Shown here: positions 1 through 32,000 of the stretch, piece by piece
Numbering within the stretch: position 1 is the stretch's first letter
Layout of the letters: each line of letters begins with the position of its first letter
Source of the DNA: Nostoc sp. PCC 7120 = FACHB-418
GTDB taxonomy: Bacteria; Cyanobacteriota; Cyanobacteriia; Cyanobacteriales; Nostocaceae
Direction: 5' to 3'
DNA length: 32,000 nucleotides
Assembly: GCF_000009705.1 (NCBI RefSeq)
Contig: NC_003276.1
Location: forward strand, 330,001-362,000
Translations under genes and position numbers: made by a program
Notes under the pieces: generated by a model
What the model was told of the DNA's origin: nothing
The model's database searches: none
Seen by the model: only the letters and a program-made list of their open reading frames with translations

Positions 1-1593
1 TATGGTGGTGCTGGGAACGACTCCTTAGACGGTGGTATTGGCAATGACTCCTTGAATGGTGAAGATGGCAATGACAACCTCAAAGGCGATGTAGGAAACG
101 ATATCCTCAATGGCAATGCTGGCAATGATACTTTAGATGGCGGTCTTGGCGACGATGTAATGACAGGCGGTGCTGGCAATGATATTTACTTTGTTGATAG
201 CAGCAATGACACAATCATAGAAGAACTCAATGAAGGAACTGACACTGTTAATGCCAGCATAAACTGGACATTAGGCAATAACCTAGAAAATCTCACTCTC
301 ACAGGCAGCAATGGGATTAATGGTACTGGTAATGCGCTGAAAAATATTATCACAGGGAACAATGGTGATAATATCCTGTCTGGTGGTGATAACGATGACA
401 CTCTCCGAGGCAATGCCGGGAACGATACTCTTTTTGGAGGTTCTGGGAATGACTCCCTCAGTGGCGGTATTGGCGATGATATCCTCAATGGCGCAGATGG
501 CAATGATAACCTCAAGGGAGAAGCTGGCAATGATACGCTGGATGGAGGTGCTGGTAACGATTCCTTAGATGGTGGACTTGGTGACGATGTAATGACAGGT
601 GGCGCTGGTAATGATACTTACTTCGTTGATAGCAGCAATGACACAATCGCAGAAGAAACTGATGGGGGAAGTGATACTGTTAATGCTAGTGTGAGTTGGA
701 CATTAGATGATAATTTAGAAAATCTCACTCTCACAGGCAGCAATGCTATTAATGGGACTGGTAATGCGCTGAGAAATACCATCACAGGTAACAGTGCTGA
801 TAATATCCTGTCTGGTGGTGATAACGATGACACTCTCAGAGGAAATGCTGGCAACGATATTCTCAATGGAGGTGCTGGTAACGATTCCTTAGATGGTGGA
901 CTTGGTGACGATGTAATGACAGGTGGCGCTAGTAATGATACTTATTTCGTTGATAGCAGCAATGACACCATCATAGAAGAAGCTGATGGGGGAACTGATA
1001 CTGTTCGTGCCAGTATTACGCTAACTTTAGGCGACCACTTAGAAAATCTCATCTTGATCGGTAATAGCCCAATTGATGGTACTGGTAATGCTTTAAGAAA
1101 TAATATTACTGGTAATGTCGCAAACAACATCTTATCTGGTGGTGCTGATAATGACACCATAATCAGTGGAGATGGAGATGATACGCTTTATGGCGATAGT
1201 GGTAATGATACTTTAACTGGCGGGAACGGCAACGATATACTCGTGGGTGGTATGGGTAGTGATCGCTTGACTGGCGGTAATGGTAAAGATACTTTTGCTT
1301 TCTCTGCTCCAATTACCGATGGCATCGACACGATTACAGACTTTAATCCCCTTGACGATCTCCTTCGTGTTGACGCTGCTGGATTTGGTGGTGGGCTTGT
1401 AGCTGGTACTCTGCTTGCAAGTCAGTTTGTTTTGGGTACAGCAGCCAAGACTACAAGCGATCGCTTTATTTATAATCAATCCACAGGTGCGTTATTCTTT
1501 GATGTTGACGGCACAGGTTCTAGCAGTCAAGTTCAGATTGCTACTCTATCGAATAAACCTGTGATTAATGCGACGAATATCTCGGTAATTTAA
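1..1593 (+). CDS. RTX (hemolysin-type) calcium-binding repeat exoprotein, 5'-partial (runs off the left edge)
   Basis: Frame 1 is open from base 1 (YGGAGNDSLDGGIGNDSLNG...), so the ATG at 52 is internal. There are dozens of GGxGxD / GNDxL nonapeptide repeats. A larger module (GGLGDDVMTGGAGNDxYFVDSSNDTIxEE..GxDTVxAS..WTL..NLENLTLTG) occurs three times. The non-repeat C-terminal ~110 aa (DTITDFNPLDD...FIYNQSTGALFFDVDGTG) is typical of type I secretion substrates. Confidence 0.85.
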   Translation, partial: YGGAGNDSLDGGIGNDSLNGEDGNDNLKGDVGNDILNGNAGNDTLDGGLGDDVMTGGAGNDIYFVDSSNDTIIEELNEGTDTVNASINWTLGNNLENLTLTGSNGINGTGNALKNIITGNNGDNILSGGDNDDTLRGNAGNDTLFGGSGNDSLSGGIGDDILNGADGNDNLKGEAGNDTLDGGAGNDSLDGGLGDDVMTGGAGNDTYFVDSSNDTIAEETDGGSDTVNASVSWTLDDNLENLTLTGSNAINGTGNALRNTITGNSADNILSGGDNDDTLRGNAGNDILNGGAGNDSLDGGLGDDVMTGGASNDTYFVDSSNDTIIEEADGGTDTVRASITLTLGDHLENLILIGNSPIDGTGNALRNNITGNVANNILSGGADNDTIISGDGDDTLYGDSGNDTLTGGNGNDILVGGMGSDRLTGGNGKDTFAFSAPITDGIDTITDFNPLDDLLRVDAAGFGGGLVAGTLLASQFVLGTAAKTTSDRFIYNQSTGALFFDVDGTGSSSQVQIATLSNKPVINATNISVI

Positions 1594-1626
1594 TCACTGA
1601 ATTAACGGAATTTATGTTTAAGACTG

Positions 1627-1664
1627 TTTTGCCCTTAGCCAAGAAGCAAGGGCAAAATTTATTT
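1627..1664 (+). terminator. Rho-independent terminator candidate after the RTX gene
   Basis: A 10-bp stem TTTTGCCCTT / AAGGGCAAAA (1627-1636 / 1648-1657) with an 11-nt loop, followed by TTTATTTAT. It lies 34 nt after the stop codon. Confidence 0.6.
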
Positions 1665-1698
1665 ATATTCAATTCACAATTTTTGCTTTTAAATTACC

Positions 1699-1834
1699 TA
1701 AACTTTATACTCTAGAATTTACTTAAGCACTTCATTACAGTTTCAAAGATAAGTGCAGTTTCTTGATAGCTTCTTGAATCTAATTTCATTAATTTCATCA
1801 TCGTAGTAACAGTTTAGATGATTGATATTAGAGA
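1699..1834. repeat. Copy A of a ~135-bp dispersed non-coding repeat (copy B at 26665-26800)
   Basis: Hand alignment gives roughly 80 percent identity. Perfect blocks are shared: TTCTTGATAGCTTCTT and GTAGTAACAGTTTAGATGATTGATATT. Confidence 0.7.
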
Positions 1835-1882
1835 TTAGGTTTAGCTTAATCCACTTATATTATCTATGGGATTAATATTTTT

Positions 1883-3298
1883 GGTTCTTCCGGTAGTTTT
1901 ATGGTGTTTATTAGAATTGACTTGATTTTAATAACTTATAATTTAGTGATATCAATGCCTATAAGATAGATTACATAGGCATTTAGTAAATATCAAGCAT
2001 AGTTAAAGAACTCTAAAATTATCATCTATATTATAATATAGTAAAGTTTTAGGCGATCGCTATGAAGTTTCCAGTAGAACAAATCCTGAATCTTCCCGAT
2101 ATGAAAGTATTAGATTTTCAAGAACTTGAAGGTGAAGAAATAATTATAACGATAGAAAAAAGTGTGAACTATTCGACTTGTCCTTGGTGTGGTCAAATGA
2201 CTCACAGTATACATCAAAATCACTGGCGAATAATTCATGATTTACCGTGGAATAAAAAACCAGTGTTATTAAAAATAAATCGTCGGCAATTTAAATGTCA
2301 TAAGTGTAAAAAAGTATTTAGCGAACAACTAGACTTTGTAGATAAAAGTAAAGGATATACTAAAAGATTAGCGACCGACATAGTTCAACAAGTATTAAAT
2401 AGTAATATCCGGAGTGTTGCCCAAAGAAATGGATTAAGTGATGAAGAAGTAGAATCAATGTTAAAAAAGCAAGTCTCGCACATATTAAACATTAACCTAA
2501 GTCAGGTAAAAAAGTTAGGTATAGATGAAATAGCTTTAGTTAAAGGAAAAGGAAACTACTTAGCAATATTAGTGGATTTAGATAGTCATAAACCAATTGA
2601 GATAGTGCAATCAAGACGAATAGAAGATATTCGTGAAGTACTTGTCAGTTGGGGAGTTGAGATACTTAATCAAATTGAAGAAGTGAGCATTGACCTCTGG
2701 TTGCCTTATAAAAATTTAGTAGAAGAGTTAATGCCAAATGCTAATATAACTGCTGATAGATTTCATGTAATGAAACAAGTAAATGACGAATTAGATACTA
2801 TGCGTAAAGCTGAAAAGAAAGCAGCTATATCGCTAGATAATAAATCAGAAAAAGAGCGAATATTAGAGGCATTGAATAAGAGTAAATATGCGATTATTAA
2901 AAATGAAGACTCTCTAAATGAAAAGCAAAGAGAAAAATTAAAATCTGTGCAAGAGGTGTCGCCAAATCTCGCCAAAATGCACTCACTTAAAGAACAATTT
3001 CGAGATATATTTGAAACAACTAAATCCTGGGGAGATAGTATAATAAAACTATTGGATTGGATGTATGATGCACTTTCATATTTCCCGAAAAGTATAGGTA
3101 CAATAGTTAGATGGTTTGGTGAAATAGTCGGTTATTTTGACGGAAGAACCACAAGTGGTGCTGTAGAAGGAATTAATAATAAACTCAAGTTAATTAAAAG
3201 ACTTGGATATGGCTTTCGTAACTTTACCAATTTCAGATTACGCAGTTTGTTAAACTGGCATTTTACTATTAATTCTCCATAAAATTAACTGAAGAACC
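1883..3298 (+). mobile_element. ISL3-family insertion sequence (~1.4 kb)
   Basis: Terminal inverted repeats are GGTTCTTCCGGTAGTTTTATGG (1883-1904) and the reverse complement of 3277-3298, GGTTCTTCAGTTAATTTTATGG (19/22 match). The GGxTCTTC start is typical of ISL3. They enclose a single transposase ORF. I could not identify a clean 8-bp target duplication. Confidence 0.8.
2062..3282 (+). CDS. ISL3 family transposase
   Basis: N-terminal zinc-finger region (CPWCG...H...FKCHKCKKVF). DDE-ISL3 motifs LGIDEIALVKGKGNYLAILVDL, SIDLWLPYKN and ADRFHVMKQVNDELD. Characteristic C-terminus GINNKLKLIKRLGYGFRNFTNFRLR. Confidence 0.9.
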   Translation: MKFPVEQILNLPDMKVLDFQELEGEEIIITIEKSVNYSTCPWCGQMTHSIHQNHWRIIHDLPWNKKPVLLKINRRQFKCHKCKKVFSEQLDFVDKSKGYTKRLATDIVQQVLNSNIRSVAQRNGLSDEEVESMLKKQVSHILNINLSQVKKLGIDEIALVKGKGNYLAILVDLDSHKPIEIVQSRRIEDIREVLVSWGVEILNQIEEVSIDLWLPYKNLVEELMPNANITADRFHVMKQVNDELDTMRKAEKKAAISLDNKSEKERILEALNKSKYAIIKNEDSLNEKQREKLKSVQEVSPNLAKMHSLKEQFRDIFETTKSWGDSIIKLLDWMYDALSYFPKSIGTIVRWFGEIVGYFDGRTTSGAVEGINNKLKLIKRLGYGFRNFTNFRLRSLLNWHFTINSP

Positions 3299-4191
3299 AA
3301 AATTTTTAACTGACTCGTTTAAATCAAGAGTCGCACTTATATTTTTTGCCATAAAAGGTAGACGTTAAAAGCCTAGAAAGATTACTTAATCGGAATCCTA
3401 CCTTGTTTTTGACCCTCATCAATTTTTGCACACATCACCACACTTTAAATTGATTCACTATTTATGTATTAATACGGCTATTGATGTGATTAATATTTTT
3501 TAGTACTGAAGAAAGTTGTTAGCGATCGCTTGATTTTGATCCGACTTCACAAAATCGCGTTGCTCCCACCCGGAACTTAGAGGCAAGGGTGGGTGTTGGG
3601 CGATTGTCAGCGCAGTGAATGACTTTAGTTGGTGCGATTCGTTGATTAGTGAATCCCGGTAATCAGTCCGTAAATAACTAATCCAGCCCGACAGCAGGTC
3701 ACTGAAATTAGGGCTGAACTCTCGGTTTGATGTAGGTGAAAGCCCTACCATTCAGACTCAGAATTGACTCCTTATCTGCCCATACCGAACAAGCTCGGTT
3801 CTTGTAGAGTAAAGCTGGGAACAGGGCGCAATCAGACAACAGTTGCGGGTTGACACTGGTGCTAATAGGGAGTTCCTATGGTGAAATCGGGTCTAGAAAA
3901 GCAACTTAAGTCGGAGCAGGGCGTAACACAAAATCCCTGACTTCACTGGAGAATTAATTCCCGCCGTATTATCAGCTGAACAACGGTAAGAGTCAAGGGA
4001 ATCCAGTAGTTGAAGTGATCACGCCTAACGGAACAATCAATCTCTCCGAGGGAACGAATAAAAACGAGTTGTGGGTCTAGGGGCTTTCGTTCCCCAAGTA
4101 GCCCAGACGAGAGGAGAAATCCCCACAATTCGGGTAGGACAGACCGTAGTTGGTCTGAGGTGTTCAGAATACACAAACTCTAGAAGAGAAA

Positions 4192-5419
4192 ATGATTAGG
4201 CACAGTAGACATACTAGTGAATCTTGGAGAGCTTTACCGTGGAAGAAATTCCGCCGTAACCTTTTCCGCCTTCAAAAGCGCGTGTACAAAGCGGTTCTTG
4301 TTGGAGACAAGCGGAAAGCTAGGTCACTTCAAAAGCTTATTCTTAAATCCACCTCGGCTCGATTCCTGGCAATAAGACAAGTATCTCAGCTAAATGCTGG
4401 CAAAAAGACGGCAGGTATTGATGGCAAAAAATCCCTCTCATTTGAAGAACGCTTCAACCTTGAAGAACTACTGAGAATGAACAGTGGAAATTGGAAGCAT
4501 CAAGGACTACGGGAAATCCCCATCCCCAAAAAGGACGGGACTACCAGAATTCCCCGAACAGGGTACACCTCAAGGGGGAGTGGTTAGCCCAATATTAGCG
4601 AACATCGCACTCAACGGGATTGAAAGTATTCACCGATCCAAAGCCAAAGGGCAAATCATTGAGCCATCAGTCCGATACGCTGACGATATGGTAATTATAC
4701 TAAAACCCAAAGATAACGCGATAGAGATACTTGAAAGAATCAGCGAGTTTCTCCGCAAACGCGGAATGCAAGTAAGCCAAAAGAAGACCAAAATCACCGC
4801 CGCGACAGATGGGTTTGATTTCCTCGGCTGGCACTTTAAAGTCCAGAAAAACGGCAAGTTTAAAAGCACCCCTTCAGTGGACAACTTCAAAGCTTTCCGT
4901 AAGAAAGTAAAACACATCGTCAACAACTCGAATTATGGTTCTATAGTCAAAGCCCAAAAGCTTTCCCCAATAGTTAGAGGCTGGAGGAACTACCACAAGT
5001 TCTGTAAGATGGATGGGTCAAAGCATTCCCTTTGGTTCCTAAACCATAGAACCTACACGGTATTCACAAAGGAATCAAAACATACACGCCAATCTAGCGA
5101 AAAGCTAATTAAAAAGGCGTTCCCATTAGTTCCTAACTCCGAAAACAAACACGTTATGGTTCAAGGAATAAAATCCCCCTATGACGGAAACCTGACCTGC
5201 TGGAGCAAGCGTAACAGTAAGCTTTACGATGGTCACACCTCTAAAGCTCTCACAAAGCAAAACCATAAATGTGCATCCTGTGGTCTGAAGTTCATCGGTG
5301 AAGAACGGGTTCACCTACATCACCGAGACGGAAATCATGACAACTGGAAACCAAATAATCTTGAAGCATTACATGAGTCATGCCACGATTATCGGCATAT
5401 GAGCAAAACCGAAAGGTAA
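4192..5419 (+). pseudogene. Group II intron reverse transcriptase/maturase/HNH protein, disrupted by an internal deletion plus frameshift
   Basis: The N-terminus WRALPWKKFRRNLFRLQKRVYKA...GIDGKK...IPKKDGTTR (RT domains 0-1) is in one frame (4192-4587). The sequence then resumes in another frame (4484-5419) at GTPQGGVVSPILANIALNG and VRYADDMVII (RT domains 4-5). About 120-140 aa normally between these (PLGIP..., SYGFRP...) is missing. The maturase region and the HNH motif (CASCG...HLHHRDGNHDNWKPNNLEALHESCH) are present. Confidence 0.8.
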
Positions 5420-5428
5420 GAACATCGG

Positions 5429-5462
5429 GAGCCGTGTGCAGCGAAAGTTGCACGCACGGATC
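5429..5462 (+). ncRNA. Group II intron domain V
   Basis: GAGCCGTGTGCAGCGAAAGTTGCACGCACGGATC is 34 nt and has the AGC triad, a GAAA tetraloop and the 2-nt AC bulge. All pairs are canonical except G3 opposite A32, where the consensus is a G-U wobble. Confidence 0.8.
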
Positions 5463-5693
5463 TAACAGAGAGGGACGGGGAATAATATCCCCTCTCGACT
5501 CTAACCTACGGTGAAGATGTGGGATGGCGAATACGCCGTTGGGTTACAACACCTAAAGTCTTACGATTAATCGCCTGCTGAATGTGAGCAGGACTTTGGA
5601 CAAAAAGAAGTCCAAATATGTATCTGCTGGAATGACAATACACGAACTACTTTTCCCTTTTTACGGAATGTTAAAAGTAAGGTCGAATTCACG

Positions 5694-6458
5694 TTAGATA
5701 AGCAGTTTTGTAGACATTTTTTCCAGTTTAATTACTTTAAGTAGATTTTTCCAGTCTTCAGCCACCCCTAAATCCTGGGAACCTGTAAGGAGCAGTTCTG
5801 CTAGCGTTGTCAAAGCATCGTACCAAATACCGTTTTTTGCGTAGATGGAGGCTTGTTCCTGTGGTAACAATTGTTTAAATTCATCACGTAATGCGGCATC
5901 CAAATTCACACGTTGCACCCAGCCTTCTACATAATCCAATGTCGCTGATTGGTTAGGGTTACATACAACTCTAACTTTGAAGAACCAGTGATATGGCTTG
6001 TTAGTTTCTAGGAAAGCCGTAGTCTTTTGTAGTTGCACTCGAACAATTCCAGGTACTGGGGGTACTGAAATATCTGCGCGATGGATTGTTTTATTTTGAT
6101 CGGTTTGTAAAACAAATTCGATCGCCTGAATGGAAGATTGATTATAGGGAACATAGAACCAAAAGCTGGGCTGTTCTACACTAGTTAAGCCCCACACCTG
6201 AGTAATTGTGGTTTCTCCTGCACCCTGATTCAAGCGTTGTTCATAGCTTGGAACAAGAGCGGTTAAAGGCAAATCCAGTGCAGTACAATCTCCTCGTGAG
6301 GCTCCTTCGCCTCGGTTCCCTGGTAAACCGCGATCGGGTGGTGGCGGTGGTGGGTTAAAGCGAATTGGTGCCGATTTTTGGGATAAGGCTGGCGAAGTGC
6401 TAAAACAGTTGATCAAAATTACACTGAATGCAATTAGTGAAGCTAGTCGCTGAAGCAT
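5694..6458 (-). CDS. Secreted DUF928-like protein
   Basis: Signal peptide MLQRLASLIAFSVILINCFSTSPALSQ, then PPPPPPDRGLPGNRGEGASRGDC, LTALVP, PSFWFYVPY and YHWFFKV..VC motifs that I recognise as the cyanobacterial DUF928 family. It lies 104 nt downstream of, and co-oriented with, the CHAT-CHASE2 gene. Confidence 0.7.
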   Translation of the reverse strand: MLQRLASLIAFSVILINCFSTSPALSQKSAPIRFNPPPPPPDRGLPGNRGEGASRGDCTALDLPLTALVPSYEQRLNQGAGETTITQVWGLTSVEQPSFWFYVPYNQSSIQAIEFVLQTDQNKTIHRADISVPPVPGIVRVQLQKTTAFLETNKPYHWFFKVRVVCNPNQSATLDYVEGWVQRVNLDAALRDEFKQLLPQEQASIYAKNGIWYDALTTLAELLLTGSQDLGVAEDWKNLLKVIKLEKMSTKLLI

Positions 6459-6562
6459 AATTTTTAATACTCGCCAAAGGCGAGAAACAAGCTACGTAAT
6501 TTGTAATTAACAAGCGTTTAAAGTCATCTCTATTTTTTAGTAATCACAAAAATATGTGTAGT

Positions 6563-8908
6563 TTACGCAGAGCGGGGAAAATATCTCGTAAAGTAGGCAA
6601 TTAGGATAATACTACTAATGAGGGCGATCGCAGAGGGAATCAGTGGTATCCAAGTGCTGTACTGAATTAAAACAACAAAGCATATTCCGTAGAGGCTGGC
6701 GATCGCGATTGAAGTTACTATTCCTAAATAGAACAATGGCCGAATGTACCAAGCCAGTAAACTCCCTGTTAACGACCATCCCCAAATCCAAATTGTTTCT
6801 TGCCAAACAGACCAAGCCCAGATGAGCGATCGTCCATCGAGGGCTGCACTTAACAATTGACTAATCATTTGCGCTTGCAGAATAACACCTGGTATTTTCT
6901 CGATCGCACCTTGATTTGTGATATTGGGTGTAAATGAGTAATCTTCAAAGCTTTCGGCTGTTGTACCAATCAGAACAATTTTGTTTTTGACTGTATTAGC
7001 ATTTATTTTTCCTGTGAGTACTTCTGTTAACGATACCTGCGGCACAAATTCCTGTAGCGATCGCTCTTTACGATAATTCAACAAAATTTGGTGTCCTGAA
7101 GCATCGATGCCTTGATATCCACTAGTGTGTGCTGTTAGTGGTTTAAAAGCTGTCTTGCCGAGTTTCCAAGCACCATCATTGGTAAATTTTAGAGAAATAT
7201 TGTGAGCAGCCAAGTAACGCAGTGCTACTTGTACGCTGAAAGCATATTGGGCTTTGCAAGGTGAAGAGGGCGGCGGTGTTAATGCTAATAAATGGCGACG
7301 GACAATGTTATCTGAGTCGATTACTAAATCACTAAAGCCTAAGCGTTCTGGTGTTATTTCCGGCGGGGGTTTGATGCCGGGATGCTCAGATTGGGCATCG
7401 CTAACTCGACAGACTGCACTTAGATGTTTACTGTTATATAGATGCTTTGCCAATTCTGGTAACTCTGGCTTAACAGGGCGATCACGGTAAATATCTAATC
7501 CTATTGATTGTGGTTGATATGCCTCTAATTTTTTCAACAATTTCAACAGTGATTCATCTGAGAGAGAACCCTGGGGTTTTTCTTGAGACTGTGATTGCAC
7601 ATCTTCTTCGGTGATCGTCACAACCAACAAGCGAGAATCAGGCTGTTCATCTGGGCGTAGTTGCTGCAAGCGATCGAACGCTTGTAACTCCAATCCTTGC
7701 AGCATTCCTACGTATCTTACACCTATGACAAAAAGGGCGATCGCCAAACTCGCGCAACCAAGCCAAAGAAAATGAGGGACAGACAAACTCTTCCCGTAGG
7801 CCCCTTTGCTCTTTTGCCCCTCCATCTCTTTACCTATCAACTCCTGCCAACTAGCTGGTATCTCTGCGAGATTTTGATAAATCACAGGTAGCCAACTTGC
7901 ACAGGGAAATTGTCCATCCAATCCTTGCAGTCTTTCTCTAGCTTCGCGGACTGCTAGATAAAGCGATTTGCCTCCAGCGTATGCTTGCAAAAAATGCTTG
8001 AGAAATGTTTGCGCCACCCGGTCTGGAACAGGTTCGCGCATGACAATCAACTGGGGAATCTGTAAAGAAGCAAATTCTCGCGCCAGTCCTAAACCATCAC
8101 ATGAATTAAAAATTGCTAACTTTAAACCGCGCTCAACTGCTTGCCTGAGAGCATACTTTAACTGACTAATTGTCAAACTTTCTGTTTGGTTAATGTAGAT
8201 TTGACCTGTTTCTCCTGTACTTTGGCTTGAACTATGTCCAGCAAAAAATAGAATATCCCAATTTTGCTGCCAGAGATTATCTGTTAAGTCTTCACAAGAT
8301 GGTTCTACAAGAAAGTGAATTTTTGTATTAGGCAGTTGTTCTAGAAGTAAACGGTCTGTGCCTATATTGATTCCATGACTATCACCTAATAATGCCAAAA
8401 TTTTCACAGTTGCAGTTGATATTGGGGAAAATTCGACTTTTTCATAAATAGGCGTACTTAAGGCGATTTCTGCATTTGGATAACGTTCTATTAACTCCCA
8501 AAGATGCCAAGGGAGTTTTTGAAGTTGATAGTCTTGAGTTTGCAAGATTACCCGAATTATGTCAGATGTTTGAAGCTTTTCGAGCCATTTTTCGCGGATC
8601 GGGCGGAAAGATTCTGATTGTAACCAATAGTTAAAGCAGTCGCGTAATTGTTGAGCTGCTTCAAGACACTGTTGCTCATTTGCAATTAACAGCTTTTGTT
8701 TTGTTAGCCCTTTAGGACGAGCGGCAAAATCTAAGCTACGATAAATCGATTGCCAACAATTAAAATTTAACGGTAATTCTTTCTCTGGCGGAAGTTCGCC
8801 GATAACTTCACTTTCAGGGCGACTATTTTCTTCTCCAATCTGGAGAGTAACTGGAAACCCAGTCTCAAAGCTCCCTTTGCCAAATTTCAAAACTATCAAT
8901 TTAGTCAC
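6563..8908 (-). CDS. CHAT (caspase-fold) domain fused to a CHASE2 membrane sensor
   Basis: GTG start preceded by GGAG. The N-terminal ~370 aa carry a CHAT His/Cys dyad context (DILFFAGHSS ... LAIFNSCDGLGLA). A TM helix follows near residues 385-405 (HFLWLGCASLAIALFVIGV). Next is a ~300-aa CHASE2-like region (LELQAFDRLQQLRP, LLVVTITEEDV, GLDIYRD, DSDNIVRR). Three C-terminal TM helices close the protein, with no C-terminal output domain. Confidence 0.8.
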   Translation of the reverse strand: MTKLIVLKFGKGSFETGFPVTLQIGEENSRPESEVIGELPPEKELPLNFNCWQSIYRSLDFAARPKGLTKQKLLIANEQQCLEAAQQLRDCFNYWLQSESFRPIREKWLEKLQTSDIIRVILQTQDYQLQKLPWHLWELIERYPNAEIALSTPIYEKVEFSPISTATVKILALLGDSHGINIGTDRLLLEQLPNTKIHFLVEPSCEDLTDNLWQQNWDILFFAGHSSSQSTGETGQIYINQTESLTISQLKYALRQAVERGLKLAIFNSCDGLGLAREFASLQIPQLIVMREPVPDRVAQTFLKHFLQAYAGGKSLYLAVREARERLQGLDGQFPCASWLPVIYQNLAEIPASWQELIGKEMEGQKSKGAYGKSLSVPHFLWLGCASLAIALFVIGVRYVGMLQGLELQAFDRLQQLRPDEQPDSRLLVVTITEEDVQSQSQEKPQGSLSDESLLKLLKKLEAYQPQSIGLDIYRDRPVKPELPELAKHLYNSKHLSAVCRVSDAQSEHPGIKPPPEITPERLGFSDLVIDSDNIVRRHLLALTPPPSSPCKAQYAFSVQVALRYLAAHNISLKFTNDGAWKLGKTAFKPLTAHTSGYQGIDASGHQILLNYRKERSLQEFVPQVSLTEVLTGKINANTVKNKIVLIGTTAESFEDYSFTPNITNQGAIEKIPGVILQAQMISQLLSAALDGRSLIWAWSVWQETIWIWGWSLTGSLLAWYIRPLFYLGIVTSIAIASLYGICFVVLIQYSTWIPLIPSAIALISSIILIAYFTRYFPRSA

Positions 8909-9490
8909 GTCGCTTCACTCCGAATTAAAAATCTCCATTGATAAATTTAGTTGTTCAGTATCCTTTTATTTTGCAGTCAGAATAAAAATTATCTTTCAAC
9001 AATTGTAGATAGACCGTTATTAGATATCATCTACAGTTCTCTTATTTATGCTGTCAATATCGAGATTTTAGTTTGCAAGTTGTTTGAAAAGTGCTGGCTG
9101 ATGTGTCAAAAATTTAGATCCGTCATTATCTTCCTTAAAAAGGAGGACTTTGATTTATTTCCCCCTTTTTTTAAGGCTAGGGAGGATTTAAGATTTTGGA
9201 AACACGCCCTACCTCTGTTTTTGAAGCTACGGCGATGTACACAAGTCCTTTAATGCATTGACCTGCAACTCACGTTATGTTAGGCAATAAGTATAAAAGA
9301 TTAAGGCGTTGCTGAGTATAGAAATATGAATTTGTATCATGCAGAGTCGCAGAGACTAAGAGTTGAGAAGAATTAAATTTTAAATTTCAAATTCAGCAAT
9401 GCCAAAGATAAGTTTGGTCAATTTCAGGAAAATGTCACTCAAGGAGAGTAGTTTAAATTTATTCGCTGTTTATATAAAAATTAAAGTCTC

Positions 9491-10705
9491 ATGCATTTAA
9501 GGCAAAATATTATCGAAATTTTTTCCACCTTTATGCTATTTAAAGGTGATAGTTTTGACCATTGGGTTACTGATTCTAAGCTGCGACGGAGTATGCACAA
9601 TTGTGTAGAAGAGTCTTCTAAGCAAGAGTCAGAAATATTTTGGGCTATTTACTGGCATCGGATTTGGCAAACGCAAGCAAGTCCAATTGCAGTTGCTCAT
9701 ATTGCAGCCTATTTACAGGAAGTTTGTTACTGGGTTGCGAGAAAAATGAAAATGAATGTACTAGGTCAACATTCTGTCGCTGATTTTTTCCAAACAGCGA
9801 TCGCTCGTGTTGATAAAGTTATGAAAGGCTTTAACCCACAATTGGGTTCAAATTTGAAAATCTATGCAGAATACACCTTTAGCAATCTGATTAAAGATTT
9901 GTTACGCAAGCGTCAAGAAGTTGATATCTGTACTGACTGGGGATTGCTGCACAAACTGAGTCAAAAGCGTTTGGTAGAATCTCTCAAACAGGCAGGTTAT
10001 CCATCCCAAATCATTGAGCGTTATGTTCTAGCTTGGAGTTGTTTCTTGCAATTTTATGCGCCCCACGATGTTGCAACTGCTCACAAACTCATTAAACCAG
10101 ATAATTTGACATTACAGGCGATCGCACAACTTTACAACACCGAACGTCTCAGTCAGCTAAGTTCTCCCAGTCCAGCCTGCACTCCAGAAAGTTTGGAAAC
10201 TTGGTTAGTTACTTGTGCTAAAGCAGTGCGTTCCTTTCAATATCCCACCTCAGTTTCTCTGGATATTCCTGCACCTGGACAAGAAACGGGCGAATTACTC
10301 GACCGACTGACGAACAATTTTCAAGACTCGGTGTTAGATGAAATAATTATCCAAGAAGAAGTAGAAAACATTGCGTTGCGGAGTACAGAAATTAATCGAG
10401 TTTTGAGCGATGCGCTGGCAAAATTAGATCCCCAAGCTCAAGTACTTCTGCAAACATACTACAAGCAAGAATTAACCCAGCAGCAAATTGCTCAACAGCT
10501 AGGAATCAAACAATATACAGTTTCTCGGCAACTAACTAAAATCAAAAAGACATTACTAGTAGAGTTAGCCCAGTGGAGTCAAAAAACACTGCATATTCCG
10601 GTGAAATCTGACGTAATCGACAGTATGAGTAATTCTCTAGAAGAATGGTTGATTGCTCAGTATCGCCCTCTCATTTTGTTGTCGCCAGTGGAGTCTTTAA
10701 AATGA
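9491..10705 (+). CDS. Sigma-70 family-like protein (atypical, 404 aa)
   Basis: Region 2-like segment GFNPQLGSNLKIYAEYTFSNLIKDLLRKRQ. C-terminal region 4 helix-turn-helix LLQTYYKQELTQQQIAQQLGIKQYTVSRQLTKIKKTLL. The gene is divergent from the CHAT-CHASE2 gene across 580 bp. Confidence 0.7.
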   Translation: MHLRQNIIEIFSTFMLFKGDSFDHWVTDSKLRRSMHNCVEESSKQESEIFWAIYWHRIWQTQASPIAVAHIAAYLQEVCYWVARKMKMNVLGQHSVADFFQTAIARVDKVMKGFNPQLGSNLKIYAEYTFSNLIKDLLRKRQEVDICTDWGLLHKLSQKRLVESLKQAGYPSQIIERYVLAWSCFLQFYAPHDVATAHKLIKPDNLTLQAIAQLYNTERLSQLSSPSPACTPESLETWLVTCAKAVRSFQYPTSVSLDIPAPGQETGELLDRLTNNFQDSVLDEIIIQEEVENIALRSTEINRVLSDALAKLDPQAQVLLQTYYKQELTQQQIAQQLGIKQYTVSRQLTKIKKTLLVELAQWSQKTLHIPVKSDVIDSMSNSLEEWLIAQYRPLILLSPVESLK

Positions 10706-11853
10706 TTTTTGATGTCACCTCAATTCCTGAACAGCTCACCTTGGAAATTTCGTTATCATCGCAAACCCTAGAATTACAAGGTTTTTCCACATCAGGCGCA
10801 CGCTGGCGAGGTCGTCTTAACCAAATGTGCTTAGATGCATTTTTACTGTGGTTGAGAGAAGAAGTTGAAAATGCCAGAGTTTGGACTCAAACAGCAGCGT
10901 TACCTAGCTTTTGGGAATTTGTAAATGGAACTGCGATCGCTTGTGAAGAGATAAGATTAGTATTGATTCCCACAACGGCAATAGATACAGACGAATTGCG
11001 CGTACCCCAAGAATGGGTAGATATTCCCGATTGGGTTGCTGATTATTATATTGCAGTACAAGTTAATCCTAATGGTGGCTGGGTGACAATTTGCGGATAT
11101 ACCACCCATCGTCAATTGAAAACTAAAGGGGTTTATGATGCAAGCGATCGCGCTTACTGTTTAGATGAAAATGATTTAATTAAAGACATCAATGGTTTGT
11201 GGATTACCCGACAACTTTGTCCAGAGGAAATTTTACGTGAGTCAGTTGCACCTTTACCGACATTACCTTTAGCACAAGCAGAAAACTTACTCGAACGATT
11301 AGGTAATTCTGAAGTAGTCTTTCCGCGTTTAGCAATTCCCTTTGAACTTTGGGGTGCATTATTAACACATGGCGGCTGGCGACAAGGGTTGTACGAACGA
11401 CGACAAGGGCTGCCTGAACAGTGGTCAATTCAGGAATGGTTGCAAGCAGGAGTATCGAATTTAGCACAGCAGCTTGGTTGGGGAATGACTAGATTGCAAT
11501 TAGCTGCTCGTGGTCTGCGAAGCCGAGAAACTGATGAATCAAGTGTCTCTTTGTCCCGGCAGTTGACACTTGCTGGTCAAGCTTACGAGTTGCGCGTATT
11601 TCAAAGAGGTAACTTAGAAGACAATATATGGCGGTTTGAATTACGCAATGCAAATCCAGATGCAATGATTCCAGCAGGATTTAGACTCAGACTGTTAACC
11701 GAAGATTTACAGCCTTTTGTTAATAATGAGGATACAGCAACAGAAGCGATATCTCAGCTTTATATCGATGTAGAGTTGGAGCCAGGAGAGGGTTTAGTAT
11801 GGGAAATTGAGCCAACACCGGATGACTATGATAGAGAAATTTTACGGTTTTGA
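10702..11853 (+). CDS. DUF1822-like protein (cytoplasmic, 383 aa)
   Basis: I chose the ATG at 10702 because it forms an ATGA overlap with the sigma-like stop codon (10703-10705); the longer ORF from 10645 would overlap by 61 nt. There is no signal peptide or TM helix. Motifs such as RVPQEWVDIPDWVADYYIAVQVNP match my recollection of the cyanobacterial DUF1822 family, which usually sits next to a sigma-like gene. Confidence 0.65.
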   Translation: MIFDVTSIPEQLTLEISLSSQTLELQGFSTSGARWRGRLNQMCLDAFLLWLREEVENARVWTQTAALPSFWEFVNGTAIACEEIRLVLIPTTAIDTDELRVPQEWVDIPDWVADYYIAVQVNPNGGWVTICGYTTHRQLKTKGVYDASDRAYCLDENDLIKDINGLWITRQLCPEEILRESVAPLPTLPLAQAENLLERLGNSEVVFPRLAIPFELWGALLTHGGWRQGLYERRQGLPEQWSIQEWLQAGVSNLAQQLGWGMTRLQLAARGLRSRETDESSVSLSRQLTLAGQAYELRVFQRGNLEDNIWRFELRNANPDAMIPAGFRLRLLTEDLQPFVNNEDTATEAISQLYIDVELEPGEGLVWEIEPTPDDYDREILRF

Positions 11854-11993
11854 GTACAAAATTTATTCTGACTTATGATGTCATGTTCGGCTCAATACAA
11901 GTCAATACGGTGTTCAGCCGGGATACTTGCAAGTGCGATTTGTTCTGGAGAAACCCAATACACTTCAAAATGAGCAACAAAACCCTGATGTAG

Positions 11994-12013
11994 AGACGCG
12001 ATTTATCGCGTCT
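11994..12013. repeat. Short palindromic hairpin repeat AGACGCGATTTATCGCGTCT
   Basis: A 9-bp perfect stem with a 2-nt loop, in the convergent gap between the DUF1822 and FHA genes. A second, slightly degenerate copy lies at 15937-15956 (18/20 match) and shares the TGTA flank. Confidence 0.5.
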
Positions 12014-12062
12014 TGAAAGACCAATCATCTACACCAATAACCCTTAACCCAAGCATATTGTT

Positions 12063-14129
12063 TTATAAGCGATTAACCGAACATGATATGACTCCTGACT
12101 CCTGAATTCTCATTTCATTTAGTACTTGTTGAGCCACAAGCTGAACATCACCTCGCTTATCTACTAGCCATCTCTGAGCCTCGACAATTGGCTGTTGATT
12201 TTCAGCTAAAGTTGTTTTTGCTTGGGTGTTTGTCTCATTTCCTATCTCTTCATCCAGCGTCACCCATTGGGTAATAACTGCTCTTTGACGCAATGGTTCA
12301 CTGGGACTTAAAGGCATTCCTCCACGTCCGGTGACAACAAAACTATTACTTTGCCCACGTCTAGGAGTGCAGCCCTGAGCGATTTGCTGTGATGCATCAA
12401 CCAAATTTACAGGTAGTTCCACTAATCCCCGACTAGGGTCAACATCGGGTGTGTTAAGTTCTATACTGCCACTCAATTCCGGAGTTTTACCTCTAGCGGT
12501 AATGTCACTTGCGGAAGTACGTTCATTCTGCGACTGGGTGCCGAAGATGCCGATAGCTTTTACTCTGACCCGACCGCCACGAAAGTCATTGGAAGTGGCT
12601 GTGATATCGCTATTTTCAGATGCGACTAAGAATTTAGTGTCAATATTAACATCACCCCCAATCACATTTTCGCCAGTAGCGTCAGCAGTAATGTTGCTAT
12701 TTCGACGCAATAATACCAAATCTTTTACACGCAAGGTAATAGTTGCCTGTGTTTGATTAGGATCAGTATTGATGCTGCGAGTGTTAGCCGTCAAAGTGCC
12801 ATTGTCCAAATGAACAGAACTCGCATTGATAATTAAACTTCCTGCATTCCCTATTCCTCGACTTCTAACAAACATTCCAGCTCTATCCTTAACTAAAAGC
12901 TCACGGGTGTTTATAATCAAATTCCCCGCTTTACCTACACCAAATGTAGTAGCACTTATTGTTGCTCTATCTTTAAGGACTAATACCGGAGTGTTAATTG
13001 TCACCGAACCAGCCTTTCCTGCTCCAGAAGTTTGAGTAGATAAGATAGTATCAATCGGAAATTCTACAGGAGTGCCAATCAATTCCACGGAATCTAAGGC
13101 ATTTATTGTCAAATCTCCTCCCGAACCCGTGTCAAAGACTTGAGTTACTATAGATGCTCCTCCCTTCATAATTAATTGTTGGACATTAATGCTGACATTT
13201 CCACCCGGTGCTGAAGTGAAAGTATTTGCTCTGATGACAGAGGTTTCCAAATTTAACTGTGAGGCTCGGAAGGAAATTGCACTACTCTCTTGTTGACTTT
13301 GAATGTTGCTATCTTCTTCAGGAGTAATATTGACAAAACTTCTAAAAATTTGAATATCTCTAAAGTTGCTGACATTTTGATAGTTTAACGTCCAGCCTTG
13401 GTGTGTTTGATTGAGATTGACCTGATTAACTCCAGTGACACTACCTAATTCAATTCGTCCCCCTGGAGCGTTTAGAAAAGCTCTCTCTATGGTTACATTG
13501 CCACCGACAAGAGCTAAAGTTTTACCTAAAGGTACTCTGAGTCCCTGCCCCTCCTCGCTACTCAATTGTCCACCAATCCCCTGCACGCGAATATCTCCAG
13601 GATTCTCCCCAAATTGTAAGCCTGTAGGAATATTTATAGTTAATAAGGGTGTTTTTTGTGGAGCCGTTGCACTAAACTCAAAGCCATCAGCAAATTTCAA
13701 CCTATTAGCAGTGCTACCGACAAAGGAACCGCCAATATCCAACCGTGCATTCTGCCCAAAAATAATTCCATTAGGATTAATTAGAAATAGATTGGCTGTA
13801 GCGTTAGCGCGGATTAATCCGTCAATGTTAGAAACAGAGCCACCTGTTACCCGACTAATAATATTTTGAATATTTGTAGGATTATTAAAGAAAGCTGTAC
13901 CGCTAGTAGGCACAGAAAACTCTTGAAAACTGTGAAAAAGATTACTTCCTGCTTGAGTTCCTCTCTCAATAATGCGGGTGTTCCCCTCTGTTGTGATATT
14001 GGAATTAATTGGGAGAGTAGTATCCGGGGTGATTTGAGCTAGTGAGCAGTTTGACCAAAAAACTGTAGTGCTACTTATAGTAATTCCTAGTCCTTGCAGC
14101 CAATACCAATGTATAGATATCCCAGACAT
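12063..14129 (-). CDS. Filamentous-hemagglutinin N-terminal (TPS) domain beta-helix exoprotein, TpsA-like
   Basis: Signal peptide ending SLA/QITPD. Classic TPS domain: GTQAGSNLFHSFQEFSV, NIISRVTGGSVSNIDGLIRANATANLFLINPNGIIFG, ARLDIGGSFVGST. Degenerate beta-helix repeats follow. Conserved C-terminal CTPRRGQSNSFVVTGRGGMPLSPSEPL motif. GGAGAG precedes the ATG. Confidence 0.85.
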   Translation of the reverse strand: MSGISIHWYWLQGLGITISSTTVFWSNCSLAQITPDTTLPINSNITTEGNTRIIERGTQAGSNLFHSFQEFSVPTSGTAFFNNPTNIQNIISRVTGGSVSNIDGLIRANATANLFLINPNGIIFGQNARLDIGGSFVGSTANRLKFADGFEFSATAPQKTPLLTINIPTGLQFGENPGDIRVQGIGGQLSSEEGQGLRVPLGKTLALVGGNVTIERAFLNAPGGRIELGSVTGVNQVNLNQTHQGWTLNYQNVSNFRDIQIFRSFVNITPEEDSNIQSQQESSAISFRASQLNLETSVIRANTFTSAPGGNVSINVQQLIMKGGASIVTQVFDTGSGGDLTINALDSVELIGTPVEFPIDTILSTQTSGAGKAGSVTINTPVLVLKDRATISATTFGVGKAGNLIINTRELLVKDRAGMFVRSRGIGNAGSLIINASSVHLDNGTLTANTRSINTDPNQTQATITLRVKDLVLLRRNSNITADATGENVIGGDVNIDTKFLVASENSDITATSNDFRGGRVRVKAIGIFGTQSQNERTSASDITARGKTPELSGSIELNTPDVDPSRGLVELPVNLVDASQQIAQGCTPRRGQSNSFVVTGRGGMPLSPSEPLRQRAVITQWVTLDEEIGNETNTQAKTTLAENQQPIVEAQRWLVDKRGDVQLVAQQVLNEMRIQESGVISCSVNRL

Positions 14130-14274
14130 TGTACTCTCCTAGCATAAAAAGAAACTTTTGCTTGTAATATTTAAATAAATATATAAGTACCAACAAAAAC
14201 TACTACTTATGGATTGTTACTCTTTTACCCCAAACTTATCAGAAAGTGGTGACTAATATTTATTGATTTTGAGC

Positions 14275-14385
14275 TTATGCTTTTACTTTTTCAAAATCCA
14301 AACCACGAATTAGCAAAGCATAATGTCCATCCAGACGTAGAAGCTCTTCATGGGAACCTCGTTCAACTATTGTCCTGCCATGACA
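14275..14385 (-). pseudogene. Remnant of the 3' end of an ABC-transporter ATPase gene
   Basis: The minus strand reads CHGRTIVERGSHEELLRLDGHYALLIRGLDFEKVKA*, which matches the typical ABC ATPase C-terminus (G.IVE.GSHEELL...G.YA.L). An in-frame TGA lies directly upstream and there is no start codon. It sits immediately downstream of the HlyD stop. Confidence 0.5.
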
Positions 14386-14400
14386 TCAAGTCGTATTCGT

Positions 14401-15903
14401 TTATCTAACAGATTTTAAGTTTTCAGCTTTATCCACTAAGAAATCAGTAAAGATACTCATAACTGTGCGTTGACGCAATTTAATATTGCCATTAATAGAC
14501 ATCCCTGATTGCAATAGAATTTGGCGTTGATTAATCAGTAACTTCTGTCCATTGAGGCGTACTTTTGCAGAAAAACGCCAGAAATTATAAACTTCGTCTG
14601 GAGGTAGAGCATCAGAACCAATTTCAATTAACTCGCCTTTTATATCACCGTACTCTTGAAAAGGAAAAGAATCAATCCTCACATCTACTTGTTGCCCTTC
14701 TTGCACAAAGCCAATGTCACGGTTGGTGATGTAAACTTTAGCAACTAAGTTATCACTAGGAACGAGTTTAAGAATTGTTTCGCTGGAGTTGACAACAAAT
14801 CCTGCTGTTTGAGCTTTGAGTTCAAACACAGTTCCATCTACGGGAGCAGCAATTTTTTGATATTTCAACGTTTGTTGTGCTTGAGCTAACTCGCTGTCAA
14901 TCTCTGCAATTTGACTATTAATCTCATAAAGTCGTTTCTGATTTTCAATAATTACTTTAGTTAATTGACTATCAATTTCTGCAATTCTTTTATCATTATC
15001 TGTAATTTTAGCGAGTAAGTCTTCTTGAGACAGTGCCGCAGTATTCCGAAATTTTTCATTTGCTTGGGTAACGGCTAACTGTAATCGTTGCTTTTCTTGA
15101 GTTAGGCGCATTACTTCTGCTTGTTTCACATTTACTTCTTGCTCCTGTTTGAGGATTTGCATTCTGGGGTATGCACCCTCTTTATCTAGCATTTTGAGGT
15201 TTTGATAAATTTGGCGATTAATTACTAACACATCTTGAGCGCTACCTAATTGCGCTTGAGTTTGGAGTAATTGTTGTTGTGTCTGTTGCGTTTCTAACTT
15301 AGCTGTTGCCAAGCGTGATTCTAATTCTTGCTGGCGATTTTGCAAGCGTAACTGTTGTTCTCTTGTGAGTATTACTCCGGTAGTTGTGCCGTTTAATTGG
15401 GCGCGATATAATTCGTTTTCGGCAAAGATAGCAGATCGACTTTTAGTTAATAAAGCTAGTTCTGGTTGTATTTTTAAAATAGCTGTTTGCTGTGCTATTT
15501 GCTGCTGTGAAATATTTCCTTGCAACTGACGGCGGTAAAAATCATTTTCTAGTTCTAAAGACTGTTTTGATTGCAACTGAGCCGCGCGACTTTGTTTCAA
15601 GGAAGTAAGTTCTGCCTCAGAAGTTGTTTGTTCTAAGCTAACGAGTATTTCACCTTTTTTGACTCGTTGACCATCTTTAACTAGAATCTTTTTAACAACA
15701 CCGTTAACCGGAGCCTGAATTTCTTTAACTGCGCCTTGTGGTTCTAGTTTACCAGTAGCATGAACTGATTCTTCAATTTTAAATACTGATGCCCAAATTA
15801 TTGTAAAGACACTAACTCCAACGATAGTCCAAGCGATCGCCCTTGACCAAGTAGAAGTTTGTTGTAAAAGAACTGGTTGATCAAATTTGTATTGAATATT
15901 CAT
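14401..15903 (-). CDS. HlyD-family periplasmic adaptor (type I secretion membrane-fusion protein)
   Basis: N-terminal TM helix (WSRAIAWTIVGVSVFTIIWASVF). Lipoyl-like GKLEPQGAVKEIQAPVNGVVKKILVKDGQRVKKGEIL. A long Q/L-rich coiled coil. C-terminal beta-barrel segment (IAAPVDGTVFEL..., GMSINGNIKL). Confidence 0.85.
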   Translation of the reverse strand: MNIQYKFDQPVLLQQTSTWSRAIAWTIVGVSVFTIIWASVFKIEESVHATGKLEPQGAVKEIQAPVNGVVKKILVKDGQRVKKGEILVSLEQTTSEAELTSLKQSRAAQLQSKQSLELENDFYRRQLQGNISQQQIAQQTAILKIQPELALLTKSRSAIFAENELYRAQLNGTTTGVILTREQQLRLQNRQQELESRLATAKLETQQTQQQLLQTQAQLGSAQDVLVINRQIYQNLKMLDKEGAYPRMQILKQEQEVNVKQAEVMRLTQEKQRLQLAVTQANEKFRNTAALSQEDLLAKITDNDKRIAEIDSQLTKVIIENQKRLYEINSQIAEIDSELAQAQQTLKYQKIAAPVDGTVFELKAQTAGFVVNSSETILKLVPSDNLVAKVYITNRDIGFVQEGQQVDVRIDSFPFQEYGDIKGELIEIGSDALPPDEVYNFWRFSAKVRLNGQKLLINQRQILLQSGMSINGNIKLRQRTVMSIFTDFLVDKAENLKSVR

Positions 15904-15936
15904 AATAAATGGGGATGGGGCAGGGGGGAATTGTAC

Positions 15937-15956
15937 GGACGCAATTTATCGCGTCT
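15937..15956. repeat. Degenerate second copy of the AGACGCGATTTATCGCGTCT hairpin
   Basis: GGACGCAATTTATCGCGTCT matches 11994-12013 at 18/20 positions. It overlaps the last three codons (E-T-R) and the TAA stop of the ABC exporter gene. Confidence 0.4.
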
Positions 15957-18873
15957 CTTGTTGTTGATATAGGCAGTAGTAATAACCTTTACGTGCCATT
16001 AATTCTTCATGAGTGCCTTGTTCTACTACAGCACCTTGTTCCATCATGAGAATGATGTTGGCATGGCGAATTGTGCTGAGGCGATGTGTGATGAAAAATA
16101 CTGTTTTTCCTTGAAATGCTGTTGCCAGATTACGGCCAACTTGGGCTTCGGCGTTGTAGTCTAAGGCGCTGGTGGCTTCATCAAGGATAAGTAATTGGGG
16201 GTTTTGGAGGACGGTACGAGCGATCGCAATTCTTTGGCGTTGTCCCCCAGAAAGCCCCGAACCACGTTCGCCTACACGGGTATTGTAGCCGATTGGCAAG
16301 TCCATAATAAAGTCGTGGGCAAATGCTACCTTTGCGGCGGCAATAATTTCTTCATCACTGGCTTCGGAACTTCCCAAGGCAATGTTTTCCCGCACTGTCC
16401 CGTCAAATAATAAGGTATCTTGTAACACCATTCCAATTTGACGGCGTAAGGAATAAAGTTCAACCTTGGCGATATCATAGCCATCAATCAAGATTTTGCC
16501 AGATTTGGGTTCGTAAAGGCGCGGTAGTAATTTTAGCAATGTACTTTTACCAGAACCGCTTTGTCCAACAATGCCAATAAAAGAGCCAGCCGGGAAATCT
16601 AAGTTAATATTGGAAAGTTGTAATGGCCCGTGTTCCAAGAAGCTGAAACTGAGATTTTCATACCGGACATTACCTTGAATGCTAGGCATGAGAATATTTT
16701 GTGTCTCTGTTTCTGTTTCTTGAGGAGAATCTAAAATTTCAGCAAGGCGTTGCAGAGATAAAGCTGTTTCTTGGAAGTTCTGCCATAGTTGCATTAAGCG
16801 TAATAGTGGACTAGTTACATAACCTGCAAGGATGCGGAAGGCGATGAGTTGTCCTAGAGTGAGTTGTTGATTGAGGACGAGATAAGCACCTACCCACAGC
16901 ACTAACATACTGGAAAACTTGTTAAGAAAGCTGCTAAAAGAACTAGCAGTAGTTTGAGTAGAGACTGTTTTGAAACCAGCGCTGATATAACGAGCATAAC
17001 GTTCTTGCCATTGCCAACGCGATCGCATTTCTAAATTTTGCGCCTTGACTGTCTGCATCCCTCCCATCACTTCTACTAAGTAAGATTGAGTTTCAGCATT
17101 GCGTTCGGCTTTTTCTTGTAATTGTCGCCGCATTAAAGGCGATACTATCAAGTTAAGCAAGCCAAACAAGGGTACTGTTACCAATGCTACTAAGGTGAGA
17201 ATTGGGCTATAAAATGCCATAACCACAATGTAGACTACAGAAAACACTGCATCCATCACCACAGTTAGGGCTGTACCAGTCAAAAAAGAACGGATATTTT
17301 CTAATTCGTGAATGCGCGTTGCCAATTCCCCCACAGGGTGACGCTCAAAATAAGATAATGGCAGACGCAACAAGTGGTTAATTACCTCTGAACCCAGAGA
17401 AAGATCAATGCGGTTAGTGGTATCCACAAATAAATGAGTGCGAACTGTGGTAAGTATGGCTTCAATTACCGCTATTACGAGCAAAAATATCCCAAAAACT
17501 TCCAAAGTATCAGGGCTATTACCAACTAATACTTTATCAATAATTACTTGTGTGACTAAAGGATTTACCAGCCCGAAAATTTGAATGACAATCGAAGCAA
17601 TTAGCACTTCAATAAGTACTTTACGATGGCGTTTGATTGCAGGTACAAACCAACTCAAATTAAACCGCGACTTGGGAGTATTTTTAGTAGTTTGCAGGAG
17701 CAAAACTTCTCCTTCTTGTCCCCAGTTTTCAGCAAAGTCTTGCAATTTGTAGCGCAACAGCCCCATCTCTGGAACAGCAACAAGTAACTCTTGATTGCTA
17801 TTTTTGTAAATAATTGCAAAACTATCTTGCCAAGCAATCATTATTGGTAATTGCAAGCGACTAAGCGCAACGGCGGGAACTTTCACCATTTGCGTTGTTA
17901 ATCCCATTAATTCTGCGGCGGCTGCACAAAATTGTAGAGATATACTACCTTTGTGTTCCTGTTGCTTTGTCAGAACTCGCCGCAATACATCTCGACGCAA
18001 GGGGATATTAAAGTACTGACTCAACATGACAAAGCAAGCTAAAGTACCATCTAACGGGCCTCTACCTCGACAATAAGGATACTTCTTTTGTTTAACTTGG
18101 GTGCTTGATTCCTCTGTAATGGTAATTTCGGAAGCGTAGGGAATCTCTGTGGGTAAAAGTGTTGTAGATGTGGGATTTTCTCCAAATAAAGACTTCGGTA
18201 ACCCCACTACACGCATATTTGTATTAAATTTCAACGTGGGATTAACATCATCTAATTCTAGGCGACTTCCTACAGAAAATTCTGGATTAAAATTACTACT
18301 GACTAACCATAATAATTCTGAATCTAATTGGTTGTGAGATATTTTACGTGCGGGGAATGTTTGAATAACAGCTGCTTCCGTTGCAGCTTGAGCAAGTTTA
18401 ACTAAATTTTTGCTCCCATCTGCGCGACGGTTGAGTTCTTCTGTGAGCAGTTCGTATACTTCTAAAAGTGTAATCTGCTGATGCAAGGCTTGAGTAAAAG
18501 CTGACTCTTGCTTGAGTAATGCTTGAAAATCAGCAATGGGTAGATTAATCGTGATAACTTCAGTAGAAGCGATCGCGGTTTCACAAGCAATCCCCCGCAC
18601 ATAACTTAACCAACCCAAAACCTCACCTGGTGAAAGCAGCTTAAGTGTCACAGGATTCGGTTTGTGAGCATTATAGCCTAACAGTCGAGCTTGCCCTTCA
18701 TAGATAATACTAATTTGAGCAGGCATAGCTTCTTGAGTCACTATCACCTGTCCAATACGGTAGCGTAAAAATTTCGCCTTACTGAGCCAACTTTCTAAAA
18801 TACTTTCTGGCAAGTTATTGAATGGAAACAAGTTTGCAATTAATTCTTGAAGATTTACTGTTGTATTTGTCAT
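15946..18873 (-). CDS. ABC exporter with an N-terminal cyclic-nucleotide-binding-like domain and a C39-peptidase-like domain (bacteriocin/T1SS type)
   Basis: Residues ~20-130 are CAP/cNMP-like (IGQVIVTQEAMPAQISIIYEGQARLL...LSPGEVLGW). A C39-like domain follows (YCRGRGPLDGTLACFVMLSQYFNIPL...PIMIAWQDSFAIIY). There are six TM helices. The NBD has Walker A GQSGSGKST, signature LSGGQRQRIA and Walker B LLILDEATSALD. Confidence 0.9.
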   Translation of the reverse strand: MTNTTVNLQELIANLFPFNNLPESILESWLSKAKFLRYRIGQVIVTQEAMPAQISIIYEGQARLLGYNAHKPNPVTLKLLSPGEVLGWLSYVRGIACETAIASTEVITINLPIADFQALLKQESAFTQALHQQITLLEVYELLTEELNRRADGSKNLVKLAQAATEAAVIQTFPARKISHNQLDSELLWLVSSNFNPEFSVGSRLELDDVNPTLKFNTNMRVVGLPKSLFGENPTSTTLLPTEIPYASEITITEESSTQVKQKKYPYCRGRGPLDGTLACFVMLSQYFNIPLRRDVLRRVLTKQQEHKGSISLQFCAAAAELMGLTTQMVKVPAVALSRLQLPIMIAWQDSFAIIYKNSNQELLVAVPEMGLLRYKLQDFAENWGQEGEVLLLQTTKNTPKSRFNLSWFVPAIKRHRKVLIEVLIASIVIQIFGLVNPLVTQVIIDKVLVGNSPDTLEVFGIFLLVIAVIEAILTTVRTHLFVDTTNRIDLSLGSEVINHLLRLPLSYFERHPVGELATRIHELENIRSFLTGTALTVVMDAVFSVVYIVVMAFYSPILTLVALVTVPLFGLLNLIVSPLMRRQLQEKAERNAETQSYLVEVMGGMQTVKAQNLEMRSRWQWQERYARYISAGFKTVSTQTTASSFSSFLNKFSSMLVLWVGAYLVLNQQLTLGQLIAFRILAGYVTSPLLRLMQLWQNFQETALSLQRLAEILDSPQETETETQNILMPSIQGNVRYENLSFSFLEHGPLQLSNINLDFPAGSFIGIVGQSGSGKSTLLKLLPRLYEPKSGKILIDGYDIAKVELYSLRRQIGMVLQDTLLFDGTVRENIALGSSEASDEEIIAAAKVAFAHDFIMDLPIGYNTRVGERGSGLSGGQRQRIAIARTVLQNPQLLILDEATSALDYNAEAQVGRNLATAFQGKTVFFITHRLSTIRHANIILMMEQGAVVEQGTHEELMARKGYYYCLYQQQETR

Positions 18874-18935
18874 CTCTTACTTTGCATCTTTTGCAGTTAG
18901 TTTCTTTACTATTCCAAATTCTATTTGACAGACTA

Positions 18936-19727
18936 CTAAGCCATTTCTTGCACCTGGTCAGATTTAGGATTAATTCCCATCCAGATTTTCTCTTCTGGCG
19001 ACAATTGATTTAATTGTTGTTGAAACCAATCTTCAAAATTTTCTTGCAGCAATCTTTGGCGCATAAAATCGTCTAACTGGGCAGGAATTAGTTTTTCTAC
19101 ACGCACAATTACCCATGTATTTCCAAAAGCTACGGGTGGTTGAACAACACCAACTTGGCTTGTGTAAAGTAGTTGAGCAAAATTCGGAGTAATACTACCA
19201 AGTTCTACTGGGCCAATAATGCCGCCTCTATCAGCTTCTGCACCTTGAGAATATTTTCGCGCCAGTTCAGCAAAAGAATCTTCTCCTTCTGCTATTCTGA
19301 AGAATAACTCATTGACAACGCTCTTATTTTCAGTTTGAATTAAAGAATAAATAACTCGATCTAAATATTTTTTGCGTTTAAGAAAGTAAGATTCTAGCTG
19401 ATGTCTCCAATTTATTTGTTTGAACTTTTCTACTCTCAGCTTTCGGGTTGCTAAAAGTTTTAATTTTTCCGCATTCAAACCATAACGTAAGCACCAATCT
19501 TTGATTTTTTCTGCGGTTGTCAAATCCCAATGCTGATAAAATTGATCTAGAGCATGAGATATTTCTGCTTGTGTGCAGGTGATTGGTGCAATAGCAGATT
19601 CGATTATCCTCTGTGATAACAATTGCGGAATCAGGTTGTAACTAGCTAAAAAAGGGATAATTTCTTTAGGTATATTGGCATAATCTAACTCAGGTATTGC
19701 GCTGCTTATTTGTAAAACTTTACTCAT
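18936..19727 (-). CDS. Parvulin-type peptidyl-prolyl cis-trans isomerase (PrsA/SurA-like)
   Basis: C-terminal rotamase domain: FAELARKYSQGAEADRGGIIGPVELGSITPNFAQLLYTSQVGVVQPPVAFGNTWVIVRVEK. The gene ends 62 nt upstream of, and is co-oriented with, the ABC exporter gene. Confidence 0.8.
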   Translation of the reverse strand: MSKVLQISSAIPELDYANIPKEIIPFLASYNLIPQLLSQRIIESAIAPITCTQAEISHALDQFYQHWDLTTAEKIKDWCLRYGLNAEKLKLLATRKLRVEKFKQINWRHQLESYFLKRKKYLDRVIYSLIQTENKSVVNELFFRIAEGEDSFAELARKYSQGAEADRGGIIGPVELGSITPNFAQLLYTSQVGVVQPPVAFGNTWVIVRVEKLIPAQLDDFMRQRLLQENFEDWFQQQLNQLSPEEKIWMGINPKSDQVQEMA

Positions 19728-19770
19728 ATTTGTAGAAATATTTAATCCGTGTAGTTATAAAATTTAGAAA

Positions 19771-19956
19771 TGCAAGCGGCAAAGTTCAGGTAGAGTTCTG
19801 TACCGCTTGCAACATTTGCATACAGCGCTTCCGGCTATTATGCAATACAGTTTTTCTCCTGACCCGCTCCTATCAAAGCTTTCAGAGTTGAGGATGTACC
19901 TCATAGCTGCCGGAAGTGCTGTAATCTTGAAAGCATTGCTGTGCAATGCTTTCAAG
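19771..19956. other. Highly structured intergenic element (three stems) between the PPC-repeat gene and the PPIase gene
   Basis: Stem 1 is TGCAAGCGG / CCGCTTGCA (19771-19779 / 19803-19811). Stem 2 is GCGCTTCCGGC / GCCGGAAGTGC (19825-19835 / 19909-19919), 11 bp with one mismatch. Stem 3 is a perfect 14-bp hairpin CTTGAAAGCATTGC-TGT-GCAATGCTTTCAAG (19926-19956). Confidence 0.45.
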
Positions 19957-19971
19957 TACCACTTACCAGTA

Positions 19972-20712
19972 TTAAGCAAATGGGGTGGTGAAGTGGTCAA
20001 AAGTCAAAGTGTAGCCAGTCCGTCCACTGAATTGATTGACTTGCAAGAAGTAGTCACCTGATTGGTTAATGTTAGAAATTATATCCGGCGTGATACCACC
20101 TTTAGTAGAACGTGCAATTTCCTCATTTGCATCAACAATCCGATTGTTATTAAAATCCCGAATCAATCGAATGTCAGCATCACCATTTAGGAGTCCGTTC
20201 AGTGTAATGTTGACACCCTCAAAATCCCCCAGGGAGAACTGGTAAGTATCTGCGGTGTCGAAGTCACCCACAATATTAGAGCGACTAACATCACCTGACA
20301 AGTTGCCAAGTTCAAATTCTCTAGGCAAAAGATTACTAAAACCAGATGTTGAATTGGGTGCAGTCGCAGACACAGCAAAATCGTAACTTATAGTGCCTGA
20401 ACTAGCAGCACCGCGAATGACTTGGGCAAAATAAGTCCCTGCATTTTCCTGATTATTGATAGACTCGTCTCTGTTGCTAGACCTAGCGGACAAATCAACC
20501 GATTGGTCATTGGCATCAAAAATCCCGTTACCGTTGTCTCGAAAAAGTAACAGTTCGGGATCACCAACGCTGATATCTGTCACAGACAAATTGAGATTTC
20601 TGGTACTGGTGGTTCTAAACTTAAAAACATCAGTGGTATCAGATGTAGTTAAAGTGAAGTTGTTTCTGAGAACAGGCGTGCTGCCTATTGTACCAAGATC
20701 AAAAGTAGCCAT
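19972..20712 (-). CDS. Tandem PPC (pre-peptidase C-terminal)-like domain protein without a signal peptide
   Basis: Two ~110-aa repeats have the PPC pattern: DTTDVFKFRT...DPELLLFRDNGNGIFDANDQ...AGTYFAQV...YDFAV and DTADTYQFSL...DADIRLIRDFNNNRIVDANEE...GDYFLQVNQ...YTLTF. The N-terminus MATFDLGTIG has no hydrophobic leader. Confidence 0.6.
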   Translation of the reverse strand: MATFDLGTIGSTPVLRNNFTLTTSDTTDVFKFRTTSTRNLNLSVTDISVGDPELLLFRDNGNGIFDANDQSVDLSARSSNRDESINNQENAGTYFAQVIRGAASSGTISYDFAVSATAPNSTSGFSNLLPREFELGNLSGDVSRSNIVGDFDTADTYQFSLGDFEGVNITLNGLLNGDADIRLIRDFNNNRIVDANEEIARSTKGGITPDIISNINQSGDYFLQVNQFSGRTGYTLTFDHFTTPFA

Positions 20713-21071
20713 TTTTTCCTTTAGTTAGAGTTTTGATAGTAATGTAGTCAAGTTAAGAGCAGCAGATGTAATTTTTTGTCTGGATTACAGCACAAAATCA
20801 CCTGCAATTTAATTTCAGAATTTGAGAACGCAACAAGTAAGGTGAAGACTGTTTAGTATGAGTTTTTGGGAACTCATATTATCCTCAGCAATTAGTTGTC
20901 ACACTTATCCATACGTGGGATATTTAGGTCTATGCAAAATTCAGCAAAAAAATTGCTGAATTAGTCAAAAGTCTATTGAGAGCATCACAATGTCCGCATT
21001 GATTCAGAAGTCAGCAGGCTTGTTCTCAATAAAGGTAAACAGCAGTTAACTAGCTAAAGTGAAAGAGTAGA

Positions 21072-23678
21072 ATGTCGAACGCCTTCCCTTTATTTCGGTA
21101 TCTCCTGCTATTACTAATCACAGCATTTATTTTTGTTACCGTTTCACCTGTCTTAAAACCATCTCATGCAGTTGATTTGCCAATTGAGCATTTTGATAGA
21201 TCAGAAAAACGCTTAAAAGATTCACTACAACAAGGAAAAGCACTATATGAAGCAGGAAGATTAGTAGAAGCGCAACAGCTTTTGCAGAAGGTCTTTCAAG
21301 AATACCAAGCATTGGGAGATAAGCTTAGACAAGCGGTGACGCTAAGTAATCTTGCCTTGGTTTATCAGCAGCGTGGGATGTTTACCGAAGCAAATACGGC
21401 AATCAATGACAGTTTGCAACTGCTAGGTACTCAGAACTCAAAACAATACTTGCACGTTCTTGCTCAAACGCTGGAAATTAAAGGGAGTATACAGTTAGAG
21501 CAAGGACAAGCTCAACAGGCATTACAAACTTGGCAATTAGCTGAGGCGGAATATATTGCAAGTAGTGATGTCTACGACGAGCTACACCAACGCACTGCCA
21601 TCAACCACAGTCGCATTAATCAAGCACAGGCATTGCAGGTACTAGGATTCTACCGTCGTGCTTTAACAATGTTGACTCAAGTCAGCCAAAATTTACAATC
21701 TCAACCAGATTCGTTAACCAAAGTTATAGAATTGCGATCGCTGGGAGATGTACTCCAATTAACTGGAGATTTAAAAAAATCTAGTGAAGTTTTACAACAA
21801 AGCTTACAAACTGCTGAGAAATTGCAATCCCTTCGGGAGATCGCTGCAACATTCCTCAGTTTAGGCAATACTGCTAGAATTGCGGAAGATTATGAAAGTG
21901 CGATCGCTTTTTATCAACAAGCGATCGCGAAAACTCCTTCATCTCTTACCAAAGTCCAGGCGCAAATCAATCTTTTGACTATCCTAGTCAATACACAACA
22001 GTGGAAAATTGCACAACCTCTGTTAAAGCAAATTCCTACTGAGCTAGATAATTTACCACTCTCTCAAGTAGCAGTTTATGCCAGAATTCATTTTGCTCAG
22101 AGCTTGATGAAACAGCAATTTATCAATGAGTCAAAAGAATCTGCGGCTAAAATGCTCGCCAAAACAACAAAACTAGCACAAGCACTTGGTGATAGACGAG
22201 CAGAATCTTACGCCCTTGGAACTCTGGGAAAGCTGTATGAACAGGACAAACAGTGGTTAAATGCCCAAAATTTGACACAGCAAGCACTTAAGTTAGCTGA
22301 ATCTGTAAATGCACCGGATATCGCCTACAACTGGCATTGGCAGCTAGGACGCTTGTTAAAACAGCAGGGAGATACCAAAGGTGCGATCGCAGCTTATGAT
22401 GATGCTGTTAATGAGTTACAGGCTCTTAGAAATGACCTTGTTGGAGTTAATCGAGATGTAGAATTTTCATTTAAGGAAAGTGTAGAACCTATTTATCGTG
22501 AATCAGTAGCATTACTTTTATCGCCAGGAGATCAAAGTGAACAAACATTAGATAAAGCACGCCAGCGAATTGAAGCACTTCAATTAGCAGATTTAGATAA
22601 CTTTTTTCGGGAAGCTTGCTTAAATGTCACAAAGGTTGTGTTAGATGAAGTAGTAGATAGAGATAATCCTACAACCGCCGTTATTTATCCAATTATTCTG
22701 CCAGAAAAATTACAAGTCATTGTCAAAATTCCCAAGCAACCTTTGCGACGCTACTCAGTAAATAAATCTCAAATTGAAGTAGAAAAAACTTTAGGTCAAC
22801 TGCGGCAGTATTTGACTGAACCAGACAGAATCGAGGAAGTTAAAATACTTTCTCTGCAAGTATATAGTTGGTTGATTCAACCAATCGAGTCTGAGTTACA
22901 ACATAGGAATGTTAATACTTTAGTTTTTGTATTGGATGGTGCATTGCGAAATGTACCAATGGCAGCATTATATGATGGAAGACAATATTTAGTTGAGAAA
23001 TATGCTGTTGCTTTAAATCTGGGATTGCAATTACAAAAACCCAAACCTTTAGCACAAGAAAATTTACAGATTCTTGCTGGAGGATTGGTACAACCGCCAT
23101 CCCAATTTCGACAATTTCCGCCTTTACCAGAAATTAAATCTGAGTTTAACTTGATTGCCAAAGCAGGGGTAGTAACCACAGAACTTTTAGATCGAGATTT
23201 CACAAGTAAGGCATTAACAGGAAAGATTAGCTCTATTCCATTTAATGTTGTTCATCTGGCAACTCACGGACAGTTTAGTTCTCGTCCTGAAGATACATTT
23301 ATTTTGGCGATGGATGGGCCAATTAATGTTACTGATTTTGATTTGCTGTTACGCCGTCGTGATGAAACATACTTACAACCTTTAGAACTTCTTGTCTTAA
23401 GTGCTTGTCAGACAGCAGAAGGCGATAATCGGGCAACACTGGGTTTAGCAGGGGTTGCTGTGCGTGCAGGTGCAAGGAGTACAATGGCAAGTCTATGGAA
23501 TGTTGGTGATCGCTCCACTGCAATTTTAGTAGGTGAGTTTTATCGTGAGTTAGTTTCTGCCAAAGTTACAAAAGCAGAAGCTCTGCGTCGCGCTCAAGTA
23601 ACCCTTTTACAAAAGTATCCAAACTACAGCCGCCCAGGGTATTGGGCTGCTTATGTTCTCGTTGGTAACTGGTTGTAA
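21072..23678 (+). CDS. TPR-repeat CHAT-domain protein with an N-terminal signal peptide or anchor
   Basis: N-terminus MSNAFPLFRYLLLLLITAFIFVTVSPVLKPSHA/VD. About 450 aa of TPR-like repeats (e.g. ALYEAGRLVEAQQLLQKV, LSNLALVYQQRGMFTEA, AIAFYQQAI, AIAAYDDAV). C-terminal CHAT domain with the His context VVHLATHGQFS and the Cys context LLVLSACQTAEGD. Confidence 0.85.
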   Translation: MSNAFPLFRYLLLLLITAFIFVTVSPVLKPSHAVDLPIEHFDRSEKRLKDSLQQGKALYEAGRLVEAQQLLQKVFQEYQALGDKLRQAVTLSNLALVYQQRGMFTEANTAINDSLQLLGTQNSKQYLHVLAQTLEIKGSIQLEQGQAQQALQTWQLAEAEYIASSDVYDELHQRTAINHSRINQAQALQVLGFYRRALTMLTQVSQNLQSQPDSLTKVIELRSLGDVLQLTGDLKKSSEVLQQSLQTAEKLQSLREIAATFLSLGNTARIAEDYESAIAFYQQAIAKTPSSLTKVQAQINLLTILVNTQQWKIAQPLLKQIPTELDNLPLSQVAVYARIHFAQSLMKQQFINESKESAAKMLAKTTKLAQALGDRRAESYALGTLGKLYEQDKQWLNAQNLTQQALKLAESVNAPDIAYNWHWQLGRLLKQQGDTKGAIAAYDDAVNELQALRNDLVGVNRDVEFSFKESVEPIYRESVALLLSPGDQSEQTLDKARQRIEALQLADLDNFFREACLNVTKVVLDEVVDRDNPTTAVIYPIILPEKLQVIVKIPKQPLRRYSVNKSQIEVEKTLGQLRQYLTEPDRIEEVKILSLQVYSWLIQPIESELQHRNVNTLVFVLDGALRNVPMAALYDGRQYLVEKYAVALNLGLQLQKPKPLAQENLQILAGGLVQPPSQFRQFPPLPEIKSEFNLIAKAGVVTTELLDRDFTSKALTGKISSIPFNVVHLATHGQFSSRPEDTFILAMDGPINVTDFDLLLRRRDETYLQPLELLVLSACQTAEGDNRATLGLAGVAVRAGARSTMASLWNVGDRSTAILVGEFYRELVSAKVTKAEALRRAQVTLLQKYPNYSRPGYWAAYVLVGNWL

Positions 23679-23902
23679 GTAAATGGCATACTGTTTTCAC
23701 CTGTTCCACAAATCAGATATGACTAGCTTACCCTGAAATTGTGGTCGATAATAAAGGTGGCTGCTGAGGTATGGTGAGTCATATGAAAGTTCAGTTAGAG
23801 ACTATTTATAAAGTAAATCTTAAGCAGACTTTTCCCCTTAAGTCTGGAAACATGGATATAGTAAGGGTTTAAGTCCACAAGTATATTACCAATAAAAGAC
23901 GT

Positions 23903-24106
23903 TTAACTAAATTGCCGTAAGTCCTCCACTGAACCTGATAAGGTCAGTGGTGGGATATAAGGCGGGCTGACATCCGTTGCATCTACGCCACTATTTCTTA
24001 AGTAAGTGGCTAATTGATTAGCCACATCCCGCGTGTTGGCATATTTATATGATGCGGCCGCCCTGATGTCACCGCTAGTAGGGACTTGGAGCAGGTTCTC
24101 CCACAC
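23903..24106 (-). CDS. Hypothetical 67-aa ORF in the G+C-rich island (possibly a gene fragment)
   Basis: Supported only by the open reading frame and by a composition similar to the adjacent cupin gene. It overlaps the cupin 3' end by 32 nt. I recognise no motifs with confidence. Confidence 0.25.
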   Translation of the reverse strand: MWENLLQVPTSGDIRAAASYKYANTRDVANQLATYLRNSGVDATDVSPPYIPPLTLSGSVEDLRQFS

Positions 24107-24536
24107 TGTTAGTCCAGATGTCGTCTGGCAGTGATCGATCTCGGTGACACACCAGATCGAGGTCAGGATACGTGATTGTGTCTACTGCCGCTCGGTTGCC
24201 GACTACTAGGCATCGCGTTGCCTTGGCGCTGCGATTCTCAAGGAAGTGACCTACTGGCACTCCTGCTTGAAAAGTTGCGGCATCGCCAGGACGTAGTATA
24301 GTCTCTGCGTCTCCTTCAATGAGCGTGATTTCGCCTTCGAGGACATAGACCATTTCATCCTCAGCACTATGCCAATGCTTGAGTGATGAACGAGAGCCAG
24401 GTTGCAGGATTTCGATGAACGCACCGAACTGGGTAAGCCCTCCTGCTTCGCTGATCCAGAGCGTGCGATTTGGCTCGTGCGCGGCGTGAGAAGGGTTTTC
24501 CTCTATGATAAGACGTTCGGGAGTGATAACAGTCAT
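24075..24536 (-). CDS. Cupin-domain protein
   Basis: Cupin motifs: HWHSAEDEMVYVLEGEITLIEGD and LRPGDAATFQAGVPVGHFLEN. The gene is visibly richer in G+C than its surroundings. Confidence 0.8.
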   Translation of the reverse strand: MTVITPERLIIEENPSHAAHEPNRTLWISEAGGLTQFGAFIEILQPGSRSSLKHWHSAEDEMVYVLEGEITLIEGDAETILRPGDAATFQAGVPVGHFLENRSAKATRCLVVGNRAAVDTITYPDLDLVCHRDRSLPDDIWTNSVGEPAPSPY

Positions 24537-24586
24537 GCTGACACCTTTTCTAAACGCAAAGCTATCATATCTGCTGCTGTGAAAGA

Positions 24587-25537
24587 TTAATCCGCATAAA
24601 ATCCTAGATGATTAGCAACTGGGCGATCGCGCATTAGTATTTTAGTATGGGTAGGAGCATTTAAAATTTTTGGCTTCCCCTCTTTGTCTGGATTTGCTAC
24701 TACCAATGTAGTAGAACCTCCTCCATCAAGATTTATGGCATTATAAACACCCAATTTTGCTATAAATTGTGTTAATTCTCTTTTAGTAAATCCTTCGCTA
24801 TATAGTGGTTGTTTACCATCTACTAAAACTAACCACAATTTCTTACCTGTTTTGTCGATAGCTGCAACTACTCTCGAATATGGTTTATCGGCTGAGGAAT
24901 TTGCATAAATATTTATTTTTGGTTTTCCTTGAAAAACTAATACGTCATCCCCTGCTAGCCCTTGAATAGTATTTTTCGGACATTCTTCACCGCCTGGAAT
25001 TTGGGCTTGGTTGTTGTTATCAAAGCATAAAACATACCAACTTGATTTTTTATTAGCATATATTTTACCATTAGAAATAGTTTGTCCTAATACCTTTGTC
25101 GTATCTCCACTGTGAGGATAATAATGCCACGGTGTTACCTCCTTAAAAGGATAAAAATAGCTCCCGTTGATGGCAAGTTTAACTTGAAATTCCGCGACAA
25201 ATTCAGATGTTGTTCTTGCTTTGGTTTCATTGTCGATAATGGCTTGTTTCCCAACTCCGACATTTTTTGATAAATTCTCAATATCTGGAGTGATAAATGG
25301 TTTAATTCCAGGTGTATTTAAATCAATTGTCACGATATGAATGATTAAAGGACGTGGCTTTGACTCGATCAAACGCTGATAAACAATCCCCCGAAATAAT
25401 TCTTGTTGGTTTTCACTACGAGGTGGACGACGAAAATGACCCCAACCATACATTAATATTGGTAAAAACAAGAAAAAACCACCGACAATAAAGCAATAGT
25501 TAGATGTTTTGGGACTATATCGCCATTTCATTGCCAA
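24587..25537 (-). CDS. Phosphodiester glycosidase family protein (NAGPA/DUF2233-like), membrane anchored
   Basis: N-terminal TM helix (YCFIVGGFFLFLPILMYGW). Family motifs AINGSYFYPF and NAINLDGGGSTTLVV. Confidence 0.75.
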   Translation of the reverse strand: MAMKWRYSPKTSNYCFIVGGFFLFLPILMYGWGHFRRPPRSENQQELFRGIVYQRLIESKPRPLIIHIVTIDLNTPGIKPFITPDIENLSKNVGVGKQAIIDNETKARTTSEFVAEFQVKLAINGSYFYPFKEVTPWHYYPHSGDTTKVLGQTISNGKIYANKKSSWYVLCFDNNNQAQIPGGEECPKNTIQGLAGDDVLVFQGKPKINIYANSSADKPYSRVVAAIDKTGKKLWLVLVDGKQPLYSEGFTKRELTQFIAKLGVYNAINLDGGGSTTLVVANPDKEGKPKILNAPTHTKILMRDRPVANHLGFYAD

Positions 25538-25592
25538 ATTTGCTAATTTATTGGTAATTGGAAATTAATTTAATGTTATTCTAAGCTGAAAT

Positions 25593-26429
25593 ATGGATCG
25601 TGATAATTTCAATTTTTGTCACCAAAATTTGCAAAATCGCTCATTTAAAGCAATGCAACTTCATGATGCAAATTTTAGTGGTGCTGATGTGCGTGGATGT
25701 GATTTTTCTCATGCACAATTACAAAGAGCTAATTTTGTGAAAGCGAAATTTGGTCAGTCATCTAGAATATTTATGAGTTTGCGAATCACTGCATTCATTG
25801 TTTTATGCTTAACTTTTGTAGCAGTTAGCGAAATGGCGTTTGGCGTAATAGGAAACACTCCAGAAATACCGGCATGGTCATATACTAAAGCTCTAGTTGT
25901 CAGCTTGGCAATTTCTGGATTAGGTGCAAGTTTTAGGAGGGTTTTTAATCAAGAATCAAGCTTAGAAAATTTGATTACAACTATATCAGGTGTATCTTCA
26001 GCAGCATTAATTGGTTGTTATTATGGTGGTGTGCTGCAAAATAAAAACCCTCAATTTGCTGCAATATCTGCAATTATATCATCCATAGTAGTAGCAATTT
26101 TATGTTTTGTATCTAAGAATGATTTGATGCGAGTAATTGTCGCAGTCGCGGGGTTTGTTTGTAATTACGGTTTAGCTTTTTTAATTAGTAGCGTCGCCTT
26201 CGCCTACTTGAGTACCCAAAATTATCTAATCGGTAGCATTTGGGGAATTTTAACTGTAATTTTACTGACTGTAACCATGCGATCATTAAAATTGGCCATT
26301 CAAGAAATCACCGCTAATGGTATTACTAATTTCAGGGGTGCAAATTTAGAAAATGCTAGATTTGACTCAGATATGGATCATAAGAAAGTTGATTTTACTG
26401 CTGCGAATATACATAAGATTAACTCTTAA
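25593..26429 (+). CDS. Pentapeptide-repeat protein with a central multi-TM region
   Basis: N-terminal A(D/N)LxX repeats (LQNRSFKAMQLHDANFSGADVRGCDFSHAQLQRANFVKAKFGQ). About five hydrophobic helices. C-terminal FRGANLENARFDS repeats. Confidence 0.75.
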   Translation: MDRDNFNFCHQNLQNRSFKAMQLHDANFSGADVRGCDFSHAQLQRANFVKAKFGQSSRIFMSLRITAFIVLCLTFVAVSEMAFGVIGNTPEIPAWSYTKALVVSLAISGLGASFRRVFNQESSLENLITTISGVSSAALIGCYYGGVLQNKNPQFAAISAIISSIVVAILCFVSKNDLMRVIVAVAGFVCNYGLAFLISSVAFAYLSTQNYLIGSIWGILTVILLTVTMRSLKLAIQEITANGITNFRGANLENARFDSDMDHKKVDFTAANIHKINS

Positions 26430-26614
26430 GAAACATAGATTTTTTTATCGATATAAAATAATAAATGCTTGTCATTAACGATTTTTTGTCTACTTTTTTC
26501 ATTCATTCCAATTCTTTGGGCGACTTTGTGCGATTCAATGTTTGCTTTATCACAGCTTGCTACAAGATAATGATAGCCAATTTCGTGAAGTAATTCTACT
26601 AAATGCTTCTTCAT
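26426..26614 (-). pseudogene. Probable 5'-truncated GNAT acetyltransferase remnant
   Basis: The 62 aa (GYHYLVASCDKANIESHKVAQRIGMNEK...) resemble only the C-terminal beta-alpha-beta of GNAT enzymes. Stop codons lie immediately upstream. The truncation point abuts repeat copy B. Confidence 0.45.
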
Positions 26615-26664
26615 AGAAAGATTCTAGGCTTATATTCTATTCACAGTTTTTGTCTTTAAAGCAT

Positions 26665-26800
26665 CTAAACTTCACACTTTTGAATCTATTTAAGCGCTTC
26701 ATTACAAGTTTAAAGATAAAAGTATTTTCTTGATAGCTTCTTAATGCTAATTTGGTTAGATATATCCTGGTAGTAACAGTTTAGATGATTGATATTGGAG
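26665..26800. repeat. Copy B of the ~135-bp dispersed repeat (copy A at 1699-1834)
   Basis: See copy A. Here the repeat ends 30 nt upstream of the RHH reading frame. Confidence 0.7.
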
Positions 26801-26829
26801 GAGTAATTCATCAATATAGTTTGCTATCC

Positions 26830-26991
26830 ATGAATAAGAAATGAGCTGTTAAACGGCTGACGATTAATCTCACTTCAAGTGAAGTAGAGAGATTAGAAAA
26901 ACATTGCTCAACAACAGGACGACCAGCAACAGATGTGATTAGAGAGTTAATTCGTTCTTTGACTGTTGAAGAAATATCAAACACAAATTAA
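26830..26991 (+). pseudogene. Ribbon-helix-helix (CopG/antitoxin-like) gene with an in-frame TGA at codon 5
   Basis: ATG AAT AAG AAA TGA GCT GTT AAA CGG CTG ACG ATT AAT CTC... reads MNKK*AVKRLTINLTSSEVERLEKHCSTTGRPATDVIRELIRSL.... The KRLTINL beta-strand followed by two helices is the RHH signature. No alternative ATG or GTG start occurs after the TGA. Confidence 0.55.
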
Positions 26992-27174
26992 AACCTTAAA
27001 CCTGATCCAAATTACAGGCTGAGACATCAGCAAAGCTAACATCTAAATCATCACCAACTGAGCCTGCTAAAAGTTATTCTGACTCTCAAAATGACTCCAT
27101 AATTACTGGGCAAATCAAACAATACAAAAGTGAAGATGGTAAATTGATTTCCTTTATAACCTAAAATATATGTA

Positions 27175-27659
27175 TTATTTACCAGATAGCCAGCGAACTA
27201 ACGAATCCTTACGCTGTTGTTCTTTTTCGGATGGACTCAGTTCAAAGGGGCTTTGCTTTTTGAATGCTTGAGGATTATACATTCCAGTTTCCCAACTACC
27301 ATACATAGGATTGGGCAATGCAATATAAGCAGGTTCTATAGTTCTATTATTAGGAACAGAGTCAAAAATTCCATAATAATTTGAGTATTTTTCTACAGAT
27401 TTACGCCGTTCCTGATTAGTGACACCAACCTTCTCATCAAAATCGTTGAGACTATCGCCAATTAAAGCAAATACAGTATATTTTTTGCCGTCAGCCTTAC
27501 CATTTTCTATAGCTTCTCGTCGCCATTGCTTTGAAGTGTTCTCTTTGCCATCAATAATTTTGGTAAACTCACCTTTGAGTAATACGGTTTTAGGATTGAC
27601 ACCTTTGAACCCAACTGATTTTAAATTATTGATGGTTGCTATCTCTAAGTCATTATTTT
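27175..27659 (-). pseudogene. C-terminal half of an IS-disrupted 5'-nucleotidase / class B acid phosphatase (lipoprotein e(P4) family, HAD superfamily)
   Basis: ...DLEIATINNLKSVGFKGVNPKTVLLKGE...YTVFALIGDSLNDFDEK... carries HAD motifs III-IV. The reading frame is continuous with 29336-29806 once the IS and one target-duplication copy are removed. Confidence 0.8.
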
Positions 27660-29335
27660 CTAGCGTGGCAAAACTTACTAGAGAGGAGCAGAGATCCTGT
27701 AATCTTGAGCTTGTAACGAAATAATGGTACAAAAACTTGGTAAGAAAAAGTTTAAAACCAGAAGCAACATCGTTTGAAGTACTCGATTGTGTTCAAAAAA
27801 AATGCCCTTCGTGTGGTCAAGCAATGTGGAATGAATACAATAATCCTCGACATATAAGAACGCTAAATGGGGTAGTAGAACTACAGCTAAAAATTCGGCG
27901 ATGTCAAAATAAGTCATGTATGCGGTATAAAAAAGCATATCGACCAGAGCAAGAAGGGTCACTCGCTCTACCACAGAACGAATTTGGTTTGGATGTGATT
28001 GCTTATATAGGAGCATTACGCTACCAGGAACATAGAAGTGTTCCTCAAATACATACTCACCTTGAATTAAAAGGTATATGTATAAGTAAACGAACGGTCA
28101 CACACTTAATTGACAGATATGACGAGTTACTTTCTTTATGGCTAAAAGACCATAAAAGATTAAAAGCAATAGTGGCTAATCAAGGACGGGTGATATTAGC
28201 CATTGATGGGATGCAGCCAGAAATTGGACATGAGGTATTATGGGTAATTCGAGATTGTCTATCAGGAGAAATTTTACTTGCTAAAACTTTATTATCATCA
28301 AGGAATGAAGATTTAGTAGCGTTATTATTAGAAGTGGCTAATACACTGGATGTACCAATTGATGGAGTTGTTAGTGATGGACAACAATCAATTCGTAAAG
28401 CTGTTGGGTTAGCATTACCTAAAATTGCTCATGGTTTATGTCATTACCATTACCTGAAAGAAGCAATTAAACCCATATATGAGGCGGATAGAAATGCAAA
28501 AAAGGAATTGAAAAAAAAAGTTAGAGGATTACGAGAAATTGAACGTAGTGTTACCAATGAAGATAAGGATTTGGTGACTATTATTGAAGATTATTGCTCG
28601 GCAGTCCGTAGTTCTATAACCAATGATGGACATCCACCGTTAGAGGCATCTGGATTAAAGTTACAAGAAAATTTGACTTTGATAGAACAAAGCTTAGAAA
28701 GGATGGAAAAAAGAAGTGCTTTACCACCACCTTTAGTTAACCTAAAACACCTTCTAGCTAAGGGATTATCTGCTACTGCATCTTTATTTTCACCTGTGAG
28801 GGTTGCATATCAGTGGGTTGATAAAGCTAGTAATATTCTCAACAATAAAATAGGTCTTGATGCTGCTGGGGTCAAACAAAGTTATCAGCAACTGTTGACA
28901 GAAATGTCTCAACAAAAGCAGAAAGCTGGTACCCTGAACACTGCAATCGATAACTTTATAAAAACCACCCACAGCTACTGGTCTGGACTTTTTCATTGTT
29001 ATGAAATTGAAGATTTTCCTAGAACTAATAATGACTTAGAACACGCTTTTGGTATGCTACGTTATCATCAACGTCGTTGTACCGGTCGTAAGGTTGCCCC
29101 CTCATCTCTCGTTATTCGTGGTTCTGTCAAACTTGCCTGTGCGATAGCTACTAAGCTTCATTCTTTTACCGCATCTGATTTAGCACAAGTTGATATTCAT
29201 ACTTGGCTCGAATTACGCTCTCAATTGCAAAAACACCACAAAGCCAGAATTGAACAGTATCGATTTCGCAGAGACCCCAAGGCTTACTTGGCTAATCTAG
29301 AGAGTCGTCTTCTCTAGTAAGTTTTGCCACGCTAG
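27660..29335 (+). mobile_element. 1676-bp insertion sequence with perfect 25-bp terminal inverted repeats and an 8-bp target site duplication
   Basis: The left inverted repeat CTAGCGTGGCAAAACTTACTAGAGA (27660-27684) equals the reverse complement of 29311-29335. The direct repeat ATTATTTT flanks both ends (27652-27659 and 29336-29343). There is a single large transposase ORF. Confidence 0.9.
27737..29317 (+). CDS. Transposase of the 1676-bp IS (family not assignable by eye)
   Basis: A 526-aa ORF fills the element. N-terminal Cys clusters (CPSCG...RRCQNKSC) suggest a zinc-finger DNA-binding region. A central ILAIDGMQPEIGHEVLWVIRD block resembles a DDE N-terminal strand. The start is uncertain: TTG at 27737, with the first in-frame ATG at 27824. 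The stop lies inside the right inverted repeat. Confidence 0.75.
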   Translation: MVRKSLKPEATSFEVLDCVQKKCPSCGQAMWNEYNNPRHIRTLNGVVELQLKIRRCQNKSCMRYKKAYRPEQEGSLALPQNEFGLDVIAYIGALRYQEHRSVPQIHTHLELKGICISKRTVTHLIDRYDELLSLWLKDHKRLKAIVANQGRVILAIDGMQPEIGHEVLWVIRDCLSGEILLAKTLLSSRNEDLVALLLEVANTLDVPIDGVVSDGQQSIRKAVGLALPKIAHGLCHYHYLKEAIKPIYEADRNAKKELKKKVRGLREIERSVTNEDKDLVTIIEDYCSAVRSSITNDGHPPLEASGLKLQENLTLIEQSLERMEKRSALPPPLVNLKHLLAKGLSATASLFSPVRVAYQWVDKASNILNNKIGLDAAGVKQSYQQLLTEMSQQKQKAGTLNTAIDNFIKTTHSYWSGLFHCYEIEDFPRTNNDLEHAFGMLRYHQRRCTGRKVAPSSLVIRGSVKLACAIATKLHSFTASDLAQVDIHTWLELRSQLQKHHKARIEQYRFRRDPKAYLANLESRLL

Positions 29336-29806
29336 ATTATTTTTGCTACCCTTTTGGCTGCTTCTATCCCGGTTAGAGATAAAAAAGACTGTACCACCAT
29401 TGTTATTAACATAATTTACAAACTTAACTGCACCAGGGACAGCCTTAGCTTTGGCTGCTGCCACCCATTTATTCCAGGTTGATGATTCAAAACCGCTATT
29501 AGTACCAATTAGACCACCTTGGTAAGCACTATTGTCAAGAATTGTCTCATCAATATCAACAATAACGGCTGGTTGCTTTACCCTTTTGGCTTTGGCTTGG
29601 TCAAAGACAATTTTGGCGATGTTAAATGCTTGGTAAGTCAGGGCTTGATACTCTCCCGACTGTTGTACCCAGTTAATAGCCAGTACGGACTGTTCATTTA
29701 ATTGTGCATTAGTTATCTCTGCGGTATCTTGCTTGAGTCCTACAAGAAGCAAACTTGAGGTGAGTATTGTAGGAAATGCAATCAGCTTCAAATATGGGTG
29801 GTACAT
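29336..29806 (-). pseudogene. N-terminal half of the IS-disrupted e(P4)-family acid phosphatase
   Basis: Signal/lipoprotein-like N-terminus. HAD motif I VIVDIDETILDNS. ...GGTVFFISNRDRSSQKGSKNN then runs into the IS. The 12 extra codons to the stop at 29297 are IS-derived. Confidence 0.8.
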
Positions 29807-30016
29807 TTTAGTGGCTTGTCCTTGACCTATGTTGACAGGTTATTTGCTGTTAGCAAATTTATCTGTACATTTGTAGCACACGGAGAATAAATGTCACTCC
29901 ATTCAAATAGCTGGGCGATTTCGTTCAGCCGATGGCTTGGCGATCGCCTACATCTCGCCGAGCGATGGCGTAAACGCCCAGCGTAGCTGATCGCAGCTTA
30001 CCAAGAAACTGGGTCT

Positions 30017-30043
30017 AAAGCCCCGTCCTTCAAGGACGGCTTT
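30017..30043 (+). other. Stem-loop upstream of tnpB (candidate IS200/IS605 left-end hairpin)
   Basis: AAAGCCCCGTCC-TTCAA-GGACGGCTTT forms a ~10-bp stem with a 2-nt bulge, 40 nt upstream of the tnpB ATG. Confidence 0.4.
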
Positions 30044-30048
30044 GATTA

Positions 30049-30057
30049 TGGTATAAT
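30049..30057 (+). promoter_or_regulatory. Extended -10 promoter candidate for tnpB
   Basis: TGGTATAAT (TGn + TATAAT) lies 27 nt upstream of the ATG at 30084. Confidence 0.4.
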
Positions 30058-30083
30058 ATTTGCGTAGGAGTTTTCCACGTAAA

Positions 30084-31295
30084 ATGATTGTTTTAGAGTT
30101 TAAAGCTAAAGGGAAAACAACTCAATATGTAGCCATTGATGAGGCGATTAGAACCTGTCAATTCGTTCGCAACAAAGCTATTCGTTTTTGGATGGATAAC
30201 CGAGGTGTAGGGCAGAAAGACTTATATCGTCTTAGCAAGGTTCTCAGACATGAGTTTTCTTTTGTCAAGGCTTTGAACTCTAGTGCTTGCCAAGCTTCTA
30301 TCGAACGGGCTTATAGTTCTATTGCTCGTTTTTACGACAACTGTAAAAAGTCTGTTCCAGGTAAGAAAGGTTATCCACAGTTTAAGAAAAACAACCGTTC
30401 AGTTGAATATAAAACCTCTGGATGGTCACTTTCTGAAACTAGAAAGCAAATCACTTTTACTGACAAAAAAGGTATTGGCAAACTCAATCTCAAGGGAACG
30501 TGGAATTTAAACTTCTACCAATTGGAGCAGATAAAACGAGTTAGGTTAGTCCGTCGCGCCGATGGGTATTATGTTCAATTCCTGATTAGCGCAGATAACA
30601 AAGTAGAAACACAACCGACTGGTAAAACCATTGGTTTAGATGTTGGTTTAAAAGAGTTCTACACCGATAGCAACGGACATACAGAACCTAACCCTAAGTT
30701 TTATCGCACAGGAGAGAAGCGTCTAAAGTTTAGACAAAGGCGCGTTTCAAGGCATAAGAAAGGCTCTACCAATCGCAAAAAAGCCATTAATAAATTAGGG
30801 CGAGTACACCTCAAAATAAGTAGGCAACGTGAAGAACACGCTAAGAGAGTAGCGCGTTGCGTAATCCAATCTCACGATTTGGTCGCCTATGAAGATTTGA
30901 GGGTTAAAAACTTAGTTAAGAATCACTGTCTCGCTAAATCTATTAATGATGCTGGTTGGTATCAATTCAGAAAATGGTTGGAGTATTTCGGTGTGAAATT
31001 TGGCCGGATAACTGTAGCTGTTAATCCTGCGTACACAACAAGCCAATGCTCTAATTGTGGCGCAGTAGTCAAAAAATCTCTATCCACAAGAACTCATGTT
31101 TGTGAATGCGGATTTGTGATGGATAGAGATTGGAACGCAGCGATTAACATTCTGAAACTAGCCTTGGGTACTACGGGTCACGTAGGAACCTGGATCTATG
31201 ATCCGAACGCTTCAGGAGATTCGACCTCTACTCATGCTGGAGAAATCTTGTGTGAGCAAGTTGGGTCTATGAATGAAGAATCTCCGCACTTATAG
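30084..31295 (+). CDS. tnpB: IS200/IS605-family TnpB (OrfB) RNA-guided endonuclease, stand-alone
   Basis: The start is taken at the ATG MIVLEFKAKGK; the track's upstream start at 30060 is a TTG. The N-terminus LEFKAKGKTTQYVAIDEAIRTCQFVRNKAIRFW is typical of OrfB. The RuvC triad contexts are intact: IGLDVGLKEF (D), LVAYEDLRVKNL (E) and VMDRDWNAAINIL (D). Zinc ribbon CSNCG...CECG. No tnpA is nearby. Confidence 0.9.
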   Translation: MIVLEFKAKGKTTQYVAIDEAIRTCQFVRNKAIRFWMDNRGVGQKDLYRLSKVLRHEFSFVKALNSSACQASIERAYSSIARFYDNCKKSVPGKKGYPQFKKNNRSVEYKTSGWSLSETRKQITFTDKKGIGKLNLKGTWNLNFYQLEQIKRVRLVRRADGYYVQFLISADNKVETQPTGKTIGLDVGLKEFYTDSNGHTEPNPKFYRTGEKRLKFRQRRVSRHKKGSTNRKKAINKLGRVHLKISRQREEHAKRVARCVIQSHDLVAYEDLRVKNLVKNHCLAKSINDAGWYQFRKWLEYFGVKFGRITVAVNPAYTTSQCSNCGAVVKKSLSTRTHVCECGFVMDRDWNAAINILKLALGTTGHVGTWIYDPNASGDSTSTHAGEILCEQVGSMNEESPHL

Positions 31296-31303
31296 GGCGG
31301 AGA
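31281..31303 (+). other. Stem-loop spanning the tnpB stop codon (candidate part of the omega-RNA scaffold / right end)
   Basis: TCTCCGC-ACTTATAGG-GCGGAGA forms a 7-bp stem. In TnpB elements the guide RNA scaffold overlaps the 3' end of tnpB and ends at the right-end boundary. I cannot place that boundary here. Confidence 0.3.
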
Positions 31304-31654
31304 GTGTCAAAGTTTATTGCTCCTTACCAACTGGGAATCCGAAGAATAGTTGCATTTGTGATGGCATAACCTTCCGCCATAGGCGATCGCCATTATCTCA
31401 AGGGTTCTACTGGAGGATGATGAGGGAGTACCAGTCGATATGTATCTACCAACTTGGGTTTCTAATATCCACACAATTATGCAGGAAAATAACCATACAG
31501 CAATTATCTAGCCAAAATTTTATCTTTTTTTCAACTTTAGTCACTATCGTAAATTTACTGCCCTTGGTAATATCAATTTAAGCGCTTTTTGTTGTAAGTA
31601 TACGCTTGCAACTACTGTTGTACACAGGATAAAAAGTCTAATTAGTTAGAAACT

Positions 31655-32000
31655 ATGTTAATTCAAAGAACCGTATTATCTCTTCTTGTTTTTTCAGGAA
31701 TATTATCAATTTCTGCATCAGCGAAAGGTCAATTTAAGTTCGAGCCTCATTTATCAACAAATGAGCATATTCAAAGAGAGTTGCAAATATCAGGATTGTT
31801 AGCTCAAACGAATAACAAACCAACAAATTGCGATAATGATACAGTCCTACTTTTTCATACCAACAATAGGAAGTCTGTGCGAGTTCATCGTCCAAGAAAT
31901 AATTCAGAGCAATTATTAATGAATGTTTTTGATAGTAATATCGCTAACAAAAAGCAAGCGGATTTAGCTGTTTCTGTTCCAGTCAACAAAATATCAGAGA
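31655..32000 (+). CDS. Secreted hypothetical protein, 3'-partial (runs off the right edge)
   Basis: The ATG at 31655 opens a frame with no stop to base 32000. The product starts MLIQRTVLSLLVFSGILSISASA/KGQ, a clear signal peptide. It is absent from the supplied ORF track, presumably because it has no stop in the window. Confidence 0.6.
   Translation, partial: MLIQRTVLSLLVFSGILSISASAKGQFKFEPHLSTNEHIQRELQISGLLAQTNNKPTNCDNDTVLLFHTNNRKSVRVHRPRNNSEQLLMNVFDSNIANKKQADLAVSVPVNKISE

What the first reader, a model, noticed from the sequence alone, without database searches (positions are those of the whole stretch)
5694..11853. Divergent CHAT-CHASE2 + DUF928 versus sigma-like + DUF1822 module: candidate envelope-sensing, protease-gated sigma pathway
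Seen in the sequence: on the minus strand a 781-aa protein carries a cytoplasm-facing caspase-fold CHAT domain with its His/Cys dyad contexts intact. That domain is followed by a TM helix, a CHASE2-type extracytoplasmic domain and three TM helices. A signal-peptide DUF928-like protein follows 104 nt downstream. Across a 580-bp divergent region, a 404-aa sigma-70-like protein overlaps a 383-aa DUF1822-like soluble protein by ATGA.

Established knowledge: CHASE2 is an extracytoplasmic sensor module. CHAT is a caspase/separase-type protease fold. Alternative sigma factors are frequently held by partner proteins that are removed by regulated proteolysis.

Inference: the four genes may form one signalling unit. 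A periplasmic cue, possibly presented by DUF928, would be read by CHASE2 and activate the CHAT protease. The protease would then act on the sigma/DUF1822 pair. To my knowledge none of these four families has an experimentally defined role, so this is the strongest candidate for an undescribed system in the window.
Basis: partly seen in the sequence, partly recalled or inferred. Interest (0 to 1): 0.85.

Follow-up and report, generated by a model that had tools for sequence, protein, structure and literature searches.

The report
Caspase-gated sigma factor signalling module
A cyanobacterial plasmid carries a conserved gene set in which a membrane sensor fused to a caspase-like protease sits beside a sigma factor and its partner protein. 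This arrangement was predicted by computer analysis in 2021 but has never been tested, so it is a good experimental target rather than an undescribed system.

Summary
All five domain calls, the membrane topology, the His/Cys dyad, the 104-nt and 582-bp spacings and the ATGA overlap are there.

The four genes are a real unit:
- In 56 DUF1822-seeded genome loci, the sigma gene directly precedes DUF1822 in 52 of 53.
- 35 of those loci carry the same N-terminal-domain plus CHAT protease, and 6 carry a C14-like caspase instead.
- In 80 DUF928-seeded metagenome loci, a CHASE2 gene directly precedes DUF928 in 51 of 56.

The linkage splits into two parts. Sigma and DUF1822 follow the caspase module whatever its sensor domain. 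DUF928 follows CHASE2 whatever its output domain.

It is not undescribed. Kaur et al. (eLife 2021) reported EACC2-caspase-(CHASE2) genes next to an ECF sigma and DUF1822. A CHAT protease acting on a sigma-binding protein has been shown experimentally (Csx29/Csx30/RpoE).

Possibly new here:
- DUF928 looks like a dedicated CHASE2 partner.
- An exported TPR-CHAT and a TPS exoprotein recur in the neighbourhood; both are in this window.
- The DUF1822 model is a mixed alpha/beta fold with no PDB match, not the TPR protein Kaur et al. describe.
- DUF1822 has a 93%-conserved Arg in a disordered loop, a candidate cleavage site.

Verdict: new member of a known, untested kind. Interest is moderate.

The parts
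5694..6458 (-). DUF928 periplasmic protein, 254 aa. It has a signal peptide, a Pro-rich N-terminal tail (PPPPPPDRGLPGNRGEGASRGDC) and two invariant Cys (C58, C166). Proposed CHASE2 partner.
   Evidence: Pfam PF06051 at 1.5e-56. Signal-like segment at aa 1-26. Invariant Cys. Lies directly downstream of a CHASE2 gene in 51 of 56 DUF928-seeded loci.
6563..8908 (-). Sensor-protease, 781 aa. Conserved N-terminal domain at aa 1-175 (matches the position and behaviour of EACC2 as described by Kaur et al.). CHAT caspase-fold domain at aa 176-345 with H225/C270. TM1 at about 384-406. Periplasmic CHASE2. Three C-terminal TM helices at about 697-777.
   Evidence: Pfam CHAT and CHASE2. Dyad invariant in 35 homologues. 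Hydropathy. The N-terminal domain plus CHAT stays constant while the C-terminus varies.
9405..9490 (+). Conserved block of about 85 nt directly upstream of the sigma start. It is the only conserved part of the 582-bp divergent region 8909..9490 and probably holds the sigma promoter and 5' UTR.
   Evidence: Alignment of the intergenic regions of 8 Nostocales loci. The block is not repeated elsewhere in the window beyond chance.
9491..10705 (+). Sigma-70-family factor, 404 aa. Sigma-2 at about aa 44-146. An extra well-folded helical domain at 149-250. A disordered linker at 258-282. Sigma-4 at 283-367. Conserved N-terminal and C-terminal extensions.
   Evidence: TIGR02937 at 140 bits against a cutoff of 42.9. 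AF2 model. The leading Foldseek hits (ranks 1-39) are sigma factors or sigma/anti-sigma complexes.
10702..11853 (+). DUF1822 protein, 383 aa, with no TM segment. Its start overlaps the sigma stop (ATGA), which suggests translational coupling. Proposed sigma partner and protease substrate. Conserved Arg273 (nt 11518-11520) lies in disordered loop 268-279.
   Evidence: Pfam PF08852 at 1.1e-126. Overlap or a gap of 60 nt or less in 43 of 54 loci. AF2 pLDDT 86.8 and pTM 0.84. No PDB match by fold or sequence. Arg273 conserved in 93% of 67 homologues.
12063..14129 (-). TPS-domain (TpsA-like) exoprotein, 688 aa, with the conserved C-terminal motif C-x(10-16)-F-x-x-TGRGGMP at aa 600-606 (nt 12312-12332). 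It is a recurrent neighbour of the module. No TpsB gene lies in this window.
   Evidence: Pfam TPS at 1.6e-75. Recurs in both sets of loci. Motif present in 28 of 35 such proteins. TpsB lies next to it in L092, L101, L041 and L052.
21072..23678 (+). TPR-CHAT protein, 868 aa, with an N-terminal signal peptide, so probably an exported second caspase-fold protease. It is a recurrent neighbour of DUF928 and of DUF1822. Here the 14401..20712 exporter block separates it from the core.
   Evidence: Pfam CHAT at 1.9e-57 plus TPR. Hydrophobic segment at aa 2-31. Signal-like N-terminus in 32 of 41 homologous neighbours. Lies within 4 kb downstream of DUF928 in 27 of 54 loci.

Best explanation
This is a sensor-protease-sigma signalling module of the type Kaur et al. 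(2021) predicted. It has two halves joined by one protein.

Input half, outside the cytoplasm: the CHASE2 domain reads a periplasmic or cell-surface cue together with secreted DUF928. In many relatives, an exported TPR-CHAT protease and a TpsA/TpsB exoprotein pair are encoded alongside and may generate or deliver that cue.

Output half, in the cytoplasm: the signal crosses the membrane to the conserved N-terminal domain plus CHAT caspase-fold protease. The protease then acts on the co-translated sigma/DUF1822 pair. The most likely step is cleavage of DUF1822 after the conserved Arg273 in its disordered inter-domain loop, which would free or activate the sigma factor to transcribe its regulon.

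Shown here: the domain identities, the topology, the intact dyad, the conserved and separable gene linkage, and the tight coupling of sigma and DUF1822.

Inferred: that DUF1822 restrains the sigma, that it is the substrate, the cleavage site, the role of DUF928, and the nature of the cue.
For: - Domain calls.
- Dyad invariant in 35 homologues.
- Topology.
- Sigma directly upstream of DUF1822 in 52 of 53 loci. A 4-nt overlap occurs in 15 of 54, and an overlap or a gap of 60 nt or less in 43 of 54.
- The N-terminal-domain plus CHAT gene is present in 35 of 56 DUF1822-seeded loci, in both divergent and colinear gene orders across cyanobacterial orders.
- Sigma/DUF1822 stays with the caspase module when the sensor is nSTAND1, Peripla_BP_6 or cyclase-CHASE2. 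It is absent from Pkinase-CHASE2 and trypsin-CHASE2 loci: 0 of 9 against 22 of 36, p = 0.0015.
- A different caspase family (C14-like) sits next to sigma/DUF1822 in L016, L020, L022, L035, L042 and L043.
- DUF928 tracks CHASE2: 51 of 56, and 24 of 25 against 0 of 6, p = 1e-5.
- Arg273 is 93% conserved in a loop with pLDDT below 50. The motif is hydrophobic-R-S in CHAT-linked proteins and A-R-G in the C14-linked clade.
- Experimental precedent: the CHAT protease Csx29 cleaves Csx30, which binds the sigma factor RpoE (PMC9825189).
- Published in-silico proposal of the same logic (PMC8195603).
Against: - There are no experimental data for any component.
- DUF1822 resembles no known anti-sigma factor or Csx30, by fold or by sequence, so its role as an inhibitor is a guess.
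- CHAT specificity is not predictable. By my recollection, not from the passages read, Csx29 cleaves after Leu or Met rather than Arg.
- The conserved Arg could serve binding rather than cleavage. Its co-variation with protease type is confounded by phylogeny.
- About 15 of 56 sigma/DUF1822 pairs show no caspase gene in the available flanks.
- No shared promoter motif links the genes in the window.
- No TpsB is present in the window.
- The locus counts are not corrected for phylogenetic relatedness.
- No complex prediction could be run.
Confidence: 0.55

Rival explanations
1. Autoproteolytic or effector model, in the conflict-system framing of Kaur et al. Sensing triggers self-cleavage of the caspase protein, for example in the linker at aa 345-384. 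This releases the N-terminal-domain plus caspase fragment, which acts broadly as a cell-suicide or immunity effector. The sigma drives a parallel transcriptional arm, and DUF1822 is an adaptor rather than the substrate.
For: - Kaur et al. proposed autopeptidase activation of this architecture by analogy with EACC1 systems.
- EACC1 modules have since been reported to be activated by site-specific proteolysis (PMC12642450 abstract).
- STAND-NTPase variants exist (L030).
- The locus lies on a plasmid among transposases, a TnpB gene and a group II intron.
- Several paralogous modules occur per genome.
Against: - No hit to any PADLOC defence model.
- No conserved residue suggests a cleavage site in the CHAT-TM linker.
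- The commonest sensors are extracytoplasmic (CHASE2, periplasmic-binding domains). That fits envelope or environmental sensing better than detection of an intracellular invader.
- The very tight sigma/DUF1822 coupling is unexplained by this model.
Confidence: 0.2
2. Regulator-and-regulon model with no proteolytic link. Sigma/DUF1822 is an ordinary sigma/partner pair controlled by some other input. The neighbouring CHAT-CHASE2, DUF928, TPS and TPR-CHAT genes are simply the genes it transcribes.
For: - Alternative sigma factors are commonly encoded next to their target operons (established knowledge).
- In colinear loci all four genes could form one autoregulated operon.
- 15 of 56 pairs lack a visible caspase neighbour.
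Against: - Sigma/DUF1822 tracks the caspase domain specifically and not CHASE2, DUF928 or TPS: 0 of 9 in non-caspase CHASE2 loci.
- An unrelated caspase family replaces CHAT in six loci. That is what a protein-level partnership predicts, not a promoter-level one.
- No shared promoter motif was found in the window.
Confidence: 0.15
3. The adjacency is fortuitous. The four genes are unrelated neighbours on a mosaic plasmid.
For: Mobile elements flank the region: ISL3, a group II intron, IS66-like and IS605/TnpB genes.
Against: The linkage is conserved in 56 genome loci and 80 metagenome loci, with rearranged gene orders and identities down to about 25-35%.
Confidence: 0.03

Closest known systems
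EACC2-caspase systems with ECF sigma and DUF1822 (Kaur, Burroughs, Iyer and Aravind, eLife 2021, PMC8195603; prediction only)
   Same: - A constant N-terminal domain followed by a caspase-fold domail and a variable C-terminal sensor, with CHASE2 plus TM helices given as the example.
- An adjacent ECF-type sigma and a DUF1822 gene.
- The proposed logic of sensing, then peptidase activation, then sigma-dependent transcription.
   Different: - The paper text does not mention DUF928, TPS or exported TPR-CHAT.
- It calls DUF1822 a TPR protein. The AF2 model here is a mixed alpha/beta N-domain, a helical middle and a C-terminal beta-sandwich.
- It favours autoproteolysis. I favour DUF1822 as the substrate.
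- No EACC2 profile was available to test identity formally.
Type III-E CRISPR Craspase: Csx29 (TPR-CHAT) cleaves Csx30, which binds the sigma factor RpoE (PMC9825189)
   Same: A CHAT-family protease is switched on by a sensor. Its substrate is a soluble protein bound to an ECF-type sigma encoded next door.
   Different: - The sensor there is an RNA-guided Cas7-11. Here it is a membrane CHASE2 domain fused to the protease.
- No cas genes or CRISPR array lie in the window.
- The sigma scores 29 bits against the cutoff of 100 for the III-E sigma family.
- DUF1822 matches nothing in the PDB by fold or by sequence. From memory, that library includes Csx30 complex structures.
Regulated proteolysis of anti-sigma factors and cell-surface signalling (RseA/sigma-E; FecA/FecR/FecI). 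Established knowledge.
   Same: An extracytoplasmic cue is converted by proteolysis into release of an alternative sigma. The TPS/TpsB, periplasmic protein and inner-membrane sensor layout recalls trans-envelope cell-surface signalling.
   Different: - There is no membrane-spanning anti-sigma. DUF1822 has no TM segment.
- There is no site-1 or site-2 protease.
- The protease is a cytoplasmic caspase fold fused to the sensor itself.
CalpL/CalpT/CalpS and SAVED-CHAT/PCaspase cascades of type III CRISPR (named in PMC12642450, and in the title of bioRxiv 10.1101/2023.06.23.546230)
   Same: A sensor-fused protease acts on an anti-sigma factor or on a second caspase-like protease. The presence of two caspase-fold proteases in one neighbourhood echoes the SAVED-CHAT to PCaspase relay.
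   Different: - Those sensors bind cyclic oligoadenylates in the cytoplasm.
- Here the second CHAT protein carries a signal peptide and would work in the periplasm.

Membership tests
EACC2-caspase / ECF sigma / DUF1822 system (Kaur et al. 2021) | A constant N-terminal alpha+beta domain directly preceding a caspase-fold domain. | tested here: met
   aa 1-175 are conserved with invariant G17, W95, P133, W134 and W137 in 35 homologues, and are always followed by the CHAT domain. Identity with the named EACC2 domain rests on architecture, because no EACC2 profile was available.
EACC2-caspase / ECF sigma / DUF1822 system (Kaur et al. 2021) | A caspase-fold domain with a catalytic His/Cys dyad. | tested here: met
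   Pfam CHAT at 1.4e-15. H225 and C270 are invariant.
EACC2-caspase / ECF sigma / DUF1822 system (Kaur et al. 2021) | A variable C-terminal sensor region, for example CHASE2 with TM helices. | tested here: met
   CHASE2 at 8.4e-65 in the window. Relatives carry nSTAND1+GUN4, Peripla_BP_6 or cyclase+CHASE2 instead.
EACC2-caspase / ECF sigma / DUF1822 system (Kaur et al. 2021) | Adjacent genes for an ECF-type sigma and a DUF1822 protein. | tested here: met
   Conserved in 52 of 53 loci.
EACC2-caspase / ECF sigma / DUF1822 system (Kaur et al. 2021) | DUF1822 is a TPR protein, as the paper describes it. | tested here: not met
   The AF2 model (pLDDT 86.8) has a mixed alpha/beta N-domain, a helical middle and a beta-sandwich. 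No TPR family was hit in Pfam.
ECF (group 4) sigma factors | Sigma-2 and sigma-4 domains recognised by family models. | tested here: met
   TIGR02937 at 140 bits against a cutoff of 42.9 over aa 67-359. Sigma70_r4 at 35 bits. Sigma70_r2 at 23.5 bits against a cutoff of 24. Foldseek hits to sigma factors.
ECF (group 4) sigma factors | A minimal architecture of about 200 aa with only a short sigma-2 to sigma-4 linker. | tested here: not met
   The protein is 404 aa. It has an extra well-folded helical domain at aa 149-250 (pLDDT about 90) and conserved N- and C-terminal extensions. NCBI sources name close homologues 'group 3/4 sigma-70'.
Type III-E Craspase / Csx30 / RpoE | CHAT protease associated with Cas7-11 and a CRISPR array, plus a III-E-type sigma. 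| tested here: not met
   PADLOC: none of the six module proteins scanned scored as a Cas effector; the sigma gave only weak HTH-region matches (E about 5e-4 or weaker) to CRISPR-associated regulator models. No repeat array in the window. CAS_III-E_sigma at 29 bits against a cutoff of 100.
Type III-E Craspase / Csx30 / RpoE | A Csx30-like substrate protein. | tested here: not met
   The DUF1822 model has no PDB match at E below 1e-3. The DUF1822 profile has no PDB sequence match at E up to 10.
Membrane anti-sigma / regulated intramembrane proteolysis (RseA type) | A single-pass membrane anti-sigma encoded next to the sigma. | tested here: not met
   DUF1822 has no hydrophobic segment. Pfam found no anti-sigma domain in it.
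Two-partner secretion (type Vb) | A TpsA with an N-terminal TPS domain. | tested here: met
   Pfam TPS at 1.6e-75 and TIGR01901 at 1e-25 for 12063..14129.
Two-partner secretion (type Vb) | A cognate TpsB (POTRA plus ShlB barrel) encoded alongside. | tested here: not met
   None among the window ORFs scanned. TpsB is present between the TPS and TPR-CHAT genes in L092, L101, L041 and L052.

The most novel reading that the evidence does not exclude
The module is the cytoplasmic end of a trans-envelope proteolytic relay with two caspase-fold proteases. A TpsB-secreted TpsA-like surface protein carries a conserved C-terminal C...F-x-x-TGRGGLP motif. This protein, or the Pro/Arg-rich tail of DUF928, is processed by an exported TPR-CHAT protease. 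DUF928 passes the product to CHASE2. The cytoplasmic CHAT domain then cuts DUF1822 at Arg273 and releases the sigma. That would be a new kind of cell-surface signalling, with interchangeable outputs (caspase plus sigma, Ser/Thr kinase, or trypsin-like protease) on one shared CHASE2/DUF928/TPR-CHAT/TPS input device. It would also give CHASE2 its first defined ligand pathway.
Probability: 0.2. Interest if true: 0.8.

Novelty: new member of a known kind. Interest (0 to 1): 0.55.

Why it matters
The sigma and DUF1822 families each gave more than a thousand matches at E up to 1e-5. Every named source among the 120 best hits shown is cyanobacterial. Several genomes carry more than one copy. Even so, I found no experiment on DUF1822, DUF928 or this sigma subfamily.

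The copy in this window is 100% identical to a protein annotated on a plasmid of Anabaena sp. FACHB-709 and lies on a replicon of about 408 kb. From memory, that strain and replicon size correspond to the genetically tractable model Anabaena/Nostoc sp. PCC 7120.

The predictions are therefore directly testable:
- a C270A mutant of the protease;
- an R273A mutant of DUF1822;
- binding of sigma to DUF1822;
- deletion of DUF928.

A positive result would establish a caspase-type route to sigma activation outside CRISPR systems. It would also assign functions to two DUFs and give a handle on what CHASE2 senses.

Tried and rejected
- **Shared promoter motif.** I looked for a sigma-dependent promoter shared by the module genes. 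Aligning eight Nostocales divergent regions gave only one conserved block, directly upstream of the sigma start. Its core is not repeated in the window beyond chance: 15 matches against 10.1 ± 3.4 expected. The generic promoter and terminator scan was at background. No regulon inference is possible.
- **PLSDB megablast** of the region: no match. Replicon identity came from protein look-ups instead.
- **PADLOC**: no defence-system match for any protein. The sigma gave only weak HTH hits.
- **Foldseek and PDB searches for DUF1822.** Only insignificant Ig/FnIII-like matches to the C-terminal beta-sandwich and a weak MepB hit. I considered a PD-(D/E)xK-like N-domain and dropped it for lack of support.
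- **PDB sequence search with the CHAT-CHASE2 protein**: nothing.
- **DUF928 scan.** The first 15-sequence DUF928 alignment was too divergent to seed a scan, so I repeated it with 7 sequences.
- **Autocleavage site.** I looked for a conserved site in the CHAT-TM linker and found none.
- **Literature searches** for DUF1822, DUF928, EACC2, CHAT with TPS, and orthocaspase with sigma found no experimental study of this system.
- **Complex prediction** (sigma:DUF1822, CHASE2:DUF928) could not be run with the tools.

Full report

Yes. The ORF list gives these genes:
- DUF928: 5694..6458 (-), 254 aa.
- A 781-aa protein: 6563..8908 (-).
- A 404-aa sigma-like protein: 9491..10705 (+).
- DUF1822: the longest ORF starts at 10645. 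The ATG at 10702 overlaps the sigma stop as ATGA and gives the 383-aa product that NCBI annotates.

Pfam confirms every domain call:

| Domain | E-value or score | Position |
|---|---|---|
| DUF928 | 1.5e-56 | |
| CHASE2 | 8.4e-65 | aa 390-716 |
| CHAT | 1.4e-15 | aa 196-332 |
| DUF1822 | 1.1e-126 | |
| Sigma70_r4 | 8.5e-9 | |
| Sigma70_r2 | 23.5 bits (cutoff 24) | |

The sigma identity is settled by three results:
- NCBIfam TIGR02937 scores 140 bits against a cutoff of 42.9 and spans the whole model.
- The AF2 model is all-helical.
- Its leading Foldseek hits (ranks 1-39) are sigma factors or sigma/anti-sigma complexes.

The protease has no hydrophobic segment before aa 375. One TM helix follows, then CHASE2. 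The window scan flags two strongly hydrophobic C-terminal stretches, and reading the sequence adds a Trp-rich helix at about 697-718, giving three C-terminal helices. His225 and Cys270 are invariant in 35 homologues. DUF928 has a signal peptide and two invariant cysteines. That fits a periplasmic, disulfide-bonded protein.

**2. Where the window comes from**

The DUF1822 and sigma proteins are 100% identical to proteins annotated on a plasmid of Anabaena sp. FACHB-709. They lie at 330-351 kb of a 407,634-bp replicon. From memory, this corresponds to the alpha plasmid of Anabaena/Nostoc PCC 7120.

The surroundings are mosaic:
- an ISL3 transposase;
- a group II intron, with reverse-transcriptase ORFs at 4192..5419 and intron RNA domains at 5427..5505;
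- IS66-like and IS605/TnpB genes.

**3. Is the four-gene linkage more than chance?**

I sampled twice, from two different seed proteins.

*Set 1.* A scan of one genome per species seeded on DUF1822 gave 57 loci. By record title nearly all are cyanobacterial, a few are unclassified MAGs, and one is a MAG labelled Tatlockia. Identity runs from 33% to 92%. HMMs built from these homologues give the following:
- Sigma lies directly upstream on the same strand in 52 of 53 loci with room.
- The conserved N-terminal-domain plus CHAT gene is present in 35 of 56 loci.
- 28 of those carry CHASE2.

Gene order differs between lineages. Nostocales have the divergent layout seen in the window. Other orders have the colinear layout sigma, DUF1822, CHAT-CHASE2, DUF928. 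Linkage that survives rearrangement argues for selection.

The sigma stop and DUF1822 start overlap by 4 nt in 15 of 54 loci. They overlap or lie within 60 nt in 43 of 54.

*Set 2.* A metagenome scan seeded on DUF928 gave 80 loci. A CHASE2 gene lies directly upstream on the same strand in 51 of 56 loci with room.

**4. The linkage splits into two sub-modules**

DUF928 follows CHASE2, not the protease:
- It is present downstream of 24 of 25 CHASE2-bearing caspase genes in set 1. It is absent from all 6 whose caspase protein has another C-terminus (p = 1e-5).
- It also follows Pkinase-CHASE2 and Trypsin_2-CHASE2 genes.

Sigma and DUF1822 follow the caspase, not CHASE2:
- They stay next to N-terminal-domain plus CHAT proteins whose sensor is nSTAND1+GUN4, Peripla_BP_6 or cyclase+CHASE2.
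- They are present in 22 of 36 caspase-CHASE2 loci of set 2 and in 0 of 9 with other outputs (p = 0.0015).
- In six set-1 loci without the CHAT gene, a C14-like caspase protein is adjacent instead. Four have a Pfam Peptidase_C14 domain, and two are homologous to those four over about 380 residues.

Replacement of one caspase family by another next to the same sigma/DUF1822 pair is the strongest contextual evidence for a protein-level partnership. These counts are not corrected for shared ancestry.

**5. The unit is larger than four genes**

Two further genes in the window belong to the same recurrent neighbourhood: the TPS-domain gene (12063..14129) and the TPR-CHAT gene (21072..23678).
- TPR-CHAT lies within 4 kb downstream of DUF928 in 27 of 54 set-2 loci, mostly convergent. 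A TPS gene usually follows it.
- In L012, L013, L024 and L025, TPR-CHAT directly follows DUF1822.
- In L092, L101, L041 and L052, a TpsB (POTRA_2 plus ShlB) sits between the TPS and TPR-CHAT genes. The window has none.
- The TPR-CHAT proteins carry signal-peptide-like N-termini, in 32 of 41 cases including the window copy. They are probably exported.
- The TPS proteins share a C-terminal motif, C-x(10-16)-F-x-x-TGRGG[LM]P, in 28 of 35 cases.

In the window a block separates TPS from TPR-CHAT: HlyD, a cNMP-C39-ABC exporter, a PPIase and a PPC-domain protein (14401..20712). The same block recurs beside the module in L004, L005 and L010, and most of it (no PPC gene) in L030.

**6. Structures**

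*DUF1822.* AF2 gives pLDDT 86.8 and pTM 0.84. The model has:
- an alpha/beta N-domain (aa 12-160);
- a helical middle (165-257);
- a disordered loop (268-279);
- a C-terminal beta-sandwich (282-383).

It is not a TPR protein, contrary to the description in Kaur et al. It has no PDB neighbour by fold (best E = 5e-3, TM about 0.13-0.2) and none by profile.

Inside the disordered loop, Arg273 is conserved in 93% of 67 homologues down to about 33% identity. Insertions of variable length come directly after it. The local motif is hydrophobic-R-S in CHAT-linked proteins (45 of 47 have the Arg). It is A-R-G in the C14-linked clade.

By established knowledge, clan CD peptidases such as metacaspases, orthocaspases and separase take Arg or Lys at P1. 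I therefore propose Arg273 as the cleavage site. This is inference, and the co-variation is confounded by phylogeny.

*Sigma.* AF2 gives pLDDT 73. The model has:
- sigma-2 (about aa 44-146);
- an extra well-folded helical domain (149-250, pLDDT about 90);
- a disordered linker (258-282);
- sigma-4 (283-367);
- an extra C-terminal helix.

The first 26 residues are highly conserved (R4 and F11-S12-T13-F14 are invariant) but modelled with low confidence. That suggests a segment that folds on a partner.

**7. Prior knowledge**

Kaur, Burroughs, Iyer and Aravind (eLife 2021, PMC8195603) described proteins with a constant N-terminal EACC2 domain, a caspase domain and a variable C-terminus, with CHASE2 as an example. 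[quoted passage not shown] They proposed sensing, then autopeptidase activation, then sigma-mediated transcription.

The term EACC2 appears in no other relevant paper. DUF928, TPS and hemagglutinin are not mentioned in that paper. I found no experimental work on the system.

The concept has experimental precedent. The TPR-CHAT protease Csx29 cleaves Csx30, which binds the sigma factor RpoE with a Kd of about 0.2 µM (PMC9825189). The CalpL/CalpT system is a second case (named in PMC12642450).

This locus is not a member of those CRISPR systems:
- None of the six module proteins scanned scored as a Cas effector, and no repeat array lies in the window.
- The sigma scores 29 bits against the cutoff of 100 for the III-E sigma family.
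- DUF1822 matches nothing in the PDB by fold or by sequence. From memory, that library includes Csx30 complex structures.

**8. Mechanism**

Best-supported model, confidence 0.55:
1. CHASE2 with DUF928 reads an extracytoplasmic cue.
2. The signal activates the cytoplasmic CHAT protease fused to the sensor.
3. The protease cleaves DUF1822, which holds the co-translated sigma. The candidate site is after Arg273.
4. The freed sigma drives transcription.

Shown: the domains, the topology, the dyad, the separable synteny and the sigma/DUF1822 coupling.

Inferred: every protein-protein and cleavage step.

Rivals:
- Autoproteolysis or an effector role in a conflict system (0.2).
- A plain sigma-and-regulon neighbourhood (0.15).
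- Chance adjacency (0.03, contradicted by the synteny).

**9. Verdict**

I file this locus as a new member of a known kind that has been predicted only by computer analysis and never tested. Four observations may be new: DUF928 as a CHASE2-specific partner, the exported TPR-CHAT and TPS/TpsB association, the non-TPR fold of DUF1822, and the conserved loop arginine.

Interest is 0.55. Nothing here would greatly surprise a specialist. The system is widespread and uncharacterised, it sits in what appears to be a tractable model strain, and it now comes with sharp, cheap tests.

Noticed in passing
window 4192-5505 (+): A group II intron lies about 190 bp beyond the DUF928 stop. Two overlapping, apparently frameshifted reverse-transcriptase/maturase ORFs occupy 4192..4587 and 4484..5419. 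An Rfam Intron_gpII match follows at 5427..5505 (59.6 bits). An ISL3 transposase lies upstream at 2062..3282.
   Followed up: partly
window 14401-20712 (-): A block encodes HlyD, a cNMP-binding C39-peptidase ABC exporter, a PPIase and a PPC-domain protein. It sits between the TPS and TPR-CHAT genes. The block recurs beside the sigma/DUF1822 module in L004, L005 and L010, and most of it (no PPC gene) in distant L030 (Roseofilum). It may be a linked peptide-export system.
   Followed up: partly
window 12312-12332 (-), TPS protein aa 600-606: TPS-domain proteins of these neighbourhoods share a C-terminal motif, C-x(10-16)-F-x-x-TGRGG[LM]P, about 90 residues from the end (28 of 35 proteins). Its function is unknown. 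It could be a processing or recognition site.
   Followed up: partly
window 6290-6365 (-), DUF928 aa 32-58: Mature DUF928 begins with a conserved Pro/Gly/Arg-rich tail (FNPPPPPPDRGxPGxRxxGASRGxC) that ends at the first invariant Cys. It looks like an extended, possibly cleavable or tethered-ligand segment.
   Followed up: no
L016:5187-7526, L020:5965-8331, L022:5286-7466, L035:11690-13918, L042:3382-5261, L043:11379-14432: Sigma/DUF1822 pairs that lack the CHAT gene sit next to C14-like proteins of about 730-1000 aa. Four have a Pfam Peptidase_C14 domain. The two others are homologous to those four over about 380 residues. The C-terminal halves have no Pfam match.
   Followed up: partly
L092, L094, L095, L100, L104 (metagenome loci): There is a Ser/Thr-kinase version of the input module: Pkinase-CHASE2, DUF928, then convergent TPR-CHAT and TPS, with TpsB between them in L092. 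A ~400-aa gene precedes the kinase in all five loci; in the one scanned (L094) it is FrhB/FdhB-like. These loci have no sigma/DUF1822.
   Followed up: partly
L030, L050, L056 (DUF1822 loop): In three DUF1822 proteins paired with non-CHASE2 sensors, an insertion of about 60-70 residues with a HEAT/PBS-lyase-like look (…TEDEETRWAAAESLWTI…) sits directly after the conserved loop arginine.
   Followed up: no
window 9491-9570 (+), sigma aa 1-26: The N-terminal 26 residues of the sigma are highly conserved (R4 and the FSTF motif are invariant) but modelled with pLDDT below 50. This is a candidate partner-binding or autoinhibitory segment.
   Followed up: no
window 1-1144 (+) and 27737-31295: The window starts inside the repetitive 3' end of a giant (about 5300 aa) Calx-beta/Laminin_G protein gene, with tandem repeats of 27, 324 and 432 nt. 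Further along lie an IS66-like transposase (27737..29317) and an IS605 OrfB/TnpB gene (30060..31295).
   Followed up: no
L035 (MAG labelled Tatlockia sp.): A sigma (561 aa), DUF1822 and C14-caspase trio sits on a contig binned as a Legionellales genome. It is either a rare non-cyanobacterial occurrence or a binning error.
   Followed up: no

What the first reader, a model, noticed from the sequence alone, without database searches (positions are those of the whole stretch)
5694..23678. 18-kb supercluster with two CHAT proteases, a TpsA-like exoprotein and a T1SS-like operon, bracketed by mobile or foreign DNA
The sigma module is physically sandwiched with several other genes. These are a TpsA-like beta-helix protein, a PPIase/ABC/HlyD export operon, a leaderless PPC-repeat protein and a second, signal-peptide-bearing TPR-CHAT protein.

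The predicted compartments form a complete relay. The cytoplasm holds the sigma, DUF1822 and the CHAT domain of the CHASE2 protein. The inner membrane holds CHASE2, the ABC exporter and HlyD. The periplasm or surface holds DUF928, TPR-CHAT and the FHA-like protein.

The block is bounded on the left by an ISL3 plus a group II intron and on the right by a G+C-rich island, which is compatible with an accessory, transferable unit. That these genes work together is inference from adjacency only.
Basis: inference. Interest (0 to 1): 0.7.

Follow-up and report, generated by a model that had tools for sequence, protein, structure and literature searches.

The report
Caspase-sigma signalling plus secretion gene island
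On a large Nostoc/Anabaena PCC 7120-type plasmid, a previously predicted caspase-like-protease and sigma-factor signalling module sits with a secreted beta-helix protein, a second protease and a type I secretion cassette. The same neighbours recur in other cyanobacteria and share a promoter-like motif, so this is probably one regulated unit that can be tested genetically, not a chance neighbourhood.

Summary
Comparative genomics splits the block into three modules.

- **Module 1:** sigma–DUF1822 plus CHAT-CHASE2–DUF928. The triad of caspase/CHAT protease, sigma and DUF1822 is already in the literature (Kaur et al. 2021).
- **Module 2:** a TPS-domain protein plus a periplasmic TPR-CHAT protease.
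- **Module 3:** PPC–PPIase–ABC–HlyD. The ABC is a HlyB-type type I exporter whose C39 domain has lost both catalytic residues. PPC is its likely cargo.

Modules 1 and 2 co-occur in 41 loci, in at least 10 gene orders, across at least nine genera. Module 3 is facultative. It is intact next to the other modules in Nostoc FACHB-280, CHAB 5844 and JACJTK01 and in Calothrix FI2-JRJ7. Its PPC–PPIase start is also linked in Leptolyngbya FACHB-541, where the contig ends. It is decayed or lost in five or more close relatives and stands alone in two genomes.

A bipartite, ECF-like motif (TGCATA-N15-CGTAT) lies upstream of PPC in the window. In relatives it also lies upstream of RTX, TPS, ABC and CHAT-CHASE2 genes, which suggests one regulon.

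The left bracket (ISL3, decayed group II intron) is real but secondary. The "G+C-rich island" is weak evidence of foreign DNA.

Verdict: largely supported as a modular, facultative unit, and a new variant of a known kind.

The parts
5694..6458 (-). DUF928 secreted protein. It has a signal peptide, then a conserved disordered PPPPPDRGxPGxRxGxxSRGxC motif, an Ig-like beta-sandwich and a helical bundle.
   Evidence: Pfam, 191 bits. Alignment of 53 homologues. AF2 model, pLDDT 80.5. No PDB match at E<1e-3. It lies next to CHAT-CHASE2 or TPR-CHAT in 25 of 28 occurrences.
6563..8908 (-). Membrane sensor-protease. It has a cytoplasmic N-terminal region plus CHAT domain (His224/Cys271), a TM segment, a periplasmic CHASE2 domain and C-terminal TM segments.
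   Evidence: Pfam CHAT 58 bits and CHASE2 219 bits. Hydropathy. The same architecture is listed as 'EACC2+CASPASE+CHASE2+TM+TM' next to DUF1822 in the supplement of Kaur et al. 2021.
9254..9277 (+). Relaxed copy of the motif (TGCATT-N13-CGTTAT), 214 nt upstream of the sigma gene. Its significance is uncertain.
   Evidence: The spacing is 2 nt shorter than in the strict copies. This intergenic region is rearranged relative to relatives.
9491..10705 (+). ECF-like sigma factor, 404 aa. Regions 2 and 4 are separated by a long insert.
   Evidence: Pfam r2/r4. TIGR02937, 140 bits.
10702..11853 (+). DUF1822 protein, translationally coupled to sigma through an ATGA overlap. It is the candidate adaptor, anti-sigma-like partner or protease substrate.
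   Evidence: Pfam, 423 bits. Overlap. AF2 model, pLDDT 85.5: alpha+beta N-domain, helical linker, beta-sandwich C-domain. Family members are annotated TRADD-N+TPRs by Kaur et al..
12063..14129 (-). TPS-domain protein with a Sec signal peptide, a variable middle and a conserved C-terminal module (INTPDxDPxxGLVELP…TGRGGLP…IVEAxGWV).
   Evidence: Pfam TPS, 255 bits. C-terminal conservation in 68 homologues. The TGRGG motif occurs in 62 of 87 TPS ORFs and in no other family. The middle region is only 24-50% identical where the other genes are 70-90% identical.
14401..15903 (-). HlyD-type membrane fusion protein of the type I secretion system.
   Evidence: TIGR01843, 227 bits, cutoff 209.
15946..18873 (-). 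HlyB-subfamily ABC exporter with an N-terminal cNMP-binding domain and a non-catalytic C39-like domain.
   Evidence: TIGR01846, 767 bits, cutoff 726. Best PDB hit is E. coli HlyB. Aligned to PCAT1, Cys21 corresponds to Gly276 and His99 to Ser.
18936..19727 (-). PpiC/NifM-like peptidyl-prolyl isomerase with no signal peptide. It is the conserved first gene of the exporter cassette.
   Evidence: Pfam Rotamase. Hydropathy. The cassette is conserved in all 5 plasmid paralogues and 6 orthologues examined.
19972..20712 (-). Protein with two PPC domains, the likely cargo of the type I secretion system.
   Evidence: It lies directly upstream of the PPIase in 9 of 10 contexts. pI 4.25, no signal peptide, Cys-free in 104 of 105 homologues, conserved C-terminus LTFDHFTT.
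20897..20936 (-). Bipartite promoter-like motif TGCATA-N15-CGTATGGATAAGTGTGACA, about 190 nt upstream of PPC. It is on the same strand as PPC, PPIase, ABC, HlyD and TPS.
   Evidence: It is the only strict copy in the window, where 0.05 are expected by chance. The same motif lies upstream of RTX, PPC, ABC, TPS and CHAT-CHASE2 genes in relatives.
21072..23678 (+). TPR-CHAT protease with an N-terminal signal or anchor sequence, predicted to be periplasmic. The His/Cys dyad is intact (HLATHG / LSACQT).
   Evidence: Pfam CHAT 195 bits plus TPRs. Hydropathy. It lies directly downstream of TPS in the canonical order in many genera.
52..1593 (+). C-terminal RTX end of a giant (about 5,300 aa) Calx-beta/RTX adhesin-like protein. 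It is a further candidate substrate of the type I secretion system and lies outside the finding's coordinates.
   Evidence: Pfam HemolysinCabind, 13 copies. The full gene is visible in L009-L011.
1872..3309 (+). Intact ISL3 insertion sequence.
   Evidence: Transposase domains. 33-nt inverted repeats.
4192..5505 (+). 3' part of a group II intron with a frameshifted reverse transcriptase/maturase and domain V/VI.
   Evidence: Pfam RVT_N, RVT_1, GIIM and HNH spread over two ORFs. Rfam RF00029 at 5427-5505.

Best explanation
The block is a composite of three modules that are recurrently linked and probably co-regulated. It sits on a plasmid of about 408 kb in the Nostoc/Anabaena PCC 7120 lineage.

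**Module 1, signalling.** The CHASE2 domain of the membrane protein senses something in the periplasm. Its cytoplasmic CHAT (caspase-like) domain then acts on the translationally coupled sigma/DUF1822 pair and releases or activates the ECF-like sigma factor. DUF928 is co-transcribed and secreted. It is the likely periplasmic partner of CHASE2 and/or of the second protease.

**Module 2, envelope.** A Sec-exported TPS beta-helix protein has a hypervariable middle and a conserved C-terminal module. Its usual gene neighbour is a periplasmic TPR-CHAT protease, which most likely processes that C-terminus or DUF928.

**Module 3, export.** This is a HlyB/HlyD type I secretion system. Its exporter carries a nucleotide-binding regulatory domain and a dead C39-like docking domain, and the cassette includes a cytoplasmic PPIase. 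It exports the adjacent acidic, Cys-free PPC protein, and in relatives small RTX proteins.

**Link between the modules.** The cargo and exporter genes, and in relatives the TPS and CHAT-CHASE2 genes as well, sit behind a shared motif, TGCATA-N15-CGTAT. That motif looks like an ECF-type promoter, so the cluster's own sigma factor most likely drives them.

**Shown:** gene identities, predicted topology, recurrent linkage, the inactive C39 domain and conservation of the motif.

**Inferred:** who cleaves whom, which sigma factor reads the motif, what is exported and what the signal is.
For: **Identity and topology:**

**Published core:** Kaur et al. 2021 describe EACC2-caspase proteins with variable C-termini, CHASE2 among them, next to an ECF sigma and DUF1822. 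They propose stimulus-induced protease activation. Their supplement lists the extended order DUF1822 > caspase-CHASE2 > 'TM+beta_rich' > TPR-caspase.

**Modules 1 and 2 linked:**
- Of 60 TPS-anchored loci, TPR-CHAT occurs in 31, CHAT-CHASE2 in 23, DUF928 in 19, DUF1822 in 14 and sigma in 11.
- 41 loci carry at least 3 of the 6 families, in at least 10 gene orders. The named genera are Nostoc, Anabaena, Scytonema, Iningainema, Stigonema, Brasilonema, Dulcicalothrix, Fischerella and Iphinoe.
- Among DUF1822-anchored loci, 13 of 16 with a CHASE2-type protease have TPS, TPR-CHAT or DUF928 nearby. Only 1 of 16 without CHASE2 does (Fisher p = 4e-5, not corrected for phylogeny).

**Module 3 linked:**
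- PPC orthologues precede the PPIase in 9 of 10 contexts.
- 8 of those 10 contexts lie within 10 kb of module 1 or 2 genes. They fall into three arrangement classes, represented by the window/FACHB-280/CHAB 5844 type, Calothrix FI2-JRJ7 and Leptolyngbya FACHB-541.
- Of four homologues picked with no knowledge of their context, 2 were linked.

**Motif:**
- The window has a single strict copy, upstream of PPC, where 0.05 are expected by chance.
- The same two conserved blocks, with a variable 15-nt spacer, occur upstream of RTX, PPC, ABC, TPS and pentapeptide genes. In L084-L088 they also occur upstream of CHAT-CHASE2.
- There are 26 strict hits in 1.98 Mb of related loci, against a mean of 3.5 in shuffles.
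- The motif is absent from the stand-alone cassettes L126 and L128.

**PPC as cargo:**
Against: - Module 3 is dispensable for modules 1 and 2. It is replaced by an RTX gene in N. flagelliforme FACHB-838 and Nostoc DedQUE02. It is absent in DedQUE12a, and ABC/HlyD are deleted in Nostoc S4 and L085.
- Module 3 also works alone, in Nostoc DSM 114167 and Scytonema NIES-4073.
- Five paralogous cassettes, about 60% identical, show no linkage.
- Most linked cases share ancestry, so retained synteny inflates the counts. No tree-aware test was run.
- In the window itself, no strict motif lies upstream of sigma or CHAT-CHASE2.
- The motif is missing in L124 and L129 and in the distant clusters scanned (L020, L048, L054, L064, L075, L077-L080, L100, L103). 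Strict copies do occur in the distant loci L104, L106, L108 and L109.
- The motif could be read by another factor, or it could be a dispersed repeat.
- No TpsB and no TolC-type gene lie in the window.
- Sigma and DUF1822 are each interrupted by IS elements in AP018217.1, and CHAT-CHASE2 is split in RSCN01000058.1. The system is therefore dispensable in culture.
- No expression or biochemical data were available.
Confidence: 0.5

Rival explanations
1. Only the six-gene core (DUF928, CHAT-CHASE2, sigma, DUF1822, TPS, TPR-CHAT) is a functional unit. The PPC–PPIase–ABC–HlyD cassette is an autonomous, widespread cyanobacterial exporter. It was inserted once between TPS and TPR-CHAT in an ancestor of one Nostoc clade and has stayed there through inherited synteny and plasmid co-transfer.
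For: - The cassette corresponds to the 'group I' cluster found in nearly all cyanobacteria (Wang et al. 2011).
- It stands alone in L126 and L128 and in 5 of 5 paralogous plasmid contexts.
- It has been lost or has decayed repeatedly while the core persists.
- The slot between TPS and TPR-CHAT also receives unrelated exporters: a short C39-ABC in L084 and a LanM/PCAT pair in ATCC 53789.
Against: - Linkage recurs in different arrangements in Calothrix FI2-JRJ7, and with only 41-54% identity in Leptolyngbya FACHB-541.
- L. boryana has the cassette next to a short DUF1822 protein.
- The shared TGCATA-N15-CGTAT motif precedes both cargo genes and CHAT-CHASE2 in relatives, but is absent from the stand-alone cassettes.
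Confidence: 0.3
2. The block is a conflict, immunity or programmed-cell-death system of the kind Kaur et al. propose for multicellular prokaryotes. The caspase-like proteases are triggered by invader or damage signals. The secreted TPS, RTX and PPC proteins are effectors or kin-recognition determinants, not ordinary housekeeping exoproteins.
For: - The core matches the EACC2-caspase/TRADD-N class that those authors assign to apoptosis/immunity networks.
- The location is plasmid-borne and accessory.
- The middle of the TPS protein is hypervariable.
- The cluster has frequent IS damage and high turnover.
Against: - No protein matches any PADLOC defence model beyond generic ABC and TPR hits.
- No recognisable toxin or nuclease effector domain was found.
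- The TPS C-terminus is conserved. It is not a polymorphic toxin tip.
Confidence: 0.15
3. The exporter arm is a bacteriocin/RiPP maturation and export cluster. In this reading the ABC is a peptidase-containing ABC transporter that cleaves double-glycine leaders, and the CHAT and sigma genes are bystanders.
For: - Pfam detects Peptidase_C39 (45 bits).
- Wang et al. classify this gene organisation among bacteriocin clusters.
- HetC, which has a similar architecture, is an active peptidase.
Against: - Both catalytic residues are replaced (Cys to Gly, His to Ser).
- The protein scores above the HlyB-subfamily cutoff, and its best structural relative by sequence is HlyB.
- No short double-glycine-leader precursor genes are present. 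The PPC N-terminus is too short to be a leader.
Confidence: 0.03

Closest known systems
EACC2-caspase / ECF sigma / DUF1822 (TRADD-N+TPR) neighbourhoods (Kaur, Iyer, Burroughs & Aravind, eLife 2021, PMC8195603)
   Same: - An N-terminal constant region plus a caspase-fold (CHAT) protease with a variable C-terminal sensor, here CHASE2 plus TM segments.
- An adjacent ECF-like sigma factor and a DUF1822 protein.
- Found in cyanobacteria with a multicellular habit.
   Different: - Here the core is joined by DUF928, a TPS exoprotein, a second periplasmic TPR-CHAT and a type I secretion cassette with its cargo.
- These partners appear only in a few rows of that paper's supplementary tables. They are not discussed in its text.
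- A candidate cognate promoter motif is identified here.
E. coli HlyB/HlyD (RTX) type I secretion system
   Same: - The ABC scores above the HlyB-subfamily cutoff and is most similar to HlyB among solved structures.
- The C39-like domain lacks the catalytic Cys and His.
- An HlyD-type adaptor is adjacent.
- RTX proteins lie nearby.
   Different: - An extra N-terminal cNMP-binding domain.
- A cytoplasmic PPIase as the first cassette gene.
- The adjacent candidate cargo (PPC) has no RTX repeats.
- No TolC and no HlyC lie in the window.
Cyanobacterial 'group I' SurA–long ABC–HlyD clusters (Wang et al. 2011, PMC3140520) and HetC of Nostoc PCC 7120 (PMC10986499)
   Same: Rotamase, then CAP_ED/cNMP–C39–ABC, then HlyD, in the same order. 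HetC has the same domain architecture.
   Different: - The C39 domain here is catalytically dead, whereas HetC is an active peptidase.
- The cargo is therefore probably a folded-domain protein (PPC or RTX), not a leader-cleaved peptide.
Type III-E CRISPR Craspase (TPR-CHAT/Csx29 – Csx30 – RpoE)
   Same: A CHAT-family protease is coupled to an ECF-type sigma factor through a partner protein. It is a precedent for proteolytic release of a sigma factor.
   Different: - There is no CRISPR effector.
- The trigger would be a periplasmic CHASE2 sensor.
- The proteins are not detectably homologous beyond the domain level. The sigma scores 29 bits against the III-E sigma model, whose cutoff is 100.
Two-partner secretion (FhaB/FhaC, ShlA/ShlB)
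   Same: An N-terminal TPS domain preceded by a Sec signal peptide. FhaB-like processing of a C-terminal prodomain is a mechanistic analogy for the TPS/TPR-CHAT pair.
   Different: - No TpsB transporter gene is present in the window or in nine annotated relatives.
- The partner gene is a CHAT protease instead.
- The C-terminal module is conserved and is not a toxin.

Membership tests
EACC2-caspase / ECF sigma / DUF1822 system (Kaur et al. 2021) | Caspase-fold protease domain with an intact His/Cys dyad near the N-terminus | tested here: met
   Pfam CHAT, 58 bits, at residues 196-332. FFAGHSS and FNSCDG motifs.
EACC2-caspase / ECF sigma / DUF1822 system (Kaur et al. 2021) | EACC2 alpha+beta domain N-terminal to the caspase domain | not testable with these tools
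   No EACC2 model is in Pfam, NCBIfam or PADLOC. About 190 residues precede CHAT. The paper's tables list the identical architecture 'EACC2+CASPASE+CHASE2+TM+TM'.
EACC2-caspase / ECF sigma / DUF1822 system (Kaur et al. 2021) | Variable C-terminal sensor or effector region | tested here: met
   CHASE2, 219 bits, flanked by TM segments. Relatives carry a C14 caspase or other C-termini instead.
EACC2-caspase / ECF sigma / DUF1822 system (Kaur et al. 2021) | Adjacent ECF-type sigma and DUF1822 genes | tested here: met
   TIGR02937, 140 bits. DUF1822, 423 bits. ATGA overlap.
EACC2-caspase / ECF sigma / DUF1822 system (Kaur et al. 2021) | DUF1822 contains a TRADD-N domain followed by TPRs | tested here: inconclusive
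   The AF2 model (pLDDT 85.5) shows an alpha+beta N-domain, a short helical region and a C-terminal beta-sandwich. Foldseek against the PDB gives no hit at E<1e-3 and no TRADD hit in the top 50.
HlyB/HlyD-type type I secretion system | ABC exporter of the HlyB subfamily | tested here: met
   TIGR01846, 767 bits against a cutoff of 725.6. Best PDB hit is HlyB, 586 bits.
HlyB/HlyD-type type I secretion system | Non-catalytic C39-like domain | tested here: met
   Alignment to PCAT1: Cys21 corresponds to Gly and His99 to Ser.
HlyB/HlyD-type type I secretion system | HlyD-family membrane fusion protein adjacent | tested here: met
   TIGR01843, 227 bits against a cutoff of 208.7.
HlyB/HlyD-type type I secretion system | TolC-type outer-membrane factor | tested here: not met
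   No such ORF in the window. It is usually encoded elsewhere, so this does not exclude function.
HlyB/HlyD-type type I secretion system | Substrate with no signal peptide and a C-terminal secretion signal | tested here: inconclusive
   PPC has no signal peptide, pI 4.25, no Cys, a conserved C-terminus, and precedes the cassette in 9 of 10 contexts. It has no RTX repeats. RTX proteins are adjacent in relatives, and a giant one lies at window 52-1593.
Peptidase-containing ABC transporter (bacteriocin/RiPP exporter; HetC type) | Catalytic Cys and His in the C39 domain | tested here: not met
Peptidase-containing ABC transporter (bacteriocin/RiPP exporter; HetC type) | Nearby precursor genes with a double-glycine leader | tested here: not met
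   No short precursor ORFs are in the block.
Two-partner secretion system | TpsA with an N-terminal TPS domain and a signal peptide | tested here: met
   PF05860, 255 bits. TIGR01901, 89 bits. The N-terminus ends ...SLA|QI.
Two-partner secretion system | Cognate TpsB (POTRA + ShlB barrel) gene adjacent | tested here: not met
   - None in the window.
- None in the annotated plasmid contexts.
- None among the recurrent neighbour clusters of 60 TPS loci that were scanned. Only the commonest clusters were scanned.
Type III-E Craspase | gRAMP/Cas7-11 effector and a CRISPR array | tested here: not met
   No Cas hit in PADLOC apart from an 18-bit HTH match. Rfam finds only the intron.

The most novel reading that the evidence does not exclude
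The block encodes a two-compartment, caspase-like proteolytic cascade with its own regulon.

- A periplasmic TPR-CHAT protease acts on a surface or secreted TPS beta-helix protein and on DUF928.
- The product is read by the CHASE2 domain of a second, membrane-bound CHAT protease.
- That protease activates a dedicated ECF-like sigma factor through DUF1822.
- The sigma factor then transcribes promoters of the form TGCATA-N15-CGTAT. These drive a nucleotide-gated type I secretion system, its PPC and RTX cargo, the TPS gene and the sensor itself.

The result would be a self-reinforcing loop that senses the cell surface and responds by secretion.
Probability: 0.25. Interest if true: 0.75.

Novelty: new variant of a known kind. 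Interest (0 to 1): 0.58.

Why it matters
- CHAT/caspase-like proteases are abundant in filamentous cyanobacteria, but almost none has a known substrate or output.
- This locus is in the genetically tractable PCC 7120 lineage. It pairs two such proteases with a dedicated sigma factor, defined secreted proteins and a candidate promoter.
- The predicted protease-to-sigma signalling of Kaur et al. therefore becomes directly testable. Possible tests include a sigma knock-out or overexpression, transcription start site mapping at about 20.9 kb, catalytic-Cys mutants and a secretome comparison.
- The results also reclassify a 'bacteriocin group I' cassette as a HlyB-like protein exporter, with a concrete candidate cargo family (PPC).
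- They also point to TPS-domain proteins that operate without an adjacent TpsB.

Tried and rejected
1. **Early conclusion that the exporter was a one-off insertion.** This rested on the TPS-anchored scan, which found no orthologues in 60 loci, and on the DNA alignment to L015, L018 and L016. PPC-anchored contexts overturned it.
2. **PPC as a peptide with a double-glycine leader.** The N-terminus MATFDLGTIGS is too short, and the C39 domain is inactive.
3. **First motif searches.** Footprinting and k-mer enrichment upstream of sigma, TPS and TPR-CHAT gave only weak leads:
   - GATAAGTTTGG, shared by the sigma and TPS upstream regions of the window;
   - TGCATAAGTTGATTG at about -75 of TPS genes;
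   - a ribosome-binding-site-like GGAGAGT.

   None of these was used in the conclusion.
4. **Fold assignment.** DUF928 and DUF1822 gave confident AF2 models but no PDB match at E<1e-3. No function could be read from the fold, and TRADD-N could not be confirmed.
5. **Relatedness of the two CHAT proteins.** They are not detectably related to each other by BLASTP. The C14 caspase of Rippkaea is also not related to CHAT-CHASE2.
6. **Flanking repeats for a mobile unit.** No direct or inverted repeats of 25 nt or more bracket 5.4-24.2 kb.
7. **PADLOC defence models.** Only generic hits were found.
8. **Source plasmid in PLSDB.** Neither the source nor a near-identical record is present.
9. **Literature.** No paper in the searchable library links DUF928, TPS and CHAT in cyanobacteria.

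Full report
**1. What is in the sequence.**

| Coordinates | Strand | Product |
|---|---|---|
| 5694-6458 | - | DUF928 |
| 6563-8908 | - | CHAT + CHASE2 |
| 9491-10705 | + | ECF-like sigma |
| 10702-11853 | + | DUF1822 |
| 12063-14129 | - | TPS-domain protein |
| 14401-15903 | - | HlyD |
| 15946-18873 | - | cNMP-binding + C39-like + ABC |
| 18936-19727 | - | PpiC-type PPIase |
| 19972-20712 | - | protein with two PPC domains |
| 21072-23678 | + | TPR + CHAT |

The DUF1822 start overlaps the sigma stop codon as ATGA. Both CHAT domains keep their His/Cys dyad.

- DUF928 and TPS have cleavable-looking signal peptides.
- TPR-CHAT has an N-terminal hydrophobic segment.
- In CHAT-CHASE2 the CHAT part lies before the first TM segment (379-397), and CHASE2 lies between that segment and the C-terminal TM segments.
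- Sigma, DUF1822, PPIase and PPC have no hydrophobic segment.

**2. Source and flanks.**

Exact copies of the TPR-CHAT and DUF928 proteins occur in 174 and 251 blocks of public assemblies. These include replicons of 407,634 bp (CP183474.1) and 391,340 bp (AP018217.1). Source names attached to identical or near-identical proteins are 'Anabaena sp. FACHB-709 (plasmid)' and 'Nostoc sp. PCC 7120 = FACHB-418'. The window therefore comes from a large plasmid of the PCC 7120 lineage.

To the left:
- The ORF at 52-1593 is the RTX end of a Calx-beta/RTX protein of about 5,300 aa.
- An intact ISL3 follows at 1872-3309, with 33-nt inverted repeats.
- Next comes a group II intron with a frameshifted reverse transcriptase.

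These mobile elements are present in all same-species contigs. They are not at the homologous boundary in other species, so they are secondary insertions.

To the right, G+C reaches 0.47 over a conserved cupin gene. That value is no higher than in the RTX or intron regions. Further right lie an IS66/MULE-like element, which splits an acid-phosphatase gene, and a TnpB gene.

In AP018217.1 the sigma and DUF1822 genes are each interrupted by IS200/IS605-type elements. In RSCN01000058.1 the CHAT-CHASE2 gene is split. The system is therefore accessory.

**3. The core was already described.**

Kaur, Iyer, Burroughs and Aravind (eLife 2021) describe proteins with a constant 'EACC2' domain plus a caspase domain and a variable C-terminus, CHASE2 among the examples. 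[quoted passage not shown] The authors propose stimulus-induced protease activation feeding into transcription.

Their supplementary tables annotate DUF1822-family proteins as 'TRADD-N+TPRs'. [quoted passage not shown] One row has Haemagg_act genes next to a signal-peptide TPR-caspase. The extended neighbourhood is not discussed in the text.

No other paper in the searchable library connects DUF928, TPS and CHAT in cyanobacteria.

**4. The six-gene set is a recurrent unit.**

A scan of one genome per species, anchored on the TPS protein, gave 60 loci. tblastn and ORF clustering found these families within 10 kb:

| Family | Loci (of 60) |
|---|---|
| TPR-CHAT | 31 |
| CHAT-CHASE2 | 23 |
| DUF928 | 19 |
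| DUF1822 | 14 |
| sigma | 11 |

Contexts anchored on DUF1822 agree. They come from plasmids and from metagenome contigs.

Altogether 41 loci carry at least three of the six families, in at least ten different gene orders. The named genera are Nostoc, Anabaena, Scytonema, Iningainema, Stigonema, Brasilonema, Dulcicalothrix, Fischerella and Iphinoe.

Recurrent sub-arrangements are sigma > DUF1822 > CHAT-CHASE2 > DUF928, and TPS > TPR-CHAT with DUF928 convergent. DUF928 is adjacent to one of the two CHAT proteins in 25 of 28 cases.

The three envelope genes track the periplasmic sensor. Among DUF1822-anchored loci with at least 8 kb of flank, 13 of 16 with a CHASE2-type protease have TPS, TPR-CHAT or DUF928 nearby. 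Only 1 of 16 without CHASE2 does (Fisher p = 3.9e-5, not corrected for shared ancestry). An example without CHASE2 is the C14 caspase of Rippkaea PCC 8801.

No TpsB gene was seen in the window, in the annotated plasmid contexts, or among the commonest neighbour clusters.

**5. The exporter arm.**

The ABC protein scores above the curated cutoff of the HlyB subfamily (767 against 726 bits). HlyD scores above the type I HlyD cutoff. The closest solved structure by sequence is E. coli HlyB.

Aligned to PCAT1, the catalytic Cys21 is Gly and His99 is Ser. The 'C39 peptidase' is therefore a non-catalytic C39-like domain, as in HlyB.

The organisation rotamase, then CAP_ED-C39-ABC, then HlyD is the 'group I' cluster of Wang et al. 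2011. It is present in nearly all cyanobacteria and has few identified precursors. HetC of PCC 7120 has the same architecture, but its peptidase is active and its nucleotide-binding domain binds ppGpp in vitro.

Five paralogous cassettes on plasmids, about 60% identical, all keep the three genes and sit next to a very large secreted or RTX-type protein. None is next to a sigma/DUF1822 module.

**6. Is the exporter arm part of the unit? First answer no, then largely yes.**

DNA alignment to the closest other species shows homology only over 5693-14375 and 21061-23686. Those species are N. flagelliforme FACHB-838, Nostoc DedQUE02 and DedQUE12a. The 6.7 kb holding HlyD, ABC, PPIase and PPC is replaced by an RTX gene of 718-740 aa. 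L015 retains a 41-aa remnant of the ABC C-terminus.

This looked like a lineage-specific insertion. However, PPC homologues of about 250 aa are common in Nostoc, and their contexts show two things.

First, PPC lies directly upstream of the PPIase in 9 of 10 contexts. The cassette therefore has four genes.

Second, the cassette is next to module 1 or 2 genes in 8 of those 10 contexts:
- Nostoc FACHB-280 and CHAB 5844: TPR-CHAT > RTX > PPC (> PPC) > PPIase > ABC > HlyD > TPS, all co-directional, followed by DUF1822.
- Nostoc JACJTK01: the cassette directly abuts DUF1822, sigma and CHAT-CHASE2.
- Calothrix FI2-JRJ7: a different order. The sigma and DUF1822 genes face divergently away from CHAT-CHASE2 > DUF928 > TPR-CHAT > TPS > two unrelated genes > PPC > PPIase > ABC > HlyD > RTX > TPS.
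- Leptolyngbya FACHB-541: only 41-54% identical. TPR-CHAT, then DUF928, CHAT-CHASE2 and DUF1822 on the opposite strand, then RTX > PPC > PPIase, where the contig ends.
- Decayed versions: Nostoc S4 (ABC and HlyD lost), L085 (HlyD remnant + PPC) and L084 (HlyD remnant plus an unrelated short C39-ABC/HlyD pair).

Orthologous cassettes stand alone in Nostoc DSM 114167 and Scytonema NIES-4073.

Of the four homologues chosen without any hint about their context, two were linked. With one to a few such modules per genome of about 8 Mb, chance adjacency should be well below 5%. That background figure is my own estimate.

L. boryana carries PPIase–ABC–HlyD followed by a 181-aa protein corresponding to the N-terminal half of DUF1822.

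Other clusters carry different exporters or cargo in the same neighbourhood:
- a short ABC/HlyD pair with three beta/gamma-crystallin genes;
- LanM, a Nif11 precursor and a PCAT in ATCC 53789;
- a giant PPC/clostripain/RTX protein in TCL26-01.

**7. PPC as cargo.**

PPC has no signal peptide, a pI of 4.25 and no cysteine (104 of 105 homologues have none). Its C-terminus, LTFDHFTT, is conserved. These are typical properties of type I secretion substrates (established knowledge). Export itself was not shown.

**8. A shared promoter-like motif.**

Aligning the regions upstream of PPC revealed two conserved blocks separated by a variable spacer: TTGCATAGAC, then N, then CGCACGTATGGATA(A/G)GTGTGACA.

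The strict form TGCATA-N15-CGTAT occurs once in the window, at 20911-20936 on the minus strand. That is 199 nt upstream of PPC. It is on the strand that carries PPC, PPIase, ABC, HlyD and TPS. Chance expectation is 0.05 copies.

In relatives the same motif, in the same orientation, precedes:
- RTX genes (L015, L018, L125);
- PPC (L085, L123, L125, L127, L132);
- the short ABC (L084);
- TPS (L088/L132);
- a pentapeptide gene (L132);
- CHAT-CHASE2 in L084, L085, L086 and L088, with the same 15-nt spacing (CTGCATAAAAAATGAAGATACTCGTATATAG, 135-157 nt upstream).

Variants occur upstream of sigma in L109, and near the sigma/DUF1822 junction in L104 and L106.

Across 1.98 Mb of related loci there are 26 strict hits, against a mean of 3.5 (maximum 7) in shuffles. 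Many of the 26 are orthologous copies.

The stand-alone cassettes L126 and L128 lack the motif, as do L124 and L129.

A -10 element containing CGT, with a spacer of about 16 nt, is characteristic of ECF-type promoters, for example B. subtilis sigma-W, TGAAAC-N16-CGTA (my own knowledge). The cluster-encoded sigma factor is the obvious candidate reader, but this is an inference.

In the window itself the sigma/CHAT-CHASE2 intergenic region is rearranged. It holds only a relaxed copy with a 13-nt spacer, at 9254-9277. Another relaxed copy, at 10590-10616, lies inside the 3' end of the sigma gene and may reflect coding constraint.

**9. Protein-level clues.**

- **TPS.** The C-terminal 130 residues or so are strongly conserved across 68 homologues: INTPDxDPxxGLVELP…C…FxxTGRGGLPxxP…IVEAxGWV…SC. 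The TGRGG motif is specific to this family. The middle of the protein is far more divergent than the neighbouring genes, 24-50% against 70-90% identity.
- **DUF928.** It has an invariant Pro/Arg/Gly-rich motif just after the signal peptide. The confident model shows an Ig-like sandwich plus a helical bundle. It has no structural match at E<1e-3.
- **DUF1822.** It models confidently as an alpha+beta domain, a helical linker and a beta-sandwich. It also has no PDB match, and TRADD-N could not be confirmed.
- **The two CHAT proteins.** They are not detectably similar to each other outside the Pfam domain.
- **PADLOC.** It gives only generic hits.

**10. Verdict.**

The genes are not chance neighbours, but the block is modular and not monolithic. 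The signalling core is known. Its recurrent coupling to DUF928, a TPS protein and a periplasmic TPR-CHAT is well supported and essentially undescribed.

The HlyB-like exporter with PPC is a facultative third arm. It recurs next to the core in several arrangements and shares a candidate promoter with it. It can also be lost or live alone.

My confidence in each step is:

| Step | Confidence |
|---|---|
| Modules 1 and 2 are functionally linked | about 0.85 |
| The exporter is a HlyB-type, non-proteolytic type I system | about 0.9 |
| PPC is its cargo | about 0.6 |
| The cluster sigma factor drives the TGCATA-N15-CGTAT promoters, including the exporter arm | about 0.45 |
| The specific protease-substrate relationships | below 0.3 each |

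Noticed in passing
window 52-1593 (gene continues upstream of the window; L009-L011 14866-20765): The first ORF is the C-terminal RTX end of a giant protein of about 5,300 aa with Calx-beta, Laminin_G_3, CARDB and RTX domains. It is a classic candidate substrate for type I secretion. Only ISL3 and the intron separate it from DUF928.
   Followed up: partly
L012 (AP018217.1) 1580-6968; L014 7550-9896: In one sequenced strain the sigma and DUF1822 genes are each interrupted by IS200/IS605-TnpB elements. In another strain the CHAT-CHASE2 gene is split into 155-aa and 614-aa ORFs. The module is decaying in some laboratory or collection strains.
   Followed up: partly
window 11989-12013 and 15932-15956: A 25-nt palindromic repeat (TGTAGAGACGCGATTTATCGCGTCT, 88% identical copies) sits in two intergenic gaps: DUF1822/TPS and HlyD/ABC. 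It is probably a dispersed hairpin or terminator-like element.
   Followed up: no
window 27175-29806: An acid-phosphatase (HAD IIIB) gene is split into two ORFs of 185 and 169 aa by an IS66/MULE-like transposase gene at 27737-29317. Related strains have different DNA here.
   Followed up: partly
window 30060-31295: A TnpB/OrfB_IS605 (Cas12f-like TNB) gene. A second copy follows just beyond the window in L001.
   Followed up: no
window 10590-10616 (+): A TGCATA-N16-CGTAA match lies inside the 3' end of the sigma gene, about 90 nt before the DUF1822 start. It is at the same place in L083, L087, L104 and L106. It could be an internal promoter, or simply a conserved LHI.V.S.V peptide.
   Followed up: partly
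L040, L041, L051 (about 6.4-9.8 kb): Three tandem genes for small (about 115 aa) beta/gamma-crystallin-domain proteins lie between a short ABC/HlyD pair and the TPS gene, inside otherwise typical clusters. They are possibly another exported cargo family.
   Followed up: no
L081 (Leptolyngbya boryana pLBX) 6480-12459: PPIase–ABC–HlyD is immediately followed by a 181-aa protein that matches only the N-terminal half of DUF1822 (139 bits). This is an independent hint that the DUF1822 N-domain and this exporter type are connected.
   Followed up: partly
L120 (Acaryochloris marina pREB1) 1-13541: A paralogous cassette forms a textbook RTX operon: two HlyC-like acyltransferases, an RTX protein, then PPIase–ABC–HlyD. 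A large CHAT-domain protein lies 8 kb upstream.
   Followed up: no
L015 15528-16490 and seven other TPS loci (ORF cluster 7): A protein of about 315 aa with no Pfam match recurs near TPS/TPR-CHAT pairs in 8 loci. It has no homologue in the window.
   Followed up: no

Follow-up and report, generated by a model that had tools for sequence, protein, structure and literature searches.

A predicted CHAT protease joined to a CHASE2 domain in a plasmid-borne DUF1822/DUF928 gene cassette of Nostoc sp. PCC 7120

Results

The CHAT-CHASE2 gene and its product

The window analyzed here is a stretch of 32,000 nucleotides from Nostoc sp. PCC 7120 = FACHB-418 (contig NC_003276.1, positions 330,001 to 362,000), and the features of interest are listed in Table 1. 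The CHAT-CHASE2 gene starts with GTG and no longer ORF is possible at this site. Its product is 100% identical to BAB78394.1, encoded on plasmid alpha of Nostoc sp. PCC 7120 and deposited as a 'CHASE2 domain-containing protein'. The gene is presumably all7310, a tag that follows from the identity of the sigma factor gene as alr7311, and a literature search for the presumed tags all7310, all7309, and alr7312 found no mention of them. The locus is plasmid-borne, with mobile elements around it. From the N-terminus onward, the protein consists of an alpha+beta domain, a CHAT domain, a disordered linker, one transmembrane (TM) helix, a CHASE2 domain, three further TM helices, and a very short tail.

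Table 1. Features of the CHAT-CHASE2 locus (positions within the window; residues refer to the CHAT-CHASE2 protein)
Feature	Coordinates	Strand	Basis or remark
DUF928 protein, 254 aa	5694..6458	-	Pfam DUF928 E 1.5e-56; 104 nt downstream of CHAT-CHASE2
CHAT-CHASE2 membrane protein, whole gene	6563..8908	-	781 aa; ORF, Pfam domains, 100% identity
Five-residue cytoplasmic tail (predicted) and stop codon	6563..6580	-	No output domain
Three C-terminal TM helices, residues 701-721, 725-750, 757-776	6581..6808	-	Hydropathy, AF2, loop charges
CHASE2 domain, predicted periplasmic, residues 400-700	6809..7711	-	Pfam; positive-inside analysis
TM1, residues 378-399	7712..7777	-	Hydropathy peak 2.13; AF2 helix 377-400
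Juxtamembrane linker, residues 351-377	7778..7858	-	K/R-rich, variable, predicted disordered
CHAT (caspase-fold) protease domain, residues ~115-350	7859..8566	-	Pfam, hhalign, Foldseek, invariance
N-terminal alpha+beta domain, residues 1-112	8573..8908	-	AF2 secondary structure; family conservation
Divergent intergenic region, 582 bp, CHAT-CHASE2 gene to sigma factor gene	8909..9490	.	
Sigma-70/ECF-type sigma factor alr7311, 404 aa	9491..10705	+	TIGR02937 E 4.9e-41; Pfam r2/r4
DUF1822 protein, 383 aa from ATG at 10702	10702..11853	+	Pfam DUF1822 E 1e-126; 383-aa form deposited

The CHAT domain and the domain that precedes it

The original prediction, made from the DNA alone, described a CHASE2 protein with a CHAT protease at its N-terminus, and Pfam matches far above the cut-offs bear out this architecture. 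CHASE2 (PF05226) was matched at residues 390-716 (E 8.4e-65; 219 bits vs a cut-off of 26.3) over nearly its full length (profile positions 2-256 of 257). CHAT (PF12770; clan CD caspase fold) was matched at residues 196-332 (E 1.4e-15; 58 bits vs a gathering cut-off of 24). This match is restricted to profile positions 123-271 of 289, the C-terminal half, and a CHAT match was also obtained in all 60 sampled relatives. These were the only domains reported by Pfam, and Peptidase_C14 p20 gave no match at E<=0.01.

Both of the motifs named as the putative active site (FFAGHS and FNSCDG) are present, the first as ILFFAGHS with His225 (codon 8234-8236) and the second as AIFNSCDG with Cys270 (codon 8099-8101). 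Neither residue varies among 38 close homologues or among 150 diverse representatives (<=50% mutual identity). When residues 115-326 were compared with the TPR-CHAT family profile using hhalign, His225 fell on the H of HLATHG and Cys270 on the C of LSACQT, the canonical CHAT motifs, with a modest score (E 9e-4, probability 23%) and in an alignment obtained only profile against profile, not against a single TPR-CHAT sequence. The dyad aligns with the catalytic positions, and the misalignment that would speak against the prediction was not found. In the AF2 model of the whole protein (pLDDT 77.5), His225 and Cys270 are predicted at the tips of two neighboring beta strands (E219-223 and E264-268). 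The best Foldseek matches of this model were Csx29 (Craspase), separase, and SAVED-CHAT (E 4e-9 to 1e-7), together with the anti-sigma factor DdvA (E 5e-7), and caspase-8, caspase-6, and MALT1 were matched more weakly. Searching the PDB by sequence, whether with the protease half, with the CHASE2 half, or with a family profile of 60 sequences, produced no meaningful match, so the link to solved CHAT structures comes by fold comparison only. Taken as a whole, the sequence features identify the CHAT domain as an intact predicted cysteine protease with His225 and Cys270 as its dyad.

It is conceivable that CHAT is only a non-proteolytic binding platform, or that CHASE2 and the TM helices form only an anchor that senses nothing. 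Separase contains pseudo-caspase domains and the Pfam CHAT match is of half length, both of which agree with such a scaffold. However, the invariance of the His/Cys pair across the 150 diverse representatives is unexpected for a dead enzyme, and CHASE2 is both strongly conserved and linked to a dedicated exported partner, DUF928. We therefore consider a scaffold or anchor role highly unlikely.

CHAT had also been taken as the sole cytoplasmic domain. The predicted cytoplasmic part does lie only before TM1, but a conserved alpha+beta domain of about 112 residues precedes CHAT and had been missed. The AF2 model of this domain contains three strands (E3-9, E17-26, E33-39) followed by three helices (H44-58, H78-96, H99-111), and conservation is high in the best 150 of 1,591 representative clusters. 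Residues 1-112 correspond, by its description, to the constant component that Kaur et al. 2021 (PMC8195603) call 'EACC2'. We also considered whether they might represent a separase-like pseudo-protease half, as the Foldseek alignments cover about 375-390 columns.

Residues 1-360 match as one unit in at least 1,591 representative protein clusters (E <= 1e-30). A custom HMM found CHASE2 in 56 of 150 sampled representatives of this N-terminal-module family, and a sample of 60 contained CHASE2 (19), AAA_16 (7), nSTAND1 (6), and WD40 (4). A constant N-terminal module and a variable C-terminus together make up the effector-N, sensor-C layout known from NLR-like proteins. All 120 best homologues share the architecture described here, and at least 599 CHAT-CHASE2 copies occur in species-representative genomes, nearly all of them cyanobacterial and concentrated in filamentous, multicellular forms. 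The CHAT-CHASE2 arrangement is neither rare nor unusual, being standard within a large family of cyanobacterial proteins.

CHASE2, the membrane helices, and topology

Among the 38 close homologues, the invariant features of CHASE2 are GLDIY.D, RR, IGT.A..F.D, and the cysteines C500 and C551. The protein was expected to end 10-15 residues after the third C-terminal TM helix without an output domain. The tail is indeed short, but at about 5-10 residues it falls below that range (0-30 residues across 121 family members). The expected lack of a C-terminal output domain was confirmed, as the protein ends at residue 781 and all 56 CHASE2-bearing representatives lack such a domain, with at most 90 residues after the CHASE2 profile. 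With no domain beyond the last TM helix, no output other than the protease is possible.

Across 121 homologues, the 15 residues before TM1 contain a mean of 3.07 K+R, compared with 0.26 after TM1, and the corresponding values are 1.37 for the TM2-3 loop and 1.83 for the C-terminal tail, with none in the TM3-4 loop. The CHAT-CHASE2 protein has no hydrophobic N-terminal segment or signal peptide, and because the ORF is the longest possible, a signal peptide cannot hide in an upstream extension. The charge bias and the missing signal peptide predict a cytoplasmic CHAT and an extracytoplasmic CHASE2 (N-in, CHASE2-out, and C-in), in agreement with the original prediction that CHAT is cytoplasmic.

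The opposite topology, with CHAT in the periplasm and CHASE2 in the cytoplasm, has parallels in DdvA, a structural match (E 5e-7) with a periplasmic TPR-CHAT, and in a separate TPR-CHAT protein of the window (21072-23678) that carries a signal peptide. The K/R bias N-terminal of TM1, the agreeing charges of the other loops, and the absence of a signal peptide from an ORF that is not extendable upstream all stand against this arrangement. In all other receptor classes, moreover, CHASE2 is reportedly extracytoplasmic (Zhulin et al. 2003). The opposite topology is the most improbable of the explanations considered here.

It had further been asked whether the linker before TM1 could transmit conformational changes of CHASE2. 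In the AF2 model, linker residues 361-375 have a pLDDT of <50, and residues 351-377 contain no conserved position or motif across 120 homologues. The disorder and lack of conservation of residues 361-375 argue against rigid helical transmission through TM1.

Cassette partners

The DUF928, sigma factor, and DUF1822 genes had been overlooked as parts of the same system, and the conserved cassette DUF1822/CHAT-CHASE2/DUF928 is context added by the present analysis. We surveyed the neighbors of CHAT-CHASE2 genes at 80 related loci, by tblastn and afterward with iterated HMMs. The tblastn census found DUF928 downstream and on the same strand in 71 of the 80 loci and DUF1822 in just 25, but a Pfam check of one locus (L036) revealed a divergent DUF1822 that tblastn had overlooked. 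The HMM counts are 72/80 for DUF928, 69/80 for DUF1822, and 25/80 for the sigma factor. This rise from 25 to 69 loci led us to drop the notion that DUF1822 always accompanies the sigma factor. In 55 of the 80 loci, DUF1822 is the gene immediately upstream of CHAT-CHASE2 and shares its strand, and the sigma factor, where present, always adjoins DUF1822. Since 44 of the 80 loci encode DUF1822 with no sigma gene within 10 kb, DUF1822 is not simply an anti-sigma factor, and a sigma step would be optional or encoded elsewhere.

In the window, the sigma factor and DUF1822 genes are both present and divergent from the CHAT-CHASE2 gene. The stop codon of alr7311 and the start codon of DUF1822 overlap (ATGA), from which the two genes appear to be translationally coupled here. 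The alr7311 product, which bears the name SigJ.1.1 (PMC11119718), contains region 2 at residues 73-142 and region 4 at 305-355, with about 160 residues between them. An Rfam search of the divergent intergenic region matched no family. Sister loci possess a conserved TACGA-N13-TTTATGCA element upstream of their sigma genes; this element is absent from the window and no conserved motif links the genes there, so a shared sigma-dependent promoter was rejected as a candidate.

The gene order CHAT-CHASE2/DUF928 is also kept for DUF928 relatives at 41-45% identity, and there is no terminator-like site on the minus strand between the two genes of the window. DUF928 has a signal-peptide-like N-terminus, and an N-terminal hydrophobic segment occurs in 99 of 114 homologues. 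We regard DUF928 as probably acting in the periplasm as a partner of CHASE2.

The AF2 model of DUF1822 (pLDDT 82) has a mixed alpha/beta structure with a C-terminal beta-sandwich. A Foldseek comparison with the PDB, anti-sigma factors and Craspase entries included, gave no significant match (best E 0.037), by which we rejected the idea that DUF1822 is a known anti-sigma factor or a Csx30/Csx31 analogue. A low-confidence loop at residues 268-279 contains a clade-spanning [GF]x-R-[SNK] motif, which we regard as a candidate cleavage site.

It is possible that the protease instead cleaves itself within the disordered linker and thereby frees a soluble EACC2-CHAT module to act elsewhere. Such a tether corresponds to the autopeptidase proposed by Kaur et al. 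(PMC8195603), the disorder of residues 351-377 suits a protease-accessible segment, and self-cleavage of a juxtamembrane linker in trans has been proposed for DdvA (PMC11506125). However, the linker has no conserved motif in 120 homologues, whereas the DUF1822 loop has one. Cleavage in cis and cleavage of a partner are not distinguishable from sequence data. We consider self-processing unlikely as a complete explanation, although it is compatible with the receptor-protease mechanism proposed below, of which it could be the first step.

A further alternative is a cell-death or defense executioner, in which an external death or phage signal would cause CHAT to kill the cell, either by degrading many cytoplasmic proteins or by activating other caspase-like or pore-forming effectors. 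A model of this kind has been drawn for membrane-bound CHASE2 orthocaspases (PMC7475262) and agrees with the conflict-system framing of Kaur et al. 2021 (PMC8195603). The concentration of the family in filamentous, multicellular cyanobacteria, the plasmid location amid mobile elements, the common occurrence of several copies per genome (two cassettes each in L035, L040, and L080), and the caspase-family genes near related loci (TPR-CHAT in 30/80; a Peptidase_C14 gene in L082) point the same way. However, the tight linkage with DUF1822, joined by a sigma factor in a third of loci, favors a dedicated substrate and an output at the level of transcription over bulk proteolysis, and the cassette includes no conserved gene for a toxin or a pore-forming effector. 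PADLOC defense models match no cassette protein, and a known defense system is rejected for now. We regard an executioner role as rather unlikely, though less so than self-processing.

Discussion

The CHAT-CHASE2 protein is a member of the computationally defined EACC2-caspase group (Kaur, Iyer, Burroughs & Aravind, eLife 2021, PMC8195603). A constant alpha+beta domain stands directly before the caspase fold, the C-terminus varies within the family, and sigma factor and DUF1822 genes are neighbors. The EACC2-caspase-CHASE2 proteins of that study have the same N-terminal domain, CHAT, and a variable C-terminus that includes CHASE2 with TM helices, and their neighboring ECF-type sigma factor and DUF1822 genes match those found here. 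There are also differences. DUF928 is not mentioned in the main text of Kaur et al. 2021, DUF1822 is there called a TPR protein whereas the model obtained here is mixed alpha/beta with a beta-sandwich, and DUF1822 is commoner than the sigma factor in our census (69 vs 25 of 80 loci).

Among systems with solved structures, the protease is most similar to that of Craspase (type III-E; Cas7-11, Csx29 TPR-CHAT, Csx30, Csx31, and RpoE), which provided the best structural matches (7zoq_A, 8d9f_A, and 7y84_C). In Craspase, the CHAT protease is switched allosterically, and its specific substrate in turn controls an ECF sigma factor (PMC11506125). Unlike Craspase, the present system has no Cas7-11, crRNA, or TPR domain, and its input would be a membrane sensor, not RNA. 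Among the cassette proteins, PADLOC, Pfam, and the Foldseek comparison of DUF1822 found none of the defining components of type III-E Craspase (Cas7-11/gRAMP, TPR-CHAT Csx29, and Csx30). In DdvA of the DdvA-DdvS pair (Myxococcus xanthus; PDB 8ROT), one TM helix accompanies a periplasmic TPR-CHAT and a cytoplasmic zinc anti-sigma domain. The present protein differs in the predicted cytoplasmic location of its CHAT, in lacking any anti-sigma or TPR domain, and in having four TM helices and CHASE2. Canonical CHASE2 receptors (adenylate cyclases, Ser/Thr and His kinases, and GGDEF/EAL proteins) share the cassette of TM1, CHASE2, and three TM helices, but their output follows the last TM helix, where the present protein ends, its cytoplasmic part preceding TM1 instead.

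Domain identity, predicted topology, dyad conservation, and gene linkage were computed, and from them we infer every functional step of a possible mechanism, namely ligand sensing, activation, substrate choice, and sigma release. We give an even chance to a four-pass inner-membrane receptor-protease that acts within the DUF1822/sigma/DUF928 cassette and converts a periplasmic cue into cytoplasmic proteolysis and then transcription. In this arrangement, the EACC2 alpha+beta domain and CHAT would be cytoplasmic and CHASE2 would be held in the periplasm between TM1 and the three-helix bundle, while DUF1822, here probably co-translated with alr7311, would be cytoplasmic and DUF928 Sec-exported. 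CHASE2, probably jointly with DUF928, would sense a periplasmic cue, and the receptor would change in its oligomeric state or packing as a result. Because the linker between CHAT and TM1 is disordered, induced proximity or oligomerization (cf. caspases and SAVED-CHAT) is likelier than a rigid piston. Active CHAT would then cut a specific cytoplasmic partner, for which DUF1822, with an Arg-containing motif in a disordered loop, may be the best candidate. At loci with an attached sigma factor, such as this one, the cut would free or activate that factor and change transcription. Control of sigma factors by CHAT proteases has precedents in Craspase (Csx29-Csx30-RpoE) and DdvA-DdvS (PMC11506125), and Kaur et al. 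2021 made the same general prediction for EACC2-caspases with an ECF sigma factor and DUF1822 (PMC8195603).

The coupling of a sensor to a protease, which the original prediction had proposed, is likewise something that we infer. The architecture and the proposed logic are already known from the literature, as the idea of CHASE2-driven caspase-like proteolysis has appeared in print (PMC3501461; PMC7475262, a 2020 review on metacaspase-CHASE2; PMC8195603). By itself, the finding matters little, since the gene is deposited, its layout is the norm for a large family, and several publications already contain the idea. What value remains lies in an experimental entry point to CHASE2 sensing and EACC2-CHAT substrates. 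Anabaena PCC 7120 is genetically tractable and the likely partners are adjacent on plasmid alpha, so the proposed pathway is testable with a handful of mutants.

A bolder and rather doubtful proposition is that DUF1822/CHAT-CHASE2/DUF928 constitutes a new, self-contained type of transmembrane signaling module in multicellular cyanobacteria, in which exported DUF928 and CHASE2 would sense an external cue and CHAT would cut DUF1822 at the conserved arginine of its loop, R273 in the 383-aa form, freeing an alr7311-type sigma factor where one is attached. If true, the module would parallel regulated intramembrane proteolysis on the cytoplasmic side and Craspase in the form of a membrane receptor, and would offer the first functional handle on CHASE2.

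Two further cyanobacterial proteases invite comparison. HetF, required for heterocyst differentiation and cell division in Nostoc/Anabaena, is also a CHAT protease, without a CHASE2 domain or this TM architecture. Its NCBIfam model NF045509 matched the catalytic region (residues 191-345) only weakly (E 5e-8; 31.7 bits vs an equivalog cut-off of 1200), and the CHAT-CHASE2 protein is not a HetF orthologue. The Peptidase_C14-CHASE2 protein of Trichodesmium erythraeum (Jiang 2010, PMC2853523; Asplund-Samuelsson 2012, PMC3501461) has an identical topology and logic, with an N-terminal cytoplasmic caspase-fold protease and CHASE2 flanked by 1 + 3 TM helices. Its protease belongs to family C14, whereas the protease described here is CHAT, and the two CHASE2 fusions are thus parallel, not orthologous.

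Architecture, Topology, and Active Site

The CHAT-CHASE2 reading frame is intact, and no earlier start codon lies between its own and the upstream stop, which excludes an N-terminal extension. Pfam places CHAT at residues 196–332 (E 1.4e-15) and CHASE2 at residues 390–716 (E 8.4e-65), both far above the curated cut-offs, while hydropathy and the AlphaFold2 model (mean pLDDT 77.5) locate transmembrane (TM) helices at approximately 378–399, 701–721, 725–750, and 757–776. The original prediction described a CHASE2 protein with an N-terminal CHAT protease domain and without an output domain after the last TM helix. Pfam, hydropathy, and the model agree on this layout. The observation is confirmed, and its interpretation is supported. 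The C-terminal tail is short as predicted, although it spans about 5 residues rather than 10–15.

Lysine plus arginine (K+R) and aspartate plus glutamate (D+E) were counted in the TM flanks and loops of 121 CHAT-CHASE2 family members. The 15 residues preceding TM1 carry a mean of 3.07 K+R, and the 15 residues following it carry 0.26 K+R and 2.0 D+E. Mean K+R is 1.37 in the TM2-3 loop of three residues, zero in the TM3-4 loop, and 1.83 in the C-terminal tail (0–30 residues). This positive-inside pattern predicts an N-in, CHASE2-out, and C-in orientation. Because the reading frame cannot be extended and the N-terminus of the 121 members is on average free of any strongly hydrophobic segment, export of the 377-residue N-terminal domain is very unlikely. 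A reversed topology, which would put CHAT in the periplasm, is thus disfavored both by the distribution of charges and by the absence of a signal peptide.

Transmission of a CHASE2 conformational change through the TM1 linker had also been raised. Residues 361–375 are predicted to be disordered (pLDDT <50 in the AlphaFold2 model), and linker residues 346–377 show zero conserved positions among 120 homologues. Such a floppy and variable tether speaks against transmission by a piston or by torque, and its properties would favor activation by proximity or oligomerization, the means by which caspases and SAVED-CHAT are switched on.

The expected catalytic motifs FFAGHS and FNSCDG were both found, with His225 located within ILFFAGHS and Cys270 within AIFNSCDG. 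Both residues are invariant in 38 of 38 close homologues and in the best 150 of at least 1,591 representatives (clusters at 50% identity), and this invariance disfavors the alternative of CHAT as a catalytically inert scaffold. When the N-terminal module profile was aligned by hhalign with a canonical TPR-CHAT family profile from the same loci (E 9e-4, 210 columns), His225 aligned with the His of HLATHG and Cys270 with the Cys of LSACQT. In the AlphaFold2 model, the two residues lie at the C-terminal ends of neighboring beta strands. Alignment and strand positions support a dyad that is predicted to be intact and at the catalytic positions, as originally claimed. Neither the predicted topology nor the dyad alignment refutes the original prediction.

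Searching the PDB by sequence alone returned no meaningful match for the CHAT-CHASE2 protein. The top structural match is Csx29 of Craspase (7zoq_A, E 3.9e-9), and human separase, the SAVED-CHAT filament, and the anti-sigma factor DdvA are among the other best matches; caspases 8, 6, and 3 and MALT1 match the CHAT model more weakly. The CHASE2 part (window 6809–7711, − strand) has no confident match among solved structures, and its weak matches are ASKHA/RNase-H-like folds (AnmK, the BiP nucleotide-binding domain, and NTPDase1/CD39; E 5e-3 to 6e-2). C500 and C551 are invariant in this part and could form a periplasmic disulfide.

Distribution and Prior Descriptions of the Family

The CHAT-CHASE2 layout is not at all unusual within cyanobacteria. 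The best 120 database matches (58–100% identity, 770–876 aa) are all exactly CHAT plus CHASE2, and scanning a single genome for each species yielded at least 599 confirmed relatives, of which the 80 loci kept are cyanobacterial except for one labelled 'uncultured bacterium'. When searched against 1.84 billion representatives (E≤1e-30), residues 1–370 match at least 1,591 clusters as a single unit, in proteins of 373–1829 aa. Among 60 sampled representatives, CHAT is present in all 60 and CHASE2, the commonest C-terminal partner, in 19, while the others carry AAA_16, nSTAND1, or WD40. Our own CHASE2 profile detected the domain in 56 of 150 representatives, always after the N-terminal module and with at most 90 residues beyond the profile match, and none of these 56 possesses a C-terminal output domain. 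The family therefore combines a constant N-terminal effector module with a variable C-terminal region that is presumably sensory. Three loci (L035, L040, and L080) hold two full, divergently oriented CHAT-CHASE2 plus DUF928 cassettes at most 10 kb apart and several Nostoc genomes carry more than one CHAT-CHASE2 locus each, which makes the family multi-copy within genomes.

The N-terminal module was named EACC2 by Kaur et al. 2021, who propose stimulus-induced autopeptidase activation with a sigma factor as the final step (PMC8195603). For metacaspase-CHASE2, Asplund-Samuelsson et al. described an outward receptor and a protease acting in the cytoplasm (PMC3501461), and Jiang et al. 2010 list the same metacaspase-CHASE2 protein (PMC2853523). 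A 2020 review model has a ligand on CHASE2 of membrane-bound orthocaspases leading to autocatalysis and cell death (PMC7475262), and a 2017 survey recorded for Nostoc punctiforme that a CHASE2 gene has a DUF928 gene as its neighbor. Since architecture and logic were already published, the original interpretation is right but not new: the gene is an ordinary, already known member of a described family. Its remaining value is that the family is experimentally untouched and that, in an organism open to genetics, it comes with a clearly delimited setting of three or four genes.

The deposited sequences BAB78394.1 and WP_199315952.1 (Nostoc/Anabaena sp. PCC 7120, 'CHASE2 domain-containing protein') match the protein at 100% identity, and the identical neighbor proteins BAB78393 and BAB78395 are on records labelled plasmid; the replicon is plasmid alpha of PCC 7120. 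The adjoining sigma factor is alr7311, named SigJ.1.1 (PMC11119718). By numbering, CHAT-CHASE2, DUF928, and DUF1822 are presumably all7310, all7309, and alr7312, tags of which no mention was found in the literature searched. Another PCC 7120 assembly (DSM107007 tags) annotates the CHAT-CHASE2 gene as two pieces (614 and 155 aa), and Trichormus variabilis NIES-23 has the sigma factor as fragments (294 and 117 aa), which may reflect either disruptions particular to these strains or errors of assembly.

Gene Cassette and Proposed Mechanism

Features of the window and their coordinates
Feature	Position	Strand	Remarks
RTX protein, 513 aa	52–1593	+	13 calcium-binding nonapeptide repeat matches
ISL3 transposase	2062–3282		Mobile element
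Group II intron	4192–5505	+	Maturase ORF split over two frames
Intron RVT_N	4192–4587		Reverse transcriptase/maturase
Intron RVT_1 + GIIM	4484–5419		Reverse transcriptase/maturase
Intron_gpII domain V	5427–5505		Rfam 59.6 bits; ~190 nt from DUF928 gene end
DUF928	5694–6458	−	104 nt downstream of CHAT-CHASE2, same strand
CHAT-CHASE2, 781 aa	6563–8908	−	Intact
Sigma factor alr7311	9491–10705		Divergent from CHAT-CHASE2, 582 bp away
DUF1822	10702–11853	+	Start overlaps sigma stop codon (ATGA)
TPS-domain (two-partner-secretion) protein, 688 aa	12063–14129	−	Signal peptide
HlyD-family protein and 975-aa ABC exporter	14401–18873	−	Exporter: N-terminal cyclic-nucleotide-binding, C39 peptidase, ABC transporter
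PPIase	18936–19727		After exporter genes
PPC-domain protein	19972–20712		After PPIase gene
TPR-CHAT protein, 868 aa	21072–23678	+	CHAT E 1.9e-57; signal-peptide-like N-terminus MSNAFPLFRYLLLLLITAFIFVTVSPVLKPSHA
HAD-IIIB acid phosphatase, C-terminal part	27175–27732	−	
Transposase, 526 aa	27737–29317	+	Between phosphatase parts
HAD-IIIB acid phosphatase, N-terminal part	29297–29806	−	
TnpB/Cas12f-like gene	30060–31295		Mobile element

An iterated HMM census of the 80 loci found DUF1822 at 69, DUF928 at 72, and the sigma factor at 25. DUF1822 lies directly upstream of CHAT-CHASE2 on the same strand at 55 loci and is present without a sigma gene within 10 kb at 44, and wherever the sigma factor is present, DUF1822 is its neighbor. 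DUF928 relatives of only 41–45% identity still directly follow a CHAT-CHASE2 gene, and no terminator-like site was found between these two genes in the window. The conserved unit is thus a three-gene cassette of DUF1822, CHAT-CHASE2, and DUF928, to which the sigma factor is often added; in the window the cassette is rearranged, the ATGA overlap coupling DUF1822 translationally to the sigma factor. A first tblastn census (DUF928 at 71/80; sigma factor with DUF1822 at 25/80) was superseded for DUF1822, as a Pfam check revealed a missed divergent copy at L036.

DUF928 is probably periplasmic, the compartment shared with CHASE2, given the signal-peptide-like N-terminus of 99 of 114 homologues, after which the motif PPPP..RG..G.RG..ASRG.C is conserved. 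The DUF1822 model (AF2, pLDDT 82) has a mixed alpha/beta fold with a C-terminal beta-sandwich and zero TPR repeats, unlike its description as a 'TPR protein' (PMC8195603), and has no significant match in the PDB (best E 0.037). Its one long low-confidence loop (268–279) keeps a small motif that reads G-[MVL]-R-S in the clade of the window and F-R-[SNK] in the divergent short clade, while the rest varies in length and sequence. Separase cleaves after arginine. For Craspase, substrate cleavage takes place at particular short motifs (PMC11506125). Considering these habits and the conserved arginine motif, the loop is a candidate CHAT cleavage site, a speculation that is testable.

Computation shows the anatomy, predicted topology, conservation, and linkage of this system; the functional steps that follow are all ones that we infer. 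A periplasmic cue would be sensed by CHASE2 with DUF928, clustering would activate the cytoplasmic CHAT dyad, and CHAT would cleave a dedicated partner, most plausibly DUF1822; at the window locus, alr7311 would be released or activated. We give this chain from sensing through cleavage to sigma output an even chance of being correct. Craspase (Csx29-Csx30-RpoE) and DdvA-DdvS are two characterized systems in which a CHAT domain is linked to an ECF sigma factor (PMC11506125), and Csx29 and DdvA are among the closest solved structural relatives of the CHAT-CHASE2 protease. We consider a role as an executioner of cell death or defense unlikely; PADLOC defense models gave no match for the cassette proteins. 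Somewhat less probable still is a self-cleaving tether, which is compatible with sigma-directed signaling as its first step.

Other Features of the Loci

Of 26 alr7311-type sigma genes, 18 are preceded by a conserved element, CTCTCTACGA-N13-TTTATGCA, located 90–200 nt 5' of the gene at L004, L006–L014, L016–L018, L020, L062, and L066, with additional copies in nearby intergenic regions. The pattern has 28 matches in 3.05 Mb, where a naive estimate predicts roughly 4, and was not found in window 8909–9490 or in the closest relatives L001 and L002. Possible roles are those of a sigma-dependent promoter or of a site for a regulator. Beside extra copies at L014, small ORFs (4701–5129 and 6539–6886, both − strand) encode proteins with double-glycine leaders (...EEASVIEGG|Y and ...AAETISGG|Y), the substrate type of C39-peptidase ABC exporters. 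Together with HlyD partners, exporters of this type occur near the cassette at 13 of 80 loci, as well as in the window, which hints at a secreted-peptide circuit.

The TPR-CHAT protein of the window is probably extracytoplasmic, judging from its N-terminus, and would in this resemble DdvA with its extracytoplasmic TPR-CHAT domain; at 30 of 80 loci, homologues are encoded no more than 10 kb from the CHAT-CHASE2 gene. Relatives of the TPS protein occur at 25 of 80 loci, and no ShlB/FhaC-type transporter gene for it was found within the window. The HAD-IIIB acid phosphatase gene appears to have been split by transposase insertion, and the RTX protein is likely a type I secretion substrate.
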